DNA of 64,000 nucleotides from Candidatus Kryptoniota bacterium (GCA_046706745.1 JBJKPC010000016.1:95561-159560); one strand, 5' to 3'. Counted from the first letter of the stretch, positions 1 through 64,000 are shown. The notes: generated by a model not told the origin, from the letters alone. Numbers and translations: made by a program.

Positions 1-1
1 A

Positions 2-1162
2 TACATGCCTGCAAATGGCGGGAAGGTGTACCATGAACCGCCTGTCTACGGTACCGGTTCGGTTGAACTTCATATAGTCAATTCGCGGGATTTGAGAGCC
101 GTTGACGGCAACGTCTTCCAAATTACATTCGGGGATTCCACGTATACGTACACGCCACCGCAGCAACCCTTTTCTGTCACATACCTTCATAACACGGCTT
201 CATATACAATTGTCGACAAAACGACGGGAGATACGCTCGTCGATAAAGGGCCCGTAAGTGAAGAAACTCAGGCGACGCTGTTTGACGGCATGCGGCTGAG
301 TTTCCTTAACGATACCACCCAGCTGGCGGTGAGCGATTCCGCGTACGGATGGAATAGTGCGGGGTTGAAGAAAGCTTACCCGTTCACTGCGGGAGTGTAC
401 ACCAACGGCGGACAGATGCCCTCGCTGTACGACCCATCCGACTATCAGATCCAATTCAGTCCCACTGTTGTGGATACTTCGCTTGCCGTATCCCCATCCG
501 CCCTGCCTCCGTTCGGAATCCCCGCATACCCGGTTCATTTCAGGGTGAAGGATCTGTCAACAGGGCAGTACGCTAAGTTCGCATATGTCCCCGTCACTAA
601 TACCCTTTTGACTCCTCCCAGAAAGTATTATGTGATAATAATTGTCCCGAGCTTCACGAACGGGAATCCGAACTTCGGCTGGTACGTGAGGTTCGAAGGC
701 GACACCACTCTTCAACTCCCAACCAGCTCGAGTGCGAAATTCAATCTGCTGACCGAGAAACCTTTCAGGAGGGGGGATGTCTTCACCTTCACGGCACATG
801 CCGACTCCGTCAACAAGACTCTTGCTGAAAACCAACTCGGTCAGATCAGGGTCGTACCCAATCCCTATGTCGCGGCTACAACCCAGGAACAACCGCTTCC
901 GCCCGGTATTAACAGCGGCAGAGGGACAAGAAAGGTAACGTTCATAAACCTCCCTCCCAGGAGCACCATCTACATCTTCGACGCGGCAGGTCAGCTCGTC
1001 AGAGAACTGAGGATGCCCGCGACCCAGGATATTGGTAATGGTGCGGTCGACTGGGATCTCCGGACGAGCGACAATCTGTCGATTGCATACGGTGTCTACT
1101 TCTATCTCGTGGACGCTCCGGGGATCGGACAGAAATACGGCAAGCTTGCAATCATAAAGTAA
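2..1162 (+). CDS. Secreted/surface protein with its 5' end outside the window and a divergent T9SS/FlgD-Ig-like C-terminal sorting domain
   Basis: The reading frame is open to the window edge. The C-terminus reads IRVVPNPYV...VTFINLPPRSTIYIFDAAGQLVRELRM...GVYFYLVDA...GKLAIIK. It resembles the sorting domains of the other cargo here but has a ~20-aa insert after PNPY. No catalytic motif recognised. Confidence 0.6.
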   Translation, partial: YMPANGGKVYHEPPVYGTGSVELHIVNSRDLRAVDGNVFQITFGDSTYTYTPPQQPFSVTYLHNTASYTIVDKTTGDTLVDKGPVSEETQATLFDGMRLSFLNDTTQLAVSDSAYGWNSAGLKKAYPFTAGVYTNGGQMPSLYDPSDYQIQFSPTVVDTSLAVSPSALPPFGIPAYPVHFRVKDLSTGQYAKFAYVPVTNTLLTPPRKYYVIIIVPSFTNGNPNFGWYVRFEGDTTLQLPTSSSAKFNLLTEKPFRRGDVFTFTAHADSVNKTLAENQLGQIRVVPNPYVAATTQEQPLPPGINSGRGTRKVTFINLPPRSTIYIFDAAGQLVRELRMPATQDIGNGAVDWDLRTSDNLSIAYGVYFYLVDAPGIGQKYGKLAIIK

Positions 1163-2182
1163 ATGAGGCCGCAAATGAAATTGAAAGTTTTCGGGATAAT
1201 ACTTCTTCTGAGCACGGCCCAGGCGTTCTCACAGAACAAAGTAGGAACGACGGCGGCTCCGTTTCTAGGTATCGCCGCCGGCCCCCGGGCAGTCGGAATG
1301 GGCGGCGCCTTTACTGCCGTGGCAAACGATCCTTCCGCCCTTTACTGGAATCCGGCAGGCATTTCCAGGACAGGGAAGACGGCGTTTCTCCTGGAGCACA
1401 CAAATTATTTGGTCGGGACAAGCTTCAACTTCTTCGCAGGTGTGGTTGCGATCGATGAGAACGATGCGATAGGGTTAAGCGTGACCGATCTTGATTACGG
1501 GAGAAGCGAAGTGACCACTGTCTCCGAGCCGAACGGCACAGGTGAGACATGGAGCGCGAGCGACTGGGCGATCGGGCTTACTTACTCCAGGAACCTGACT
1601 GACAGATTCTCGATTGCCGGCACCGGCAAAATGATAATGCAAAACATCTGGAACGAATCCGCAACCGGTTTTGCAGTCGATGCAGGGGTGCTCTACATCA
1701 CCCCTTTCAACAATATGAAGATCGGCATGGATATCGCCAACTTCGGTACCGACATGAGGATGGGGGGAACAGACCTGCTTGTTTCGTACGACCCGGCTCC
1801 GTCCATGGCGGGGAACAACAAGAACATTCCGGCTGAGTACTACACCAATTCATATCCGCTCCCGCTTTTCTTCAGAGTCGGTCTGGCTATGGACGTGATT
1901 CATTCTCGCGAGAACCGCCTTACGCTTGCCGCCGATGCGATCCACCCCAGCAACGAAGTTCAGAGCATGAACGTAGGTGCCGAATACGCATGGGACAATC
2001 TCCTCTTCGTCAGGGCCGGTTACAAGTCGCTCTTTATTCCCAATAGTCAGGAAGGCCTGACTCTCGGCCTGGGAATCAGATACGAAATCAACATGCATCT
2101 CATCATCAAGCTGGACTACGGTTATGAGAATTTTGGCCTGCTCAAAAACCTCCAGGAATTTTCACTGTCGGTGGACCTGTGA
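1163..2182 (+). CDS. PorV/PorQ-family outer-membrane beta-barrel protein
   Basis: Signal peptide (MRPQ)MKLKVFGIILLLSTAQAFSQ. The N-terminal motif FLGIAAGPRAVGMGGAFTAVANDPSALYWNPAGI is, from memory, typical of PorV/PorQ (UPF0164-like) barrels. The sequence has an alternating beta-strand character. The ATG abuts the upstream stop (TAAATG). An alternative start is at 1175. Confidence 0.65.
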   Translation: MRPQMKLKVFGIILLLSTAQAFSQNKVGTTAAPFLGIAAGPRAVGMGGAFTAVANDPSALYWNPAGISRTGKTAFLLEHTNYLVGTSFNFFAGVVAIDENDAIGLSVTDLDYGRSEVTTVSEPNGTGETWSASDWAIGLTYSRNLTDRFSIAGTGKMIMQNIWNESATGFAVDAGVLYITPFNNMKIGMDIANFGTDMRMGGTDLLVSYDPAPSMAGNNKNIPAEYYTNSYPLPLFFRVGLAMDVIHSRENRLTLAADAIHPSNEVQSMNVGAEYAWDNLLFVRAGYKSLFIPNSQEGLTLGLGIRYEINMHLIIKLDYGYENFGLLKNLQEFSLSVDL

Positions 2183-2302
2183 CGATGAGATCTGTAATTA
2201 CACCAGAACCCGATTCTAACAGACCTATGTGCTGTGAAGCCAAAAGATTCAAAGGATGGAGCAATTCATCAAGAACAACAAACAACCCAAAGGAGGTACA
2301 AC

Positions 2303-3814
2303 ATGAGACACAAGGCTAAAGCATTGGGAATTACCATGCTTGTGATGCTGGCGAGTGTCCCACTTGCTTTCGCTCAGAACCCGGTTAAGTTCGAGGTGAA
2401 CATGAACTACCAGGTTCGCAGCGGACTGTTCAACATCTCGACCGACTCCGTCGCAGTCCGAGGCAGCTTCAACGGCTGGGGGACCACGTGGATGACCAAG
2501 GATGCTAACGACACGATCTACACCGCGGTCGACACCCTTGCGGATTCTCTGGTTGGAGACACGATTCAGTACAAGTTCTATTCTACGAATGCAAAGGGAG
2601 GATGGGAATCTACCGTGCTGAATCCGGTCGGCGGAAACCGGTGGTTCAAGCTCGCGTCTGGTGGACAAACTGTCGGTCCCTACTACTTCAACCAGGACAG
2701 CACGGTGGGAATGACGGTCAACGTCACTTTCTCGGTTAACATGTCCTTCATGGAACAAACCGGATACTTCCAGCCCGACAGCGGGGACGCAGTCTACCTG
2801 CGCGGAGACATCATACCCGGGGGCTGGGGACCTGGGACTAAGATGACGGAAAACCCCACAAATCCGGGGCATTATTCTGCCGTCGTTTCTCTTACGTCCA
2901 CTCCCGGAGACACCACCGGATATAAGTTCTTCATTCAGACGAACAGAGTCGTCCCTCCACTTCCGCCTAACGGCGGCTGGGAAGAGGGCCCTCACGGAGC
3001 CAACTATCCGTTTATTTTCCCGACTAAGGATGAGATCGTTCCTGAGCGGTTCTTCGACGGAATTACGGGAGTGCTGAAGACGCCTGTTACGGTAATTTTC
3101 TCAGTCAACATGAACCACGCCGTGAATGCAGTAACAGGATCGGTGTTCCCCTCGATCGACAGCGTCGTAATCGGCGGAAGTGAAGCGCCCCTCTCCTGGC
3201 TTTACGGCCAGACCTGGGCGGATTCAATGAAGTCTCTTCTCCTTTATGATGACGGGACACATGGTGATTTGAAAGCGGGCGACGGGATTTATTCCGGCAC
3301 CTTCACTTTCCCCAAAGGGTCGGTGAATAAGGTCTGGTTCATGTACAGCGCTTTCTATCATCCCGGCTATCCTGCCGGACCCATCCAGCAGAACGAGGAG
3401 AACACGCAGAACAACTTTGACAACCATCAGATGTTGCTCCCCGATTCGGCGGGTACGGCGCCTCTCAGGCTCACCACGAATATATTCGGTAACTATCTGG
3501 ATACTACCACGGTCCTTACAGGGATCAAATCCCTGCATGACCCGCTTCCGCAAAGCTTCGCTCTCGACCAGAACTATCCTAATCCGTTCAACCCGACCAC
3601 TATGATCAGGTATGCTATCCCGAGGAATAGTCAGGTCACGTTGAACGTTTACAACGTCCTCGGCGAGAAGGTGGCGACCCTATTCAGCGGAATGCAAAGG
3701 GCCGGTTCGTATGAAGTCAATTTCGATGCTTCGAGATACGCCAGCGGCGTCTATTTCTACAGGCTGCAGGCAGGAAACTTCTCGAGCATCAAGAAAATGA
3801 TGTTGCTGAAGTAA
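2303..3814 (+). CDS. Secreted protein with three CBM20/CBM48-like (starch-binding-type) modules and a T9SS type-A C-terminal domain
   Basis: AAAGGAGGT Shine-Dalgarno site before ATG 2303; the upstream GTG at 2234 has none. Signal peptide MRHKAKALGITMLVMLASVPLAFAQ. Three repeats follow the pattern V.F.VNM....D.V.VRG.FNGWG....M......Y...YKF. The C-terminus reads DQNYPNPFNPTTMIRY...GVYFYRLQAGNFSSIKKMMLLK. Confidence 0.6.
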   Translation: MRHKAKALGITMLVMLASVPLAFAQNPVKFEVNMNYQVRSGLFNISTDSVAVRGSFNGWGTTWMTKDANDTIYTAVDTLADSLVGDTIQYKFYSTNAKGGWESTVLNPVGGNRWFKLASGGQTVGPYYFNQDSTVGMTVNVTFSVNMSFMEQTGYFQPDSGDAVYLRGDIIPGGWGPGTKMTENPTNPGHYSAVVSLTSTPGDTTGYKFFIQTNRVVPPLPPNGGWEEGPHGANYPFIFPTKDEIVPERFFDGITGVLKTPVTVIFSVNMNHAVNAVTGSVFPSIDSVVIGGSEAPLSWLYGQTWADSMKSLLLYDDGTHGDLKAGDGIYSGTFTFPKGSVNKVWFMYSAFYHPGYPAGPIQQNEENTQNNFDNHQMLLPDSAGTAPLRLTTNIFGNYLDTTTVLTGIKSLHDPLPQSFALDQNYPNPFNPTTMIRYAIPRNSQVTLNVYNVLGEKVATLFSGMQRAGSYEVNFDASRYASGVYFYRLQAGNFSSIKKMMLLK

Positions 3815-3863
3815 CGCCATTCGGTTCTAGAAGCTGGCATCTGGCCGAAGACGTTATGGAACT

Positions 3864-3900
3864 GCAGGTCCGACCTCCGGGCCGGACCTGCCTTTGTTTT
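3864..3900 (+). terminator. Rho-independent terminator
   Basis: A 9-bp stem GCAGGTCCG (3864-3872) / CGGACCTGC (3883-3891) is followed by CTTTGTTTT. Confidence 0.7.
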
Positions 3901-3992
3901 CATTCGAATAAGTAAAATGTCTTCCTGCCTCCGGAACAGCCGGCGCAGTACCTTAACGGTAACCCTTTAGTTGCCGACGACCTTGAGGATAG

Positions 3993-6113
3993 ATGAAACT
4001 CGTTTTGAAGACGTTCGATGCTAAGGTGATTTCTCCGAAATTGTATAAGGTATTTCTCGTTTTGCTCATTGCTTCGATTCAGGCGTTTGCCGTTCCCGCG
4101 GCGGCACAACGGTCGCACTACACAGGCACTCAAGAGGGGAGCTGGTTCCGATCACTCTCGACCGATAGGGCACGATATGACCCGCTGGCAACGGCAAAGT
4201 TTACTGCCGTCTTCAGGCAGAACGCCGCCGGAACTGAATTGGAAATCGTGTACGAACAACTCGATAGTGTCGTGGGCACTGATACAGTCCAGGTGCAGAA
4301 TGCCGACAGCGTGTCGTGGCTCTGGCGGGTTCCCGGCCGGGACTACACAGGTTACCTGGCTGAAGTATATCTACTCAACGCCGGTACACTTCTCGACTAC
4401 TCCGACATTGCGCTGGATGTTTCCTCAAGCTGGAGCAGGTTTCCCAGGTACGGATTCCTTTCGAGCTATCCTTATATGTCCGAAAGGTCGATAGACAGTA
4501 CCATATCTGAACTTAACCGCTATCACATAAACGGCCTGCAATTCTACGATTGGCAGTACAAACACAACGAGCCGCTGGCAGGAACGGTTCAGGATCCGAG
4601 TCCGACCTGGCATGACATTGCAAACCGCACCAACTACCTGTCGACAGTAGAAGGGTACATAAACGCCGCTCACAGCAGGGGAATGACTGCAATGAATTAT
4701 AACCTCCTGTACGGGGCCTACGCTAACGCGTACCAGGACGGGGTGAACGATTCGTGGAGCCTTTATGAAGATCCCAACCATCAGACGCGGGATTTCTACC
4801 AACTGCCGAGCGGATGGGCCAGCAACCTGTATATAATGGATCCCGGTAATAATGATTGGCGAGATTACATCTTTGCACAGGAACGAAAAGTGTTTCTTGC
4901 TCTCCATTTCGACGGCTGGCACGTAGACCAGCTTGGGTATCTGGGCTCCGTCTGGAATTATGCCGGAGAGGCCGTCGATCCTTCAAGTGACTTCCAATCT
5001 TTTCTGACCCAGGCGAAATTGCAGTTGAACGTGGATCTGGTCATGAACGCGGTGGGCCAGTACGGTCAGTCAGAAATTGCGCGCGCTCCGGTAGACTTCC
5101 TTTACACTGAGGTCTGGGACCCGGACAGCACTTACGGGGATCTTGTCGATATCATAAACCAGAATTCAAGTTACAGCGAGAACAGACTGCACACCGTTCT
5201 GGCGGCATACATGGATTATAACAAGTCGGGAGGCGATTTCAATACCCCGGGGGTACTATTGACGGATGCGGTGATATTTGCAGCGGGCGGCGACCACCTC
5301 GAACTCGGAGAACACATGCTATCGAGTGAATACTTCCCGACCGACAAACTTGAGATGACCGATTCGCTCCGCCAGGATCTCGTCCACTATTATGATTTCA
5401 TGGTCGCTTATGAGAATCTTCTCAGGGATGGGGAAAGAGGCGCTTCCATACCCCTTTCTGGCGAAACAAGTTCAGGCTCTCTTAACCTTTCAAGCCGTCC
5501 GACCCGGGGGAGTGTGTGGAGCGACGTTACGATGAAGAATGGATTGATGATTCTGAATATGATCAACTTCACCAGGGCAAACTCGATGGCATGGCGGGAC
5601 AAGTATGGTACTCAGACTACACCGGATACGCTCACGGGTATCAATATGTCTTTTACTTCGGGGACCAAGATCAGGAAAATTTGGGAAGCCTCGCCGGATT
5701 TTTACGAAGGCTCGCCTGTCGATCTTGCTTTCACACAGACAGGCACCCAGGTGTCTTTCACAATTCCGAAATTGCTTTACTGGAATACAGTAGTTGTCGA
5801 GCTCGACACTAGTGTCACTGCGGCCAAAGGGGAAAGCAACGGTTTACCGACAAATTTTCTACTCATGCAAAATTACCCCAACCCGTTCAATCCCGCCACG
5901 GTTATCAGTTATCAGCTGGCGAAACCCGGTCACGTTACTCTCCGCGTCTACGACGCCCTTGGCAGAGTGGTCGCTACTCTCGTCGACCGTCGGCAGGGGC
6001 CGGGCAAATACGATGTGACTTTCAACGGCGGCAGGTTTCCGAGCGGCGTTTATTTGTACAGGCTGGATGCCGGCAATCATTCGGCGATGAAAAAGATGAT
6101 GCTGGTCAAATGA
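3993..6113 (+). CDS. Glycoside hydrolase family 66-like (dextranase / cycloisomaltooligosaccharide glucanotransferase family) with a T9SS C-terminal domain
   Basis: Signal peptide. The segment RFPRYGFLSSYP...ISELNRYHINGLQFYDWQYKHNEPL...AAHSRGMTAMNYNLLYGA...FDGWHVDQLG matches my recollection of GH66 core motifs. The C-terminus reads MQNYPNPFNPATVISY...GVYLYRLDAGNHSAMKKMMLVK. GAGGA Shine-Dalgarno site before the ATG. Confidence 0.6.
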   Translation: MKLVLKTFDAKVISPKLYKVFLVLLIASIQAFAVPAAAQRSHYTGTQEGSWFRSLSTDRARYDPLATAKFTAVFRQNAAGTELEIVYEQLDSVVGTDTVQVQNADSVSWLWRVPGRDYTGYLAEVYLLNAGTLLDYSDIALDVSSSWSRFPRYGFLSSYPYMSERSIDSTISELNRYHINGLQFYDWQYKHNEPLAGTVQDPSPTWHDIANRTNYLSTVEGYINAAHSRGMTAMNYNLLYGAYANAYQDGVNDSWSLYEDPNHQTRDFYQLPSGWASNLYIMDPGNNDWRDYIFAQERKVFLALHFDGWHVDQLGYLGSVWNYAGEAVDPSSDFQSFLTQAKLQLNVDLVMNAVGQYGQSEIARAPVDFLYTEVWDPDSTYGDLVDIINQNSSYSENRLHTVLAAYMDYNKSGGDFNTPGVLLTDAVIFAAGGDHLELGEHMLSSEYFPTDKLEMTDSLRQDLVHYYDFMVAYENLLRDGERGASIPLSGETSSGSLNLSSRPTRGSVWSDVTMKNGLMILNMINFTRANSMAWRDKYGTQTTPDTLTGINMSFTSGTKIRKIWEASPDFYEGSPVDLAFTQTGTQVSFTIPKLLYWNTVVVELDTSVTAAKGESNGLPTNFLLMQNYPNPFNPATVISYQLAKPGHVTLRVYDALGRVVATLVDRRQGPGKYDVTFNGGRFPSGVYLYRLDAGNHSAMKKMMLVK

Positions 6114-8812
6114 GATCCACTTGCGGACAACTTCTCCTTGTGACTTTTGCGATCCTCTCATTGTGTGCCGATGCGTTTGCAGGTGCTGCCGGGGCATCCA
6201 TAACGACAAACGGGCAGGTCGATGTTGTAGTAGCCAGCGGCAAAACCATTTACATCGGGGGAAATTTCAGCTTCGTAAGTCCGGTGACGGGGGGCTTTGC
6301 AGGAATAGATTCCGCTTCAGGATACATTCCCGAGGTGCGGGTGAAAGGTACGGTCAGAGAAATCTGTCCCGACAGTTCCGGCGGGTTTTTCATCGGCGGA
6401 CTGTTTACCGTCCCCGGCGACCAGGGGATCGCTAATTTTGCACATATACTGGCAAACGGTACGCTCGACCCGCAATGGGTCGTGAAGACCGACGGGCAGG
6501 TCAACGCCATTGCCGTCTCCAGAAGCATGGTCTATTTAGGCGGCAGTTTTACCCAGGTCGATGGAAAGCCGGATACAAACCTCGCCGCCTTCAATCGCTC
6601 CGCGTCATCTCTCATAAGTTGGAATCTGAATACGGACGGTTCGGTAAGTGCCTTGCTCTATTCGTCCGGCTATGTTTACATCGGTGGGACTTTCACCCAC
6701 GTGGGCCCGGCCGACATAAACAACCTGGCGAGACTGGACGATACGACGGGTGCCGTCACAACATGGCAGCCGAATCCCGACGGCTCGGTATACTGCCTGG
6801 CGGCGTCCGGGAACACTGTGTACATCGGTGGTAACTTCGCGAACGTCGGTTCGGCTTCTCGATATTGCCTGGCTGCCGTTAACAAGTACACAGGCATAGC
6901 GACTGCATGGAATCCCTCTCCCGGCAGTTACGTGTTTGCGATCAGGATAAGCGGCGCGCTGGCTTACGTAGGCGGCTTTTTCAATACGATCGGCGGGCAG
7001 TCCCGGAGCGGTTTGGCGGCGGTAGATACCTCAACCGGGAATGTGACTAGCTGGAATCCGGACCCGGCGGGCTACGTCATGGCGCTGACCATATCGGGGA
7101 ATACGGCTTACATCGGCGGAAACTTTACCAAAGTGGGAAGCACGGTCAGGGATTATGTTGCGGCTGTCAGCCTCACAACCGGGACGCCTGTCTCGACATG
7201 GAATCCGGGGACAGATGGAATTGTCTATTCACTGGTCTCAAGCGGTGATTCAGTATATGCCGGCGGTGCTTTCACTACCATGAGCGGTCAGGCAAGGAAT
7301 AATCTTGCGGCAATCGATGCACAGACGGGAGTCCTCACAAGCTGGAACCCCGACCCGAACGGCGCAGTATCTGCAATAGTCGCCGGGGCGGGACAGGTAT
7401 ACATCGGAGGGAATTTTACCACCGTCGGAGGACAATCAAGAAGCTATATCGCGGCAGTCGACGACAGCACCGGAGCGCCGACATCATGGTCGCCCGATCC
7501 GAATAGCAGCGTGAACTCAATCGCTCTCTCCGGCGATGTAGTATATGTCTCCGGTGGATTCACTTCGATAGGCGGTGCATCGCGCAATTTTGTGGCGGCG
7601 ATTGACCGGTGGACAGGTCTCGCGACAGACTGGAATCCCGGTCCCGACAATCTCGTGGAAACTGTTGTACCCGCCGCGAATGCGGTGTATCTCGGCGGGT
7701 TCTTCGACAAGGTCGGTGATAGCCTGCGCACGAACATTGCGGCAGTCAACCCGAATACGGGCATGGTCACGAATTGGGATCCCGGCGCTGACGACTTCGT
7801 CGATGCCATAGTTGTTTCGAATGGCGTCGTGTACGCCGGAGGGGGATTCACACACATCGGTGGAAGTGCGAGGAATTACGTCGCGGCCCTCGACTCTTCT
7901 GAGGGAACGGCGACGGCGTGGAACCCGGCCGCCGATGCTGCCGTGTACTCGCTTGCTGCCAGCGGCGATGTTGTATACGCCGGAGGATATTTTTCCCACA
8001 TCGGCGGGATTGCGTCTGAAGGCGTCGCAGCTCTCAACACGATCACCGGTGCGGCTGATGTCTGGAGTCCCGGTGTCAACTCCGATGTCCAATCGATAGG
8101 GCTTTCGTATTACGATCATAAGGTTTATGTCGGCGGGAATTTCACTTCCGTCGCGGGAATTCAGCAAAGCTATTTCGGCGGGATACAAAACCCCGGCGAT
8201 CAGGCTCTTGCAAATCCGCCTGTGTTTGAGATAGGCACGCACAAGCTGACTTTCGGAACCATACCTTCAAACGAAATATCTTCCGACAGCGTTGTCGTGA
8301 AGAACACCGGCGGCGGGCCGCTGGCAATTTCTGCGGTGATACCGTCAGATAGTGTTTTTGTTGTGAGTCCGGCGATCGCTGAAATAGCTGCGGGCGACAG
8401 CGCCAGATTTACGGTCTACCTCGAAAGAAATTCGGTCGGCGATCATAACGGTTTCCTCTATTTCCTACATGACGGGGTGCGAACACTCGATTCAGTTGCA
8501 GTGGATGCCTCCGTTATTCAATCTGTATCGGGTAATCCCAGCATACCGTTGAAGTTTGAACTGGACCAAAACTATCCGAACCCGTTCAATCCGACAACGG
8601 TTGTCAGGTTCGAAGTTCGGAATGCCGGGTTCGTAAATCTGAAGGTTTATGACGTTTTGGGAAGACTGGTGAAGACATTGGTCAACAGAGTCGAGTCGCC
8701 TGGGAGTCATAACGTGATTTTTGACGGTGCCGGTCTTCCGAGCGGAATTTATTTCTACAAGCTTTCAGCGGGAGGCTTCGTTTCGGTGAAGAAGATGCTT
8801 CTCCTGAAATAG
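6110..8812 (+). CDS. Secreted 14-blade beta-propeller repeat protein (DUF5122/delta-60-like repeats), choice-of-anchor-D/ASH-like Ig domain, T9SS C-terminal domain
   Basis: The ATG overlaps the GH66 stop (ATGA at 6110-6113). There are fourteen units of the type G..VY.GG.FT.VGG..R..LAAVD..TG..T.WNP..DG.V.AL. These are followed by L.FG.....S....V.V.N.GGGPL.IS (choice-of-anchor-D-like). The C-terminus reads DQNYPNPFNPTTVVRF...GIYFYKLSAGGFVSVKKMLLLK. Confidence 0.7.
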   Translation: MRSTCGQLLLVTFAILSLCADAFAGAAGASITTNGQVDVVVASGKTIYIGGNFSFVSPVTGGFAGIDSASGYIPEVRVKGTVREICPDSSGGFFIGGLFTVPGDQGIANFAHILANGTLDPQWVVKTDGQVNAIAVSRSMVYLGGSFTQVDGKPDTNLAAFNRSASSLISWNLNTDGSVSALLYSSGYVYIGGTFTHVGPADINNLARLDDTTGAVTTWQPNPDGSVYCLAASGNTVYIGGNFANVGSASRYCLAAVNKYTGIATAWNPSPGSYVFAIRISGALAYVGGFFNTIGGQSRSGLAAVDTSTGNVTSWNPDPAGYVMALTISGNTAYIGGNFTKVGSTVRDYVAAVSLTTGTPVSTWNPGTDGIVYSLVSSGDSVYAGGAFTTMSGQARNNLAAIDAQTGVLTSWNPDPNGAVSAIVAGAGQVYIGGNFTTVGGQSRSYIAAVDDSTGAPTSWSPDPNSSVNSIALSGDVVYVSGGFTSIGGASRNFVAAIDRWTGLATDWNPGPDNLVETVVPAANAVYLGGFFDKVGDSLRTNIAAVNPNTGMVTNWDPGADDFVDAIVVSNGVVYAGGGFTHIGGSARNYVAALDSSEGTATAWNPAADAAVYSLAASGDVVYAGGYFSHIGGIASEGVAALNTITGAADVWSPGVNSDVQSIGLSYYDHKVYVGGNFTSVAGIQQSYFGGIQNPGDQALANPPVFEIGTHKLTFGTIPSNEISSDSVVVKNTGGGPLAISAVIPSDSVFVVSPAIAEIAAGDSARFTVYLERNSVGDHNGFLYFLHDGVRTLDSVAVDASVIQSVSGNPSIPLKFELDQNYPNPFNPTTVVRFEVRNAGFVNLKVYDVLGRLVKTLVNRVESPGSHNVIFDGAGLPSGIYFYKLSAGGFVSVKKMLLLK
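6230..8190 (+). repeat. Fourteen tandem ~47-50-codon blade repeats inside the CDS
   Basis: The Y(I/V/A/L)GG.F cores were counted in the translation: YIGGNFSFV, FIGGLFTVP, YLGGSFTQV, YIGGTFTHV, YIGGNFANV, YVGGFFNTI, YIGGNFTKV. They continue with YAGGAFTTM, YIGGNFTTV, YVSGGFTSI, YLGGFFDKV, YAGGGFTHI, YAGGYFSHI, YVGGNFTSV. Confidence 0.75.
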
Positions 8813-8922
8813 TAAGACTAAGAATGGAATGTTGGAATTCTGGAATAATGCAATCTCGGATCAATAGAATCTTGAAAGAACAAGTTGAACTGCCATCCGG
8901 TGTTAGTGAATTCGGCACCGCC

Positions 8923-10110
8923 ATGAGTGCCTCTTGTCAAGAAGCGCGCTGGGCTCTTAAGACATTATTCCATCTTTCAACCGTTCTATTATTCCCGGGT
9001 CTGCTCTCCGGCTTTGCCGTGCTTGCCCTCTGCGGCTTCGGTATGACCCACTCGCCGCAGTGGGCCGACTCCAAGGGCAAGGTGGACACCACTTCCGGAA
9101 ACATCGTCTGGAATGTCGACACCATCGGTGCCAAAGGAAGCACTCTTTACGACTGCTGCGTTATCAACGACACTCTGGCTTACGCGGTCGGCTGGATCAT
9201 GCCTCACGATTCAGCGGAACAAAGCCACTCGCTAGACTGGTACAACGCGGCAGTGTGGAACGGTGAGAGATGGACGCCGTTTCAAGTCCCTGTCTACTAT
9301 GATGGGCGAAAGACTTTCTCACCCATACATTCCGTCTTTGCAAGGAGCAAGGACGATGTCTGGTTCGGGATGTACTACATGGTTCACTGGGACGGTCACA
9401 GGTATTTCCAGATATATCCTGGGATCGGCTCCTGGGAGAATAAGATATGGGAAAGTGCAGACGGGTCCACCCTTTATGCAGTCGGAGATTACGGGATGAT
9501 ATCGTACTCCGCCAACCACGGCCGGTCGTGGACCCCTATCCGTACCGGCACGATGCTGCCGTATCAGGATGTCTGGGGAAACGGAGGGCGGATACTCGCT
9601 GTCGCTTCGGATGACAACGGCCACCAATATCTTGTAGGTCTAAAAGGCGACAGCGCGATTAAGCTCAATGAAGCTTTCCCCTTCGTACGAAGCCTGAGTG
9701 GAATCTGGTTCGGTGCGAATCGAAAGTACTTTGCAGTCGGCAACAACATATATGAGGATACAAACATCGGCAACAAGGTCTGGCATTTCGACCCATTTAT
9801 CTGGCACATCAATCATTATATAGCGGCTGTCCGGGGCAACTCCTCCAACGATGTCTTCATGGCAGGACAGGATGCCAGCCTTGCGCACTGGAACGGGCGG
9901 ACCTGGAAAGTTTGTCACGCCCCGGGGAACAGACGGGATCAATTGCGTTCAATCAGCGTAAAAGGGAATCTTGTTGTGGCGGTCGGGCAGAGGTATTACA
10001 GCAACATCGACGACTATGGCGTAATTTATACCGGAATAAGGGAAACGCCGAAAAAGGCGGGAGTATCGCGCCCGAAAGGAGGTTACAGAAGAGTTGTCCC
10101 TAACCGGTAA
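8923..10110 (+). CDS. Membrane-anchored or secreted BNR/Ycf48-like beta-propeller protein
   Basis: Hydrophobic N-terminal segment LFHLSTVLLFPGLLSGFAVLALCGF. Repeated blade pattern ..V.G.S.NDV...G..G...HWNG..W, with an Asp-box-like SANHGRSWTPI. The start is uncertain: the ORF opens at 8824, and 8923 gives a signal-anchor-like N-terminus. Confidence 0.5.
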   Translation: MSASCQEARWALKTLFHLSTVLLFPGLLSGFAVLALCGFGMTHSPQWADSKGKVDTTSGNIVWNVDTIGAKGSTLYDCCVINDTLAYAVGWIMPHDSAEQSHSLDWYNAAVWNGERWTPFQVPVYYDGRKTFSPIHSVFARSKDDVWFGMYYMVHWDGHRYFQIYPGIGSWENKIWESADGSTLYAVGDYGMISYSANHGRSWTPIRTGTMLPYQDVWGNGGRILAVASDDNGHQYLVGLKGDSAIKLNEAFPFVRSLSGIWFGANRKYFAVGNNIYEDTNIGNKVWHFDPFIWHINHYIAAVRGNSSNDVFMAGQDASLAHWNGRTWKVCHAPGNRRDQLRSISVKGNLVVAVGQRYYSNIDDYGVIYTGIRETPKKAGVSRPKGGYRRVVPNR

Positions 10111-12058
10111 ACAAAAGAAGTGGATTCTGAAAAGAAGCTCGGAGCTGTCGCCGACGGAAATGGCCAAAGAGCTTAAAGTGTCAAAAGGAGAGATCGAACG
10201 ATTTCTGACCACGGCCGGGAAGAAATGGATGAAATGGGTATTCTACTCAGTGACGGTGTTGCTGCCGGTGGTTTTCTTTGTTCTGCTCGAAGTCGGTTTG
10301 CGGATTTTCAACTACGGTTACAATTATACGGAATGGGTGAGCCCGATAAAGGGAAAATATGTACTGAACACCCAGATCGCGCACAAGTATTTCTACAACG
10401 TAGAATACGTCCCCAGGTCCGATGTGGACCTTTTCGATATCGTGAAAAAGCCCAACGCTTTCAGAGTGTTCGTCCTCGGCGGGAGTGCCGCTGCCGGTTA
10501 TCCATTTCTGCCGAACGGTTCTTTTTCAAGATATCTTCAGCAGAGGCTCAGTCTCGAATATCCCCATTCTAAGATCGAAGTCGTCAACTGTGCGATGACC
10601 GCCGTGAACAGCTACACGCTCCTCGACCTGCTTCCGGGCATTCTGAAAGAGAAGCCGAATCTGATACTTATCTACGCCGGGAACAATGAATACTACGGCG
10701 CGCTCGGCGTGGGCTCGCTGGAATCGTTCGGTTCGTTTCGACCGCTTGTTAACCTGGTGGTGTATCTCGAACGGTTCAGGACATTTCAACTGCTGCGAAA
10801 CGTGATGAGGAAGATCGAGAGTCTCTTTGCGAAGAAGCGAACTCCAACTGGCACGCTGATGGCACGGATGGCCAAAGATCAGTACATACCTCTCGGTTCC
10901 AAAGTGTATAAAGAGGGCCTGGCGCAGTTCAAAGGGAACATGACGGACATTCTCCGGATGGCAAAGGATCATCACGTGCCCGTTATCTTAGGAACCCTCG
11001 CGTGTAATCTAAAGGATCAATATCCATTCGTTTCAATCAGGGCAAATGGCTATCCGCCGGCCGACTCAGTGTTCGAGCAGGCAAAAGCCGCGCTGGGGAA
11101 GAAAGAATTCGGACTGGCAGACTCACTTTTCAGATATGCAAAAGACCTTGATGCCCTGAGGTTCAGACCGCCTACTTCACTTAACGACGAGATCCTCGCA
11201 CTTGGGAAGATGTTTGACGATCCCGTTGTCGACGTGGACTCGGCTTTCGACGCAGTGAGTCCGGATCATATTGTGGGCGATAATCTGATGGTAGACCACC
11301 TTCACCCGACACTCCGCGGGCAGGAATTGATCGGCAGGCTTTATTACGACGAGATGGAAAAGACCGGTTTGCTTCCACGATCCAGCCCGCTCAGTCTCAG
11401 CAACAGGCAGCAGGACAGTATAACCGTCGCTGACTTTCCGTTTGCAAAGCTCGATTCCGTGATTGGTGAATACAGGATAAAAGTCTTGAAGGATGACTGG
11501 CCTTACATCGATCCGGCGAAGGCGGTGCCGATTTCGGAGATGCTTCGTCCGGCGAATTACATCGATTCGCTCGCATACCGGATAGTCGTGGATGGAACCG
11601 ACTGGGTCACAGTTCACAAGCTTGCGGCAGAGCATTATGCTCTGGAAGACAAATACAAGCCGTTTATAAAAGTGATGAACGTTATGATCGCGCAGTATCC
11701 ATATTCGCTCGATTATTATGACTATGCATCGACTGTACTTCTTCATGCCGGATATTATGATGATGCATACCGGTACCTGGAGAGACGAAACGAACTCGAG
11801 GCGACCGCTTTCACCGAGAAGTGGCTCGGCATCATCGATCTTTCCAAAGGCAGGATACCATCGGCGAAGAAATATCTTCTGGCGAGCGCGAGAAGGAACG
11901 GAAACGACGCGCAGGTGTGGTACAACCTGGCCGGTGTATATGTGAACGAAAAGAATTATCCGGAGGCGCTGGCAAACGTCAGCAAAGCTCTCTCGCTGGA
12001 TCCCGGCTTCCCGGGGGCAGGCGCCCTTGCCGATCAGCTCCGGAAAGCGATGAAATGA
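10094..12058 (+). CDS. Membrane-anchored SGNH/GDSL-type hydrolase (or acyltransferase-like) domain fused to C-terminal TPR repeats
   Basis: SGNH blocks: FRVFVLGGSAAAGYPF (block I), LILIYAGNNEYYG (block III), VDHLHPT (block V, DxxH). TPR-like helices at the C-terminus (GNDAQVWYNLAGVYVNEKNYPEALANVSKALSLDP). One TM helix, WVFYSVTVLLPVVFFVLLEVGL. A TTG start at 10094 lies 11 nt after GAAAGGAGGT. An alternative ATG at 10226 would remove a 44-aa cytoplasmic extension. Confidence 0.6.
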   Translation: MSLTGKQKKWILKRSSELSPTEMAKELKVSKGEIERFLTTAGKKWMKWVFYSVTVLLPVVFFVLLEVGLRIFNYGYNYTEWVSPIKGKYVLNTQIAHKYFYNVEYVPRSDVDLFDIVKKPNAFRVFVLGGSAAAGYPFLPNGSFSRYLQQRLSLEYPHSKIEVVNCAMTAVNSYTLLDLLPGILKEKPNLILIYAGNNEYYGALGVGSLESFGSFRPLVNLVVYLERFRTFQLLRNVMRKIESLFAKKRTPTGTLMARMAKDQYIPLGSKVYKEGLAQFKGNMTDILRMAKDHHVPVILGTLACNLKDQYPFVSIRANGYPPADSVFEQAKAALGKKEFGLADSLFRYAKDLDALRFRPPTSLNDEILALGKMFDDPVVDVDSAFDAVSPDHIVGDNLMVDHLHPTLRGQELIGRLYYDEMEKTGLLPRSSPLSLSNRQQDSITVADFPFAKLDSVIGEYRIKVLKDDWPYIDPAKAVPISEMLRPANYIDSLAYRIVVDGTDWVTVHKLAAEHYALEDKYKPFIKVMNVMIAQYPYSLDYYDYASTVLLHAGYYDDAYRYLERRNELEATAFTEKWLGIIDLSKGRIPSAKKYLLASARRNGNDAQVWYNLAGVYVNEKNYPEALANVSKALSLDPGFPGAGALADQLRKAMK

Positions 12059-12097
12059 GAACAAAACGAGCGGTTTTGCTTCTCCACCCAATGTCCT

Positions 12098-12136
12098 CCC
12101 GTCCCGGCAGCAATGCCGGGGCGGGGTTGGGTTTTT
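12098..12136 (+). terminator. Rho-independent terminator
   Basis: An 11-bp stem CCCGTCCCGGC (12098-12108) / GCCGGGGCGGG (12115-12125), with one G-U pair, is followed by GTTGGGTTTTT. Confidence 0.75.
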
Positions 12137-12208
12137 GCCCGGCGACCGTTACTATCCCTGACGGCTCCGGACAGCAAAGAGATACGAAATAAAGGAAATA
12201 TTCGAATC

Positions 12209-15200
12209 ATGAAACCACTCTTCAAATGGATCCCGGTTTTCGCTTTTCTGATTTGTGGCGTTTCGTTCGGCCAGACCGCGGACAGCGTGGACGTCACCTT
12301 CTACTACAAACCTCAGGACAATCCCACCGCTGTCTATGTCCCGGGCGAGTTCAACGGCTGGGGACCCAATTCGAACGGAGTTATATCTGCCGGAGCCCCT
12401 TCTGCCATGACGGAAAATCAATCGACCGGTATCTGGTACAAGACGATGAGGCTTCGTGTTGGTGGCGGAATAGGAGACCAGATCACCGGTACGTACCAGT
12501 ACAAATTCAATGAGAACGGCAACAACTGGCTACCCGATCCGTTGAATCCGCTAGAGAACGCCTCGAACAACAACAACTCTATTATATACATCACGAGCCC
12601 GACCGTATACCACCTGCTGCCCAACTCGAAAACCGAGATAGTGAAAACCCAGCATCCTGTGTTGACCGCTTATCTGTACAGGTCTGTTGCGAGCGGCGTG
12701 GATACTTCGTCGATCTACCTAACGATCGACTCGACTACGATCCATGTCCCCGGTTCGGCTTATGATCCAGTCGATCAGCTTCTTACTTTCCGCTGGCCTG
12801 ACCCGCTGCTCAACGGGACCAGGAAGATGAGTTTGACAGTAAAGAATCTAGCCGGCAATCAGGTCTCCGATTCTACTTCATTTGTCGTGCAAGCCGGACC
12901 GATCCAAATCTTGAATCGTGGAGGATACGTAACACTGAAATCTTCTATTGTGCTCGACGGGACTGTCGAAGATACCTCCATCCACGACGTCAATATTATC
13001 AGGAACGGCTCGGACACGGTGGCCGTGCAGGCAACGAACGGCAGCTTCGAAGACTCAGTTAGTTACGTACCGGGAAACAACATCTTCATCGCAGTTGCAA
13101 CTGACAGCACCGGATCCAAGATCGTCTCGGCGCCTTTCGAAATGACGTATTATGTGAATCACAGTCCGTATGCAAGAATAAGCTTCTCTTCAACCGGAAG
13201 CTCGATAACGCTTTCAGCTTCCGGAAGCACTGATCCCGATTCAGGACAAGCGTCCAAGCTCACCTTTTTATGGGGAGTCGGCTCCGACAATCCGGCAGCA
13301 GTTGCAGGGGTCTCAGGTTCCACGTCGGATTCAATTACCGTCACGAAGCCTTCGGTGCCCGGACAGTATGATTTTTCGCTGGTAGCCACCGATCCCAGCG
13401 GTAATAAAGACACGACGAAAGCATATTTCACTGTCCATCGGGACGACAGCCTGAGTTTCTCCTCATATGCTTCCAACCCCGAGTGGGCGAAAATGGGACG
13501 GATCTACGAACTCTTCTTCAACTCTTTCACGCCGGAGAAGACGATAAATGCCGCGACGCAGAAGCTGAGTTATATCGCTGACATGGGCTTCAACATTATC
13601 TGGGTAATGCCGGTCATGGAGAACAACCAGCCGATGGACAACAGTACGGGTACCGGCTACAACATAGTGAATTTCTACAAAGTCGCACCCCAGTACGGCA
13701 CTAATGCCGACTTCAAAAACTTTGTCGAACGCGCGCACCAGCTCGGTATGAAGGTGATCCTCGATGTCACCCCGAATCATACCAGTTTCAACCATCCCTT
13801 CGTAAAGGATGCAAGGCTTTACGGAAAGAACTCCTTCTACTGGGATTTCTATCAGCATCATCTAATCACCAACCCGAACTATCATCCTAATCTTCCCGAG
13901 AACATCACCCCGGACGGTTTTGTGTACTACTCGGGGTACAGCGATCAATTGCTGAATTACAACTGGTCCGATGTTGATGCCAGGGCCTATATGGACAACG
14001 TTTATAAATGGTGGATAGAGAACATGGGTATCGACGGGTACCGGTTCGATTCTTATTGGGGCCCGCACGACCGCGCGGACAACGGCAACGGCAACGAAGA
14101 TGAGATGGGGACGCCGACCAGGAAGCTGCTGAAACATGTTGATCCGAATATCTTCCTCCTCGGCGAGACTGCAGGAACAGGTGTCGGAACGCAGGTCGAT
14201 TACGCCGACGACGGCGGCGGCCTCGATGCCGCGTATGACTGGAACTTCCTGCATAATGCCGTGCAGTCGTTCAATTTCTCAAACCCATCGAGCATTTCAA
14301 CGCTTAACACGTACGTAACCAACTACGGACCCAACAACGGAAACACGATGGGATACGAGCCCGGTCCTGATGCCTTGTTCATGCGCTGCATGGAAAACCA
14401 GGATGAAGAGTCGATCGCCTATACTTACGGTTCATTTCAAAAGACGATGCCGATGGCAACCGTCATTTTCACGATCCCGGGAATTCCTTTGATGTACTCG
14501 GGGCAGGAAGTGGGATGGGGCCTCGGCATCTCGGACTACTATCAACGGCTTCGCGGAGTCATCAATTGGAATTATGCCGGCGAACCTCTCCTCACCCCTC
14601 ACTATGAGAAACTCGCGTGGATCAGAGGCACGTTCCCTGCATTTTCCACCCAGAAATTCAACCGGCTCTCCACCGGAAATGAGTGGGTTTACGGATACAC
14701 CCGTCCATACCCGGACCAAAACGGGATCGCACTCGAAAACTTTAGTGACTCCACACTGACGGTTAGCGTAGCCCTCGTCGGACAGGGGAGTTCGGCTAAC
14801 GTGGCGTTTCAGGGAGGGGTCACTAACGGGAAGACTTATTTCATGAACGATGTTTACAATCAACTTACAGATTCCGTCACGTTTTCAGGAGGGATGGCCC
14901 ACTACTCGGCGACTCTTCCTCCCTATGGATCGGCAGTGTATGTGTTGAGCGACTCGGTGATCCACATGACGTACCCCGCAATCACTGCCATTAGGCCGGG
15001 AACAAACACACAGGTTCCTGTTCATTACTCGCTTTCGCAGAACTATCCCAACCCGTTCAATCCCACGACCACGATAAGGTATGCAATTCCGGCGAGGTCC
15101 CGGGTCACAGTGAAAGTGTATAATACCCTCGGCCAGCTTGTCGAAACCCTTGTGGATTCCGAACAGAGCGCAGGGGAACACCAGGTGATTTTCGACGGCG

Positions 15201-15283
15201 ACGGTTTGGCTTCGGGAGTTTATTTCTATAAATTGACTGCCGGGTCGTTTGTGAAAACCAATAAGATGATGATGATAAAGTAA
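12209..15283 (+). CDS. Secreted GH13 alpha-amylase-family enzyme with an N-terminal CBM48/E-set-like module, a PKD-like domain and a T9SS C-terminal domain
   Basis: The ATG at 12209 follows the terminator; the ORF-track ATG at 12113 lies inside the hairpin. Signal peptide MKPLFKWIPVFAFLICGVSFGQ. CBM48-like segment VDVTFYYKP...VYVPGEFNGWGPN...GTYQYKFNENGNNWLPDPLNP. PKD-like segment LSASGSTDPDSG. GH13 regions: DVTPNHTS, GIDGYRFDSYWG, FLLGETAG, MENQDEES. The C-terminus reads SQNYPNPFNPTTTIRY...GVYFYKLTAGSFVKTNKMMMIK. Confidence 0.8.
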   Translation: MKPLFKWIPVFAFLICGVSFGQTADSVDVTFYYKPQDNPTAVYVPGEFNGWGPNSNGVISAGAPSAMTENQSTGIWYKTMRLRVGGGIGDQITGTYQYKFNENGNNWLPDPLNPLENASNNNNSIIYITSPTVYHLLPNSKTEIVKTQHPVLTAYLYRSVASGVDTSSIYLTIDSTTIHVPGSAYDPVDQLLTFRWPDPLLNGTRKMSLTVKNLAGNQVSDSTSFVVQAGPIQILNRGGYVTLKSSIVLDGTVEDTSIHDVNIIRNGSDTVAVQATNGSFEDSVSYVPGNNIFIAVATDSTGSKIVSAPFEMTYYVNHSPYARISFSSTGSSITLSASGSTDPDSGQASKLTFLWGVGSDNPAAVAGVSGSTSDSITVTKPSVPGQYDFSLVATDPSGNKDTTKAYFTVHRDDSLSFSSYASNPEWAKMGRIYELFFNSFTPEKTINAATQKLSYIADMGFNIIWVMPVMENNQPMDNSTGTGYNIVNFYKVAPQYGTNADFKNFVERAHQLGMKVILDVTPNHTSFNHPFVKDARLYGKNSFYWDFYQHHLITNPNYHPNLPENITPDGFVYYSGYSDQLLNYNWSDVDARAYMDNVYKWWIENMGIDGYRFDSYWGPHDRADNGNGNEDEMGTPTRKLLKHVDPNIFLLGETAGTGVGTQVDYADDGGGLDAAYDWNFLHNAVQSFNFSNPSSISTLNTYVTNYGPNNGNTMGYEPGPDALFMRCMENQDEESIAYTYGSFQKTMPMATVIFTIPGIPLMYSGQEVGWGLGISDYYQRLRGVINWNYAGEPLLTPHYEKLAWIRGTFPAFSTQKFNRLSTGNEWVYGYTRPYPDQNGIALENFSDSTLTVSVALVGQGSSANVAFQGGVTNGKTYFMNDVYNQLTDSVTFSGGMAHYSATLPPYGSAVYVLSDSVIHMTYPAITAIRPGTNTQVPVHYSLSQNYPNPFNPTTTIRYAIPARSRVTVKVYNTLGQLVETLVDSEQSAGEHQVIFDGDGLASGVYFYKLTAGSFVKTNKMMMIK

Positions 15284-17160
15284 TGGTGAAGTACAAAACG
15301 ATGAATCAAGATTTCTCGACGCATTGGTACGGTATGCTCGCTTCAGGTTTACTGGCGATAGTTCTGGTTGCTTTTTCATGTCCCTCGGGCACCCTGGCCG
15401 GGGAAAGACAGGTGAAGGCCGAAAGTACTCAGAAGATGGACACTCTCGCCGTGGTGGACGGCAGCCCGATAACGAGCGCTGATTTTCTGACAAGGTTCGA
15501 AATGTCCATCTACCCGGGGAAAGACGATCCCACGACACTCGAGGAAACGAAGCGGGAATTCTTATACTCGATGATTGCTGAGAAGCTTCTTTCGCAGGCG
15601 GCCGCCCGTTCCGATCAGCCGTATACCTCTTCCGAAGAACTTGTCCGAAAACAAATGCAGGATATTTTCATGCGGGACGCACTCTTCAGAAAAGAGATCA
15701 TGCCTCATGCAAAAGTCAGCCGGCAGGAAGTACTTCACGGTTTCGGAATCTCAATTTACAAGTATATTGTCGATGCCTTTTACTTCAACTCTGACAAGTC
15801 TACGGCATGGAGCTTCTACCGGACGCTGGAGCAGAAGGGGGCGCCGAACATCTACGCAACCGCGCGAAGCCTTCATATACATCATGACACTCTCGAAATT
15901 CCTTACGGTGAATCCACTACAGCCATAGAGAATGCCTTCTTCGGCCGGAAGAAAGGGTTTATTTCCAAACCGACTCCGACGGTCGACGGCCTGGTCATAT
16001 TCAGAGTGCTGTCAAGAAACCTGAACGACTATTTCATCAAAGGCTCGACGGAAGCGAGGTGGGAAAGGATAAAGCAGATACTTGTCAGCAGAAAACAGGC
16101 GAGGCTCGGGAACGAGTACATCGAGGAATTGATGAGGAATATCACCGTTCGAGTTAACTATAACATCTTCCGTCCGCTGGTTCACGCCATCCAGAGACTT
16201 CTGGAAAAGCAGAGAAGGCCACCCGGAAATCCTAACTATCAGCTGTACCCGGCCGAGCTCGTTCAACTCGGAGAAGAATTCGGCGGAGAGATGGACGAAC
16301 CGTTTCTCACTTTCCCCGGCGGCGAACTGACCCTCCGCGATGTATTTGAGAAGTTACCCGCTGCGATGTTCGGTGCCGAAGATACGACTTTGCCCGCCAT
16401 AACATACGCTCTTCATTCTTCACTTAGATTCATTTCACAGAATCATTTCCTGGTACGGCGAGCGCGAGAGCTCGGACTGCAAAATTCGCAGGAAGTCAAA
16501 TACAATGTCGGAATGGTTCTGGCCGCTTACCGCTCCTACCGGATGGCAAATGAAATCACTGATACCGTGAAGATCACCCGGAGCGAGGTAGACCACTTCT
16601 TCAGGACTCATCACGACGAAGTCCTTAAAGGCGTTAAACTGAAAGTCAGGATATTCGAGGCCGGTAATATTGACGAGGCCGTTGCGGTCTACAGCAAGCT
16701 TCGGAGCGACGAAAGCGGACAAGTCACCTCAGGGGACACGGCTGCCGATTGGGTTGATGCGTATCGCCTGGGAGAGATCGGTGCCGTTCTGTCCGAGTTG
16801 AAAGACGGCGATGTCTACGGCCCGGTCGAGGACCACGGGAAATTCTACATCTATCAGCTGCTTGACAAGAGGATGTCTATCAACGACGCCGCAGTCAAGA
16901 ATAGTATACAGGTGGCAAAAGAGATGCTTCTGACACGGGAGAAGCGCAGGACTCTCGACGGGTACATAGCTAAGCTTGCCCGAATGAAAAATGTCAGGAT
17001 ATTCAAAAACAAGCTGCTTGCGCTCAAGGTTACGCCGTTCCAGATGCTGACCTATCGCTTCATAGGATTCGGCGGCAAAATACTCGCAGTTCCGGAACTA
17101 TACCCGAGGGCAGGTTGGTTCAAATACTTCCGGTCCCGCGAGAGACCTCCGCAGCCGTAA
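15283..17160 (+). CDS. SurA/PpiD-like periplasmic chaperone / parvulin-type peptidyl-prolyl isomerase-like protein
   Basis: The ATG overlaps the GH13 stop (TAATG); an alternative start is at 15301. N-terminal hydrophobic anchor. SurA-N-like segment LAVVDGSPITSADFLTRFE. Parvulin-like segment VKLKVRIFEAGNIDEAVAVYSKLRSD...GDVYGPVEDHGKFYIYQLLDKR. Confidence 0.45.
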   Translation: MVKYKTMNQDFSTHWYGMLASGLLAIVLVAFSCPSGTLAGERQVKAESTQKMDTLAVVDGSPITSADFLTRFEMSIYPGKDDPTTLEETKREFLYSMIAEKLLSQAAARSDQPYTSSEELVRKQMQDIFMRDALFRKEIMPHAKVSRQEVLHGFGISIYKYIVDAFYFNSDKSTAWSFYRTLEQKGAPNIYATARSLHIHHDTLEIPYGESTTAIENAFFGRKKGFISKPTPTVDGLVIFRVLSRNLNDYFIKGSTEARWERIKQILVSRKQARLGNEYIEELMRNITVRVNYNIFRPLVHAIQRLLEKQRRPPGNPNYQLYPAELVQLGEEFGGEMDEPFLTFPGGELTLRDVFEKLPAAMFGAEDTTLPAITYALHSSLRFISQNHFLVRRARELGLQNSQEVKYNVGMVLAAYRSYRMANEITDTVKITRSEVDHFFRTHHDEVLKGVKLKVRIFEAGNIDEAVAVYSKLRSDESGQVTSGDTAADWVDAYRLGEIGAVLSELKDGDVYGPVEDHGKFYIYQLLDKRMSINDAAVKNSIQVAKEMLLTREKRRTLDGYIAKLARMKNVRIFKNKLLALKVTPFQMLTYRFIGFGGKILAVPELYPRAGWFKYFRSRERPPQP

Positions 17161-17175
17161 AAGGATGGGAATTCT

Positions 17176-18735
17176 ATGAAAAAACCGCGCCTGAGTTTCT
17201 GGCAAATCTGGAACATGAGTTTCGGATTTCTAGGAATACAGTTTGGATTCGCACTTCAAAACGCAAATGTGAGCAGGATCTTCGAGACGCTCGGTGCCAA
17301 GATCGACGCGATTCCGATTCTCTGGATCGCCGCCCCGATCACCGGGCTTGTCGTCCAGCCGATCATCGGCCACATGAGCGACAAAACGTGGGGGAGGCTG
17401 GGAAGACGCCGGCCATACTTTCTCTCGGGGGCAATCCTCGCATCGATTGCCCTCTTTATAATGCCCAACTCTGCCGTGCTCTGGGTCGCCGCCGGAATGC
17501 TGTGGATCATGGATACATCCATCAATATTTCTATGGAGCCCTTCAGGGCTTTCGTCGGAGACATGCTTCCGTCGGAGCAGAGGACAATTGGTTTTGCGAT
17601 GCAGAGTTTCTTCATAGGAACCGGCGCTGTAATAGCTTCAGCGCTTCCTTATATAATGGCCAACTGGTTCGGGGTCAGTAACACCGCGCCGGAAGGGATG
17701 ATCCCTGAATCGGTCAGACTTTCTTTCTATATCGGCGGCGCGGTTTTCTTCCTTGCCGTCGTTTGGACTGTCTTGGGCTCCAAAGAATATCCGCCGGACG
17801 AACTCATGGCATACAGCGAAGACAAGGAGGCGAATAGAGGAGAGGCCCATCACGACGATGACCCGATTTCCGATTCGAAGCTGATCAGGTACGGCTCGGT
17901 CTGGGCCACCGTGGGCGTAGTCCTATACCTTGTATTCGCCCTGTTCATTTATATTGACTACGGACTCGGGATGTTCTTCGGAGGTATCGCAGCGTTCGGC
18001 GTTCTTCAGATCATCGCCGGCATGTTGACGCGAAAGAAGAAGACGACCGGGGGATTGGTTGTGGTGATGAACGACCTTTTCAAGATGCCGAAAACTATGG
18101 TCCAGCTTGCTTACGTCCAGTTCTTCTCATGGTTCGCACTCTTCGCGATGTGGATCTATACGACTCCGGGAGTCGCTCATCATATTTACGGGGCTACCGA
18201 TACGGCGTCCGCACTTTACAACAATGCTGCCAACTGGGTTGGCGTGCTTATGGCAGTCTATAATGGTTTCGCAGCTGTCATGGCCTTTCTCCTTGTCTGG
18301 ATCGCAAAAAAGACAAACAGGAAGACCGTCCACGCAATCAGTCTGGTATGCGGCGGCATAGGTCTCGGCTCGTTCTACGTAATCAAGGATCCGAATCTAT
18401 TGCTAATCTCAGAGTTGGGCATCGGACTGGCGTGGGCGTCGATCCTCGCCATGCCTTATGCCATTCTGACCGGTTCACTCCCTGCAAGGAAGATGGGGGT
18501 GTATATGGGGATCTTCAATTTTTTCATCGTCATTCCTCAAATTACCGCTGCAGCTATACTCGGATTTTTCGTGGACCACCTTTTTGGCGGGGAGGCGATC
18601 TATGCCCTGCTTCTGGGCGGAGCGTCGTTGATACTTGCCGCTCTTCTCGTAACGAAAGTCGATGATGTAGACGAATCGGTACACGCACAGGCCGTAAATC
18701 AGCCCGAGGAAGCCCTGACAGAGATTCAGAAGTGA
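17176..18735 (+). CDS. MFS/GPH-type sugar:cation symporter (SLC45 / sucrose-maltose transporter-like)
   Basis: About 12 predicted TM helices. Signature ITGLVVQPIIGHMSDKTWGRLGRRRPYFLSGAI, typical of SLC45/GPH sugar symporters. AAAGGATGGGA lies upstream of the ATG. Confidence 0.7.
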   Translation: MKKPRLSFWQIWNMSFGFLGIQFGFALQNANVSRIFETLGAKIDAIPILWIAAPITGLVVQPIIGHMSDKTWGRLGRRRPYFLSGAILASIALFIMPNSAVLWVAAGMLWIMDTSINISMEPFRAFVGDMLPSEQRTIGFAMQSFFIGTGAVIASALPYIMANWFGVSNTAPEGMIPESVRLSFYIGGAVFFLAVVWTVLGSKEYPPDELMAYSEDKEANRGEAHHDDDPISDSKLIRYGSVWATVGVVLYLVFALFIYIDYGLGMFFGGIAAFGVLQIIAGMLTRKKKTTGGLVVVMNDLFKMPKTMVQLAYVQFFSWFALFAMWIYTTPGVAHHIYGATDTASALYNNAANWVGVLMAVYNGFAAVMAFLLVWIAKKTNRKTVHAISLVCGGIGLGSFYVIKDPNLLLISELGIGLAWASILAMPYAILTGSLPARKMGVYMGIFNFFIVIPQITAAAILGFFVDHLFGGEAIYALLLGGASLILAALLVTKVDDVDESVHAQAVNQPEEALTEIQK

Positions 18736-18805
18736 TGTCGGGTTCGGGGCGCCTGTGGTGATTCAATTGAGTTCTGAAAGCAGTTATCAACCGAAGGGAC
18801 TTGCC

Positions 18806-20284
18806 ATGAAATGGATATCGATCATCGTTCTCTATGCCTGCCTATTTGGCCAGGCGAGTGCCGGACCGCGTTCATACAATGCCTCCACATCGGATCGCTC
18901 CGCATCGCACAATATTTTCGCGATACGCCCGAACGGCGAATTACTGGCGCTTGCCACACGGGGCAAAACGGCGCATATCGGACAGGTTGATATAGCAGAA
19001 GAGCACGCGAGGCGAAGTCCCAGATGGGTCAGGGACGCAGTGATATATGAGGTCTATCCGCGCTCTTTCTCCAGAAGTGAGAGCTTGCTTTCTATAATCA
19101 AGAAAATCCCGGAGATCAAGAAGCTCGGTGTTACGGTCTTGTGGCTGATGCCTGTACACCCGATCGGAAAAGTTCACCGCAAGGGGCCGCTCGGTAGTCC
19201 CTATTCTGTGGAGAATTATTACAAGATAAACCCCGAATATGGTACGCTCTCCGATTTTAAGAGACTCGTAGAAGCCGTCCATGCCGAGGGTCTTCACGTC
19301 ATAATGGACCTGGTCGCCGACCATACGGCCTGGGACAATCCGTTGATCAAAGAGCATCCAGACTGGTATGTGCACGACAGTACGGGAAAAATCATCCCTC
19401 CGAATCCGGATTGGACGGATGTGGCCAAACTCAACTATGCGAATAAAGACCTGCGAAAGTACATGATTGATATGATGGAGTACTGGGTGAAAGACATCGG
19501 GGTCGACGGGTTCAGATGCGATGCGGCATGGATGGTCCCGCTCAGTTTCTGGGATGAGGCAAGGGCGGCGCTCGACAGAATCAAACCTGTAATGATGCTT
19601 GCTGAGGCATCCGTGCCGAAGCTGCAATTGAAGGCATTCGATCTTTCGTACTCGTGGAACATCTATAACGCATTGGGTAAGATATACAACGGCACTTCAC
19701 CTGCGACGACGATCGACAGTGCGCTCGAGCAGGAACGAAGGACATTTCCGATCGGCGCTCTTCGCATGAGATTCAACTCCAACCATGACGAGAATGTCAG
19801 CGTGGCTCCGGCCATCGAAAGATACGGCCCCGGAGGGGACAGCCTTACAACTGCACTCATCGCTACTCTGCCGGGTGTCCCGCTCATATACAATGGGGAG
19901 GAAGTCGGGAATCCCGAACGACTCAGCCTTTTCAAACAGGTTACGATTGACTGGAATGTAAAGAACGGTTTCAGAAATCTTTATGAGAAAATCTATTCTA
20001 TTCGCGCATCTCATCCCGAACTTGTAAGGGGATCGTTCAAGCCGCTTTCTACCACCGGCGGCAAGGAGGTCCTGTCCTACGAAAGGGAACTGAACGGCAA
20101 AATCGCCGTTTGCCTTTTCAACTTTTCAAAGACGTCATCAGGGCAGTTTAGGGTCGTCCTCCCCGGTCGGGTAATATCGAAAATGCAGGACGCGGTTAGC
20201 GGCAAAACATATCATGTCCATGACGGTGGGGTCGAGGTCTCGATGAAGGGCAACGGTTTCCTCATCCTCCTTTCGATCAAATAG
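18806..20284 (+). CDS. GH13 alpha-amylase-family enzyme with a signal peptide and no T9SS domain (probably periplasmic)
   Basis: Signal peptide MKWISIIVLYACLFGQASA from ATG 18806. GH13 regions: DLVADHTAWDN, GVDGFRCDAAWMV, MMLAEA, FNSNHDEN. Confidence 0.8.
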   Translation: MKWISIIVLYACLFGQASAGPRSYNASTSDRSASHNIFAIRPNGELLALATRGKTAHIGQVDIAEEHARRSPRWVRDAVIYEVYPRSFSRSESLLSIIKKIPEIKKLGVTVLWLMPVHPIGKVHRKGPLGSPYSVENYYKINPEYGTLSDFKRLVEAVHAEGLHVIMDLVADHTAWDNPLIKEHPDWYVHDSTGKIIPPNPDWTDVAKLNYANKDLRKYMIDMMEYWVKDIGVDGFRCDAAWMVPLSFWDEARAALDRIKPVMMLAEASVPKLQLKAFDLSYSWNIYNALGKIYNGTSPATTIDSALEQERRTFPIGALRMRFNSNHDENVSVAPAIERYGPGGDSLTTALIATLPGVPLIYNGEEVGNPERLSLFKQVTIDWNVKNGFRNLYEKIYSIRASHPELVRGSFKPLSTTGGKEVLSYERELNGKIAVCLFNFSKTSSGQFRVVLPGRVISKMQDAVSGKTYHVHDGGVEVSMKGNGFLILLSIK

Positions 20285-20564
20285 TTCCGCAGGTCCGCAA
20301 CTCCTTCGGTCATGCCCCCACATTCCTGGCGGGCATCTCCCTCACATCTCCCAAGCGGGTTTCCGGCCTAAGCTTTCGTGACGGCCGGCCGGGTTCCGCC
20401 CGAAGGCATATTCGGAAAATTCGGTTCTCCGGAAGGAGGTGACCTGAGCCGGTGAGCAGCCTCAAGATACGCCCCAAAATGCCGATAAATGAAATGGTAT
20501 TTGCCATGCAGTTTGCAAACAATCAGAAAAATACTATCGGGTATATATACCTTCAGGCCGTGAA

Positions 20565-23426
20565 ATGACTTCACCCGCACCTGCTGAACGGGTATCATCC
20601 AGTTTTCCCGGAGATATTCTATATCGGACACTCTTCGATCATTCGGCTTTCGGTGTCTTTGTTTCGGATCCGACCGGTCTCTGCCTTCAGGTTAATGAAA
20701 TGGCATGCACGATGCTTGGCTACTCTCGGGAAGAGTTCCTTGCACTGAGGTTAAGCGACCTTGTTCCTCAGGATGAGTTCCGTAAGGGGCGTCGGGTCTC
20801 CGAAGCATTGCCCGTCGCTCCGGGAACCTTCGGCGAGTGTAATCTCCTTCGCAAGGACGGTAGTGTTCTTCCGGCGGAAACTAACCTGCAACTTCTCCCT
20901 GGAAACAACGTGATGGCGGTCTTCCGCGATTTGAGCGGCCAAAGAAAGGCTGAAGAAGAAGTCCGGCATATATCCAGGCTTTATGCCACCCTGAGCCAGG
21001 TCAACCAAACGATCGTACGCGTGAAGGACAGAGGTGCCTTGTTCCGTGCAATTTGTGAAATCGCTCGTGAGTACGGCGGCTTTGATCTCGTAATGATCGG
21101 CACGCTTGACGAAAGTCGGACAAGGATAGCCCTCAGAGCGTTCAGCGGGCGAGCGAAGAGCAAACCTTACGATACCGTAGATATCAGCACTCCGCCCTTT
21201 GACAAAGGTCTATTGTCTCGGGCCGTGAAATCTGGGAAGGTGGTCACTATGGGTGAAGGGGGAGCCGAATATCGAAGTATCTTCTGGTACGAAGAAGCCT
21301 CTAAACACGATGTCAACTCAGTAGCTGCAGTTCCATTTTGCGTCGGGGATAACGTTGCGGGTGTCCTGAGTCTAGTGAGCGGGGAGTCGGATTATTTTGG
21401 GCAGAAGGAGGAGGCCCTCCTTGATGAGATAGGCATGGATATTTCCTTTGCGCTTGACATGATCGAATTGGAAGAGAAGCGTACGCGCACTGAGCACGCG
21501 CTGAAAGAAAGCGAAGAGCGGTATCGCTCAGTCTACGAAAATACACAGATCGGGCTCTACCGCACGAGGCGGGACGGTAAGGTCCTCATGGCCAATCCGG
21601 CTCTTGTCCGGATGCTCGGGCTCGAAAGTCCGGAACAATTGACCGGGCGTGACCTTTCGCAGGAAGGATCGGGACCGGGTTCTTCGCGAGCCGAATTTCT
21701 CCGGCGGGTCGAGAGGGACGGCGAGATTTCCGGGCACGAGAGTGCATGGACCAGACATGACGGTCGGGCGATGTATATAAGAGAGAGTGCGCGGGCGGTC
21801 CGCGACAAAGTCGGCAATACACTCTACTACGAAGGTACCGTCGAAGATATTACGGAACGTAAAATTGCGGAAAAGGCGCTCAGAACCAGCGAGGACCGTT
21901 TCAGGACTCTATTCGAGAATGCTCCGGTGTCTCTCTGGGAAGAGGATTTTTCGGAAGTGAAGAAGCGGCTTGATGAACTCAAGGAAACGGGCGTACGCGA
22001 CATACGCGAGCATCTCCGGAATAACATTCAAGGCCTTGTATCGATATTCGAATCCGCGAAAGTCTTGTCTGTGAACAAAACGACACTTTCCTTATACCAT
22101 GCCGCTTCCGTTCTCCAGTTAATGAGGATGTCTGATTCGGTCTCTGACCCGGAATCGGGCCCGGCTCATCTAGATACTCTCGCGGCGATATGGAACGGCG
22201 AGACGGCATATGAAACCGAAACTGTAATCAGAACCCTTACCGGTGAAGAGAGGCATGTGATTTTGCGCTGGCGAATCGTTCCGGGATTTGAAAGCGACTA
22301 CAGCAAGATGCTCGTTAGCATGTCGGACATAACTCCGCTAAGAAACTTCGAAAGAGAACTGGAAGATTCCCGTGAGATGTACCGCGAGCTTGTCGAGAAC
22401 ATCAACGAAGTTATATTTTCACTTGACAGAAATGGAAGACTGCTTTATGTCAGCCCTGCTTCCGAGAAGCACTTTGGGAAAGGGGTTAGGGCGTTGATGG
22501 GGGCTCATTTCAGCCGTTTCGTTTACCGCGACGACCTTCCCACAGTCATGAGACACGTGGAAGAACAGAGGAACGGCAATGGAAGTCCCTTCGAGTGCAG
22601 GCTTGTCCTGAAGGGAGGCAGGATAATGTGGGCCTATGTTCACCCTGTCGCTCTCTTTAAGATGGGACAGTTCATCGGGATCAGAGGATCTCTCCTGGAC
22701 ATCACGGAGAGAAAGGAAGCCGAGATGAGATCGTTTCGCCTCGGCGAACAACTTAGAGCACTTGCGTCGGGCCTACAGTCTGCCAGGGAAGAGGAACGAA
22801 TGTCGATAGCGCGCGAGATCCACGACGAGCTCGGGCAGGGACTTACGACCCTTAAGCTCGGGATTTCGCTTGTGCGGAGAAGTTTGCTTGAAAACCGATC
22901 GGGGAAAAAATTTCTTTCTGAAACGAATGAACTTCAGGAGCTTTCTCGCTCAGTCGATGATCTGGTAAACAGTGTCCGCAAAATCTCCGCTTCACTGAGA
23001 CCCGGAGTCCTCGACGAACTGGGACTCGCCGAGGCCATTCGATGGTATTCAGACCAGATGTCCAGGCAGTCTGGCATGAATTGCCAGGTCCGGATAAACC
23101 CTCAAAGGATCAAACTGGAAGAGAAGTTCTCCACCGTCCTTTTCAGAATTTGTCAGGAGGCTTTGACAAACGCCGTCAGGCATTCAGGGGCCGACAGAGT
23201 CGAAATCTCGCTGAGTAAGCGGCGCGGCATAGTGCGGCTCACAATCAAAGACAATGGCTGCGGCATTTCAGAGGAACAGATACAGGCGAAGAGCTCCATC
23301 GGAATTCTTGGCATGAAAGAAAGAGCTATGAGTATCGGAGGAGAACTGACGGTAAGCAGGTCCGGTTCGAAGGGGACCACCGTCAAGGTCGAGATCGAGT
23401 TGACAAATCAATCTTCAAACTCTTGA
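20565..23426 (+). CDS. Soluble multi-PAS/GAF sensor histidine kinase, HisKA_3 (NarX/DegS-type) transmitter
   Basis: No TM segment. At least four PAS-like segments (for example LYRTLFDHSAFGVFVSD, ERYRSVYENTQIGLYRT, DRFRTLFENAPVSLWEED, EMYRELVENINEVIFSLD) and one GAF-like segment. H-box REIHDELGQGLT; N-box EALTNAVRHSGA; G-boxes IKDNGCGI and GILGMKERA. Confidence 0.85.
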   Translation: MTSPAPAERVSSSFPGDILYRTLFDHSAFGVFVSDPTGLCLQVNEMACTMLGYSREEFLALRLSDLVPQDEFRKGRRVSEALPVAPGTFGECNLLRKDGSVLPAETNLQLLPGNNVMAVFRDLSGQRKAEEEVRHISRLYATLSQVNQTIVRVKDRGALFRAICEIAREYGGFDLVMIGTLDESRTRIALRAFSGRAKSKPYDTVDISTPPFDKGLLSRAVKSGKVVTMGEGGAEYRSIFWYEEASKHDVNSVAAVPFCVGDNVAGVLSLVSGESDYFGQKEEALLDEIGMDISFALDMIELEEKRTRTEHALKESEERYRSVYENTQIGLYRTRRDGKVLMANPALVRMLGLESPEQLTGRDLSQEGSGPGSSRAEFLRRVERDGEISGHESAWTRHDGRAMYIRESARAVRDKVGNTLYYEGTVEDITERKIAEKALRTSEDRFRTLFENAPVSLWEEDFSEVKKRLDELKETGVRDIREHLRNNIQGLVSIFESAKVLSVNKTTLSLYHAASVLQLMRMSDSVSDPESGPAHLDTLAAIWNGETAYETETVIRTLTGEERHVILRWRIVPGFESDYSKMLVSMSDITPLRNFERELEDSREMYRELVENINEVIFSLDRNGRLLYVSPASEKHFGKGVRALMGAHFSRFVYRDDLPTVMRHVEEQRNGNGSPFECRLVLKGGRIMWAYVHPVALFKMGQFIGIRGSLLDITERKEAEMRSFRLGEQLRALASGLQSAREEERMSIAREIHDELGQGLTTLKLGISLVRRSLLENRSGKKFLSETNELQELSRSVDDLVNSVRKISASLRPGVLDELGLAEAIRWYSDQMSRQSGMNCQVRINPQRIKLEEKFSTVLFRICQEALTNAVRHSGADRVEISLSKRRGIVRLTIKDNGCGISEEQIQAKSSIGILGMKERAMSIGGELTVSRSGSKGTTVKVEIELTNQSSNS

Positions 23427-23470
23427 CGGCGCTTACGATTACGAAATGATCAAGAAAAAGGCTTAGTATA

Positions 23471-24103
23471 TTGATTAGAGTACTTCTCATAGACGATCAT
23501 ACTATGTTCCGTCAGGGACTAAGAAGACTTATAGAGCACGAGGCCGATATGGAGGTGGTGGGGGAAGCATCGAACGGAGTAGAGGGGCTCGATTTCCTTA
23601 GAAGACTAGATGTGGACGTTCTCCTGCTTGATATTTCCCTCCCGGGAAAGAATGGCCTTGAAGTGCTTAAGGATGTAAAAGGCGAGCAAACAAGCCCGCA
23701 CGTTCTCATGCTGAGCATGCATCCAGAGGAGCGTTTTGGGGTCAGGGCATTAAAGGCGGGAGCGGATGGGTACCTGACCAAGGAAAGTGCGGCGGATGAA
23801 TTGGTGGAAGCGATACATAAAGTCGCCCGCGGCAGGAAGTACATACCGCAGCGTCTGGCCGAGGCGCTTGCAGAGGGTACTAGGCGGAACGACGGACAAG
23901 CGCCGCATGAAGCCTTGTCGGAACGGGAATTGACTGTAATGCTCCTCATAGGCGCCGGCAAGACTCCGACTGAAATCGCCGGCGAGCTGAACCTGAGTCC
24001 TCCGACAGTAAGCACATACAGGAAAAGAATTCTTACCAAGATGAGGATGGCAACCACCGTAGAAATCATGAAATACGTTCTGGAAAATCACCTTTCCGGC
24101 TAG
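23471..24103 (+). CDS. NarL/LuxR-family response regulator (REC + LuxR HTH)
   Basis: TTG start. REC motifs VLLIDDH and DVLLLDISLPGKNG. HTH segment LSERELTVMLLIGAGKTPTEIAGELNLSPPTVSTYRKRILTKM. Confidence 0.9.
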   Translation: MIRVLLIDDHTMFRQGLRRLIEHEADMEVVGEASNGVEGLDFLRRLDVDVLLLDISLPGKNGLEVLKDVKGEQTSPHVLMLSMHPEERFGVRALKAGADGYLTKESAADELVEAIHKVARGRKYIPQRLAEALAEGTRRNDGQAPHEALSERELTVMLLIGAGKTPTEIAGELNLSPPTVSTYRKRILTKMRMATTVEIMKYVLENHLSG

Positions 24104-24481
24104 ATTTGCACGCCTTTCCCGCCCCCGGAAGAGATTCAAGTCGCGCCTTCCTCCTGGTCCTGTCACATTTTTCCCCTCCCTTTTGTAGAACTCACTATGA
24201 CAAAGACTCATGCTGAAGTTCTACGACTGTTTGATATGCAATTCTATTTCCCGTCAAGTCGCTTGAACCGATCTTAGAGATGTAAACTCACGATGGTGTG
24301 AGGCTCAATCGAAAACAAGGTTGGGATCAAGAAGTAATTCGATTTAGGATGAACACGATTAAGCGGCAGATTTCGGAAATTGAGCGACAGAGAAAATGCG
24401 ATCGACCGAGGAGGCACCGTATTATGGCTAGCAACCCGGAGGCCGGCTCGGAAGTGTTTCAGAAGTCGTGGGAGGTTGAAC

Positions 24482-26986
24482 ATGGAAAGCGACCGGAATA
24501 ACAGGAAACCGTCGGGCGGATGGCGGAGCGTTGATGGGAGTATGCATGCAGCAATGCTGGACGAAGTGGCGGAAGGGGTGTTTGTCTGGGACAGGAGCGG
24601 TAGATGTATGGAGGTCAACCGCACGGGCTGTAATCTGCTGGGCTACAGAAGGGATGAGATTGTCGGGATATACTTCCTGGATTTGATTTACAAGGAGGAT
24701 CTGACCCGAAGCGTACTCAATTTTGACGGGGTCCTCCCCGGCGGAAGACAAGATCCGATCTGTGCGCATATGCAACGCAAGGATGGGACGCTTTTGCCGG
24801 TAGAGATAAAACAGAGACCTCTCGCGGACGGCAACGTCGTCGCATTGGTCAGCGACATAAGTTCCCTGAGAGCGGCCGAGGAGCGGGTCAGGAAAACAAG
24901 CCGATTGTCCGCGACTCTCAGAGGAATACATCATGTCATGGTCAGAGAAACGAACGATAACTCGCTCTTTGAATCGACCTGTGAGATTGCAGTCGACGTT
25001 GGAGGGTTCGGTTTGGCAACGATCGGTCTCTTGGATAATGAGGGATTGAATCTGAAAATGGTATCATGGACATCGGCCGACGGAAGCAATCCGTCGCGCA
25101 TGCCAATGAATATTGTAAGGCTTCCCTTCGAGGCGAACATCCTCAACGATGTAATCGCGACAGGGAAAGTGGCAACCACAACCGACCTTCAGTCGGTTCT
25201 CCGCCAGATGTACTCTGGTACGGAAACAAAGCTCCCATCGTTCACTTTGGGGGCCGGTATTCCGATTCGACGCAACGGGAGCGTTATCGGACTTCTCATC
25301 CTTGGAAGCGACGATACCAGGCCGATGAGCCGCGAAGAGAGGGCTATTCTGGAGGAAATCGGAGAGGAAATTTCCTTTGCTGTGGACGCCCTCGAACTTA
25401 GATCGGAAATGAGAGCATTGGGGGAACCCTCCTTGGAAAGGTTCATGAGCATCATGGATCGTCTTAGTGATACGGTCACAATACTCAACGGGGATGAAAA
25501 GATAATTTTCATATCCAGGGGATTGGAATCCATGATCGGCTACAACTCCGGAGAAATAACCGGTGGCTCTTTCAGGAATATTATATTCGAAGACGACAGA
25601 GAAACGGCCTCGCGTGAATTTGCGGAGATTCTCCAAACCGGCAAGAGCGTAGCTGCACTCGAGTTGAGGCTGAAGAGGAGAGACGGGCGTCTGGTGTACG
25701 TTGAGGTTGACGCTACTATTTATAAGAGCGGTTCGCTGACCGGAATAATGGCAGTATTGCGGGATGTCTCCGAACGAAAGAGGTCGGCAACCGAATCCAG
25801 GACTCTGGAAACAAACCGCGTGGAACGTGAACGTCAGTTACAACAGGCCCAGAGATTGGGAAGCATTGGAACCCTTGCCGGAGGAATCGCTCACGATTTC
25901 AATAACCTGTTCGGGATCATAATGGGATATTCAATGTTGCTGCGGAGAAAGAAACCCGACGAGGCGAAATTGGAGAAAGGGCTCGATTCTATTCAGAATG
26001 CTGCAGACCGCGGTGCAACTCTGGTGAAGCAACTCCTCACCATAGCGCGGAAGACTGAGACGGTGTTCTCGCCCCTCAATGTGAACGACATTGTCATCGA
26101 AGTAGCGAATAAACTGGAAGAGATTTTTCCTAAATCTATATCGATCTCAAAGACTTTGCAGGACAAAATTCCGACTGTACTGGCCGACTCGGGGCAACTA
26201 AATCAGGTTTTGATGAACCTCGGCATGAATTCAAAGGATGCGATGCCGGCGGGCGGGACTCTGTCAATATCCACCAAAGTTGCAGCCGGAGATTCGCTTA
26301 GAGCCGCGTATCCGGCTGTGGAGTCGGGAAGCTATGTCGTTCTTGAGGTGGCAGACGATGGGACTGGAATGAGCGAGGATACCAAGCACAGGATCTTCGA
26401 CCCGTTTTTCACGACAAAAATGCCCGGGAAGGGAACAGGTCTCGGATTGGCGCTGGTCTATTCGATCATGGAGAGTCATAGGGGATGGATCGATGTCGAA
26501 AGCGAGGAAGGCAGGGGAACGATCTTCAGTCTGTATTTCCCGGTCGATAGTCTGTCCGACGAAAAGGCATCGAGAAACCCTGAGGAACAATCGGAGGAGA
26601 TCAGGGGCGGGAGAGAGACCATCTTTGTGATCGAGGATGAGGAGATGCTTCAGGACATTATGAGAAATTTCCTTGCCCCGAAGGGATACAACGTGATCGG
26701 TGCCAGGGACGGCGAAGAAGCCCTTCAAATATACTCCGAACGTGCAAGGGAAATAGATCTTGTCGTTCTGGATCTCGGTTTGCCCAAGATTGACGGTGAG
26801 CAGGTAGTCGATCGGATATGGTCCATCCGACCCGGCGCGAAGGTGGTCGTGGCCAGCGGGTTTGTGGATTCGGAAACGCATGAGAAGCTATTGGGGGCCG
26901 GTGTCATCTCTTTTATTCCTAAGCCTTACTCACTCAGGCAGGTGCTTGGGACCGTGCGCGAAGCCCTTGATTTGAAGAGAAGGTAG
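24482..26986 (+). CDS. Soluble hybrid sensor histidine kinase (PAS-GAF-PAS-HisKA-HATPase-REC)
   Basis: H-box [14 protein letters not shown]; N-box [16 protein letters not shown]; G-boxes VADDGTGM and [16 protein letters not shown]-terminal REC: IFVIEDEEM...[14 protein letters not shown]. The ORF opens at 24380, but ATG 24482 (MESDRNN) is preferred. Confidence 0.85.
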
Positions 26987-27104
26987 ACGTCAAAGGCTGA
27001 TCGTTGAAGCCGCGGACCGGACCGCGCAGACTTGCCATCCTCCTAGGTGGGTTTGCGGCTGGGCCGGTTCGCGGCGATACTTGCCGTAACTACGGATCCT
27101 GCCG

Positions 27105-27653
27105 TCAATTCACGTATATCCAAATTTTTGATTTCTTCCCCATGTCGCGGATATACAAGATTCCCCCCGGTTCGAGAACCGATTCGATCTTGTCTATGTC
27201 CCGACCGGGATCTTTTGATCCGATCATGGCGAGAATAACACCCACCGCCTGTACGGACGCGGACCGCAGCTTCGTGACCTTAACCGCTCCTGTGCTGTCA
27301 GTGCTTTCGATGACGAGGAAGTTGTGTTCGTGGGTTCCTTTTTCCATCGGCTCCCTGAAGGTTCCTCCATAGATCTTTGTCTCTCCCCTTCCGATACTAT
27401 CGGGTATGTGCACCGTATTCCGAGTCCTATAGGCGTAAAGCAAGGTGTCGAACGTAACCTTTGTCCCGTTCAGGTCAAAATCGCCGCTGCCACCCGCAAT
27501 TGCTTTCGCCACATTGTAAGAAAGTCCGACCTTGCTGACGGCCTTACCGTTCTCAAATCTCTCGATCCAAACGCAACTGGTCTGGGAGAACGCGGTCCCA
27601 CTCAGGATTGTCAGTAGGGCGAGCGTTGACGAAATTGTAATTAGTGTTCGCAT
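27105..27653 (-). CDS. Small secreted hypothetical protein
   Basis: Signal peptide MRTLITISSTLALLTILSGTAFSQ from the internal ATG at 27653. No family recognised. Confidence 0.45.
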   Translation of the reverse strand: MRTLITISSTLALLTILSGTAFSQTSCVWIERFENGKAVSKVGLSYNVAKAIAGGSGDFDLNGTKVTFDTLLYAYRTRNTVHIPDSIGRGETKIYGGTFREPMEKGTHEHNFLVIESTDSTGAVKVTKLRSASVQAVGVILAMIGSKDPGRDIDKIESVLEPGGILYIRDMGKKSKIWIYVN

Positions 27654-27834
27654 TTTATTCCTCCGCTCAGTGGTTCTTTCTGCCGGCACACTCTTATCGC
27701 CAGAAGCGTGCATTACGCAGAATACGAACAGGTCGCCGAAAAGTTGCGGAAAAAGCATTTGCTCCGTATCTATCCGCGGCGCACGCCAGTTCTTTCCTTC
27801 TTGACTATCGGCACTCGTGAGAGGTTTTCGGCCT

Positions 27835-28800
27835 CTAAAAATGGATCGAAAACCCGACAGTCATGGGTGAGGCCTCCATAGTGAACGCACTCGCCGCAGT
27901 CGGGGTTATGCCTGAACCGGCTTGTCTGTTATAGACTCCTCGGTAGTATTTCCCGACCGTCGATCCAACGGCATAGGACATCAATGCCGCCGCAATGGCA
28001 TCCGAGAACCAATGCATTCCTCCTCTGTTTACGGACGAGACGGCAAATATCGTATAAGCCACGAGACCAAACCCCACGACTTTCAGCCATGTGCTTCGAG
28101 GATAATATCCTATGAGTGAAGCCACAACTGCCGTGGTCGTGGCTGTGTGTCCGGAGGGCCATCCCCAGAAAACTCCACCGCGCAGGAAACCGAACCTGAA
28201 CTTCTTGCTCAGCGTTTTCATATCGTCGTGGTGTCTCCAGTCGGGGCCCGGTCTGCCGGTTATCGCTTTCAAAGCCGTGTTGTACATAAGTTCTATCAAA
28301 CTTGCCTGGATCACCGCGAACGAAGCGCCGAGCGTTTCCTTGTCGTGTGTGGCTCCAGAATAGATGAGCAGTGATCCTCCCGTTATGAACGGTAGCAGCT
28401 CTCCCGTTATGAAAACTCCTCTGCCGAACTTTCCATATTCGGGATGAGTGTTGAAATAGTGCTCCACATCGTAATCCACATTTCCAGTGACAAGTATACA
28501 AGTTGACGCCACCGCGGCGAGATGGAGGTAAAGGTTGTTTCCTTTGAAGCTGTTCAGAATATTGTTTCCGAAATTGCCGAACAGGTTGAGTTCGGTTCCC
28601 TCAGTCCCCGAAGGCTGAGCGGAAATTGGGCGCACTGGGCCTGCCTTTGCAGTTGAGGCGGCTAAAGGGTAGGAACCCGAACTTGGGAAAAGCGAAATGC
28701 GCAAGTTTTGCGACGCGGAAAGAGTTTGACCCGCCGCCGGTTCAAGAGTGGTAGCCAAGACCATGACAACTATGATCGCAGTCTGCATTAAGTGTCTCAT
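27835..28800 (-). CDS. PAP2-superfamily (acid phosphatase / lipid phosphatase-like) membrane protein
   Basis: Signal peptide. PAP2-like motifs LKAITGRPGP, WPSGHT and NRGGMHWFSDAIAAA. Spacing differs slightly from the canonical K(X6)RP / SR(X5)H(X3)D. Confidence 0.6.
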   Translation of the reverse strand: MRHLMQTAIIVVMVLATTLEPAAGQTLSASQNLRISLFPSSGSYPLAASTAKAGPVRPISAQPSGTEGTELNLFGNFGNNILNSFKGNNLYLHLAAVASTCILVTGNVDYDVEHYFNTHPEYGKFGRGVFITGELLPFITGGSLLIYSGATHDKETLGASFAVIQASLIELMYNTALKAITGRPGPDWRHHDDMKTLSKKFRFGFLRGGVFWGWPSGHTATTTAVVASLIGYYPRSTWLKVVGFGLVAYTIFAVSSVNRGGMHWFSDAIAAALMSYAVGSTVGKYYRGVYNRQAGSGITPTAASAFTMEASPMTVGFSIHF

Positions 28801-28996
28801 TCAGTACCTGTGTCTCTTTCGTGAAAAATAACAATTCCACGGACAATATCGAGCGCTCGACGCGCGTTCCGGAGTAGTGGATAAATTCAGCAAGGGTGAC
28901 AATCATAAATGAACATGGCGATGTCTGAGACGCTCGATTCTTGGAAATGCCATCTTTCTTGTACCATAATTCCCGGTTTGATAAATTTGATTCAAC

Positions 28997-30259
28997 ATGA
29001 GTATTGCCAATCATCCGAAAGAACAGATAGGCCGCATGCAGACCGGAGATCTAAAGCTCGTAAAGAGCATAAATGACCGGCTCGTTCTGAATCTCCTAAG
29101 AGTCAATAAGATACTTTCGAGTTCCGACCTCGTAAGAATAACGGGGATGCGACCGTCCACCATATTTAACATTCTGAAAGATATGGCCTCGCAGTCGCTT
29201 GTTCTGAACCTGGGGAAAGGCGAGTCTACCGACAAAGGAGGCAAGAAGCCCTATCTATGGAGCCTGAATAGCAGTGCCGCGTATGCTCTGGGGGTGGACG
29301 TCGAGGTTGGAGAGCTGACCGCGGTTATCCTGGATTTCGGCGCCGAGATCGTGGCGAAGAAGATCTACAGGATCGACAAGTTTGAAAAGCTCGATGAGCT
29401 CGTCCACCATATCAATGTCATCGTCGACGATATCCTGTCTCAATCGATGATTGACAGAACCAAGGTGATCGGCCTGGGTGTGGCAGTTGCAGGGATTGTG
29501 GATAATGATACTAACCTTGTAGTTATGACGGATGTGTTCCAGGAAATGAATGTCCCCATGCTGGATGCGCTTCGGAAGCAATACCCCTTTCCGGTTACGA
29601 TCGAGAACAATGCAAATGCTTCCGCCGTTGGTGACAAATGGATCGGTGTTGCCCGCGACAGCAGGAACTCGATGACCGTCTTGATGGAGTTTGACAGGAA
29701 CGTTCATGGCTTCGGGATCGGCGTGATAATTAACGAGCAGCTATACAAAGGTTCATCTTTCTGCGCCGGCGAATTAAATCTTCCGATGTCCGATCTGGGA
29801 GAAATGCTGACCAACATCAGGAGTGAGCTGAGAAATGGGCCGGTTCTGAGGCAGTACGATTCGTCTCCGTCTTCGGTAGATACCAGGGTCATGATCGACG
29901 CGGCCAAGAAAGGTGATCCCGTCGCCTTGTCGTTTTTCAAAAGGGTCGGGCATTTTATCGGGAAAAGGATAGCCAGCGTCATTGCGGTACTCAACCCTGA
30001 CATGTTGATCGTTGCAGGGGATCTTGCGGAGCTGGACGGAATCATAGTTGCTCCGTTAAAAGAGGCGATTGAGATGGAAACACTTTCCACAACGAGCAAC
30101 GCTCTGAATGTGGTGACCAGTTCGCATGGTCACTATTCAGTTGCGGTAGGTGCGGCTTCGACAGTCTTGGCCGCGTACTTTAAGGTCCCTGACATCGGGT
30201 CACTCAACTCGCTGACAGCCAACCGCTTCAAACAGGGAAGGGGCGGGAGGACCGCGTGA
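28997..30259 (+). CDS. ROK-family transcriptional regulator (NagC/Mlc/XylR-like)
   Basis: N-terminal wHTH LKLVKSINDRLVLNLLRVNKILSSSDLVRITGMRPSTIFNILKDM, followed by a ROK sugar-kinase-like fold (GLGVAVAGIVDN, ENNANASAVGDKW, FCAGELN). An alternative start is at 29036. Confidence 0.75.
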   Translation: MSIANHPKEQIGRMQTGDLKLVKSINDRLVLNLLRVNKILSSSDLVRITGMRPSTIFNILKDMASQSLVLNLGKGESTDKGGKKPYLWSLNSSAAYALGVDVEVGELTAVILDFGAEIVAKKIYRIDKFEKLDELVHHINVIVDDILSQSMIDRTKVIGLGVAVAGIVDNDTNLVVMTDVFQEMNVPMLDALRKQYPFPVTIENNANASAVGDKWIGVARDSRNSMTVLMEFDRNVHGFGIGVIINEQLYKGSSFCAGELNLPMSDLGEMLTNIRSELRNGPVLRQYDSSPSSVDTRVMIDAAKKGDPVALSFFKRVGHFIGKRIASVIAVLNPDMLIVAGDLAELDGIIVAPLKEAIEMETLSTTSNALNVVTSSHGHYSVAVGAASTVLAAYFKVPDIGSLNSLTANRFKQGRGGRTA

Positions 30260-30470
30260 TTCATCTCTCGTTCCTTCGCGGCTAGTCTCCTCAATTCATC
30301 AAATCTGCTCGGAAGTCGCCCAGATTATTTTATGAGAAAGTAAACGAAGCGGATTCTCTGGGTCCGACACGCTTTGGTTCATACAGTACCGAGGTGATAC
30401 GTCCCTCAAAGTAGGCTTTTAGTTTATTGGTGCATTTTTAGTCGGGCAGGCTAAGCCGAGAAAATTTTGC

Positions 30471-30499
30471 TTGCAAATAAACGTTCGTGAAGTTACATT
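30471..30499 (+). promoter_or_regulatory. Candidate sigma70-type promoter
   Basis: TTGCAA (30471-30476), a 17-nt spacer, then TACATT (30494-30499). It lies about 310 nt upstream of the next start codon. Confidence 0.3.
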
Positions 30500-30809
30500 G
30501 GGGCTATGGACGGCTCACGACAGGCTGTTAGCGGATTTCGTTATGGCATTGCCTGCCTGAACCATTTCGAAGAACCGAGGAAAAATCATCTATTAAGTGT
30601 CCCGTCCTTCGGCACTTTGTACGCTGAAATGCCGAGTCTTCGATCAGATTCTCCGTTAAGTTTCCTGCGCATTCCAGCGCAACCGCTCGATTCAGGTAGG
30701 GAGTTGGATTATTCCGAACTAATGATTGGCTTTGCGGCCGAGGCTCGCCCGTGACAATTTGCGTTGCAGTCTATAGGGGGAATCTTTCTCTTGTTACCGG
30801 TACTGAATT

Positions 30810-31877
30810 GTGAAAACTAGATCCATAATTCCCGCTTTCGGGCAACCTGAGATTGAGTTCTCTCCGAAGTATTATGTCTGTTACCGGAGTGAAGAACCGA
30901 TTGAGATAAACGGAGACCTCCGCAAGTCTTCGTGGAACCGGGCTAAGTGGAGCGACAATTTTGTAGATATTCTTGGGGATGCCAAGCCCTTGCCCGCGCT
31001 AAGTACACGATTCAAGATGCTCTGGGACAACGATTTCCTTTATGTAGGTGCGGAACTTGAGGAGCCCGATCTCTGGGCTACCATCACAGAGAGAGATTCG
31101 GTCATTTTCGAGGAGAACGACTTCGAAATATTCATTGATCCGGATGGTGACACCCACAATTACTACGAGTTCGAGGTAAATGCACTTGGGACGATATGGG
31201 ACCTCATGCTTCTGAAACCTTACAGGGACGGGGATCAAGTGGCAATAAGTTCTTGGGATGCAAGAGGGCTTAAAGTCGGTGTAATGCTTGACGGCAAATT
31301 GAACGATCCTTCAACCACCGACAAGGGGTGGAGCGCTGAATTGGCAATCCCGTGGAGTGCGCTCGTAGAATCCGCGCCCCGCAATGAACGGCCCTCAAAC
31401 GGTGACCAATGGAGGATGAACTTCCTCAGGGTGGAATGGCGTCGTAAAGTCGTCGCCGGTCGATACGTCAAAGACCGTAACATTCTAACCGGTGAACACC
31501 TCCCGCAACAAAATTCCGTATGGTCACCTCAGGGTGTTATCAGCATGCACTATCCGGAGATGTGGGGATTCGTGCAGTTCTCGGAGATGGATGGCAGAAC
31601 AGGAAACGATGCATTCAACTGGAATCCTGACGAAAATGCCAAATGGGCATTGAGGAAATTATACTACGCTGAAAGAAAATACTTCAGGAATCATGGCGCA
31701 TATACTCCGGACTTTTCAATCCTGAACGTCGAAGGAGAAGTGCCGGAAGGGTACTCCTGGCCTCCTCGTATCTCCGTGACGGCTACGCTCTTCGAGGCGG
31801 TGATCAAGAGTCCCGACGGGACTAAAGAAATGCATATCTCCGGTGACGGCAGAGTATGGATTTCAACGAACCGATAA
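30810..31877 (+). CDS. CBM9/DOMON-like carbohydrate-binding family 9-like protein with no signal peptide
   Basis: GTG start directly after an in-frame stop. The segment W.RAKWSDNFVDILGD..PLP...TRFKMLWDNDFLYVGAELEEPDLWA...NDFEIFIDPDGDTHNYYEFEVNALGTIWDLML matches my recollection of CBM9_2-type domains. Confidence 0.5.
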   Translation: MKTRSIIPAFGQPEIEFSPKYYVCYRSEEPIEINGDLRKSSWNRAKWSDNFVDILGDAKPLPALSTRFKMLWDNDFLYVGAELEEPDLWATITERDSVIFEENDFEIFIDPDGDTHNYYEFEVNALGTIWDLMLLKPYRDGDQVAISSWDARGLKVGVMLDGKLNDPSTTDKGWSAELAIPWSALVESAPRNERPSNGDQWRMNFLRVEWRRKVVAGRYVKDRNILTGEHLPQQNSVWSPQGVISMHYPEMWGFVQFSEMDGRTGNDAFNWNPDENAKWALRKLYYAERKYFRNHGAYTPDFSILNVEGEVPEGYSWPPRISVTATLFEAVIKSPDGTKEMHISGDGRVWISTNR

Positions 31878-32000
31878 AGAATCGGTCGTCTCGTTCAATC
31901 GTCCGGCTAAATCTGGATTTGTTCTTCCTTACCAATTAGAAATCTTTAAGGCATAATTTTCAATAATCCAATCGTATCAGAAAGGTTCTCGGAAGGGTAA

Positions 32001-34343
32001 ATGAAAAAGGTCCTGTCAAAAGTGGAAGAGACGGCCATGACTGCGTCGGGCCAGGCGCTCATGTATTCGCCCACGGAGAAAGTGGGTGTAATAACGGTTG
32101 AAAACTTTCCGATGCTCGGGAAACTCACTGCCCTGCGTTTTCTCGAATGGGCTCAGCAAAACGAAGGGGGGGTGGTGTCGTTGCCTACGGGGAAGACACC
32201 TGAGCATTTTATAAAGTGGGTCTCACACTTTCTGAACGGCTGGTCCGAGCCGGAGGTGGCTCGGGATCTCGAGACTGGCGGCATCGATCCGTCAAGGAAA
32301 CCCGATATAGCCTCGCTCCATTTTGTACAGATCGACGAGTTTTACCCGATCAGTCCCGATCAACACAACAGTTTCTACTACTACGTTAAGAAGTTTTACG
32401 TAGAGGGTTTCGGCTTCGAGGAAGAAAACACGATGCTCATAAACTGTAACGAGATCGGGCTGCCGAAAGGGAAGAAGCTCGAGGATATCTGGCCCGAGAG
32501 TTACGTCGATCTGACTTTGAGGTTTAGGCAGGCAAAGACTGCCCATGAAAGGCTTCAACAGTCTGTACTTGAGAATGTCGATCAATGGTGCGCTGAGTAC
32601 GAGGACAAAATAAGGAAGCGCGGGGGAATAGGGTTCTTTCTGGGGGGAATCGGACCGGACGGGCACATAGGGTTCAACATCAGAGGATCGGACCTCAACT
32701 CCACAACGCGACTCACTCCCACGAACTACGAAACGCAGGCAGCGGCTGCCACTGACCTGGGCGGGATAGAGGTATCGAGAAGGAGGCATGTGATAACGAT
32801 CGGGCTGGGTACCATAACAAATAACCTGCACTGCGCGGCAATAGTAATGGCCGCCGGCGAAGCAAAGAGCCGGGTTGTCGCCGATGCAGTCCAGCACAGG
32901 AAACATGTCCGTTACCCTGCCACCGTGCTTCAGAAGCTTCCTAACGCGAGGTTCTACCTGACCCAGGGAGCCGCAAAACTCCTCGTCGAACGCCGGTACG
33001 AGAAGTTCGTGAAGAAGCAAACGATCACCGAACAGGAAGTCGAAGAAGTAGTCATAAACCTTGCGTTGGAGAAGCGCAAGAAAGTGGCGGATCTGGGCCG
33101 TAAGGATTTCGAAGGGAACAGGTTCGCGTCGGAGGTCCTCAAGAAGCTCAATGAGGAAACCGAGTCGATAATATCGCGAGTCGAGACGCAGCTTATCGAA
33201 CGAATTGAAAGAGGAAGCAAATCGGAACTAAATACCAGGTTTCTCCACACGGAACCGCACCACGACGACATAATGCTTGGCTACCTGGCGTACGTAGTAC
33301 GGCGTGCAAGAGATGCGTCGAACAAGCATACGTTTCTTACCCTTACGAGCGGTTTCAACTCTGTAACTAATCAGCATATGCTCGACCAGCTGAAGAATCT
33401 CAGGTATTTTCTTGAGAAGGGCATGTTCGACAAACTCCTGGAGGAGGGGTATTTCGTGCCGGACGATCCACACATGAGGAATCGGGACATATGGCAGTAC
33501 CTCGACGGTGTAGCCGAGAACAACGCACACACGAGACGTGAAGGAGAGGCGAGAAGGCTGTTGAGAAATCTTGTTACGTTATTCGACGACGGCAGTCGCG
33601 ATAATCTCCTCAATCGCATCGACGAACTGATGAATTATTTCGAGACTCAATATCCCGGGAAGAAAGACCTTCCTCACATACAGCGCTTAAAGGGTATGAT
33701 GCGTGAATGGGAAGCCGAGTGTCTCTGGGGTTATTTCGGATTCAATTCATCTTCGATAAAACATGCCCGCCTGGGTTTCTACAAGGGCGACGTGTTTACA
33801 GAGGAACCAAGGATTGAACGGGATGTCGTTCCGGTCCTTGAGATGTTGCGCGAACTCAAACCAGATATAGTCGGCGTGGCGCTGGACCCCGAAGCGAGCG
33901 GCCCTGACACACATTATAAGGTTCTGCAAGTAATGGCAGAAGCGTTGAAGATGTATGAGGAAGAGAGCGGAAGGCATGATATCAAAATCATTGGCTACAG
34001 AAACATCTGGTACAAATTCCATCCCTCAGAATCCAACGTCTATGTGCCTGTGTCTTTGAATATGTTTTCGGTGCTCAATAACTCGTTCACCAATGCATTC
34101 GCATCGCAAAGGGGAGCGTCGTTCCCGAGTTACGAACTCGACGGGCCGTTTTCCGAACTTGCCCAGAAGATCCAGGTGAACCAGTACCAGATGCTGAAAG
34201 TCTGCCTGGGCAGGGAATACTTCAACGAACACCCGAGTCCGCTCATTCGTGCAACTCGCGGATTCACCTTCGTGCGCCTGATGGATCTCGCCGAATTCTA
34301 CGAGACCTGCATGACTATCAAGAAGAGTACGGAAGAGCTTTGA
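32001..34343 (+). CDS. nagB: Glucosamine-6-phosphate deaminase (NagB-like) fused to an LmbE/PIG-L-like deacetylase-fold region
   Basis: The N-terminal third carries NagB/6-phosphogluconolactonase motifs: VVSLPTGKTPEHF, LHFVQIDEFYPI, GGIGPDGHIGFNIRGS. The C-terminal part begins with the PIG-L/LmbE-like HTEPHHDDIMLGYLAYV. GGAAGGG Shine-Dalgarno site. Confidence 0.7.
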   Translation: MKKVLSKVEETAMTASGQALMYSPTEKVGVITVENFPMLGKLTALRFLEWAQQNEGGVVSLPTGKTPEHFIKWVSHFLNGWSEPEVARDLETGGIDPSRKPDIASLHFVQIDEFYPISPDQHNSFYYYVKKFYVEGFGFEEENTMLINCNEIGLPKGKKLEDIWPESYVDLTLRFRQAKTAHERLQQSVLENVDQWCAEYEDKIRKRGGIGFFLGGIGPDGHIGFNIRGSDLNSTTRLTPTNYETQAAAATDLGGIEVSRRRHVITIGLGTITNNLHCAAIVMAAGEAKSRVVADAVQHRKHVRYPATVLQKLPNARFYLTQGAAKLLVERRYEKFVKKQTITEQEVEEVVINLALEKRKKVADLGRKDFEGNRFASEVLKKLNEETESIISRVETQLIERIERGSKSELNTRFLHTEPHHDDIMLGYLAYVVRRARDASNKHTFLTLTSGFNSVTNQHMLDQLKNLRYFLEKGMFDKLLEEGYFVPDDPHMRNRDIWQYLDGVAENNAHTRREGEARRLLRNLVTLFDDGSRDNLLNRIDELMNYFETQYPGKKDLPHIQRLKGMMREWEAECLWGYFGFNSSSIKHARLGFYKGDVFTEEPRIERDVVPVLEMLRELKPDIVGVALDPEASGPDTHYKVLQVMAEALKMYEEESGRHDIKIIGYRNIWYKFHPSESNVYVPVSLNMFSVLNNSFTNAFASQRGASFPSYELDGPFSELAQKIQVNQYQMLKVCLGREYFNEHPSPLIRATRGFTFVRLMDLAEFYETCMTIKKSTEEL

Positions 34344-34510
34344 TAATGGTGGACCGGCACAAAAGCCAGCCGATGACGATCAAGGCTAGTAACCACGGCT
34401 TGGAGTTAATTTATTCGACAAACGAATCAACATAAGTGTTGGCGCTCGATTGGTCCGCGAAGAATCGTTAAAAATAGCCATCCATTGCAGATAATTAAAT
34501 CAGAAAAAGC

Positions 34511-34539
34511 TTGACAATCACGAGCTGTATACTTAAACT
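34511..34539 (+). promoter_or_regulatory. Candidate sigma70-type promoter
   Basis: TTGACA (34511-34516), a 17-nt spacer, then TAAACT (34534-34539). Confidence 0.3.
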
Positions 34540-34590
34540 TAGGTTGTTTATTCGATCTATTAATAAACGTAACCGGGACAGATAAAAAAA

Positions 34591-34754
34591 GTGCCTCCAG
34601 CAGCGGAAATGAAGCACCATTGTCGGAAAGAGTCGAACCGCTATCGGTTGCGTAAGACGAGGAAGACTTCGACGGGTGAAACCATCCTGCTGAAGAGCAA
34701 GCTCTCGATCCGGTTTCCTGACTTGCCGCTCTCCCCGGCACGCATTTCTGTTTT
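34591..34754 (+). promoter_or_regulatory. Candidate structured RNA leader or sRNA of unknown class
   Basis: Nested complementary pairs: GTGCC 34591-95 / GGCAC 34737-41; CAGCAG 34598-603 / CTGCTG 34687-92; GTCGAA 34632-37 / TTCGAC 34668-73. A local hairpin AGAG-CAAG-CTCT sits at 34694-705, with an alternative partner GCTCT at 34728-32. A T-rich tract ATTTCTGTTTT at 34744-54 follows. Confidence 0.3.
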
Positions 34755-34966
34755 GGATTCCCCGCCTTGCCCTCAAAGTTGCATCACCCCATCCCGATCT
34801 TCTGCGGCCGGACCCGAAAAAGGCAATACTCCTCCGATGCGGATCTCCTTCAGCGTGGCATCCGGCTCGCTCTCTGAGTTGAAAGAAGGGATGCGATTCT
34901 CTCGGAAAGAAAAGCGAAAAATAAAATCTCTTACCGATCATGAATGAACTACCGAAGGACAGTACA

Positions 34967-37933
34967 ATGACCCGACTAATACCCAGGACGTTTGGTCTCG
35001 CTTCCGTAATAATCACTTTCCTTTTTGCCTCCGCACTGGCTGCCCAGAACGGTGCGGTGCATGGAAGGGTCGAGGATGCACACACGGGCGATGCTTTGCC
35101 CGGTGCAAACGTCTTCCTGGTGGGAACAAGTCTTGGGGCGTCCACCGGGCTGAACGGAAGGTTCATGATCAAGGATGTTCCCCCGGGGTCATATACGGTT
35201 CGGACCACTTACATCGGGTACAAGACTAGTGAGAGGATCTTAAAGATCGGACCGGGGGCTGATATGGAAATAACGCTGCGCCTCGAGGCCGTGGGCGTGC
35301 AGGGGAAAGAAGTTGTTGTCACTGCACAGGCAAGCGGGCAGAACCAGGCCATCAATCAGCAACTTTCTTCCAGCCAAATCGTCAACGTCGTCTCAGCCGC
35401 CAGGATCCAGGAACTGCCCGATGCTAACGCTGCTGAATCACTGGGAAGACTACCCGGAATTTCTGTGCTAAGGACCGGCGGAGAAGCTGACCAGGTGGTT
35501 ATTCGGGGGATGGCACCGAGGTTCAATCAGGTAATGATCAACGGCGTCGAACTTCCTTCCACCAGCGCGGACAGCCGCAGCATGGATATAAGCATGATTT
35601 CCTCCAACATGCTGGAGGGAATGGAGGTCAAGAAAACTGTCACGCCTGATATGGACGCCAGTGTCATCGGCGGTGTCGTCAATCTGGAATTGAGGGAAGC
35701 TCATGTGGTCACCCCCGGTGTGCCCGTGGTCGGCCTGCTGGTTCAGGGAGGCTACAACGCTCTTCCCGACGCGTATAACAAATTAAATAACTATAAGTAC
35801 GTCGGAAGCGTCGAGGACAGGTTTTTCAATAAGAAGTTCGGAGTGTTCGCACAGGTTGACGTTGAGCGAAGAAATCTCACGTCGAACCAACTTGGCGCCA
35901 CATATGAAAATGACGGAAATCTGATCCCGCAATATTACATGGATGCGCTAAACCTGGACAACATCGCCCGCGACAGGCGAAGATACGACGGTGCGTTGGT
36001 TCTTGATTACAGACTGCCTTCCGGGACGATCAAATTCTCCAATTTCCTGAGTACTGAAACCACGAATTCGGAAGATCGCGGCGAGGCCTTCGGGATAAAG
36101 GGGAACGCGGTCATCGGGTCCAACCAACTCAACACCACACTCGGATATACCGGGAGCACTCTAAGTGTCATTATGAACGCTCTGCACTTTCAATATCAGC
36201 TTCCCATCTTTCGTGTAAATGTGCTGCTTTCTCATTCATACACGGAGACCAAGGATCCCCAGGATTGGACCGCCACATTCATTCAAGGTAATGCCGCAAT
36301 CAATTCTCTGAGCGGTGTCGCAAATCTGAATCCTCTGGTCGTGCCCGGGTCTTTCAACGACGATCCAAGCAAATCCCTCCTTCAGAACATCGCCAACACG
36401 AACAGCTTTTCGAGAGGCCGCGCACTCTCAGCCTCAGTTGATCTGGAAGCGAACCTCAACTTGTCGAATGAAATCACTTCGGTCATAAAATTCGGTGGGA
36501 TGGAACGGTACCAAACACGATCCTATGACTTTAACACCACCGGAACCCAGGGGCTGAATATTGAAAGCTCGAGCGTGTTCGACAACGCGCTGCAGAAACA
36601 ACTTTGGGGCTCGGTAAAGTACAATAACGCAGATATTGCCATGTCGAGTTTCGTGGATCCCAGCTACAGTTTCGGAAAGTTTCTCGGGGGAGACTACAAG
36701 ATGCTCTATCCTCTGAATTACGGCGAGCTTTCGACGTGGGCTAATTACCTGCTGAACAATGTAGCAAACGTGCCAAGCAAGAACAGTGTGGCATATTTCC
36801 AGGACCAGGCGAATTCCACCATGAGCGACTATGCAGGGCATGAGGATCAGAGCGCGGGATACGTAATGGCAACCATAAACTTCGGTCCAATGATAACTCT
36901 GATCCCGGGTGTGCGTTTTCAAAATCTACAAACAACATACACGGGATCACGTGGCTTTCAGAATACTCAGTCCGATCTCGGTGCCGGACCATACAATCAC
37001 TATGATACGACAATAACTCAGAGTCACGGTTTCTGGTTGCCCGACGTCGCCCTCCAGTTCAGGCCCCTGGCATGGTTCAATGTCCGTTTATCCTATACCA
37101 ACACACTCGCGTATCCCGACTATCAAGCCATTATTCCTGAAATAAATGTAAGTTCAACCGAAGGGGTGATAACATACAACAATTTTGCGCTGGTTCCTTC
37201 CCGATCAACAAACTATGACGTCTACATGTCCTTTTATGACAATTCGCTCGGACTCCTGACAGTCGGCGGCTTCCTGAAGCAGATCGATAATCTGATCTTT
37301 CAGGAGCAGCTACTGATTACTCCTTCAAATATCTTCAAATATTTTCCCCCGGGTTTGATCTCGAACGCCCATACACCGACCGCAAATCCGCAAGTCACCA
37401 CTTTCATAAACGATCCTAACAGAGCAGTCGACTACGGATTGGAATTTGACTGGCAGACCCACTTCTGGTACTTGCCGCATCCGTTTGACGGGCTGGTCCT
37501 CAACGTCAACTACACGCATGTCTTTTCAAAGGAAAAATACCCGTACGTGGCAATTCCAACAACTGGCCGCTCAAGAACTCCTTTTGATACTTCATATACG
37601 ACAAGTCTGCTCTATCAGCCCGACAACATTGCGAATCTATCCGTCGGATATGACTATAAAGGCTTTTCAATAAGGATATCGATGATTTATCAGGACAAGA
37701 TTTTTTCGGGAACCAATTACTGGCCTCAGCTGAGGACCACGACAAGCGCCTATACGAGATGGGACCTTTCGGCAAAACAAACACTGCCATGGTACGGGGT
37801 GCAGATCTATGGAGACATAAGTAACCTGAATAGCGAAGACGATATCGAGGTAATACAGGCTCCTACCGGCGTTCCACAGTCGCGGCAGTCGTACGGCATG
37901 ACGGGCGACCTTGGACTTAGAGTGAATTTCTGA
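34967..37933 (+). CDS. TonB-dependent outer-membrane receptor with an N-terminal carboxypeptidase-regulatory-like domain (oligosaccharide-uptake type)
   Basis: Signal peptide MTRLIPRTFGLASVIITFLFASALAAQ. CarbopepD_reg segment GRVEDAHTGDALPGANVFLVGTSLGASTGLNGRFMIKDVPPGSYTV. Plug segment LPGISVLRTGGEADQVVIRGMAPRFNQVMINGVELPS. Long beta-barrel ending ..LGLRVNF. ATG 34967 has a GAAGGA site upstream; ATG 34940 has none. Confidence 0.85.
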   Translation: MTRLIPRTFGLASVIITFLFASALAAQNGAVHGRVEDAHTGDALPGANVFLVGTSLGASTGLNGRFMIKDVPPGSYTVRTTYIGYKTSERILKIGPGADMEITLRLEAVGVQGKEVVVTAQASGQNQAINQQLSSSQIVNVVSAARIQELPDANAAESLGRLPGISVLRTGGEADQVVIRGMAPRFNQVMINGVELPSTSADSRSMDISMISSNMLEGMEVKKTVTPDMDASVIGGVVNLELREAHVVTPGVPVVGLLVQGGYNALPDAYNKLNNYKYVGSVEDRFFNKKFGVFAQVDVERRNLTSNQLGATYENDGNLIPQYYMDALNLDNIARDRRRYDGALVLDYRLPSGTIKFSNFLSTETTNSEDRGEAFGIKGNAVIGSNQLNTTLGYTGSTLSVIMNALHFQYQLPIFRVNVLLSHSYTETKDPQDWTATFIQGNAAINSLSGVANLNPLVVPGSFNDDPSKSLLQNIANTNSFSRGRALSASVDLEANLNLSNEITSVIKFGGMERYQTRSYDFNTTGTQGLNIESSSVFDNALQKQLWGSVKYNNADIAMSSFVDPSYSFGKFLGGDYKMLYPLNYGELSTWANYLLNNVANVPSKNSVAYFQDQANSTMSDYAGHEDQSAGYVMATINFGPMITLIPGVRFQNLQTTYTGSRGFQNTQSDLGAGPYNHYDTTITQSHGFWLPDVALQFRPLAWFNVRLSYTNTLAYPDYQAIIPEINVSSTEGVITYNNFALVPSRSTNYDVYMSFYDNSLGLLTVGGFLKQIDNLIFQEQLLITPSNIFKYFPPGLISNAHTPTANPQVTTFINDPNRAVDYGLEFDWQTHFWYLPHPFDGLVLNVNYTHVFSKEKYPYVAIPTTGRSRTPFDTSYTTSLLYQPDNIANLSVGYDYKGFSIRISMIYQDKIFSGTNYWPQLRTTTSAYTRWDLSAKQTLPWYGVQIYGDISNLNSEDDIEVIQAPTGVPQSRQSYGMTGDLGLRVNF

Positions 37934-38044
37934 TTCATAATCTGCTCCGGCCGTAAAGACCAATCGGCGGCCTCACGAGAGTTTTGTCTGCCGGAGCTTC
38001 GATGTCGAACTTGATGTCAACATTAACCAACAAGGAGAAGGAAT

Positions 38045-39829
38045 ATGAAGAAGCTGCTGACTGCTTCTATGTTTGTCGCGATGCTCACCCTTCTGGTAGC
38101 CCCGCGGCACTCTTTTGCCCAAAGTGGAACGCTTGTCGTCTACGCAAGCGGGAACTCTCTTGATCAGGTCATTGGGGCGGACACCACTACGGGCGGTCTT
38201 CAAAAGCATAGTGTGTACCGGCTCGTTTCCACGGACACTACTTATTTACTCGACGCCACAATAACCATAAAGTCGAGCGCTTCGATTGTAGGTGTGTCGG
38301 GTGCGAACGGGAAACTCCCCTGTATCCAGGCCGATCTTGTCGGGACGGCAATAACAGGAGTCTTCTTCTCACTAAACGGGGCAGGAACAAGGGTAAACTT
38401 TGAAAATCTGTACTTTCTCGGCGTTGCACCCAACAATGCGAACAATACTTCTGCGGGACAGGGCATCTCTGTTGATGCTGACAACATCAGCCTTACATTG
38501 AACAACTGCGTGCTGGACAATCTTTCCCAGTTCGCTGTCCGCTACGAGTCGAACGGCGACAATTTCTACATCACCAATTGCATTTTCCGGAACGGCATCG
38601 ACGTAGCTTCCGCCTATTATGTGCCCGAGCTTCTTCGGAGCAACAACGGGGCAGGAAATTGGGATACTGATTCGGTTGTGGTAACCAACAACACTCTCAT
38701 CGGTGTTGCGATGGGTATAGTCGAGACCACCGGCCTCACCAATTATATGAATTTCTCCCACAACACCGTCGTTCTTACCTCGAAAGGCCCCTTCTGGTCC
38801 GAACACGAGGTAAACCTCGTCTTCGACTATAACATCTTCTACGATACCTATGCGACGGGCGAGACTCCGGCAGAGTATTTCGGCGGCTGGGATGAAATCA
38901 AGCCACCGCGTATCCCTGCGGTGTTCTATCTCGCACCTCTTGATTCCACAACGGCGGCCAAGCTTCTGGGCCATGCGAGAGCAACTGCAAAAGACAGCGC
39001 AGATGCCGAAGCTGCAAGGAAGATCGAGGTCGTCGGGAACGACTGTTATTGGTCTTCCGGCTTGACGAATTTCTGGACCTCTTATAATGACACAACAACC
39101 GGCGGCCACATGCTTAAGGATGTGAACGGAAAGGACAGTCTCTGGATGCCGCCGGCCGACAGCATCTACACCCCGGTATTCATGAACAGTCAAACGATGG
39201 CTATGTTCAATAGCTCGACCTCTTATCCGCATTTGGTTCAAAACGGAAATATAAGTACCGATCCGGGATTCGGCTGGGGCATACAGAACGCAGTAACGAA
39301 CGCCACCCCTGACAGTGCCAACGGCGTCGGGCTTGCCGCCTTTGTTCAAGCCGTAAGAGGCGGAAAAGGTACGACGCAATGGTATGCCTACCAGCGAGTC
39401 GAAGTCCCGCAGCCGCAGCCTGACAATTGGGTCCCGACATGGCCGCTTCCTGAAATGGCGGCATTGCACGCGTCAAACCTCGGTCTCGCTCCGGATGGGC
39501 AAGTGTACGGTGATACCGTATATGCGAACCTAACTGCAGTACAGCAGACTAATTCGAATGTTCCGTCAAAGTTCAATATCAGCAACAATTATCCGAACCC
39601 CTTCAATCCCACAACGGTAGTGCAGGTTAGTCTCCACCAGTCCGGCATGACAAGCCTTAAGGTTTACAATGTCCTGGGTCAGCTGGTTAAGGTTGTCGTC
39701 GAAGGGTTTAAACCCGCGGGTGAGTACAAGTACGACATCAATATGGATAACTTTGCCAGCGGCGTTTATTTCTACACGCTACGCCAAGGGACTAATTCGA
39801 TAACCAAGAAAATGCTTCTCCTAAAATAA
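38045..39829 (+). CDS. Secreted right-handed parallel beta-helix repeat protein with a T9SS C-terminal domain
   Basis: AAGGAGAAGGA Shine-Dalgarno site. Signal peptide MKKLLTASMFVAMLTLLVAPRHSFAQ. Beta-helix-like repeats: NLYFLGV, LTLNNCVLDN, FYITNCIFRNG, VVVTNNTLIG, MNFSHNTVVLT. The C-terminus reads SNNYPNPFNPTTVVQV...GVYFYTLRQGTNSITKKMLLLK. Confidence 0.6.
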   Translation: MKKLLTASMFVAMLTLLVAPRHSFAQSGTLVVYASGNSLDQVIGADTTTGGLQKHSVYRLVSTDTTYLLDATITIKSSASIVGVSGANGKLPCIQADLVGTAITGVFFSLNGAGTRVNFENLYFLGVAPNNANNTSAGQGISVDADNISLTLNNCVLDNLSQFAVRYESNGDNFYITNCIFRNGIDVASAYYVPELLRSNNGAGNWDTDSVVVTNNTLIGVAMGIVETTGLTNYMNFSHNTVVLTSKGPFWSEHEVNLVFDYNIFYDTYATGETPAEYFGGWDEIKPPRIPAVFYLAPLDSTTAAKLLGHARATAKDSADAEAARKIEVVGNDCYWSSGLTNFWTSYNDTTTGGHMLKDVNGKDSLWMPPADSIYTPVFMNSQTMAMFNSSTSYPHLVQNGNISTDPGFGWGIQNAVTNATPDSANGVGLAAFVQAVRGGKGTTQWYAYQRVEVPQPQPDNWVPTWPLPEMAALHASNLGLAPDGQVYGDTVYANLTAVQQTNSNVPSKFNISNNYPNPFNPTTVVQVSLHQSGMTSLKVYNVLGQLVKVVVEGFKPAGEYKYDINMDNFASGVYFYTLRQGTNSITKKMLLLK

Positions 39830-39851
39830 GTGGATTAGCCCCGTCATAGGT

Positions 39852-39894
39852 GGCGGGATTGCCTGCCTCCCCAGGCAGTCCCGCCTTGATTATT
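39852..39894 (+). terminator. Rho-independent terminator
   Basis: GGCGGGA (39852-58) ... TCCCGCC (39879-85) with an inner GCCTG/CAGGC helix, followed by TTGATTATT. Confidence 0.65.
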
Positions 39895-39947
39895 CGTTGG
39901 TCAACCGTCTTCGCTGAGTATCAATCTACACAAAGGAGTATGTCGTT

Positions 39948-40424
39948 TTGCCGGGATTCTTTCACCCCAACGTTCCTGCCTATCGTAGCCCCGCTACGGT
40001 GCTCTCATATCGTCTCGGTGGAATTATGATTTGGGAATTAGGTCAGGCCCTCTACCAGGGAAGTCAGCCGCTTCTTCAGGCGCAGGGGACATCGAGCGGT
40101 GCGGAAGGGGCGATTACCCTGCAACCTGAGGTAGCTTCGGAATTTTCGGCCTGCGATAGCTATCAAAACGCGCTCAAGCTCGCGACGGATTTCAGCTATC
40201 GGTTTCCAGCGGCCAGCGATGTGTCACTCAAGATATTTGATGTATTAGGGAGAGAGGCGCCCACGCTCGCTGACGTGAAAAAGAGAGCCGGTCTGCATAT
40301 GACAAAATGGAATGCATCCGAATACGCCGGCGAAATTCATTTCTCTGGATTGACTGTCAACACTCAGAGGGGGCATTCGCAGGGACCAGACAAATGGTTT
40401 TTGCAAAATGGAATTGGATGCTGA
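39948..40424 (+). pseudogene. 5'-truncated remnant of a T9SS-secreted GH18 chitinase gene
   Basis: The translation starts mid-domain with the GH18 C-terminal signature YRLGGIMIWELGQ; compare HLGGIMSWEISGD in the intact GH18 at 44482. It ends in a decayed sorting domain, YQNALKLATDFSYRFPAASDVSLKIFDVLGREAPTLADVKKRAGLHMTKWNASEYAGEIHFSGL. There is no signal peptide and no catalytic DxDxE region. Confidence 0.6.
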
Positions 40425-40508
40425 AGTGATTCGCTTGCACCGATTATTGACTTTTCCGGGGAGCTGTGACCGCTTCGCGGCACGTCAAGGCAAGAATCCT
40501 TGTGAGGT

Positions 40509-41810
40509 ATGGTAATTGAGATGAGTGCAAAAAAATTAAGCCCGGCTTACTGGGTACCCACGCTTTATTTTGCGGAAGGGCTTCCTTTCGTGACGATAAA
40601 CGTCGTCTCGGTGCTCATGTACAAATCTCTCGGGATATCAGATGCTGATATAGCTCTGTTCACGACGATCGTCATACTCCCCTGGACCTTGAAGCCCCTC
40701 TGGGGCCCGGTACTGGAAATGTTCAAGACTAAGAAGTACTTCGTCATTGCGACGCAGTTTATAGGAGGTGTTGGGTTCGGACTTCTTGCAATGACGTTGA
40801 GGCTTCCGACATTTTTCGAGTATTCGATCGCATTGCTCGCCATAATCGCCTTCAACGGAGCTACACACGATATAGCGGCAGATGGCGTCTATATCAGTGC
40901 TCTCACGGGAAAGGAGCAGGCGGAATATGTCGGATGGCAGGGGGCATTTTATAATGTTGCAAAGGTCCTGGCACAGGGCGCCTTCGTTTATGTCGCGGGG
41001 CAATTGGAGCAATATGTCGGGGTGGTCCATGCTTGGATGATCGTAATGGGCATATTCGGCGGGATCATGGTACTGCTCAGCCTGTATCACGCAAAGGTTC
41101 TGCCGACAGGCGGGGCGGCCGGAAACGTGAAGACCGCGAAGGAAGCGTTCGGTACATTCTGGGATGTTGTCAGGACTTTTTTCAGGAAGAAATACATAGG
41201 GTGGGGTATCGCATTCATTATCCTGTATCGTTTCGCCGAAGGCCAGGCAATGAAGATCGTCCCGCTGTTTTTCAAGGCAAGTCGTGCGTCCGGGGGACTA
41301 GGCCTTTCCATTTCTCAGATAGGAATAATTTACGGAATATTCCCGCCTATGGCATTTATACTTGGTTCCATACTGGCAGGATATTTCACCGCAAAGCGAG
41401 GGCTGAAGAAGTCGCTTATAATCTTGTGCGCATTCTTCAATGTCCCCTTTGCCATTTACCTTATCCTCGCCTATGCAACTCCGACGAGCCTAGTGGCAAT
41501 CGGTATCGGTACAACGCTGGAATATTTCGGTTACGGGTTCGGGTTCATAGGACTGACGCTGTTCATGATGCAGCAAATCGCGCCGGGCAAGTACAAGATG
41601 GCACACTACGCGTTTGCGACGGGCGTTATGAATCTCGGACTGATGATCCCTTCGGCGCTGAGCGGGTTTGTCAGCGACTTCCTGGGTTACAAACATTTTT
41701 TCCTGTGGGTGATGATAGCGACAATACCTTCTTTTGTTGTTGCGCGCCTCGTGCCGTTCAAGGAACTCGAGGAGGAAACGCCTTCCGCCGAGCAGTCCTC
41801 ACCCGCTTGA
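40509..41810 (+). CDS. AmpG-family MFS permease (disaccharide/muropeptide-type importer)
   Basis: About 12 TM helices. The N-terminus YWVPTLYFAEGLPFVTINVVSVLMYKSLGISDADIALFTTIVILPWTLKPLWGPVLE resembles AmpG/Acatn-type MFS proteins. The start may be 40521. Confidence 0.65.
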   Translation: MVIEMSAKKLSPAYWVPTLYFAEGLPFVTINVVSVLMYKSLGISDADIALFTTIVILPWTLKPLWGPVLEMFKTKKYFVIATQFIGGVGFGLLAMTLRLPTFFEYSIALLAIIAFNGATHDIAADGVYISALTGKEQAEYVGWQGAFYNVAKVLAQGAFVYVAGQLEQYVGVVHAWMIVMGIFGGIMVLLSLYHAKVLPTGGAAGNVKTAKEAFGTFWDVVRTFFRKKYIGWGIAFIILYRFAEGQAMKIVPLFFKASRASGGLGLSISQIGIIYGIFPPMAFILGSILAGYFTAKRGLKKSLIILCAFFNVPFAIYLILAYATPTSLVAIGIGTTLEYFGYGFGFIGLTLFMMQQIAPGKYKMAHYAFATGVMNLGLMIPSALSGFVSDFLGYKHFFLWVMIATIPSFVVARLVPFKELEEETPSAEQSSPA

Positions 41811-41842
41811 ATAAAGCAGAACTTTATCGATAGGAAAACTAA

Positions 41843-44266
41843 ATGCATTACGGTTTTTTTGACAATGATAATAGGGAATATGTGATTGAACGTCCGGATG
41901 TTCCGGTTTCGTGGACGAACTATCTCGGTGTCAAGGATCTGTGTACGGTTATTTCCCATAATGCGGGTGGATACACATTCTACAAATCGACGGAGCATCA
42001 CAGGGTGACGCGGTTCCGGCCAAACGGGATCCCTCTCGACCGGCCGGGGCATTACATTTACATAAGGGACGACGAAACCGGTGAGTACTGGACGGTCTCG
42101 TGGCAGCCCGTCGGGAAAGATTTTTCCACTGACGGGAAGGAAGATGGAAAAGCCAGATATACCTGCCGTCATGGCTTGTCGTATTCGAAATTCCAGTGCG
42201 ACTACCGGGACATTCAGGCTGAACAACTGGTCTTCATCCCGGTGAATGACGATGTGGAATTATGGGACGTGAGATTGAGGAACAAAAGCGGCAAGCCGCG
42301 GAAGCTCAGTATCTTCTCGTACGTCGAGTTCTCGTTCCATCATGTTGAAATTGACAATGAAAACTTCCAGATGAGCCTTTATGCCGCTGGTTCCAATTAC
42401 AAGGATGGAATCATCGAGTATGATTTCTTTTACGAGCCCTGGACAAATCACTTTTTAGCATCCAGTTTTGATCCGGACGGATATGATTGTGTACGCGACA
42501 GGTTCATCGGACCCTACAGAACCGAATCCAATCCCATCGTGGTGGAGCGGGGAAAGTGCTCCGACAGCACGGAACTCGGAGGAAATCATTGCGGCACCCT
42601 TCACAAGCGGTTGTCATTGAAACCTGGAGAAGAGACTCGTTTGATCTTCATGCTGGGAGTCGGCTCACGCGCAGAAAAGGGATATGCGGCGAAGAAGAGA
42701 TACTCCGCTCTGAAGAATGTAGACTCGGCATTCCTTGAATTGAAAAGATACTGGAACCGAAAAACCTCGGTATTCCAGTGCAAGACGCCAAACGAGGGAC
42801 TGAACACCATGGTAAACACCTGGACACTCTATCAGGCGGAAACCTGTGTCGTATGGTCAAGGTTTGCCTCGTTCATAGAAGTTGGGGGCAGGGTCGGACT
42901 CGGTTACAGGGATACTTCACAGGATATTATGGCGGTTCCGCACACCAATCCCCGCAAAGTGAAGGAAAGAATCAGAGAACTACTTCATGGCCAGGTGAGC
43001 AAGGGATACGGCCTCCATTTATTCGACCCGGATGTCTTTAAGCCGCAGGAAGACCGTCTTCCGGGCGTCAAACTGCCTACAGTTGTTCCAACTCCCGATC
43101 CCCACTCCATCGTGCACGGGATGGAAGATGTGTGCTCCGACGATGCGCTCTGGATAGTCGGTTCCGTCTGCGAATACGTGATGGAGACAGGTGAGTTAGA
43201 GTTCTTCAACGAAGTGATCCCGTTTGCAGACGAGGGCAAAGCGTCAGTGTATGAACACCTGAAGCGGTCGATCGATTTCACTGCCGAGCAAACCGCCCGC
43301 AACGGTGTCTGTCTCGGCTTGCGCGCCGACTGGAACGATTGCCTTAATCTCGGGGGCGGCCAGAGCGGTATGGTGTCGTTCATGCACTACTGGGCTATAA
43401 AATACTTCGTCGGGGCGGCGGAAATACTCGGTTACGAAAACGACGTTCAGGAATACTCTAAGATGGCGGAGAATGTCCGTCTATCTGTCGAGAGAGAGCT
43501 ATGGGATGGAGAGTGGTACGCGCGAGGCGTTACGCGTGCGGGAATCAAGATCGGCGTAAAGACCAACAAGGAGGGAAAAATCTTCCTGGAAAGCAATAGC
43601 TGGGCGGGCCTCTCGGGAGCTGCCTCGCCCGAGCGTGCCCGAAGCGCCATGGACGCGGTTCACAAGTACCTTGCTTCTCCTTACGGGCTGCATCTAAACT
43701 GGCCTACTTATACTGAGCCAGATGACGACATCGGATACGTTACACGCGTCTATCCGGGCGTGAAGGAAAACGGTTCGATATTCAGCCATCCCAACCCGTG
43801 GGCCGTGATAGCGGAATGCAAACTCGGACGCGGCGGTAAGGCGATGAGCTTGTTTGACGCACTCCTTCCTTATAACCAGAACGATATGATCGAGATTCGC
43901 CAATCGGAGCCGTATGTTTACTGCCAGTTTGTTATGGGAAAAGACCACACGGCATACGGCCGCGCACGGCACCCGTGGCTTACCGGGAGCGGGGGATGGA
44001 GCTACACCGCCGCCACCAAATATATTCTGGGTATACGTCCCTCATACGAAGGGCTTGTGATCGACCCGGCGATTCCGTCTGATTGGGACGAGTTCGAAGT
44101 GATCCGAAAATGGCGCGGCGCAACCTACTACATAATCGTCAGGAACCCGGAGCACGTGGAGTATGGGGTGAAACATATTCTCGTGAACGGCACGAAAGTG
44201 AAAGATATTGTCCCCGTCCAACCAGAAGGAACCAAGAACCAGATAGAAGTGGTAATGGGGAAGTGA
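41843..44266 (+). CDS. GH94 disaccharide phosphorylase (cellobiose / N,N'-diacetylchitobiose phosphorylase family)
   Basis: The N-terminus MHYGFFDNDNREYVIERPDVPVSWTNYLG is near-identical in pattern to cellobiose/chitobiose phosphorylases. At 807 aa it matches the family size. There is no signal peptide. Substrate cannot be assigned from sequence alone. Confidence 0.8.
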   Translation: MHYGFFDNDNREYVIERPDVPVSWTNYLGVKDLCTVISHNAGGYTFYKSTEHHRVTRFRPNGIPLDRPGHYIYIRDDETGEYWTVSWQPVGKDFSTDGKEDGKARYTCRHGLSYSKFQCDYRDIQAEQLVFIPVNDDVELWDVRLRNKSGKPRKLSIFSYVEFSFHHVEIDNENFQMSLYAAGSNYKDGIIEYDFFYEPWTNHFLASSFDPDGYDCVRDRFIGPYRTESNPIVVERGKCSDSTELGGNHCGTLHKRLSLKPGEETRLIFMLGVGSRAEKGYAAKKRYSALKNVDSAFLELKRYWNRKTSVFQCKTPNEGLNTMVNTWTLYQAETCVVWSRFASFIEVGGRVGLGYRDTSQDIMAVPHTNPRKVKERIRELLHGQVSKGYGLHLFDPDVFKPQEDRLPGVKLPTVVPTPDPHSIVHGMEDVCSDDALWIVGSVCEYVMETGELEFFNEVIPFADEGKASVYEHLKRSIDFTAEQTARNGVCLGLRADWNDCLNLGGGQSGMVSFMHYWAIKYFVGAAEILGYENDVQEYSKMAENVRLSVERELWDGEWYARGVTRAGIKIGVKTNKEGKIFLESNSWAGLSGAASPERARSAMDAVHKYLASPYGLHLNWPTYTEPDDDIGYVTRVYPGVKENGSIFSHPNPWAVIAECKLGRGGKAMSLFDALLPYNQNDMIEIRQSEPYVYCQFVMGKDHTAYGRARHPWLTGSGGWSYTAATKYILGIRPSYEGLVIDPAIPSDWDEFEVIRKWRGATYYIIVRNPEHVEYGVKHILVNGTKVKDIVPVQPEGTKNQIEVVMGK

Positions 44267-44481
44267 TGCACCAGTCGGTCAAACCCGGAAGACTACGGGC
44301 AAAATCAGTTGGGGAAGTTTGATTAGCACAACCGGCGAAGTGTCAGAAAATAGACCCGATCCGGCAACTCGCGAAATGACAGCGACACATTCGGCGTTCG
44401 ATTCAACGGCGGTAGTTTTGTATTCTCCGGTATCTCCGATAGGATTCGAACGGAGTTCCCGGATTACCACGGAAGTCTAGT

Positions 44482-46071
44482 ATGAACAAATCTCTGATTC
44501 TCCTCCTCATGGCACTCATGTCAATGGGAAAAACTACCACGGCTCAATCCAGGGCATTCAGAATCATTGCATATTTCCCTGAATGGGGAATCGAGCATCG
44601 GCCACCTTACTACGTGAAGGACATCGTCTCGAGCGGCGCTGCTGACAGGCTTACGGATCTAATTTACGCGTTCTCTGAACCAGCGCCGGATTTTGAAGGT
44701 GGGATCGAACCGCAGTTCATGAACGCTTATGAAGCTTATCAGCAAATCTACTCCGCAGCCATGAGCGTAGACGGAGTCGCAGACGATTCGACCCAACCCC
44801 TGAGAGGCGAGTTGAACCAGATTCGGAAATTGAAGCTGCGATATCCGAATCTCAAAGTTTTGATTTCCATTGGCGGTTGGACGGGGTCTGCCTATTTTTC
44901 TCTCGCGCTAGAGACCCCTTCGTCCAGGAGAAGATTTGCCGACGCAATTATCAATCGGTATATCCTGGGAAATCTTCCGAAGGTTGGCACGGCCGGCGGA
45001 GAGCGGGTTGCGGCCGGTATTTTCGACGGCGTGGACATAGACTGGGAATTTCCTGTGAGCGGCGGAAATGCCGGCAATAATCATAACCCGAAAGACGCAC
45101 AACATCTTACCGAGTTTTTGGCTCTCATGAGGGAGAAATTAGACTCGATCGATCGGAATCTCCTGCTGACCGAAGCGGTCCCCTCAGGCGAAACGGCTCT
45201 CGCGAATTACCAGATCGAGAAAGATCAGGAATATCTTAGCTGGTTCAATTTGATGACATATGATTTCACCGGTGCGTGGAATCCCGTCACAGGGTTTCAC
45301 ACTAATTTGCTCACTCCCGCCGAAGACACCTCGGCAAACTCTTTAGATAGGGCCGTGAAATATTTCCTGGATAGTTTGAAGGTGCAGCCGGCAAAAATCG
45401 TCCCGGGCGCGGCTTTCTACGGGAGGGGATGGAGAGACGTTGGTTCAAAAGACGACGGCTTGTTCCAGCATGCCAGCGGGGCGGCGCAGGGAGAATACGA
45501 ATCGGGAATACAGGATTTTTCCCTTCTTATGCCACTATTAAGAGAAGGGTATGAATATCATTGGGACCCGTCGGCAATGGCCCCGTGGCTTTACAGTCCC
45601 GCCGATCGAATCTTTTGGTCGATGGATGACGCGAAGTCCATCGCTTTGAAATACCACTATGCCGTCGCTTATCACCTGGGCGGAATTATGTCCTGGGAAA
45701 TCAGCGGTGACGATTCGTCAGGGACTCTGATTAAGGCGATGGCTACAGGCGAAATGCCGGAAGCGCGTCGTTTTCATTACAAGGCCGAGTCAGAGAAAGG
45801 TGTGAATGCGACCATATCGATCTCAGTTCCTTCACCGATAATTGCCGCCGGATCGAATGTGATACTCGATGCATGGATAACCGGCCAGAGCAAGAATATC
45901 GTAAGAGTAGAGTTCTTTGTTGACGGGAAGACGATCGGTTACGATACTGAGGCCCCTTTCGACTGGGTGTGGTTCAATGCGACGAAAGGGGTCCACACGA
46001 TAGAAGCTGTGGCCTTTGACGGTGTAGGGAACCGAACAACTTCAAATACTGTGTCAATCAAAGTGAAGTGA
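44482..46071 (+). CDS. GH18 chitinase with a C-terminal Ig-like (Big_7-type) domain
   Basis: Signal peptide MNKSLILLLMALMSMGKTTTAQS. Catalytic motif FDGVDIDWEFP (DxxDxDxE). Further GH18 elements: MTYDF, and YHLGGIMSWEISGD. Ig-like tail RVEFFVDGKTIGYDTEAPFDWVW...GVHTIEAVAFDGVGN. No T9SS domain. Confidence 0.85.
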   Translation: MNKSLILLLMALMSMGKTTTAQSRAFRIIAYFPEWGIEHRPPYYVKDIVSSGAADRLTDLIYAFSEPAPDFEGGIEPQFMNAYEAYQQIYSAAMSVDGVADDSTQPLRGELNQIRKLKLRYPNLKVLISIGGWTGSAYFSLALETPSSRRRFADAIINRYILGNLPKVGTAGGERVAAGIFDGVDIDWEFPVSGGNAGNNHNPKDAQHLTEFLALMREKLDSIDRNLLLTEAVPSGETALANYQIEKDQEYLSWFNLMTYDFTGAWNPVTGFHTNLLTPAEDTSANSLDRAVKYFLDSLKVQPAKIVPGAAFYGRGWRDVGSKDDGLFQHASGAAQGEYESGIQDFSLLMPLLREGYEYHWDPSAMAPWLYSPADRIFWSMDDAKSIALKYHYAVAYHLGGIMSWEISGDDSSGTLIKAMATGEMPEARRFHYKAESEKGVNATISISVPSPIIAAGSNVILDAWITGQSKNIVRVEFFVDGKTIGYDTEAPFDWVWFNATKGVHTIEAVAFDGVGNRTTSNTVSIKVK

Positions 46072-46161
46072 GACCCGCAGCCCTCCATGGCCGGTTCATA
46101 GTCAAAGAGCCCTTTCAAATCTTAACGACGGATTCTTTCAGCCATCTCGGGAATTAATTCT

Positions 46162-49100
46162 TCACTTCATTCCGTCGACATCAGTCGGGTTGAGTATTAT
46201 CGCCAGTACGCCTTTGTTCTTCAATAAGCTGTTGAAGGAAGGGATTGTCGACGTCATAAGGCGCTTGTACTCGACTTCAACATTTGCCAGCCGCCGCGCG
46301 AGCAAATTGTATACAGCTAGATCCTGATCTGTGGGAGCGAAATCCGGGCTTCCCGCGACGTCTCCGGCGCCGTCTCCAACCTCTCCGGCAAGCCAAAGGA
46401 ATTTCATATAGAGTTGCATCGGTGCTGCGTAAGTCTTTTCGTCGTCGGCTGCCAGGTATTTCTGGAACAGCTTGTTCTCGATAGTTTCGATTTTCCGGTC
46501 CAGAGATTTTGCAGAATCCATGATCGACGATGCGCCGCTCAAACCGCGTAGATAGACCGGCATATCCTCAATTTGGAGGCGGACACGTTCGATGGAATTG
46601 ATCATGCCGACCACGGTATCGATTTTCGAATCGATGTCGCGCCAAAGCTTAACGCTCGATCGTATGTCGGCGAGCGTTCCGGCGGAATGAGGATCCTTGA
46701 GGACGGTCAGCGGCGTCGTCAGAGTCTTGCCGTTGACGGTCAGCTTAACGCTGTACAACCCGGGGTCTGCGAGCGCTCCTTCAAGCGTGGGGCCGATTCC
46801 CCAGTGGTATATAGGTCTGGTCTTCTTCCCGATGAAACGCGAGTCACTCCATATCTGCGGATATGCGGGCGGAGTCGTTCGGAGCTTTATCTCCTTTACG
46901 CGCGGGTAGCGGAGGTCCCAGTAAACTCTGTTGATTCCCGCCTTTCTCGTTCCTTCAAATGTTCGCACAACGTTGCCCGTCGAATCAAGAATTGTGATCT
47001 TAACACCTGTTTTGGGAGTGGTCTTCAAATAGTAGTCAATGTCGGCGCCGTAGCGCGGATTCTGTCCCATCGAAGCATCATCGGGTACTTCCCTCGGGAC
47101 GCTGATCCGACGGTAGCGGTATGCGGGCCGCGTTTTGAAAAGATACTCGGAAGAATTCAGGATGCCGGCATTGAGTTGCTCGAGCGGTTTTATGTCGTCG
47201 AGTATCCAGAAACCCCGCCCCTTTGTTGCCAGAACCAGATCGTGGAAGTGTTTCTGGACCACTATCCAGGAAACAGGCGCATGGGGAAGATTGATGTTTA
47301 GCGGAATCCAGTGCGTGCCATAATCGTATGTCATGTAGATGGAATTCTCAGTCCCCGCAAAAAGCATCCCCTGCCTGAACGGGTCTTCAATCACGATGTG
47401 AACATAGCTGAACACGCTTTTCGGTATGTCCCCGCTGATGAACTTCCACGACTTTCCGTAATCCGTAGTCATATAGATGTATGGATTGCGGTTATCCATC
47501 TGGTGGAAATTTACGCTGATGAATGCTTCGCCCGGATTGAACGGTGAAGCGTCAATATTGTTGATGGTTCCGTACTTAGGCAGATCGGGGATATTGCCTG
47601 TAACGTTTATCCATTTCTTGCCTCCGTCGGTCGTGACATGCACAAGCCCGTCGTTCGAACCGGTCCATATTACCCCTTCTTTGATGGGCGAGACAGCTAT
47701 GGAGAACAATGTCCCCCAGTACTCTACCCCAAGGTTGTCCGGCGTCAGCCCTCCGGAACTTCCCATGTGGCTGTGGTCATCGAGAGTGAGATCGGGACTT
47801 ATGACTTGCCAGCTTTGTCCGGCGTCGGTCGTTCTGTGAACGTACTGGCTTCCGACGTAGACTGTGTTGTGATGGAGCGGGTCTATCACGAGCGGCATTG
47901 TCCAGTTCCATCTGTATTTCAGGACTCCTGCCGGAGAGTCGAGTGATTTGCTGGGCCACGGGCTGACGGATCTTGTCTGGCCTGTTTTAAGGTTGAACCT
48001 GTCCACTTCTCCCGCGTAGCAATTACCCCATACGATATTGTTGTCTACAGGATCGGGATAGGAGAATCCCGACTCACATCCGGCCGTCGTACTCCAGTCG
48101 CTCGAAGGAATGCCGCCATAAGTCCGAGTGTTGCTAGGACCGCGGACAGACTCATCGTCCTGCATGTTCCCATAAAGATCGTACGGGATTCGATTGTCGA
48201 CGGCAACATGATACATCTGCCCGATCGGCAAAATAATGTGGCGCCATGTCTTACCGCGATTGATCGAAATGAAGAGTCCTATGTCGGATCCTATCATCAT
48301 GCGGTCGGCATCGGTAGGATCGGCCCACATGGCATGATTGTCCCCTGCCCAGTCGGTCTGGTAGACGGTTCTTCCACCATCCAGCGTATACCAGATTTCA
48401 TTCGACGGGAAATACACTTCGTTCGCGTCGTCCGGCGATATCAGTAAACGCGTGTAGTAGTGCGGACGTTCGTTCAACATGCGGTTGTAACTCACGACGT
48501 GCCAGCTTTCACCTCTGTTGTCGGACCTCCAGAGCGAACCGCGTCCGTTTCCACCCGTCTCAATCAAGGCGTACATCACATTTTGATCGCTTTGTGCAAT
48601 TCCGACCGCGATTTTGCCGAGGGGAGGCTTAGGCAGGCCGTTGGTTAAAAGTTTCCACGTCACCCCCTCGTCTGTGGACATCCACACGCCGCTTCCGGGC
48701 CCGCCGCTGTTCTGTCCCCAGGTGTGTATCACATATTGCCACGTTCCTGCCAGAAGAATCCGCGGGTTGTCGGGGTCCATAGCCAGATCAGAAGCCCCGG
48801 TATTAGGATTGACAAACAGAACTCTTTTCCAGGTTTTGCCGCCATCGCTTGTGCGGAAGACACCTCTTTGCTGCTGCGGTCCGTAGCAGTTTCCTTCAGC
48901 CGCGACCAGGACAATATCCGGGTTCTTCGGATCGATGACCACACGTGATATCCTGCCTGTCTTCCCCAGACCCATGTGCATCCATGTCCTTCCGGCATCC
49001 GTAGATTTGTAAACGCCGTCGCCGATCGAGACATTGCTGCGAATGAACGGCTCACCTGTTCCGACCCAAACAATGTTGTGATCGGAAGGGGCGATGGCAA

Positions 49101-49401
49101 TGTCACCGATCGACTGCGCGGGTTCCTTGTCAAATATCGGAAACCAGTGCGTCCCGGCATCGGTAGATTTCCATACTCCACCGGATGCTGCGCCGGCGTA
49201 GTACACGTCCATGTCTCCGGGAACGCCGACCACCGCTGAAACGCGGTTTCCGCCGGGACCCACAAACCTGTAATGAAGACCCGAGAGCATAGCCGGGTTT
49301 GGGTCGAGCTCCTGTCCTTTTACAGATAGTACTGCACTGAAGAAGAATGCCATGAAAAGATGGAAGGACAGTCTGGAGAGTCGTTGGAATCTCATTGCCA
49401 T
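46162..49401 (-). CDS. Sortilin/VPS10-type double beta-propeller protein with BNR/Asp-box repeats (GH74-like fold)
   Basis: Signal peptide. About 11 Asp-box-like motifs: WKSTDAGTHW, YKSTDAGRTW, FRTSDGGKTW, MSTDEGVTW, HRTTDAGQSW, VTTDGGKKW, MTTDYGKSW and others. Its ~1079 aa length is typical of this family. Confidence 0.7.
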   Translation of the reverse strand: MAMRFQRLSRLSFHLFMAFFFSAVLSVKGQELDPNPAMLSGLHYRFVGPGGNRVSAVVGVPGDMDVYYAGAASGGVWKSTDAGTHWFPIFDKEPAQSIGDIAIAPSDHNIVWVGTGEPFIRSNVSIGDGVYKSTDAGRTWMHMGLGKTGRISRVVIDPKNPDIVLVAAEGNCYGPQQQRGVFRTSDGGKTWKRVLFVNPNTGASDLAMDPDNPRILLAGTWQYVIHTWGQNSGGPGSGVWMSTDEGVTWKLLTNGLPKPPLGKIAVGIAQSDQNVMYALIETGGNGRGSLWRSDNRGESWHVVSYNRMLNERPHYYTRLLISPDDANEVYFPSNEIWYTLDGGRTVYQTDWAGDNHAMWADPTDADRMMIGSDIGLFISINRGKTWRHIILPIGQMYHVAVDNRIPYDLYGNMQDDESVRGPSNTRTYGGIPSSDWSTTAGCESGFSYPDPVDNNIVWGNCYAGEVDRFNLKTGQTRSVSPWPSKSLDSPAGVLKYRWNWTMPLVIDPLHHNTVYVGSQYVHRTTDAGQSWQVISPDLTLDDHSHMGSSGGLTPDNLGVEYWGTLFSIAVSPIKEGVIWTGSNDGLVHVTTDGGKKWINVTGNIPDLPKYGTINNIDASPFNPGEAFISVNFHQMDNRNPYIYMTTDYGKSWKFISGDIPKSVFSYVHIVIEDPFRQGMLFAGTENSIYMTYDYGTHWIPLNINLPHAPVSWIVVQKHFHDLVLATKGRGFWILDDIKPLEQLNAGILNSSEYLFKTRPAYRYRRISVPREVPDDASMGQNPRYGADIDYYLKTTPKTGVKITILDSTGNVVRTFEGTRKAGINRVYWDLRYPRVKEIKLRTTPPAYPQIWSDSRFIGKKTRPIYHWGIGPTLEGALADPGLYSVKLTVNGKTLTTPLTVLKDPHSAGTLADIRSSVKLWRDIDSKIDTVVGMINSIERVRLQIEDMPVYLRGLSGASSIMDSAKSLDRKIETIENKLFQKYLAADDEKTYAAPMQLYMKFLWLAGEVGDGAGDVAGSPDFAPTDQDLAVYNLLARRLANVEVEYKRLMTSTIPSFNSLLKNKGVLAIILNPTDVDGMK

Positions 49402-49820
49402 TCACCTCCGGGAGCTTTTTCAACTTTCGTTTTTGCAGATGAGAGCCGTTCGATCCGTCAGACAAAGGTTTGCTGAGGTAGAGATGCGAAAGAAATCCTT
49501 CATTACGGATACGTCACAAGAGATTCGCGTTTCGAATACTCTTTCCGGCAGCAGCTGATTGCTAATTGCGGGAAGCATAAAGTGGAGTGGTCCTGCTGCA
49601 TTTCAATTCCTTCGTAGGAAACTATAACAGCAGAACGTGATTTGCAAGCTTCGATAAACCCGGTTGATTCAATGTCGAACCTGCATCGAAGTGTGGGTGA
49701 TTCAAGAAGCCTTTCTCGCCCGGAATGAAACGTTCCTGAGGGGATTTTTTGTTACATTAGTAGGGTGTGTGCCCCCGTGGGCACCGTTAATCCCTGTCTT
49801 ACTAACAAAGGAGTGCATCA

Positions 49821-50261
49821 ATGCGGATCGGCATTGCTTGTGATCATGGTGGATTCGGACTCAAACAAGAGATTATGTCGCGCCTGAAAAAGATGAACCA
49901 TCAGATTCTGGACTTTGGGGCGAAATCGCTCGACAACGAAGATGATTATCCGGACTATGTTGTTCCGCTGGGCAAAGCGGTTGCAGCGGGTGAGCTGGAT
50001 CGCGGAATTGCAATCTGCGGAAGCGGAGTGGGCGCTTCCGTTGCTGTCAACAAAATCAAAGGCGTTCGCGGTGCGCTCATACATGATTGTTTTTCAGCAC
50101 GCCAGGGAGTTGAAGATGACGACATCAATGTTATATGTCTCGGAGGCAGGATTATTGGCAGCGAACTTGCGTGGGTAATAGTGACTACCTTCATTAATGC
50201 GGAATTCAGCGGAGCAGAAAGGCATCGACGCAGGTTGTCGAAGGTTGCACTGCTGGAATAG
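49821..50261 (+). CDS. rpiB: Ribose-5-phosphate isomerase B
   Basis: MRIGIACDHGGFGLKQEI..., GIAICGSGVGASVAVNKIKGVRGALIHD and GGRIIG. AAAGGAG Shine-Dalgarno site. Confidence 0.9.
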   Translation: MRIGIACDHGGFGLKQEIMSRLKKMNHQILDFGAKSLDNEDDYPDYVVPLGKAVAAGELDRGIAICGSGVGASVAVNKIKGVRGALIHDCFSARQGVEDDDINVICLGGRIIGSELAWVIVTTFINAEFSGAERHRRRLSKVALLE

Positions 50262-50276
50262 TAAGGAGGATGTTAA

Positions 50277-53105
50277 GTGAAGAACAATCCATTGCTGGAA
50301 CTCGAAAATATTGGACAGAGCATCTGGCTGGATTATATCAGGAGAGATGCAATAAAGTCCGGTGAACTCGCAGGACTGATTGAGAATGACGGTGTGTCTG
50401 GAGTGACGTCGAACCCTTCCATCTTCGAAAAAGCAATTGCCGGGAGTCATGATTACGACGACCCCATCCGTGCAATGGCCCTCGAAGGAAAGAAAGTCGA
50501 AGAAATATACAAAGCCTTGACCGTCGAAGACATCAGAGATGCCGCAGATCTATTTAGACCCCTTTACGATAAGACCGAAGGCGGCGACGGATACGTCAGC
50601 ATAGAGGTGTCGCCTACTCTTGCGTACGACGCGAAAGGCACGATATCTGAGGCGCGCCAACTGTGGTCGGCGGTAGACCGTCCGAACATATACATTAAAG
50701 TGCCCGGAACAAAGGAGGGCCTGGAGGCGATCCGCCGTCTGATAAGCGAAGCAATTAACGTCAACGTAACCTTGCTTTTCGGCCTCCCACGCTACGAGGA
50801 GGTTGCGGATGCGTACCTCTCCGGCCTTGAAGCCCGGGTGAAAAAAGGGAAGGCAGTAGATAGCATATCCTCCGTCGCGAGCTTTTTTCTGAGCAGGATC
50901 GACGTCTTGGTCGACAAGGTATTTGACGAGAAGATTCATAAACAGAGCGCCGATACCGCGGAAGCTGTACGCGCGCGCGGACAGGTTGCGATCGCGAGCG
51001 CAAAGCTTGCCTATGAAATATTTGTCAGAGTTTTCGGCAGCGAACGGTTCAAGAAGCTCGAGGCAAAAGGCGCCAGGAAGCAGCGCCTCCTCTGGGCGAG
51101 CACCAGCACTAAGAATCCTACCTACAGTGATGTGAAATACGTCGAGGCACTCATAGGTCCGGAGACTGTGAATACGCTCCCCCTAGAAACGCTGAACGCC
51201 TACCGGGATCACGGCGAACCGTCGATGAGACTGGGGATCGAAGTCGACAACGCACACAGGGTGCTGGAACATTTACCGTCTCTGGGCGTGGACATAAACC
51301 AGGTAACTCGGCAGCTTGAAGACGAGGGCGTCAAGAAATTCGCGGACGCATACACGATGCTTGTCAGGTCGCTGAAAGAAAAGACAGAGGCGGCGCTTCA
51401 CGAACGGGTGGACTCGCAATCGTTCGCACTTGGACCTCTGGAGAATGATGTGAAAGAACGCGTCAAAACTCTTGCGAGGGAACGGTTTGCTTCCCGGTTG
51501 TGGCAGAAAGATACGTCCCTGTGGAAAAGGGATCCTGAGGATCAGAAAGCTATCAAAAGTGCACTTGGCTGGCTTCATGTGGCTGAGAAGCTCGAGGATG
51601 CCTTAAGCGACATTGCGGGTTTTGTTTCGGGTGTCAAAGAGGCAGGGTTCAAACACGTAGTTCATATGGGAATGGGCGGGAGCAGCCTGGCCCCACTCGT
51701 ATTGCAGCGGTCTTTCGATATTCAAGGAACCGGTCTGCCTCTAACGGTGCTCGATACAACCGACCCTGCAACTATTTTAAGGATCGGAAACGAAGTCCCC
51801 CTTTCCGAAACTCTTTTCATCGTTGCGAGCAAATCGGGCTCGACCGCGGAGCCTAACGCCCTCGCGGACTATTTTTATGAGAAGCTTAAAGCCATGAAGG
51901 GGTCCTATGCGGGGGACAATTTCATCGCCATCACTGATCCCCGCTCAGAACTTGTGAGCGTGGCGAAGGAGAGAAGATTCCGGCATACCTTTCTCAATTT
52001 TGCCGACATCGGAGGCCGTTACTCCGCGCTGTCCTATTTCGGCCTTGTTCCCGCTGCCCTGCTCGGCGTCAATGTAGGAGAGTTTCTCACCAGGGCGTTG
52101 CGGATGGCTCGCGCCTGCGATTCGTGCGTTCCCGCCGAAATGAACCCGGGTCTCTGTTTGGGTGCTGCGATGGCTGAGCTTGCTTCGAAAGGGAAGGACA
52201 AACTGACGCTTGTAGTTTCGAAGAGAGTTGCAGCCCTTGGTCTTTGGCTCGAGCAGCTCATTGCAGAAAGCACGGGAAAGGAAGGAAGGGGAATCCTCCC
52301 CGTCAGTGACGAGCCACTCCTGCAGCCCGCGGCTTACGCCAAGGACAGACTCTTCGCGTTTCTGAAAATGAAAAACGAGAATGACGCCGCAACTGAAAGA
52401 CATATCCGCGAGCTGATGGATGCCGGACAACAGGTCGTTTCGGTGGAGATGGCCGACGTATATGATTTGGGCCAGGAGTTTTTCAGATGGGAATTCGCAA
52501 CTGCCATCGCAGGTGCGATTGTTGGAATCGATGCCTTCAATCAACCAAATGTGCAGGAAAGCAAGGACAATACAAGCCAACTTCTCGATGAAGTTAAGAC
52601 CACCGGGCGGTTACCTGAAGAAAATCCTGTTATAGACGAAGGGGATCTGAAGATCTATGGAAATGCGGAGGGAAAGTCTCTTCGGGAAGCGCTGAAGTTT
52701 TTCTTCGGGCAGTCGAAGGCCGGGGATTACGTACCTTTCATGGCCTATGTCACTCCGGGTGACGGAGTGGATGAACGAATAGCCTCGATACGTGCGCTTG
52801 TTCAAAAAAATCTGAAGTTAGCAACGACTTTCGGATATGGCCCCCGGTTTCTTCATTCCACCGGCCAGTATCATAAGGGCGGTCCGAACACTGGTCTTTT
52901 TATACAACTCACCGCAAATGATGCCGTCGATGTACCAATTCCCGGGCGGTCTTACGGTTTCTCCGTTTTCAAGAAAGCGCAGGCACTTGGCGACCTGGAA
53001 TCTCTAAGAAGACACGGAAGGCGTGTCATAAGGATCGACCTGGGAACGGATGTCGCGGGAGGACTCGATAAACTGCGGCAGGCGACTGAAGAAGCACTTG
53101 GTTAG
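50277..53105 (+). CDS. tal-pgi: Bifunctional transaldolase / glucose-6-phosphate isomerase fusion
   Basis: GTG start 7 nt after TAAGGAGG. The N-terminal transaldolase part carries GQSIWLDYIRRD, GVTSNPSIFEKAI, YVSIEVSP and YIKVPGT. The C-terminal PGI part carries VHMGMGGSSLAP, IVASKSGSTAEP and GGRYSALS. Confidence 0.85.
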   Translation: MKNNPLLELENIGQSIWLDYIRRDAIKSGELAGLIENDGVSGVTSNPSIFEKAIAGSHDYDDPIRAMALEGKKVEEIYKALTVEDIRDAADLFRPLYDKTEGGDGYVSIEVSPTLAYDAKGTISEARQLWSAVDRPNIYIKVPGTKEGLEAIRRLISEAINVNVTLLFGLPRYEEVADAYLSGLEARVKKGKAVDSISSVASFFLSRIDVLVDKVFDEKIHKQSADTAEAVRARGQVAIASAKLAYEIFVRVFGSERFKKLEAKGARKQRLLWASTSTKNPTYSDVKYVEALIGPETVNTLPLETLNAYRDHGEPSMRLGIEVDNAHRVLEHLPSLGVDINQVTRQLEDEGVKKFADAYTMLVRSLKEKTEAALHERVDSQSFALGPLENDVKERVKTLARERFASRLWQKDTSLWKRDPEDQKAIKSALGWLHVAEKLEDALSDIAGFVSGVKEAGFKHVVHMGMGGSSLAPLVLQRSFDIQGTGLPLTVLDTTDPATILRIGNEVPLSETLFIVASKSGSTAEPNALADYFYEKLKAMKGSYAGDNFIAITDPRSELVSVAKERRFRHTFLNFADIGGRYSALSYFGLVPAALLGVNVGEFLTRALRMARACDSCVPAEMNPGLCLGAAMAELASKGKDKLTLVVSKRVAALGLWLEQLIAESTGKEGRGILPVSDEPLLQPAAYAKDRLFAFLKMKNENDAATERHIRELMDAGQQVVSVEMADVYDLGQEFFRWEFATAIAGAIVGIDAFNQPNVQESKDNTSQLLDEVKTTGRLPEENPVIDEGDLKIYGNAEGKSLREALKFFFGQSKAGDYVPFMAYVTPGDGVDERIASIRALVQKNLKLATTFGYGPRFLHSTGQYHKGGPNTGLFIQLTANDAVDVPIPGRSYGFSVFKKAQALGDLESLRRHGRRVIRIDLGTDVAGGLDKLRQATEEALG

Positions 53106-53110
53106 CAACG

Positions 53111-53132
53111 CCGGGCTCTGCCCCGGTTTTTT
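53111..53132 (+). terminator. Rho-independent terminator
   Basis: CCGGG (53111-15), loop CTCTGC, CCCGG (53122-26), then TTTTTT. Confidence 0.55.
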
Positions 53133-53159
53133 CCCAATAAAAAGAACAGGAGGAGCACC

Positions 53160-53810
53160 ATGGAGGAGAGAAAAATCCCGTCTACATTGTTTCTAGACAT
53201 TGGCGGTGTGCTATTAACAAACGGGTGGGACCGCAATTCGCGGAAAGCCGCTGCCGCAGAGTTCGAGCTTGACTATGAAGAACTGAACGAGCGTCACCAT
53301 CTCACCTACGACACTTACGAATCCGGAAAGATAAGCCTAACCGAGTACCTTGACCGGATCGTGTTTTACGAGAACAGGGGCTTTTCACATGAGGACTTTC
53401 GAAAGTTCATGTTCGAACAGTCGAAACCCTTTCCCGAGATGATCGATCTCGTGAAATCGCTGAAACAGAAATACAGACTCAAGGTTGGGGTAATAAGCAA
53501 CGAAGGCCGTGAGGTCAACGAATACCGAATCAGGACGTTCAGGCTTGGAGAGTTCATAGACTTTTTTGTTTCATCAAGTTTTGTGCATGTGAGAAAACCG
53601 GACAGAGATATTTACAGGATTGCTTTCGACGTTGGCCAAGTTTCTCCCCATGATGCTGTCTACATAGATGACCGTCCCATGTTTGCCCAGATTGCTGCGG
53701 CGCTCGGTCTTAGATCTATTTCCCATAAGAGTTATGAGACTACCAGACTGGCTCTCGCCCGTCAGGGGTTGAGTCTTGAAACGTCCGAGAAGTTGGCCGA
53801 ATCGGCGTGA
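53160..53810 (+). CDS. HAD-superfamily hydrolase (subfamily IA-like)
   Basis: Motif I variant LFLDIGGVLLTNGWD, motif II VISNEG, and a late YIDDRP motif. GGAGGAG Shine-Dalgarno site. Confidence 0.7.
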   Translation: MEERKIPSTLFLDIGGVLLTNGWDRNSRKAAAAEFELDYEELNERHHLTYDTYESGKISLTEYLDRIVFYENRGFSHEDFRKFMFEQSKPFPEMIDLVKSLKQKYRLKVGVISNEGREVNEYRIRTFRLGEFIDFFVSSSFVHVRKPDRDIYRIAFDVGQVSPHDAVYIDDRPMFAQIAAALGLRSISHKSYETTRLALARQGLSLETSEKLAESA

Positions 53811-54296
53811 TCACTCTACTTGCCCGGCGCGGTCCTTCCTTAATCATGGCACCCCCCATTTGACCGTCGAGACAAAATTTCTCATCGTGAACTGACGGTA
53901 AGGGAACCTATCGAGATAGGTTGCGTTATACTTAATGTAACACTCACTCAAGTCCTCAAGAATCACTGGACGCTATGCTGAGACGGATGCGTCAAGTCCC
54001 TGGTTGATCAATCGCTGGTTTAAGCACCCGTCTTCTTTGATGATGAATGATTAATTCTGGAACGACGCGGAACGGAGTTGAGTTATGTTTGGCAAAACGG
54101 ACGCTTGTCCCGAGATAAGAAGAAACCTCCTTTTAATTCCTCCTCCCGGAGAGACATTCCCTGAAAGCACTATCGACGAGGGTGGGTTGCATCCACTCGC
54201 CCGTAATGTCCCGGATCTCAATCGCGGCTATCCATCGAATCTGAGTCTTCCCGCTGCTAATGATGTCTCGGGAACTCCAAAAGGCGTCGGCCTCAA

Positions 54297-54701
54297 ATGA
54301 TACTCTGGCCGATGATGATATATCTCGCCCTGGCAGTGCTTCTCACCGCGGGGATGATGATAGCTTCACATTTGCTGGGCCCCAGGCACAACGAGCCGGC
54401 GACGGGGGAGTATTACGAAGGCGGGGTGACTTCTTCGGGGACCGCCCGTCTTCGATTTTCCGTCAAATTCTATCTCTTTGCCATGTTTTTCGTGGTTTTT
54501 GACCTCGAATCGGTTTTCATAGTCGCATGGGCTGTTGCGTTGAGAGAGGTCGGGTGGACCGGCTACATAGAGGCATCGGTTTTCATCGTGGTGTTGGTAG
54601 CAACACTTATATACCTTTGGCGACTCGGGGCGCTCGACATCGTCAAAAAGAAATTGCAGCAGAACACCGCCGGGCTGCACGGAGGTAAATCAGTAAGATG
54701 A
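54297..54701 (+). CDS. nuoA: NADH-quinone oxidoreductase subunit A
   Basis: Three TM helices, with the signature YEGG....[26 protein letters not shown]. Confidence 0.9.
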
Positions 54702-55333
54702 GTTGGTCGTTAACAAAACCTGAGGAGACCCAGCTCGACAAGGCAAAAGTGTCGTCTGAGGAATCTGTGAAGAAAGTCCTCATACTTTCAAAGCTCGAGG
54801 ATCTCGTCGCCTGGGGAAGGAAGAATTCAATCTGGCCTTTCAACTTCGGCCTATCATGCTGCTATGTTGAAATGGCGACGAGCATCACCAGTAAGTACGA
54901 CGTCTCACGCTTCGGAGCAGAGGTCGTTCGAGGGACTCCGCGCGAAGCCGACCTCATGGTGATAGCAGGGACCGTCTTCATTAAGATGGCTCCCGTCATA
55001 AAGCGCCTTTATGAACAGATGATGGAACCGAGATGGGTAATCTCGATGGGGTCCTGCGCAAACTCGGGAGGAATGTACGACATCTACAGCGTGGTTCAGG
55101 GAGTCGACAAGTTTCTTCCGGTTGACGTATATGTTCCAGGATGCCCGCCGAGACCGGACGCGTTTCTGGAGGGATTAACGCTTCTCCAGAAGCAGGTCGG
55201 AAAGGAACGGCGGCCGTTGAGCTGGACGGTCGGCCCTCAAGGTATCATCAAACCTGATATGCCCGCAAACCGGGATCTGAAGCAGGAAGATAGAACCAAA
55301 GTAAGAACGTACAGGCCGATCGACGAGATATGA
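54698..55333 (+). CDS. nuoB: NADH-quinone oxidoreductase subunit B
   Basis: [17 protein letters not shown] and [12 protein letters not shown] overlap with nuoA. Confidence 0.95.
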
Positions 55334-57084
55334 TCACAATCGAGAAAAACCGCATTATCGAAGATCTCGAAGCGAAATTCGGGCCGGACATCAGGGCGAT
55401 CCAACCCACGCGGGATAACATTCCCACCGTCTGGATCGATAAATTGAGAGTGCACGACGCGCTGAGATTCCTGAAGTATGATGTGGAAATGCCTTACAAG
55501 GTCCTTTACGACCTGACTGCGATCGACGAGCGTACGCGCGTGCATCGGGAAGGACAGCCTCAAAGCGACTTCACCGTAGTCTATCACCTTCTCTCTTATG
55601 ACCGGAACGAAGACATAAGGATAAAAGTCGGGCTGACCGGGAGCACACCGTCCATTTCCACGGCCACGGATATATGGCAGTCCGCGAACTGGTACGAGAG
55701 AGAAGTGTGGGACCTGTTTGGTGTCAAGTTCGATGGGCATCCGCATCTCGCAAGAATAATAATGCCGCGGACATGGAAGGGGCATCCGCTGCGAAAAGAT
55801 CATCCTGCACGCGCAACCGAAATGGGACCCTACCAGCTTCCGCAGGAGAAGTACGAAGCCGAACAAAAGGCGCTCGAGTTCCATCCGGAGGAATGGGGCA
55901 TGAAGAGGGAGAGCGAAGACGCCGATTTCATGTTCCTGAATATCGGTCCGCAGCATCCGGGCACTCATGGGGTTATTCGATTTGTTCTGCAGCTCGACGG
56001 CGAGGAAATACTCGACGTCGCCCCAGAAATCGGATTTCACCACAGGGGAGCCGAGAAAATGGCCGAGCGGCAGTCCTGGCACACGTATATTCCTTACACC
56101 GACCGCATCGATTACCTCGGCGGCGTGATGAACAATTTCGTGTATGTACAAGCGGTTGAGACTCTTGCAGGAATTAATGTCCCTGATCGTGCGCAGGTGA
56201 TCAGGATAATGTTGTCCGAGCTTTTCAGAATCTCGAATCATCTCGTCTGGTATGGCACCTTCGCGCAGGATGTGGGCGCGATGTCGCCCGTGTTCTACAT
56301 GTTCACGGACCGTGAGAAGGTGTTGGGAATAATCGAAGCCATATGCGGCGACAGGATGCACCCGAACTGGTTCCGGATCGGCGGAGTGGCGCAGGACCTG
56401 CCGAACGGCTGGGATAGACTCGTAAGAGATTTTGTCGATTATTTCCCGAAACGCCTTAGGGAGTACGACAAGATTGTTATGAAGAACAAAATCTTCCAGG
56501 CGCGGACAAAAGGCGTAGGAGCATTCACGCTTGATGAGGCAATCGATTGGGGAGTTACCGGCCCACTGTTGAGGGCCTGCGGGATGGAGTGGGACTTCAG
56601 GAAGAAGCGGCCGTATTCCGGTTACGACCGGCTCGATTTCGACATACCGACCGCGCAACATGGGGACTGTTACGACAGGGCAATTGTGCGAATTGAAGAA
56701 ATGAACCAGAGTGTGCGAATAATCAGGCAATGCCTCGAGAACATGCCTGAAGGACCTTATAAGTCGAATCATCCGCTCGCAACTCCGCCGCTTAAGGAGC
56801 GGACCATGCACGACATCGAGACACTGATCACGCATTTCCTCGGTGTAACATGGGGGCCGGTTATTCCGCCTGGTGAAGCCTCGTTCAATATCGAGGCTAC
56901 AAAAGGCGGCAACAGCTATTACCTGATCAGCGACGGAAACACGGTTTCGTACAGGACGAGAATCCGTACCCCGTCATTTGCACACATCCAGACGGTGCCG
57001 CTCCTGAGCCGCGGCTTCACCGTCGCAGATTTACTGGCAATTCTCGGGAGCCTGGATTTTGTCCTCGCCGACATAGACAGGTAA
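55330..57084 (+). CDS. nuoCD: NADH-quinone oxidoreductase fused subunits C and D
   Basis: NuoC part: [25 protein letters not shown]. NuoD part: [15 protein letters not shown] and HRGAEKMAE. One 584-aa ORF. ATGA overlap with nuoB. Confidence 0.95.
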
Positions 57085-57126
57085 ATCTGAAATGAATCGT
57101 TCGAACGTTGCTAACCCGAAAGTGAC

Positions 57127-57591
57127 ATGCTTACAAAAGAAGAACGTGAAGAAATAGAAGAAGAATTTCCGAAGTACGCTGACAAGAAAGCCGTGTGCAT
57201 CGAGGCGATGAAGATCGTCCAGAAGCATCGCGGCTGGGTTACCGACGAAAATGTCCGAGATGTCGCGGAGTTTCTCAACATGTCCGCTGAAGAGCTCGAG
57301 TCGGTGGCTTCGTTTTACAATCTGATTTACCGCAAGCCGGTGGGCAAACACGTCATTCACGTCTGCGACAGCGTGAGCTGCTGGGTAATGGGATTTGACC
57401 GGCTTCGTGAAGAGCTTTGCCAGAAGCTCGGCATTAAGATGGGAGAGACCACTCCCGACGGGAAGTTTACCCTTCTTCCGATAGTCTGTCTGGGAGCTTG
57501 CGATCATGCCCCGGTCGCGATGATCGACCGTGAACCGATAAAGGATTTCGATCCTTCGACTGTTCAAGAAGTTCTGGACAAGTATGAATAG
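57127..57591 (+). CDS. nuoE: NADH-quinone oxidoreductase subunit E
   Basis: 2Fe-2S pattern HVCDSVSC...CLGACDHAP, with a typical N-terminal helical region. Confidence 0.9.
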   Translation: MLTKEEREEIEEEFPKYADKKAVCIEAMKIVQKHRGWVTDENVRDVAEFLNMSAEELESVASFYNLIYRKPVGKHVIHVCDSVSCWVMGFDRLREELCQKLGIKMGETTPDGKFTLLPIVCLGACDHAPVAMIDREPIKDFDPSTVQEVLDKYE

Positions 57592-57665
57592 ACACGTAGA
57601 CATGGGACAACGACAGGACTTGAATTGCGAAGAGGACCGGCTTTGTTGAGGCGGGGGAAAACATA

Positions 57666-58943
57666 ATGGAAACCCCCTTGACCGGAGCAATCCATACAGG
57701 CGGATCTCCCGAGACACTAGCCGGCTATGAAAAGGCTGGCGGATACACAGCTGCACGCAAAGCTGTACGTGAGATGGACCCGAAGGGAATACAAGATGTA
57801 GTGAAAAATTCGGGACTTCGCGGCAGAGGAGGAGCCGGCTTTCCTACCGGGCAGAAGTGGAGCTTCGTACCGATGGGAGCCGATGCACCGAAGCAAAAAT
57901 ATGTCGTGGCCAACGGCGACGAGATGGAACCCGGAACCTTCAAGGACAGGCTTCTGATGGAGGAGAACCCGCACGAGCTCATCGAGGGGATGATCATCGC
58001 TGCAAGCGCCGTGCAGGCAAACACAGGCTACATTTTTCTCCGTTACGAGTATGCATTGGCCGACAGGCGTCTCACCGAAGCAATCGCCGAAGCGTACAAA
58101 AAAAAGTATCTCGGCAAGAAGATTTTCGGTTCGGATTTCAATTTCGATCTGTATCTGCATGTCAGCGCCGGGAGATACATGTGCGGAGAAGAGACAGGTC
58201 TTTTGAACTCTTTGGAAGGAAAGCGTGCGAACCCGCGGTCCAAGCCCCCCTTTCCTCAAACCAGCGGACTCTGGGGGAGACCCACCGTAGTCAACAACAT
58301 CGAGACCCTATGCAACATCCCGCACATCATCAACAACGGAGCCGAATGGTTCAAAGGCCTTAGCAACGGTTCGGACGCCGGAACTAAACTCTACGGCGTG
58401 AGCGGAAAAGTCAAAAAGCCCGGACTCTGGGAATTACCGATGGGCACAAGCATCAGAGAGATCATAGAGGTACATGCGGGGGGAATGAGAGACGGGGTGA
58501 AGCTTCGCGGGATACTCCCCGGCGGCGCTTCCACCGATTTCCTGACGGAAGAGCACCTCGACGTGAAAATGGATTTCGATTCCGTGCAGAAAGCCGGAAG
58601 CAGGCTCGGAACCGGCACTATGATTCTCATGGACGACAAGACCTGCCCGGTGGGTATGTGTCTCAACCTGGAGCATTTCTTTGCCCAGGAGTCCTGCGGT
58701 TGGTGCACCCCGTGCTGGTCCGGCCTCAACTGGGCCGAAAAGCTCCTGCTCTCAATCGAAAATGGAACAGGAAAGATGGAAGACATAGACAAACTCATTT
58801 CTATCACGCAGTTCGTAGCCCCGGGCCACACGTACTGTGCACTCGCTCCCGGAGCGGCGGAGCCGTTGCAGAGCGCAATGAAATATTTCCGAGATGATTT
58901 CGAGAGACACATACGCGATAAAAAGTGTCCCTGGAGACAATGA
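57666..58943 (+). CDS. nuoF: NADH-quinone oxidoreductase subunit F
   Basis: GLRGRGGAGFPTGQKWSF (FMN site), CGEETGLLNSLEG, and ESCGWCTPC (4Fe-4S). Confidence 0.95.
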   Translation: METPLTGAIHTGGSPETLAGYEKAGGYTAARKAVREMDPKGIQDVVKNSGLRGRGGAGFPTGQKWSFVPMGADAPKQKYVVANGDEMEPGTFKDRLLMEENPHELIEGMIIAASAVQANTGYIFLRYEYALADRRLTEAIAEAYKKKYLGKKIFGSDFNFDLYLHVSAGRYMCGEETGLLNSLEGKRANPRSKPPFPQTSGLWGRPTVVNNIETLCNIPHIINNGAEWFKGLSNGSDAGTKLYGVSGKVKKPGLWELPMGTSIREIIEVHAGGMRDGVKLRGILPGGASTDFLTEEHLDVKMDFDSVQKAGSRLGTGTMILMDDKTCPVGMCLNLEHFFAQESCGWCTPCWSGLNWAEKLLLSIENGTGKMEDIDKLISITQFVAPGHTYCALAPGAAEPLQSAMKYFRDDFERHIRDKKCPWRQ

Positions 58944-61654
58944 TGGCAAAGATATTTGTAGACAATAAAGAGTACGAAATAAAGGACGGCAAGAACCTAC
59001 TCGATGCATGTCTTACCCTCGGACTCAACCTCCCTTACTTCTGCTGGCATCCTGCGATGGGATCGGTTGGGGCGTGCAGGCAGTGCGCCGTCAAGCAGTA
59101 CAGGGACGAAAACGACACCAGAGGGCGTCTAGTAATGGCTTGTCTGACTCAGGCTGCGGACGGGACACGCATTTCTATCGATGATGAAGAAGCCCGTCAG
59201 TTTCGCGCTGGTGTAATCGAAGGACTGATGACGAACCACCCTCACGATTGTCCCGTATGCGACGAGGGCGGTGAATGCCATCTCCAGGACATGACCGTCA
59301 TGACCGGACACAACTACCGGCAGTACGAATATCTGAAGAGAACGTTTAGAAATCAGGATTTGGGTCCGCTCGTCAACCAGGAAATGAACAGATGCATCCA
59401 GTGTTACAGATGCACACGTTTTTATAATGACTATGCCGGCGGCCATGATTTCGGGCCTTTCATCCTGAGAGATATAGTTTTCTTCGGAAGACAGGCCGAC
59501 GGCACTTTGGAAAGCGAATTCAGCGGCAATCTCGTCGAAGTCTGTCCAACGGGTGTTTTTACTGACAAGACTCTGAAGCAGCATTACACACGCAAGTGGG
59601 ACCTGACGACGGCACCTTCGGTCTGCGTCAACTGCGGTCTCGGCTGCAACACGATAGCAGGCGAAAGGTACGGCGGGCTTCGCAGGATCAGGAACCGCTA
59701 TAACAGCGAGGTCAACGGCTACTTCCTATGCGATCGGGGAAGGTACGGATACGAGTTTGTGAACGATGAGAAACGGATAAGACATCCGATGATGCGCGGA
59801 AGCCGAGATGAATATCTGTCGCCTGTCACTAAAGAGTCCGCCATGAAGGAATTTGCCAGGATTCTCTCCAGCGGGAGGACAATAGGTATCGGATCGCCCC
59901 GTGCCTCGCTTGAATCCAACTTTGCCCTGCGAACCCTCGTCGGTCCCGACAATTTCTTCTCCGGTATGAATGCCGAAGAGCAACGACTCGTGAAACTGAT
60001 GATTGATAACCTGACACACGGTCCGGCGAAGTCGGCTTCTATGAAGGAAGTGCGTGAGGCGGATGCCGTTCTCATTATCGGCGAAGACGTAACGAACACG
60101 GCTCCTATGCTCGATCTGTCGATCAGGCAGGCCGCCAGAAACAAACCGATTGAGAAGGCAAAGAAACTCCGCGTTCCTGAATGGGACGATAAGTCCGTGA
60201 GGGAAGTACTTCAGGATGAACATGGCCCGATCTTCATCCTCAACATCAGTGAGACAAAGCTCGATGAAATATCCTCAGCCACATTCCACGGAACTCCTGA
60301 TGAAATTGCGCGGTTTGCCTTCGCCGTCGCGAACGAGATCGACCGCAGTGCGCCGAAAGTTTCTGGACTCGGGAAGGATCAGAATGATTCAGTGAAGGCA
60401 ATCGCGGCCGCATTGAAGGACGCGAGAAGACCGCTCGTGGTCTCCGGCTACGGATGCCGCAGTGAAGCGGTTATTGAAGCCGCCGCGAACGTAGCGTGGT
60501 CTTTGTGCAAGTCCGGGAAAGAAGCCAAGATCGCTTATACCATGCCGGAAGCCAACAGCTTTGGCTCCGCGCTTCTTGAAAGCAGGACGCTTGAAGATGC
60601 CGAAAAACTGGTGGCAGATGGGTCTGTCAAGAATGTCATCATACTTGAAAACGATATTTCAAGGCGCGGGAGCCCGGCCACGATCAAAAAACTTCTTGGT
60701 GCGGGGACCGGCATCGTGGTGCTCGATTCGCTTTTGAATGACACTTCGGAGCGCGCGACTCTTGTCCTGCCCGCTGCTACATTTGCGGAGAGTAACGGCT
60801 CGTTCGTCAGCAGTGAGGGAAGGGCGCAGAGATTCTTTCAGGTCTTCCCGGCCAAAGACGATATTACGGACAGCTGGAAATGGCTCGGGGAGATAATGGT
60901 GGCTGCCGAACGCTCTTCGGGAGAAGTGTGGCGGAATTATGATGCAATATTGGCAGCAATGGCGAATGCATTCCCCGCATTTGAGAAGCTTAAAGATCTG
61001 GCACCACCGGTGGATTTCCGTATAGCCGGACAAAAGATTGCACGAGAGGCGCACAGGTACAGCGGCCGGACGGCAATCCTGGCGAATATCAAGGTAAGCG
61101 AACCCAAGCCGCCTGACGACACCGACACCCCGTTTACTTTTACGATGGAAGGCTATCAGGAGGAGGGGCCTTCATCGGTAATCCCGCGGTACTGGGCGCC
61201 GGGCTGGAATTCTGTTCAGTCTCTCAACCGCTTCCAGGAAGAGGTGGCCGGTCCGCTGCGTGGCGGCGATCCGGGAAAACGCCTGATTGAACCGGGCACG
61301 AATGCCCGTCCGGATTATTTCCGGGATATTCCGGCATCCTTCTCACCCGTCAAAGGGGAATGGCTCGTCGTTCCGATGAATCACATCTTCGGATCGGAGG
61401 AACTGAGCGTCTACACGCACGGTATTCGCCAGCTTTCGCCTCAGCCGTATGTAGCTCTTAATCCGGAAGATGCCCGATCTATCGGAGCTGAGCCTGGAAA
61501 CGATGTCGAGGTCAACATAGGCGCAGAAACGATCAGTGTTTTGCTGAAAGTTGTCCCGTCTCTTCGAAGCGGAACCGCGGGGCTGCCCGTTGGATTGCCT
61601 TCTTTTCATGTCTCCGGTGCAATTGGACAATTGTGTAGAGTTGGGAAGAGGTAA
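58940..61654 (+). CDS. nuoG: NADH-quinone oxidoreductase subunit G (long form)
   Basis: ATG 58940 overlaps the nuoF stop (ATGA). 2Fe-2S pattern CWHPAMGSVGACRQC; 4Fe-4S patterns HPHDCPVCDEGGEC and CIQCYRC. A molybdopterin-oxidoreductase-like remainder follows. Confidence 0.9.
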   Translation: MMAKIFVDNKEYEIKDGKNLLDACLTLGLNLPYFCWHPAMGSVGACRQCAVKQYRDENDTRGRLVMACLTQAADGTRISIDDEEARQFRAGVIEGLMTNHPHDCPVCDEGGECHLQDMTVMTGHNYRQYEYLKRTFRNQDLGPLVNQEMNRCIQCYRCTRFYNDYAGGHDFGPFILRDIVFFGRQADGTLESEFSGNLVEVCPTGVFTDKTLKQHYTRKWDLTTAPSVCVNCGLGCNTIAGERYGGLRRIRNRYNSEVNGYFLCDRGRYGYEFVNDEKRIRHPMMRGSRDEYLSPVTKESAMKEFARILSSGRTIGIGSPRASLESNFALRTLVGPDNFFSGMNAEEQRLVKLMIDNLTHGPAKSASMKEVREADAVLIIGEDVTNTAPMLDLSIRQAARNKPIEKAKKLRVPEWDDKSVREVLQDEHGPIFILNISETKLDEISSATFHGTPDEIARFAFAVANEIDRSAPKVSGLGKDQNDSVKAIAAALKDARRPLVVSGYGCRSEAVIEAAANVAWSLCKSGKEAKIAYTMPEANSFGSALLESRTLEDAEKLVADGSVKNVIILENDISRRGSPATIKKLLGAGTGIVVLDSLLNDTSERATLVLPAATFAESNGSFVSSEGRAQRFFQVFPAKDDITDSWKWLGEIMVAAERSSGEVWRNYDAILAAMANAFPAFEKLKDLAPPVDFRIAGQKIAREAHRYSGRTAILANIKVSEPKPPDDTDTPFTFTMEGYQEEGPSSVIPRYWAPGWNSVQSLNRFQEEVAGPLRGGDPGKRLIEPGTNARPDYFRDIPASFSPVKGEWLVVPMNHIFGSEELSVYTHGIRQLSPQPYVALNPEDARSIGAEPGNDVEVNIGAETISVLLKVVPSLRSGTAGLPVGLPSFHVSGAIGQLCRVGKR

Positions 61655-61658
61655 CGAT

Positions 61659-62612
61659 TTGAGCCAGACTCTGATATACTGGATCATAGACGTCGGGGTA
61701 TTATTTGTCGCTCTGACCATTGCGGCAAATCTGATTTGGGTCGAACGACGACTCCTCGCGCTCTGGCAGGACAGGTATGGACCCAACAGGGTCGGCCCGT
61801 TCGGTCTGTTCCAGGTAATTGCCGATACCATCAAGCTTCTTGCGAAAGAGGATTGGATACCGCCATTTGCCGACAAACCGATCTTCGTCATCGCGCCGGC
61901 AATTGTCATGATCACGGTCCTCTTCTCGTATACCGTTGTCCCGTTCACTTCGGGTATACAAATTGTGGACCTGAACATCGGGCTCCTGTTTTTTCTGGCG
62001 ATGTCTTCGATGGGGGTATACAGTGTCGTACTCGGGGGGTGGGCTTCGTCGAACAAGTACTCGCTCTTGGGCGGGTTGCGCGCTGCCTCGCAGATGATCG
62101 GCTATGAAGTGTTCATGGGACTTTCCCTGATGGGAGTTGTAATGATGGCCGGATCGTTCAGTCTCAAAGCTATTGTCGAAGCGCAGCGGCAAATGTGGTT
62201 CATCGTACCGCAGTTCATCGGTTTCATCGTCTTTCTTATCGCGGGTGCGGCAGAGGCACGGAGAATTCCGTTCGATTTGCCGGAAGCAGAAAGTGAGCTG
62301 ATCGCGGGATTCCATTCAGAATATTCGAGCATGAAATTCGGCGTGTTCTTTGTCGGTGAGTATCTCGGGATCACGCTGATCTCCGCGATGATAGCGACGC
62401 TCTTTCTCGGCGGGTGGATGGGCCCGTGGTTTCCGCCGATAGTCTGGTTTCTCATAAAGACCTTTGCGTTCATAGGCCTTTTCGTATTGTTCAGGGCAAC
62501 GTTCCCGCGGCCGAGGTTCGACCAGCTTCTCGCTTACGGATGGAAGCTCCTTCTTCCGCTATCACTGGCAAATCTGCTCGTGACGGGAGCGATAATTTTG
62601 ATGACAAGGTAA
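61659..62612 (+). CDS. nuoH: NADH-quinone oxidoreductase subunit H
   Basis: [30 protein letters not shown] and [21 protein letters not shown] place the start at TTG 61659, just after the nuoG stop. The ORF-track ATG at 61551 would overlap nuoG by ~100 nt. Confidence 0.85.
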
Positions 62613-62616
62613 GATC

Positions 62617-63132
62617 ATGTTCAGCTATGTAGTCGGTTTATGGAAAGTTTTCCTTCACATGTTCAATAAACGCGTTACGGTACAATACCCGGAAAAGAAA
62701 GCATATCTCCCGCCTCGCTGGAGAGGACGCATCATCCTCTCGCGGGACCCGGACGGGGAAGAACGATGCGTCGCATGCTATTTGTGTGCCGCCGCGTGTC
62801 CGGTCGACTGCATATCTCTTCAGGCTACTGAAGACGAGAACGGACGAAGATATCCGGAATTCTTCAGGATTAATTTCTCTCGCTGTATTTTCTGCGGCTT
62901 CTGTGAAGAAGCTTGTCCGACATATGCAATTCAGCTTATCCCCGATTTCGAGATGGGTGAATACAACAGGCAGAATCTGGTTTATGAAAAGGAACACCTC
63001 TTGATAGACGGTGAAGGAAAGTATCCCGGGTATAACTTCTATCGCGTCGCGGGGCTTAAGATCGGCGGAAAAGACAAAGGCGAGGCGGAAAACGAAGCAC
63101 CACCGGTTGACTTGAAAAGCTTGATGCCGTGA
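62617..63132 (+). CDS. nuoI: NADH-quinone oxidoreductase subunit I
   Basis: Two ferredoxin-type clusters, [12 protein letters not shown] and [12 protein letters not shown]. Confidence 0.95.
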
Positions 63133-63163
63133 TGGACGAAGAAAAAGTTAACGAGCAAGTGGA

Positions 63164-63688
63164 TTGGATATGAATGTCGCGTTCTACATTTCTGCGGTCG
63201 TGGCGATTCTGTCGACCGTCATGGTGATAACGAGAAGAAATGCCGTTCATGCGCTCCTCTATCTCGTGGTCTCCCTTCTTTCCGTCGCTGTGATCTTTTT
63301 CGTCCTTGGAGCTCCGTTTGTCGCCGCATTGGAAGTCATTATATATGCAGGCGCCATAATGGTTCTGATAGTTTTCGTAATGATGATGCTGAATCTCGGA
63401 TCTTACGCCGTGGAAGCCGAGAAAAAGCTCCTAAAAGGGGGAATATGGATCGGACCTTCGATCCTTGCCGGGATTCTGCTGGTCGAGCTTGCTTATCTAA
63501 TGTTCTCCGGACCGGGGGGCGACCAAATGAGGCGAGGCATCGGACCCAGGGAGGTCGGCATGTCGCTATTCGGCCCGTACCTGATAGGTGTGGAACTTGC
63601 CTCTATGCTTCTTCTCGCCGGACTGGTCGGTGCGTATCATCTCGGACGAAAGGATGCGATGGTCTCTGAAAGCAGGGGAGGGAATTAA
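63164..63688 (+). CDS. nuoJ: NADH-quinone oxidoreductase subunit J
   Basis: Five TM helices, [16 protein letters not shown]...[12 protein letters not shown], and its position in the operon. Confidence 0.85.
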
Positions 63689-63996
63689 TGGCCACGGTTG
63701 CGACAAACCAGGTCCTCTTCCTTGCCGCGATTCTCTTTGCTTTAGGACTGGCCGGAGTTCTGACGAGAAGGAACATCATGTTCCTTTTGCTCTCGATCGA
63801 AATTATGCTGAATGCCGCCGGACTTGCTTTCGTTGCAGCCGGCTCGAAATGGGGTCAGCCCGACGGACAGGTCATGTTCATATTTATCCTTGCCATGGCG
63901 GCATCTGAAGTATCGGTAGGTCTTGCGCTAATACTCCAGCTATACCATAAATACAAGACGCTCGACGTCGACGTTGCGAACAAGATGAGAGGGTGA
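63688..63996 (+). CDS. nuoK: NADH-quinone oxidoreductase subunit K
   Basis: A 102-aa, three-TM protein with [15 protein letters not shown] and [15 protein letters not shown] overlap with nuoJ. Confidence 0.9.
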
Positions 63997-64000
63997 CGTG

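Follow-up and report, generated by a model that had tools for sequence, protein, structure and literature searches.

The Vibrio chb operon (V. furnissii, V. cholerae, and V. proteolyticus) encodes a chitoporin, an ABC transporter, a GlcNAc-1-P mutase, a GlcNAc kinase, and a hexosaminidase; trimming of the oligomers takes place in the periplasm, the disaccharide is imported, and a cytoplasmic GH94 chitobiose phosphorylase (ChbP) converts it to GlcNAc-1-P and GlcNAc. The content of this (GlcNAc)2 operon was reportedly described by Park et al. in 2000, as cited by another paper. The ChiUL of Flavobacterium johnsoniae, a classical Bacteroidota PUL, contains SusC/SusD pairs and a GH20 hexosaminidase and imports monomers, and the GlcNAc/chitin CUT loci of Xanthomonas, Caulobacter, and Shewanella combine a TonB-dependent receptor (TBDR) with the MFS transporter NagP and NagK/NagA/NagB-II, importing the GlcNAc monomer after hydrolysis. 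Earlier genome-based work has proposed phosphorolytic routes for chitobiose in organisms other than Vibrio, and ChbP activity has been assayed for the GH94 enzyme IALB_1006 (IaGP) of Ignavibacterium album, which is of the same type and broad lineage as the one studied here (table in PMC8950772). The listing as characterized concerns the enzyme alone; the searchable literature yielded no description of the gene neighborhood of IALB_1006 or of a transporter or TBDR partner. Amendment of anoxic sediments with chitin has also been found to elicit a response of Ignavibacteriae (PMC6715849).

We analyzed a window (i.e., the whole stretch of 64,000 nucleotides) from a Candidatus Kryptoniota bacterium, in which a preliminary description had placed ten ORFs; an ORF check combined with Pfam and NCBIfam profile searches found all ten coordinates to be exact. 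These genes quite probably represent a chito-oligosaccharide uptake and phosphorolysis locus of a type common to Kryptonia, Ignavibacteria, Calditrichota, and KSB1, present here as a rearranged and partly eroded copy. In 79 related loci from these lineages, the genes usually run as follows: ROK regulator, ROK kinase, TBDR, a beta-helix protein with a T9SS C-terminal domain (CTD), designated T9b, T9SS-secreted GH18, AmpG-like MFS permease, GH94, GH18, and NagB/LmbE fusion, with the last two recurrent across the set. This clustering is not due to chance, as the MFS gene is found no more than two genes upstream of GH94 in 55 of the 67 loci with enough flanking sequence (Acidobacteria included) and a T9b homologue follows the TBDR in 35 of 36 cases. 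The locus shares with the Vibrio operon the cytoplasmic GH94 (59% identical) and, by prediction, periplasmic trimming followed by disaccharide import, but the chitoporin and ABC transporter are replaced by a TBDR, its T9SS partner, and an MFS permease, and none of the mutase, kinase, and hexosaminidase genes of that operon is found in the window. With the F. johnsoniae ChiUL it shares TonB-dependent uptake, a putative periplasmic GH18, a GlcN-6-P deaminase-like gene, and, in the canonical form of the locus, a T9SS-secreted GH18, while it differs in having no SusD or GH20 and in having an AmpG-like disaccharide permease and a phosphorylase. The CUT loci are alike in their TIGR01782-subfamily TBDR without SusD, MFS inner-membrane transporter, and dedicated regulator; unlike the present locus, they import the monomer and lack both GH94 and a T9SS partner protein. 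The preliminary description had presented the pairing of an AmpG-family permease with GH94 for chitobiose as outside the textbook Bacteroidota or Vibrio scheme; a phosphorolytic route beyond Vibrio is in itself not new, given the earlier genome-based proposals and the assayed Ignavibacterium enzyme.

The GH94 gene (41843–44266, plus strand; 807 aa) encodes both family domains at full length (PF06165, E 7e-76; PF17167, E 1e-174), corresponding to a supersandwich and an (alpha/alpha)6 domain. Its product matched the V. proteolyticus enzyme (VpChBP; 1V7V) with 1150 bits and 59% global identity; the other PDB scores were 542 bits (8BOU), 501 bits (3QDE), 457 bits (2CQS), 238 bits (4ZLE), and 73 bits (5NZ7), with cellobiose phosphorylases at about 500 bits, i.e., less than half of the ChBP score. 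A comparison of specificity residues, as proposed in the preliminary description, found VpChBP Q168, R343, R349, D350, W490, D492, V631, H644, Q690, T709, and G710 to be all identical in the window GH94. We take D492 to be the catalytic Asp, and R349, D350, W490, V631, H644, Q690, and T709 to be further catalytic, substrate-binding, or phosphate-binding residues, with roles reportedly assigned by Hidaka in 2004; the roles of Q168, R343, and G710 are described in PMC5309861. The protein has no signal peptide, its N-terminus is collinear with that of VpChBP, and the GH94s of related Ignavibacteria are 67–74% identical to it. As judged from its sequence, the enzyme is of the chitobiose phosphorylase rather than the cellobiose phosphorylase type, as had been supposed, and homology to two assayed enzymes strongly supports a predicted phosphorolysis of (GlcNAc)2 to alpha-GlcNAc-1-P and GlcNAc. 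That the locus instead serves cellobiose, cellodextrins, or beta-glucan is extremely improbable: while GH94 is best known for cellobiose phosphorylases and the locus includes a CBM9-like protein (CBM9 modules bind cellulose and xylan ends), the ChBP bit score is more than twice that of any cellobiose phosphorylase, ChBP active-site residues are kept, and the locus lacks GH5, GH9, and GH3 but includes a GlcN-6-P deaminase-like gene and a pair of GH18 genes. A grouping with cellobiose or cellodextrin phosphorylases thus does not occur (1150 versus about 500 bits), and a cellobiose-phosphorylase reading of the locus is contradicted by both score and residues.

The permease gene upstream of GH94 (40509–41810, plus strand; 433 aa) encodes an MFS protein (MFS_1, E 2.5e-19) with more than 7900 homologues that carry the JGI label "PAT family AmpG". 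Its best NCBIfam match is TIGR00901 (AmpG), with 108.7 bits as compared to a cut-off of 350, and a full-length alignment with E. coli AmpG gives 21% identity (E 6e-12). The protein is a distant PAT-family relative and not an AmpG orthologue. E. coli AmpG, a muropeptide:H+ symporter of the same family, transports a beta-1,4-linked GlcNAc-containing disaccharide; the window permease differs from it in its low identity, in its score below the family cut-off, and in being linked to chitin genes and not to cell-wall recycling. The AmpG label and the TIGR00901 match could point to a peptidoglycan-recycling module in which the permease is a true AmpG for GlcNAc-anhMurNAc muropeptides, but this is very improbable in view of the bit score and identity given above, the linkage to GH94 and GH18 across phyla, and the absence of the recycling genes NagZ, AmpD, AnmK, and MurQ from the neighborhood. 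We infer from the gene linkage and the distant relation to AmpG that the permease is a candidate inner-membrane chitobiose importer, and the route that had been proposed, from TBDR through AmpG-like permease to cytoplasmic GH94, agrees with the conserved gene order.

Two GH18 genes flank this pair, one intact and one decayed. The intact gene (44482–46071, plus strand; 529 aa) encodes a GH18 domain (PF00704, E 1.6e-65, residues 27–410) with the catalytic motif FDGVDIDWE (DxxDxDxE) and a C-terminal Big_7 domain (residues 445–509); the best PDB matches are family-18 chitinases and chitodextrinases, and in 21 of 75 loci an orthologue (46–62% identity) is the next gene after GH94. This protein had been thought to act extracellularly. 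Because its signal peptide (MNKSLILLLMALMSMGKTTTAQ, followed by S) is of the Sec type without a lipobox Cys and the TIGR04183 T9SS sorting domain is not matched, it is probably periplasmic, and more likely a chitodextrinase of that compartment than an extracellular chitinase. The other GH18 gene (39948–40424, plus strand), already suspected to be a remnant, is indeed one: although its ORF had no match in a Pfam search, the part at about 39999–40355 (39999–40355 in the alignment) aligns to residues of about 330–450 of T9SS GH18s of 460–480 aa (32–40% identity, E 1e-19 to 1e-25) encoded as GH18 plus CTD genes at the same position in related loci (L007, L009, L010, L014, and L016). What is left lacks the first 330 residues, and with them the catalytic motif, and its CTD motifs have decayed; we read the truly secreted GH18 of the locus as a degraded remnant, now a pseudogene. 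The T9SS-secreted GH18 is also missing in several close relatives that retain the core genes. With this enzyme pseudogenized, the organism is probably a scavenger of oligomers freed by others rather than an attacker of crystalline chitin, unless other chitinases are encoded elsewhere in its genome.

The NagB-like/LmbE-like fusion (32001–34343, plus strand; 780 aa) consists of a NagB-like domain at about residues 1–400 and a domain of LmbE/PIG-L fold at about residues 410–780 (AF2 pLDDT 81; below 50 for residues 224–265). The N-terminal half is supported by NagB matches in the PDB at the sequence level (E 5e-17) and in Foldseek (E 1e-12, TM 0.7–0.8), while it falls below the cut-offs of PF01182 (18.8 versus 27 bits), TIGR00502 (84 versus 237), and PRK02122 (195 versus 384); it contains QIDEF and GPDGHIGFN, but FNIRG where canonical NagB has FNEP, with the Glu replaced. 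For the C-terminal half, Foldseek (probability 1.00) returned the LnmX GlcNAc-PI de-N-acetylase 5bmo (E 1e-4) and the Pyrococcus furiosus diacetylchitobiose deacetylase 4xm0 (E 4e-4, TM 0.63), with TM 0.63–0.68 for the two. The motifs PHHDD (419–423) and PDTH (635–638), presumably metal ligands, are invariant in 42 homologues. The NagB-LmbE assignment that had been made for this gene is thus supported by the folds of both halves and by the conserved motifs of the C-terminal half, but has no counterpart at the sequence level for the LmbE half, as PIG-L (PF02585) did not match the isolated C-terminal half even at E up to 5 and a profile of the 42 homologues found no LmbE structure by sequence. 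The archaeal deacetylase Dac (LmbE family, 4XM0) is alike in fold, His/Asp metal motifs, and chitin context, but only about 11–12% identical, and the protein described here differs in its fusion to a NagB-like domain and its large helical insertions. Candidate substrates of the LmbE-like half are GlcNAc-6-P, GlcNAc, and chitobiose. Because canonical NagB and/or NagA are encoded beside the fusion in many relatives, its function may not be that of NagA and NagB combined.

The locus starts with a gene for a ROK/NagC-like regulator (28997–30259, plus strand; 420 aa; PF00480, E 3e-31), which aligns to the NagC model over residues 15–390 at a score far below the equivalog cut-off; it has a degenerate kinase ATP motif (GVDVEVGEL) and, as read from the sequence, no CxCG zinc motif. 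Orthologues with 55–61% identity head the locus in L009, L010, L013, L014, and L016, and canonical loci are headed by ROK genes of 405–420 aa with MarR/HTH matches. A search for a shared operator motif found none. Two further genes had been counted as members but do not belong to the core. The CBM9_1-like protein (30810–31877, plus strand; 355 aa; PF06452, E 2.8e-10) has weak PDB matches to xylanase CBM9 modules, and of the 79 related loci only 3 have a homologue nearby, while one more homologue is found in an unrelated TBDR/T9b locus (L085). While orthologues in L010 and L021 have a signal peptide, an in-frame stop directly upstream of the GTG start in the window means that none is encoded here; the gene is only loosely tied to the locus and possibly defective. 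The Sortilin-Vps10/BNR-repeat exported protein (46162–49401, minus strand; 1079 aa; PF15902, E 8e-34) has the BNR-repeat "glycosyl hydrolase" 3b7f as its only PDB match (E 7e-10), and its gene adjoins GH94 in the closest relatives (L002, L003, and L006–L008) but not in the wider set; it is a neighbor of uncertain relevance to the locus.

Neither GH20 nor NagA, a sugar kinase, or an alpha-phosphomutase was found among the main ORFs scanned in the window with Pfam and NCBIfam (the longest per position among ORFs of at least 150 aa), in agreement with the preliminary description, in which GH20, GlcNAc kinase, NagA, and phosphomutase had been listed as missing. The loci of relatives include genes for NagA (TIGR00221, 335 bits versus a cut-off of 226), canonical NagB (TIGR00502, 427 bits), an alternative GlmU (TIGR03991, 455 bits), a fusion of a GlmU N-terminal domain with a GlmM-like mutase, and ROK glucokinase-like proteins; this is the set that a GlcNAc-1-P-producing route would need, and its absence here reflects rearrangement and erosion in one genome and not a peculiarity of the pathway. 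The window copy lacks the ROK kinase and the small GH18 of the canonical cassette, and its genes stand in a different order. Since the secreted GH18 is pseudogenized and the CBM9-like gene encodes no signal peptide, the locus may be decaying in this genome. That it is already an evolutionary relic, recognizable but without a working pathway, would fit these losses and the rearranged order, yet seems decidedly improbable, as the six core genes (TBDR, T9b, MFS, GH94, GH18, and NagB/LmbE) are full-length, keep their catalytic or invariant residues, and are 60–86% identical to their orthologues, and several close relatives retain the core without the secreted GH18, in what looks like a stable "scavenger" configuration.

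The TBDR (34940–37933, plus strand; 997 aa) has a signal peptide, as read from the sequence, an N-terminal CarboxypepD_reg domain, and Plug (E 2e-16) and barrel (E 1e-22) domains; it matches TIGR01782 (TonB-Xanth-Caul) with 360.8 bits versus a cut-off of 310, and the SusC/RagA model is not among its Pfam and NCBIfam matches. No SusD family match was found in the main ORFs scanned in the window, and the locus is thus not a PUL of the SusC/SusD type. The term "SusD-less" that had been applied to it is therefore correct but not distinctive, as absence of SusD is the norm in Ignavibacteriales-type lineages (PMC10576277). Nor does the TBDR stand alone: in 36 related loci an orthologue takes the corresponding place, and T9b is the strictly conserved partner encoded beside it. 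T9b (38045–39829, plus strand; 594 aa) carries a signal peptide and a type-A T9SS CTD (TIGR04183, E 5.6e-12), which mark it as T9SS cargo, and its AF2 model (pLDDT 85, pTM 0.77) has a strand pattern typical of a right-handed beta-helix; no PDB match was better than E 1e-3, with weak matches to tailspike and lyase beta-helices, and PF13229 matched weakly in 24 of 52 homologues. It belongs to a small uncharacterized family. T9b homologues used as search seeds led to the same cassette as the GH94-based search, and T9b-based look-ups independent of GH94 found a TBDR directly upstream in 8 of 8 contexts, other glycan loci included. The paralogues are spread over different glycan loci, one of them under ECF-sigma/anti-sigma control. 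The TBDR/T9b pair is followed by a terminator-like hairpin (39852–39885, plus strand; 14-bp stem with 10 G-C pairs, then a T-rich tail), suggesting that TBDR-T9b and MFS-GH94(-GH18) are separate transcription units.

A gene encoding a GH125 alpha-mannosidase directly follows GH94 in the closest relatives (L002, L004, and L006–L008), an arrangement that hints at N-glycan cores as a substrate.

As an alternative to chitin, the main source could be N-glycans or other GlcNAc glycans (fungal or host glycoproteins), whose chitobiose core, once released, would be imported and phosphorolyzed. ChbP works on chitobiose from any source, the GH125 enzyme of the relatives is an exo-alpha-1,6-mannosidase, the paralogous TBDR/T9b locus L085 combines CBM9_1, GH125, and GH3, and several close relatives, like the window, no longer encode the secreted chitinase. 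We nevertheless regard this as unlikely, since no GH125 is found in the window, the best matches of the intact GH18 are chitinases and chitodextrinases and not EndoH-type enzymes, and in dozens of genomes the canonical cassette encodes a GH18 secreted by the T9SS but lacks a mannosidase.

Under the preferred chito-oligosaccharide reading, chitin fragments at the cell surface would be captured and handed to the TBDR, probably with the help of T9b, and the Sec-exported GH18 would trim oligomers to chitobiose in the periplasm, as suggested by its family, intact motif, and predicted location. The AmpG-family permease would then carry (GlcNAc)2 over the inner membrane, consistent with its gene linkage and with the disaccharide substrate of AmpG, and the cytoplasmic GH94 would use phosphate to split it to alpha-GlcNAc-1-P and GlcNAc. 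The NagB-like/LmbE-like fusion may, on the basis of its folds, contribute de-N-acetylation and deamination towards fructose-6-P, and the NagC-like ROK protein may regulate the locus. A GlcNAc kinase and a GlcNAc-1-P-handling enzyme (a mutase, or the housekeeping GlmU leading directly to UDP-GlcNAc) would have to be encoded elsewhere in the genome.

The new point here is a T9b family tied to TBDRs, in the classical gene position of SusD. T9b is found in the same slot as SusD in Bacteroidota PULs, directly downstream of the TBDR. Its predicted exposure on the surface or secretion, and the diversification of its paralogues across glycan loci, also recall SusD and the surface glycan-binding proteins; unlike SusD, which is all-alpha, TPR-like, and exported with a lipoprotein signal, T9b has an unrelated predicted beta-helix fold and would be exported via its T9SS C-terminal domain. 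We tentatively raise the possibility that T9b represents a new family of proteins that assist TonB-dependent receptors in glycan transport. In FCB lineages without SusD, such proteins would be the functional counterparts of SusD or of the proteins that bind or process glycans at the surface. If so, T9b would reside next to its own TBDR on the cell surface, capturing or pre-processing oligosaccharides (here, chitin fragments), and the paralogous TBDR/beta-helix pairs would serve other glycans.

All ten open reading frames (ORFs) that the preliminary description had named between positions 28997 and 49401 were found at their positions, including a GH94 phosphorylase gene (41843-44266; Pfam and NCBIfam), whose product is predicted to be a chitobiose phosphorylase. 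Compared with all PDB sequences, the GH94 protein presented its top match to Vibrio proteolyticus chitobiose phosphorylase (VpChBP; 1150 bits), with which it is collinear from residue 1 to the end and shares 59% global identity; the next PDB matches were 8BOU (542 bits) and cellobiose phosphorylases (450-500 bits). All active-site positions checked were identical to those of VpChBP (Q168, R343, R349, D350, W490, and the catalytic D492, as well as V631, H644, Q690, T709, and G710); the roles of the residues other than Q168, R343, and G710 are reportedly given in the original VpChBP structure paper. Roles in chitobiose phosphorylase have been described for Q168, R343, and G710 (PMC5309861). These scores and conserved residues therefore place the enzyme outside the group of cellobiose and cellodextrin phosphorylases and exclude its reading as a cellobiose phosphorylase, in agreement with the chitobiose type originally proposed. 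Because it has no signal peptide, the enzyme is predicted to be cytoplasmic. The Ignavibacterium album GH94 IALB_1006 is listed in a review table as an assayed chitobiose phosphorylase (PMC8950772), and GH94s of Ignavibacteria MAGs showed 67-74% identity to the window enzyme.

Scanning one genome per species yielded 478 GH94 relatives, and the best 79 of these 478 loci were kept for comparison. The closest loci (76-84% GH94 identity) were found in "Bacteroidetes bacterium" and Candidatus Kryptoniota MAGs, while the more distant ones among the best 79 of 478 belonged to Ignavibacteria, Melioribacteraceae, Calditrichota, KSB1, Anaerolineales, and Acidobacteria; judged by these best matches, a Kryptonia-related member of the FCB group is the most likely source of the window. 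Mapping of the window proteins and clustering of all ORFs of the 79 loci gave a canonical order of ROK regulator, (ROK kinase-like protein), TonB-dependent receptor (TBDR), beta-helix protein exported by the type 9 secretion system (T9SS), termed T9b, and GH18 with a T9SS C-terminal sorting domain (CTD; ~465 aa), followed by MFS permease, (small GH18, ~400 aa), GH94, GH18 (~530 aa), and NagB/LmbE fusion (~785 aa). The MFS gene lies no more than two genes upstream of the GH94 gene in 55 of the 67 loci having enough flank, a T9b homologue comes next after a full-length TBDR in 35/36, and a GH18 gene directly follows GH94 in 21/75 loci. The same cassette surrounds each of three T9b homologues (43-46% identity) that were picked independently of GH94 (3/3).

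Several relatives carry variants of this cassette. In the acidobacterial loci L056, L061, L065, L072, L073, and L075-L079, the module consists of an MFS permease (48-50% identity), a fusion of a GlmU nucleotidyltransferase domain with a GlmM-like mutase (705-769 aa; a 488-aa fragment in L078), GH94, GH18, an OMP_b-brl_4 barrel, a TPR protein, and an FG-GAP/ASPIC protein; judged by this fusion, GlcNAc-1-P may be channelled directly. An additional small GH18 (385-430 aa), with a weak match to ChiD and a weaker one to EndoH, is located between MFS and GH94 in loci L017, L019, L020, L026, L029, L031, L039, L083, L084, and others; if cytoplasmic, it would imply uptake of oligomers larger than chitobiose. 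In the closest relatives L002, L004, L006, L007, and L008, the gene after GH94 encodes a GH125 exo-alpha-1,6-mannosidase, usually with the same Sortilin/BNR gene beside it, which may point to a connection with N-glycan or mannan processing within this clade. The presence of this alpha-mannosidase leaves some room for a minority reading in which the chitobiose cores of N-glycans are a substrate of the locus.

Compared with the canonical order, the window copy of the cassette shows rearrangement and erosion: its NagB/LmbE gene is found 5′ of the TBDR gene and not at the cassette end, and the copy has neither the ROK kinase nor the small GH18. The 158-aa ORF at 39948-40424, without any Pfam or NCBIfam match, had been taken for a GH18 remnant, and alignment to orthologues identified it as the leftover of the T9SS-secreted GH18; positions 39999-40355 align with residues ~330-450 of full-length GH18 orthologues (32-40% identity), the GGIMIWE motif is retained, the sorting domain is degraded, and the catalytic N-terminal 330 residues are gone. 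Among the closest relatives, the T9SS GH18 is wholly lost in L002-L004 and L006 and retained in L005 and L007. An independent public assembly (L001, Logan contig SRR31309758_58021) presents an identical stretch from the MFS gene to the HAD hydrolase gene and starts at window position ~40257, inside the remnant; this assembly break may reflect a repeat or a strain-variable junction.

The CBM9_1-like gene (30810-31877; Pfam and NCBIfam) starts with a GTG immediately 3′ of an in-frame stop and therefore encodes no signal peptide, while its orthologues in the related loci L010 and L021 carry one; a 550-bp non-coding stretch (30260-30809) precedes it, and the gene may be 5′-truncated or inactive. 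CBM9-like homologues were found near only a few of the related loci, and the Sortilin/BNR gene (46162-49401, on the opposite strand to the rest; Pfam and NCBIfam) adjoins GH94 only in the closest relatives, so that these two proteins, initially counted as locus members, probably do not belong to its core. By sequence, the sole structural relative of the Sortilin/BNR protein is an uncharacterised BNR protein.

The locus starts with a gene for a ROK/NagC-like protein (28997-30259; Pfam and NCBIfam). When the intergenic regions were compared for palindromes and for 15-mers in common, no convincing shared NagC-type operator emerged, the one recurrent element being a GC-rich, hairpin-like motif. 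The TBDR-T9b genes are set apart from the MFS-GH94 genes by a strong terminator-like hairpin (39852-39885); its GC-rich arm (GGGATTGCCTGCCT, 39854-39868) recurs with two mismatches at 30544-30558, in the intergenic region between the ROK and CBM9-like genes, and may represent a small repeated hairpin element. The non-coding region 5′ of the TBDR gene (34344-34939) is unusually long (596 bp) and contains no Rfam family; with a sigma-70-like promoter match at positions 34511-34539, the TBDR leader would be ~400 nt long. Rfam and tRNA scans of the window gave no matches.

The TBDR (34940-37933), with CarboxypepD_reg, Plug, and barrel domains, matched TonB-Xanth-Caul with 360.8 bits (curated cut-off 310), and the 594-aa T9b (38045-39829) presented a signal peptide and, as its sole Pfam/NCBIfam match, a type-A T9SS CTD. 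The AlphaFold2 model of T9b is a right-handed beta-helix (pLDDT 85, pTM 0.77), for which Foldseek searches of the PDB gave nothing better than E 1e-3 and no confident functional match; the weak matches were phage tailspikes, rhamnogalacturonan and fucoidan lyases, and an adhesin. A profile search against the PDB matched the CTD and nothing else, and 24 of 52 T9b homologues showed a weak match to PF13229. Among 1.84 billion cluster representatives, only 208 matched the beta-helix part (E up to 1e-3). For each of five divergent paralogues (25-28% identity), the gene again lies directly 3′ of one for a TBDR sharing this architecture, in loci otherwise different in content, one of which includes CBM9_1, GH125, GH3, MFS, and ROK genes. 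TBDR/T9b looks like a recurrent two-gene module in the SusC/SusD position, with putative roles of T9b in glycan binding, as an enzyme, or in contact with the TBDR. Another of the five paralogous pairs, in locus L087, is preceded by genes for an ECF sigma factor and an anti-sigma factor of the FecR type; after the pair come three large T9SS proteins that match Glug domains faintly, a PUL-like regulatory layout without SusD. Such sigma/anti-sigma layouts characterise many classical PULs. According to a metagenomic study, susCD is scarce in Ignavibacteriales CAZyme clusters and absent in Kapabacteria (PMC10576277); the description of the locus as SusD-less therefore holds for the ORFs scanned but denotes what is normal for the lineage and not a peculiarity.

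The intact 529-aa GH18 (44482-46071; Pfam and NCBIfam), with a C-terminal Big_7 domain, carries the catalytic FDGVDIDWE motif and matched chitinases and chitodextrinases best. It begins with a Sec signal peptide of the standard kind, without a lipobox cysteine, and no T9SS sorting domain was found with Pfam or NCBIfam; since surface and extracellular enzymes are exported by the T9SS, the protein is most likely periplasmic, and the extracellular role first assigned to it is less likely. These features and its chitodextrinase-type matches led us to read it as a chitodextrinase, which would trim imported oligomers to chitobiose.

For the MFS permease (40509-41810), the earlier label "AmpG-like" applies insofar as AmpG is its best family, but the score (108.7 bits) is far below the cut-off of 350, and identity to Escherichia coli AmpG is 21% over the full length (E 6e-12). 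Judged by its sequence, the permease is not an AmpG orthologue, and a true AmpG acting in peptidoglycan recycling was rejected on score, identity, and gene context. Its family comprises more than 7900 matches labelled "PAT family AmpG" by automatic pipelines. Because AmpG transports a beta-1,4-linked GlcNAc-containing disaccharide, the MFS gene shows strict linkage, in several phyla, to the gene of a cytoplasmic chitobiose phosphorylase, and no second inner-membrane transporter is present within the locus, the best inference is that the permease would import (GlcNAc)2 across the inner membrane. In literature on AmpG with chitobiose, we found no proposal of (GlcNAc)2 import by such a permease.

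Sequence methods detected only a weak NagB-like region, in the N-terminal half, of the 780-aa protein encoded at 32001-34343 (Pfam and NCBIfam), and no LmbE domain was found with Pfam at E up to 5 or with a profile against PDB sequences. In an AlphaFold2 model built from 42 homologues (pLDDT 81), the N-terminal half resembles NagB structures (E 1e-12, TM 0.7-0.8) and the C-terminal half resembles the LmbE-family de-N-acetylase LnmX (5bmo, E 1e-4) and Pyrococcus furiosus diacetylchitobiose deacetylase (4xm0, E 4e-4, TM 0.63); PHHDD (419-423) and PDTH (635-638), which we take to be the His/Asp/His metal site of the LmbE family, are invariant in the homologues. Because of these fold matches and invariant motifs, the proposed NagB-LmbE fusion is upheld at the fold level, its LmbE part having been found by structure prediction alone. 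The fusion may deacetylate GlcNAc-6-P and then deaminate it within one protein, and NagA would then be unnecessary; caution is called for, as some relatives encode a bona fide NagA and/or canonical NagB beside the fusion, the Glu of the FNEP motif is missing from the NagB half, and part of that half is poorly modelled.

Among the main ORFs scanned in the window, no SusD, GH20, NagA, sugar kinase, or alpha-phosphohexomutase was found, which corroborates the reported absence of GH20, GlcNAc kinase, NagA, and phosphomutase; the GlcNAc kinase, NagA, and GlcNAc-P mutase of this genome must be encoded outside the window. Loci of relatives include, immediately upstream of the TBDR gene, genes for ROK glucokinase-like proteins, and also NagA (in L015; TIGR00221, 335 bits), canonical NagB (TIGR00502, 427 bits), alternative GlmU (TIGR03991, 455 bits), and the GlmU(N-terminal)/GlmM-like fusion adjoining GH94. 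These kinase, NagA, NagB, GlmU, and mutase-type activities are those needed for use of GlcNAc as well as GlcNAc-1-P, and their linkage to GH94 supports a phosphorolytic route. Housekeeping GlmU can also convert GlcNAc-1-P directly to UDP-GlcNAc.

The chitin locus is flanked 5′ by two-component systems and, separate from it, an alpha-glucan/dextran locus (GH66, GH13), and 3′ by genes for RpiB, a transaldolase-phosphoglucose isomerase (TAL-PGI) fusion, and a HAD hydrolase, followed by the nuo operon. The alpha-glucan/dextran locus (3993-20284), without TBDR or SusD, encodes a GH66 with a T9SS CTD, a beta-propeller T9SS protein, a GDSL/TPR protein, a 1056-aa GH13 with a T9SS CTD, a SurA-like PPIase, a 519-aa MFS permease, and a cytoplasmic GH13. 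A gene for a PorV-like outer-membrane protein adjoins one for a T9SS-CTD protein of unassigned function (1163-2182 and 2234-3814). The stretch between the alpha-glucan and chitin loci (20565-26986) encodes a LuxR-type response regulator and two large sensor kinases with PAS/GAF domains, of which one is a hybrid that also carries a receiver domain. The pentose-phosphate group (49821-53810; RpiB, the 942-aa TAL-PGI fusion, and the HAD hydrolase), kept as a block in the related locus L004, lies directly 3′ of the chitin locus, which would yield fructose-6-P as its end product. The HAD hydrolase (53160-53810) was rejected as the missing mutase, being a small HAD and not an alpha-phosphohexomutase, and travelling with RpiB and the TAL-PGI fusion in L004.

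The enzyme step of the window locus is like that of Vibrio (ChbP), its outer-membrane step is similar to that of TBDR loci working independently of SusD in Xanthomonas, Caulobacter, and Shewanella, and its secretion logic (T9SS GH18) is similar to that of the Flavobacterium johnsoniae chitin locus. None of these schemes includes the AmpG-like inner-membrane permease, the NagB/LmbE fusion, or the beta-helix partner exported by the T9SS. As initially suggested, the locus thus follows neither the textbook Bacteroidota nor the Vibrio scheme, since the AmpG-like permease belongs to neither. A phosphorolytic chitobiose route was inferred earlier from Fibrobacteres and Acidobacteria genomes; in the literature on ChbP with Ignavibacteria, TonB, or MFS, most subscription journals being outside the search, we found no account of such a locus architecture. 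The pathway itself is no surprise to a specialist; as specific leads open to testing, the locus offers the conserved TBDR/beta-helix module and the candidate chitobiose permease.

The MFS permease is a candidate for annotation transfer as a chitobiose permease, and the fusion as a possible alternative deacetylase/deaminase. T9b represents a small uncharacterised family accompanying an outer-membrane transporter where SusD is scarce, and bears on how glycans are captured outside classical SusC/SusD systems. Through the AmpG-like permease, to which no role had been assigned before, the locus would join TonB-dependent uptake, as in Bacteroidota and Xanthomonas, to ATP-saving phosphorolysis, as in Vibrio. 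Chitin is among the most abundant biopolymers, and sediments, soils, and hot springs commonly harbour bacteria of the Ignavibacteria and Kryptonia types, few of which are cultured; the locus offers a concrete, testable model for the use of chitin fragments by these bacteria.
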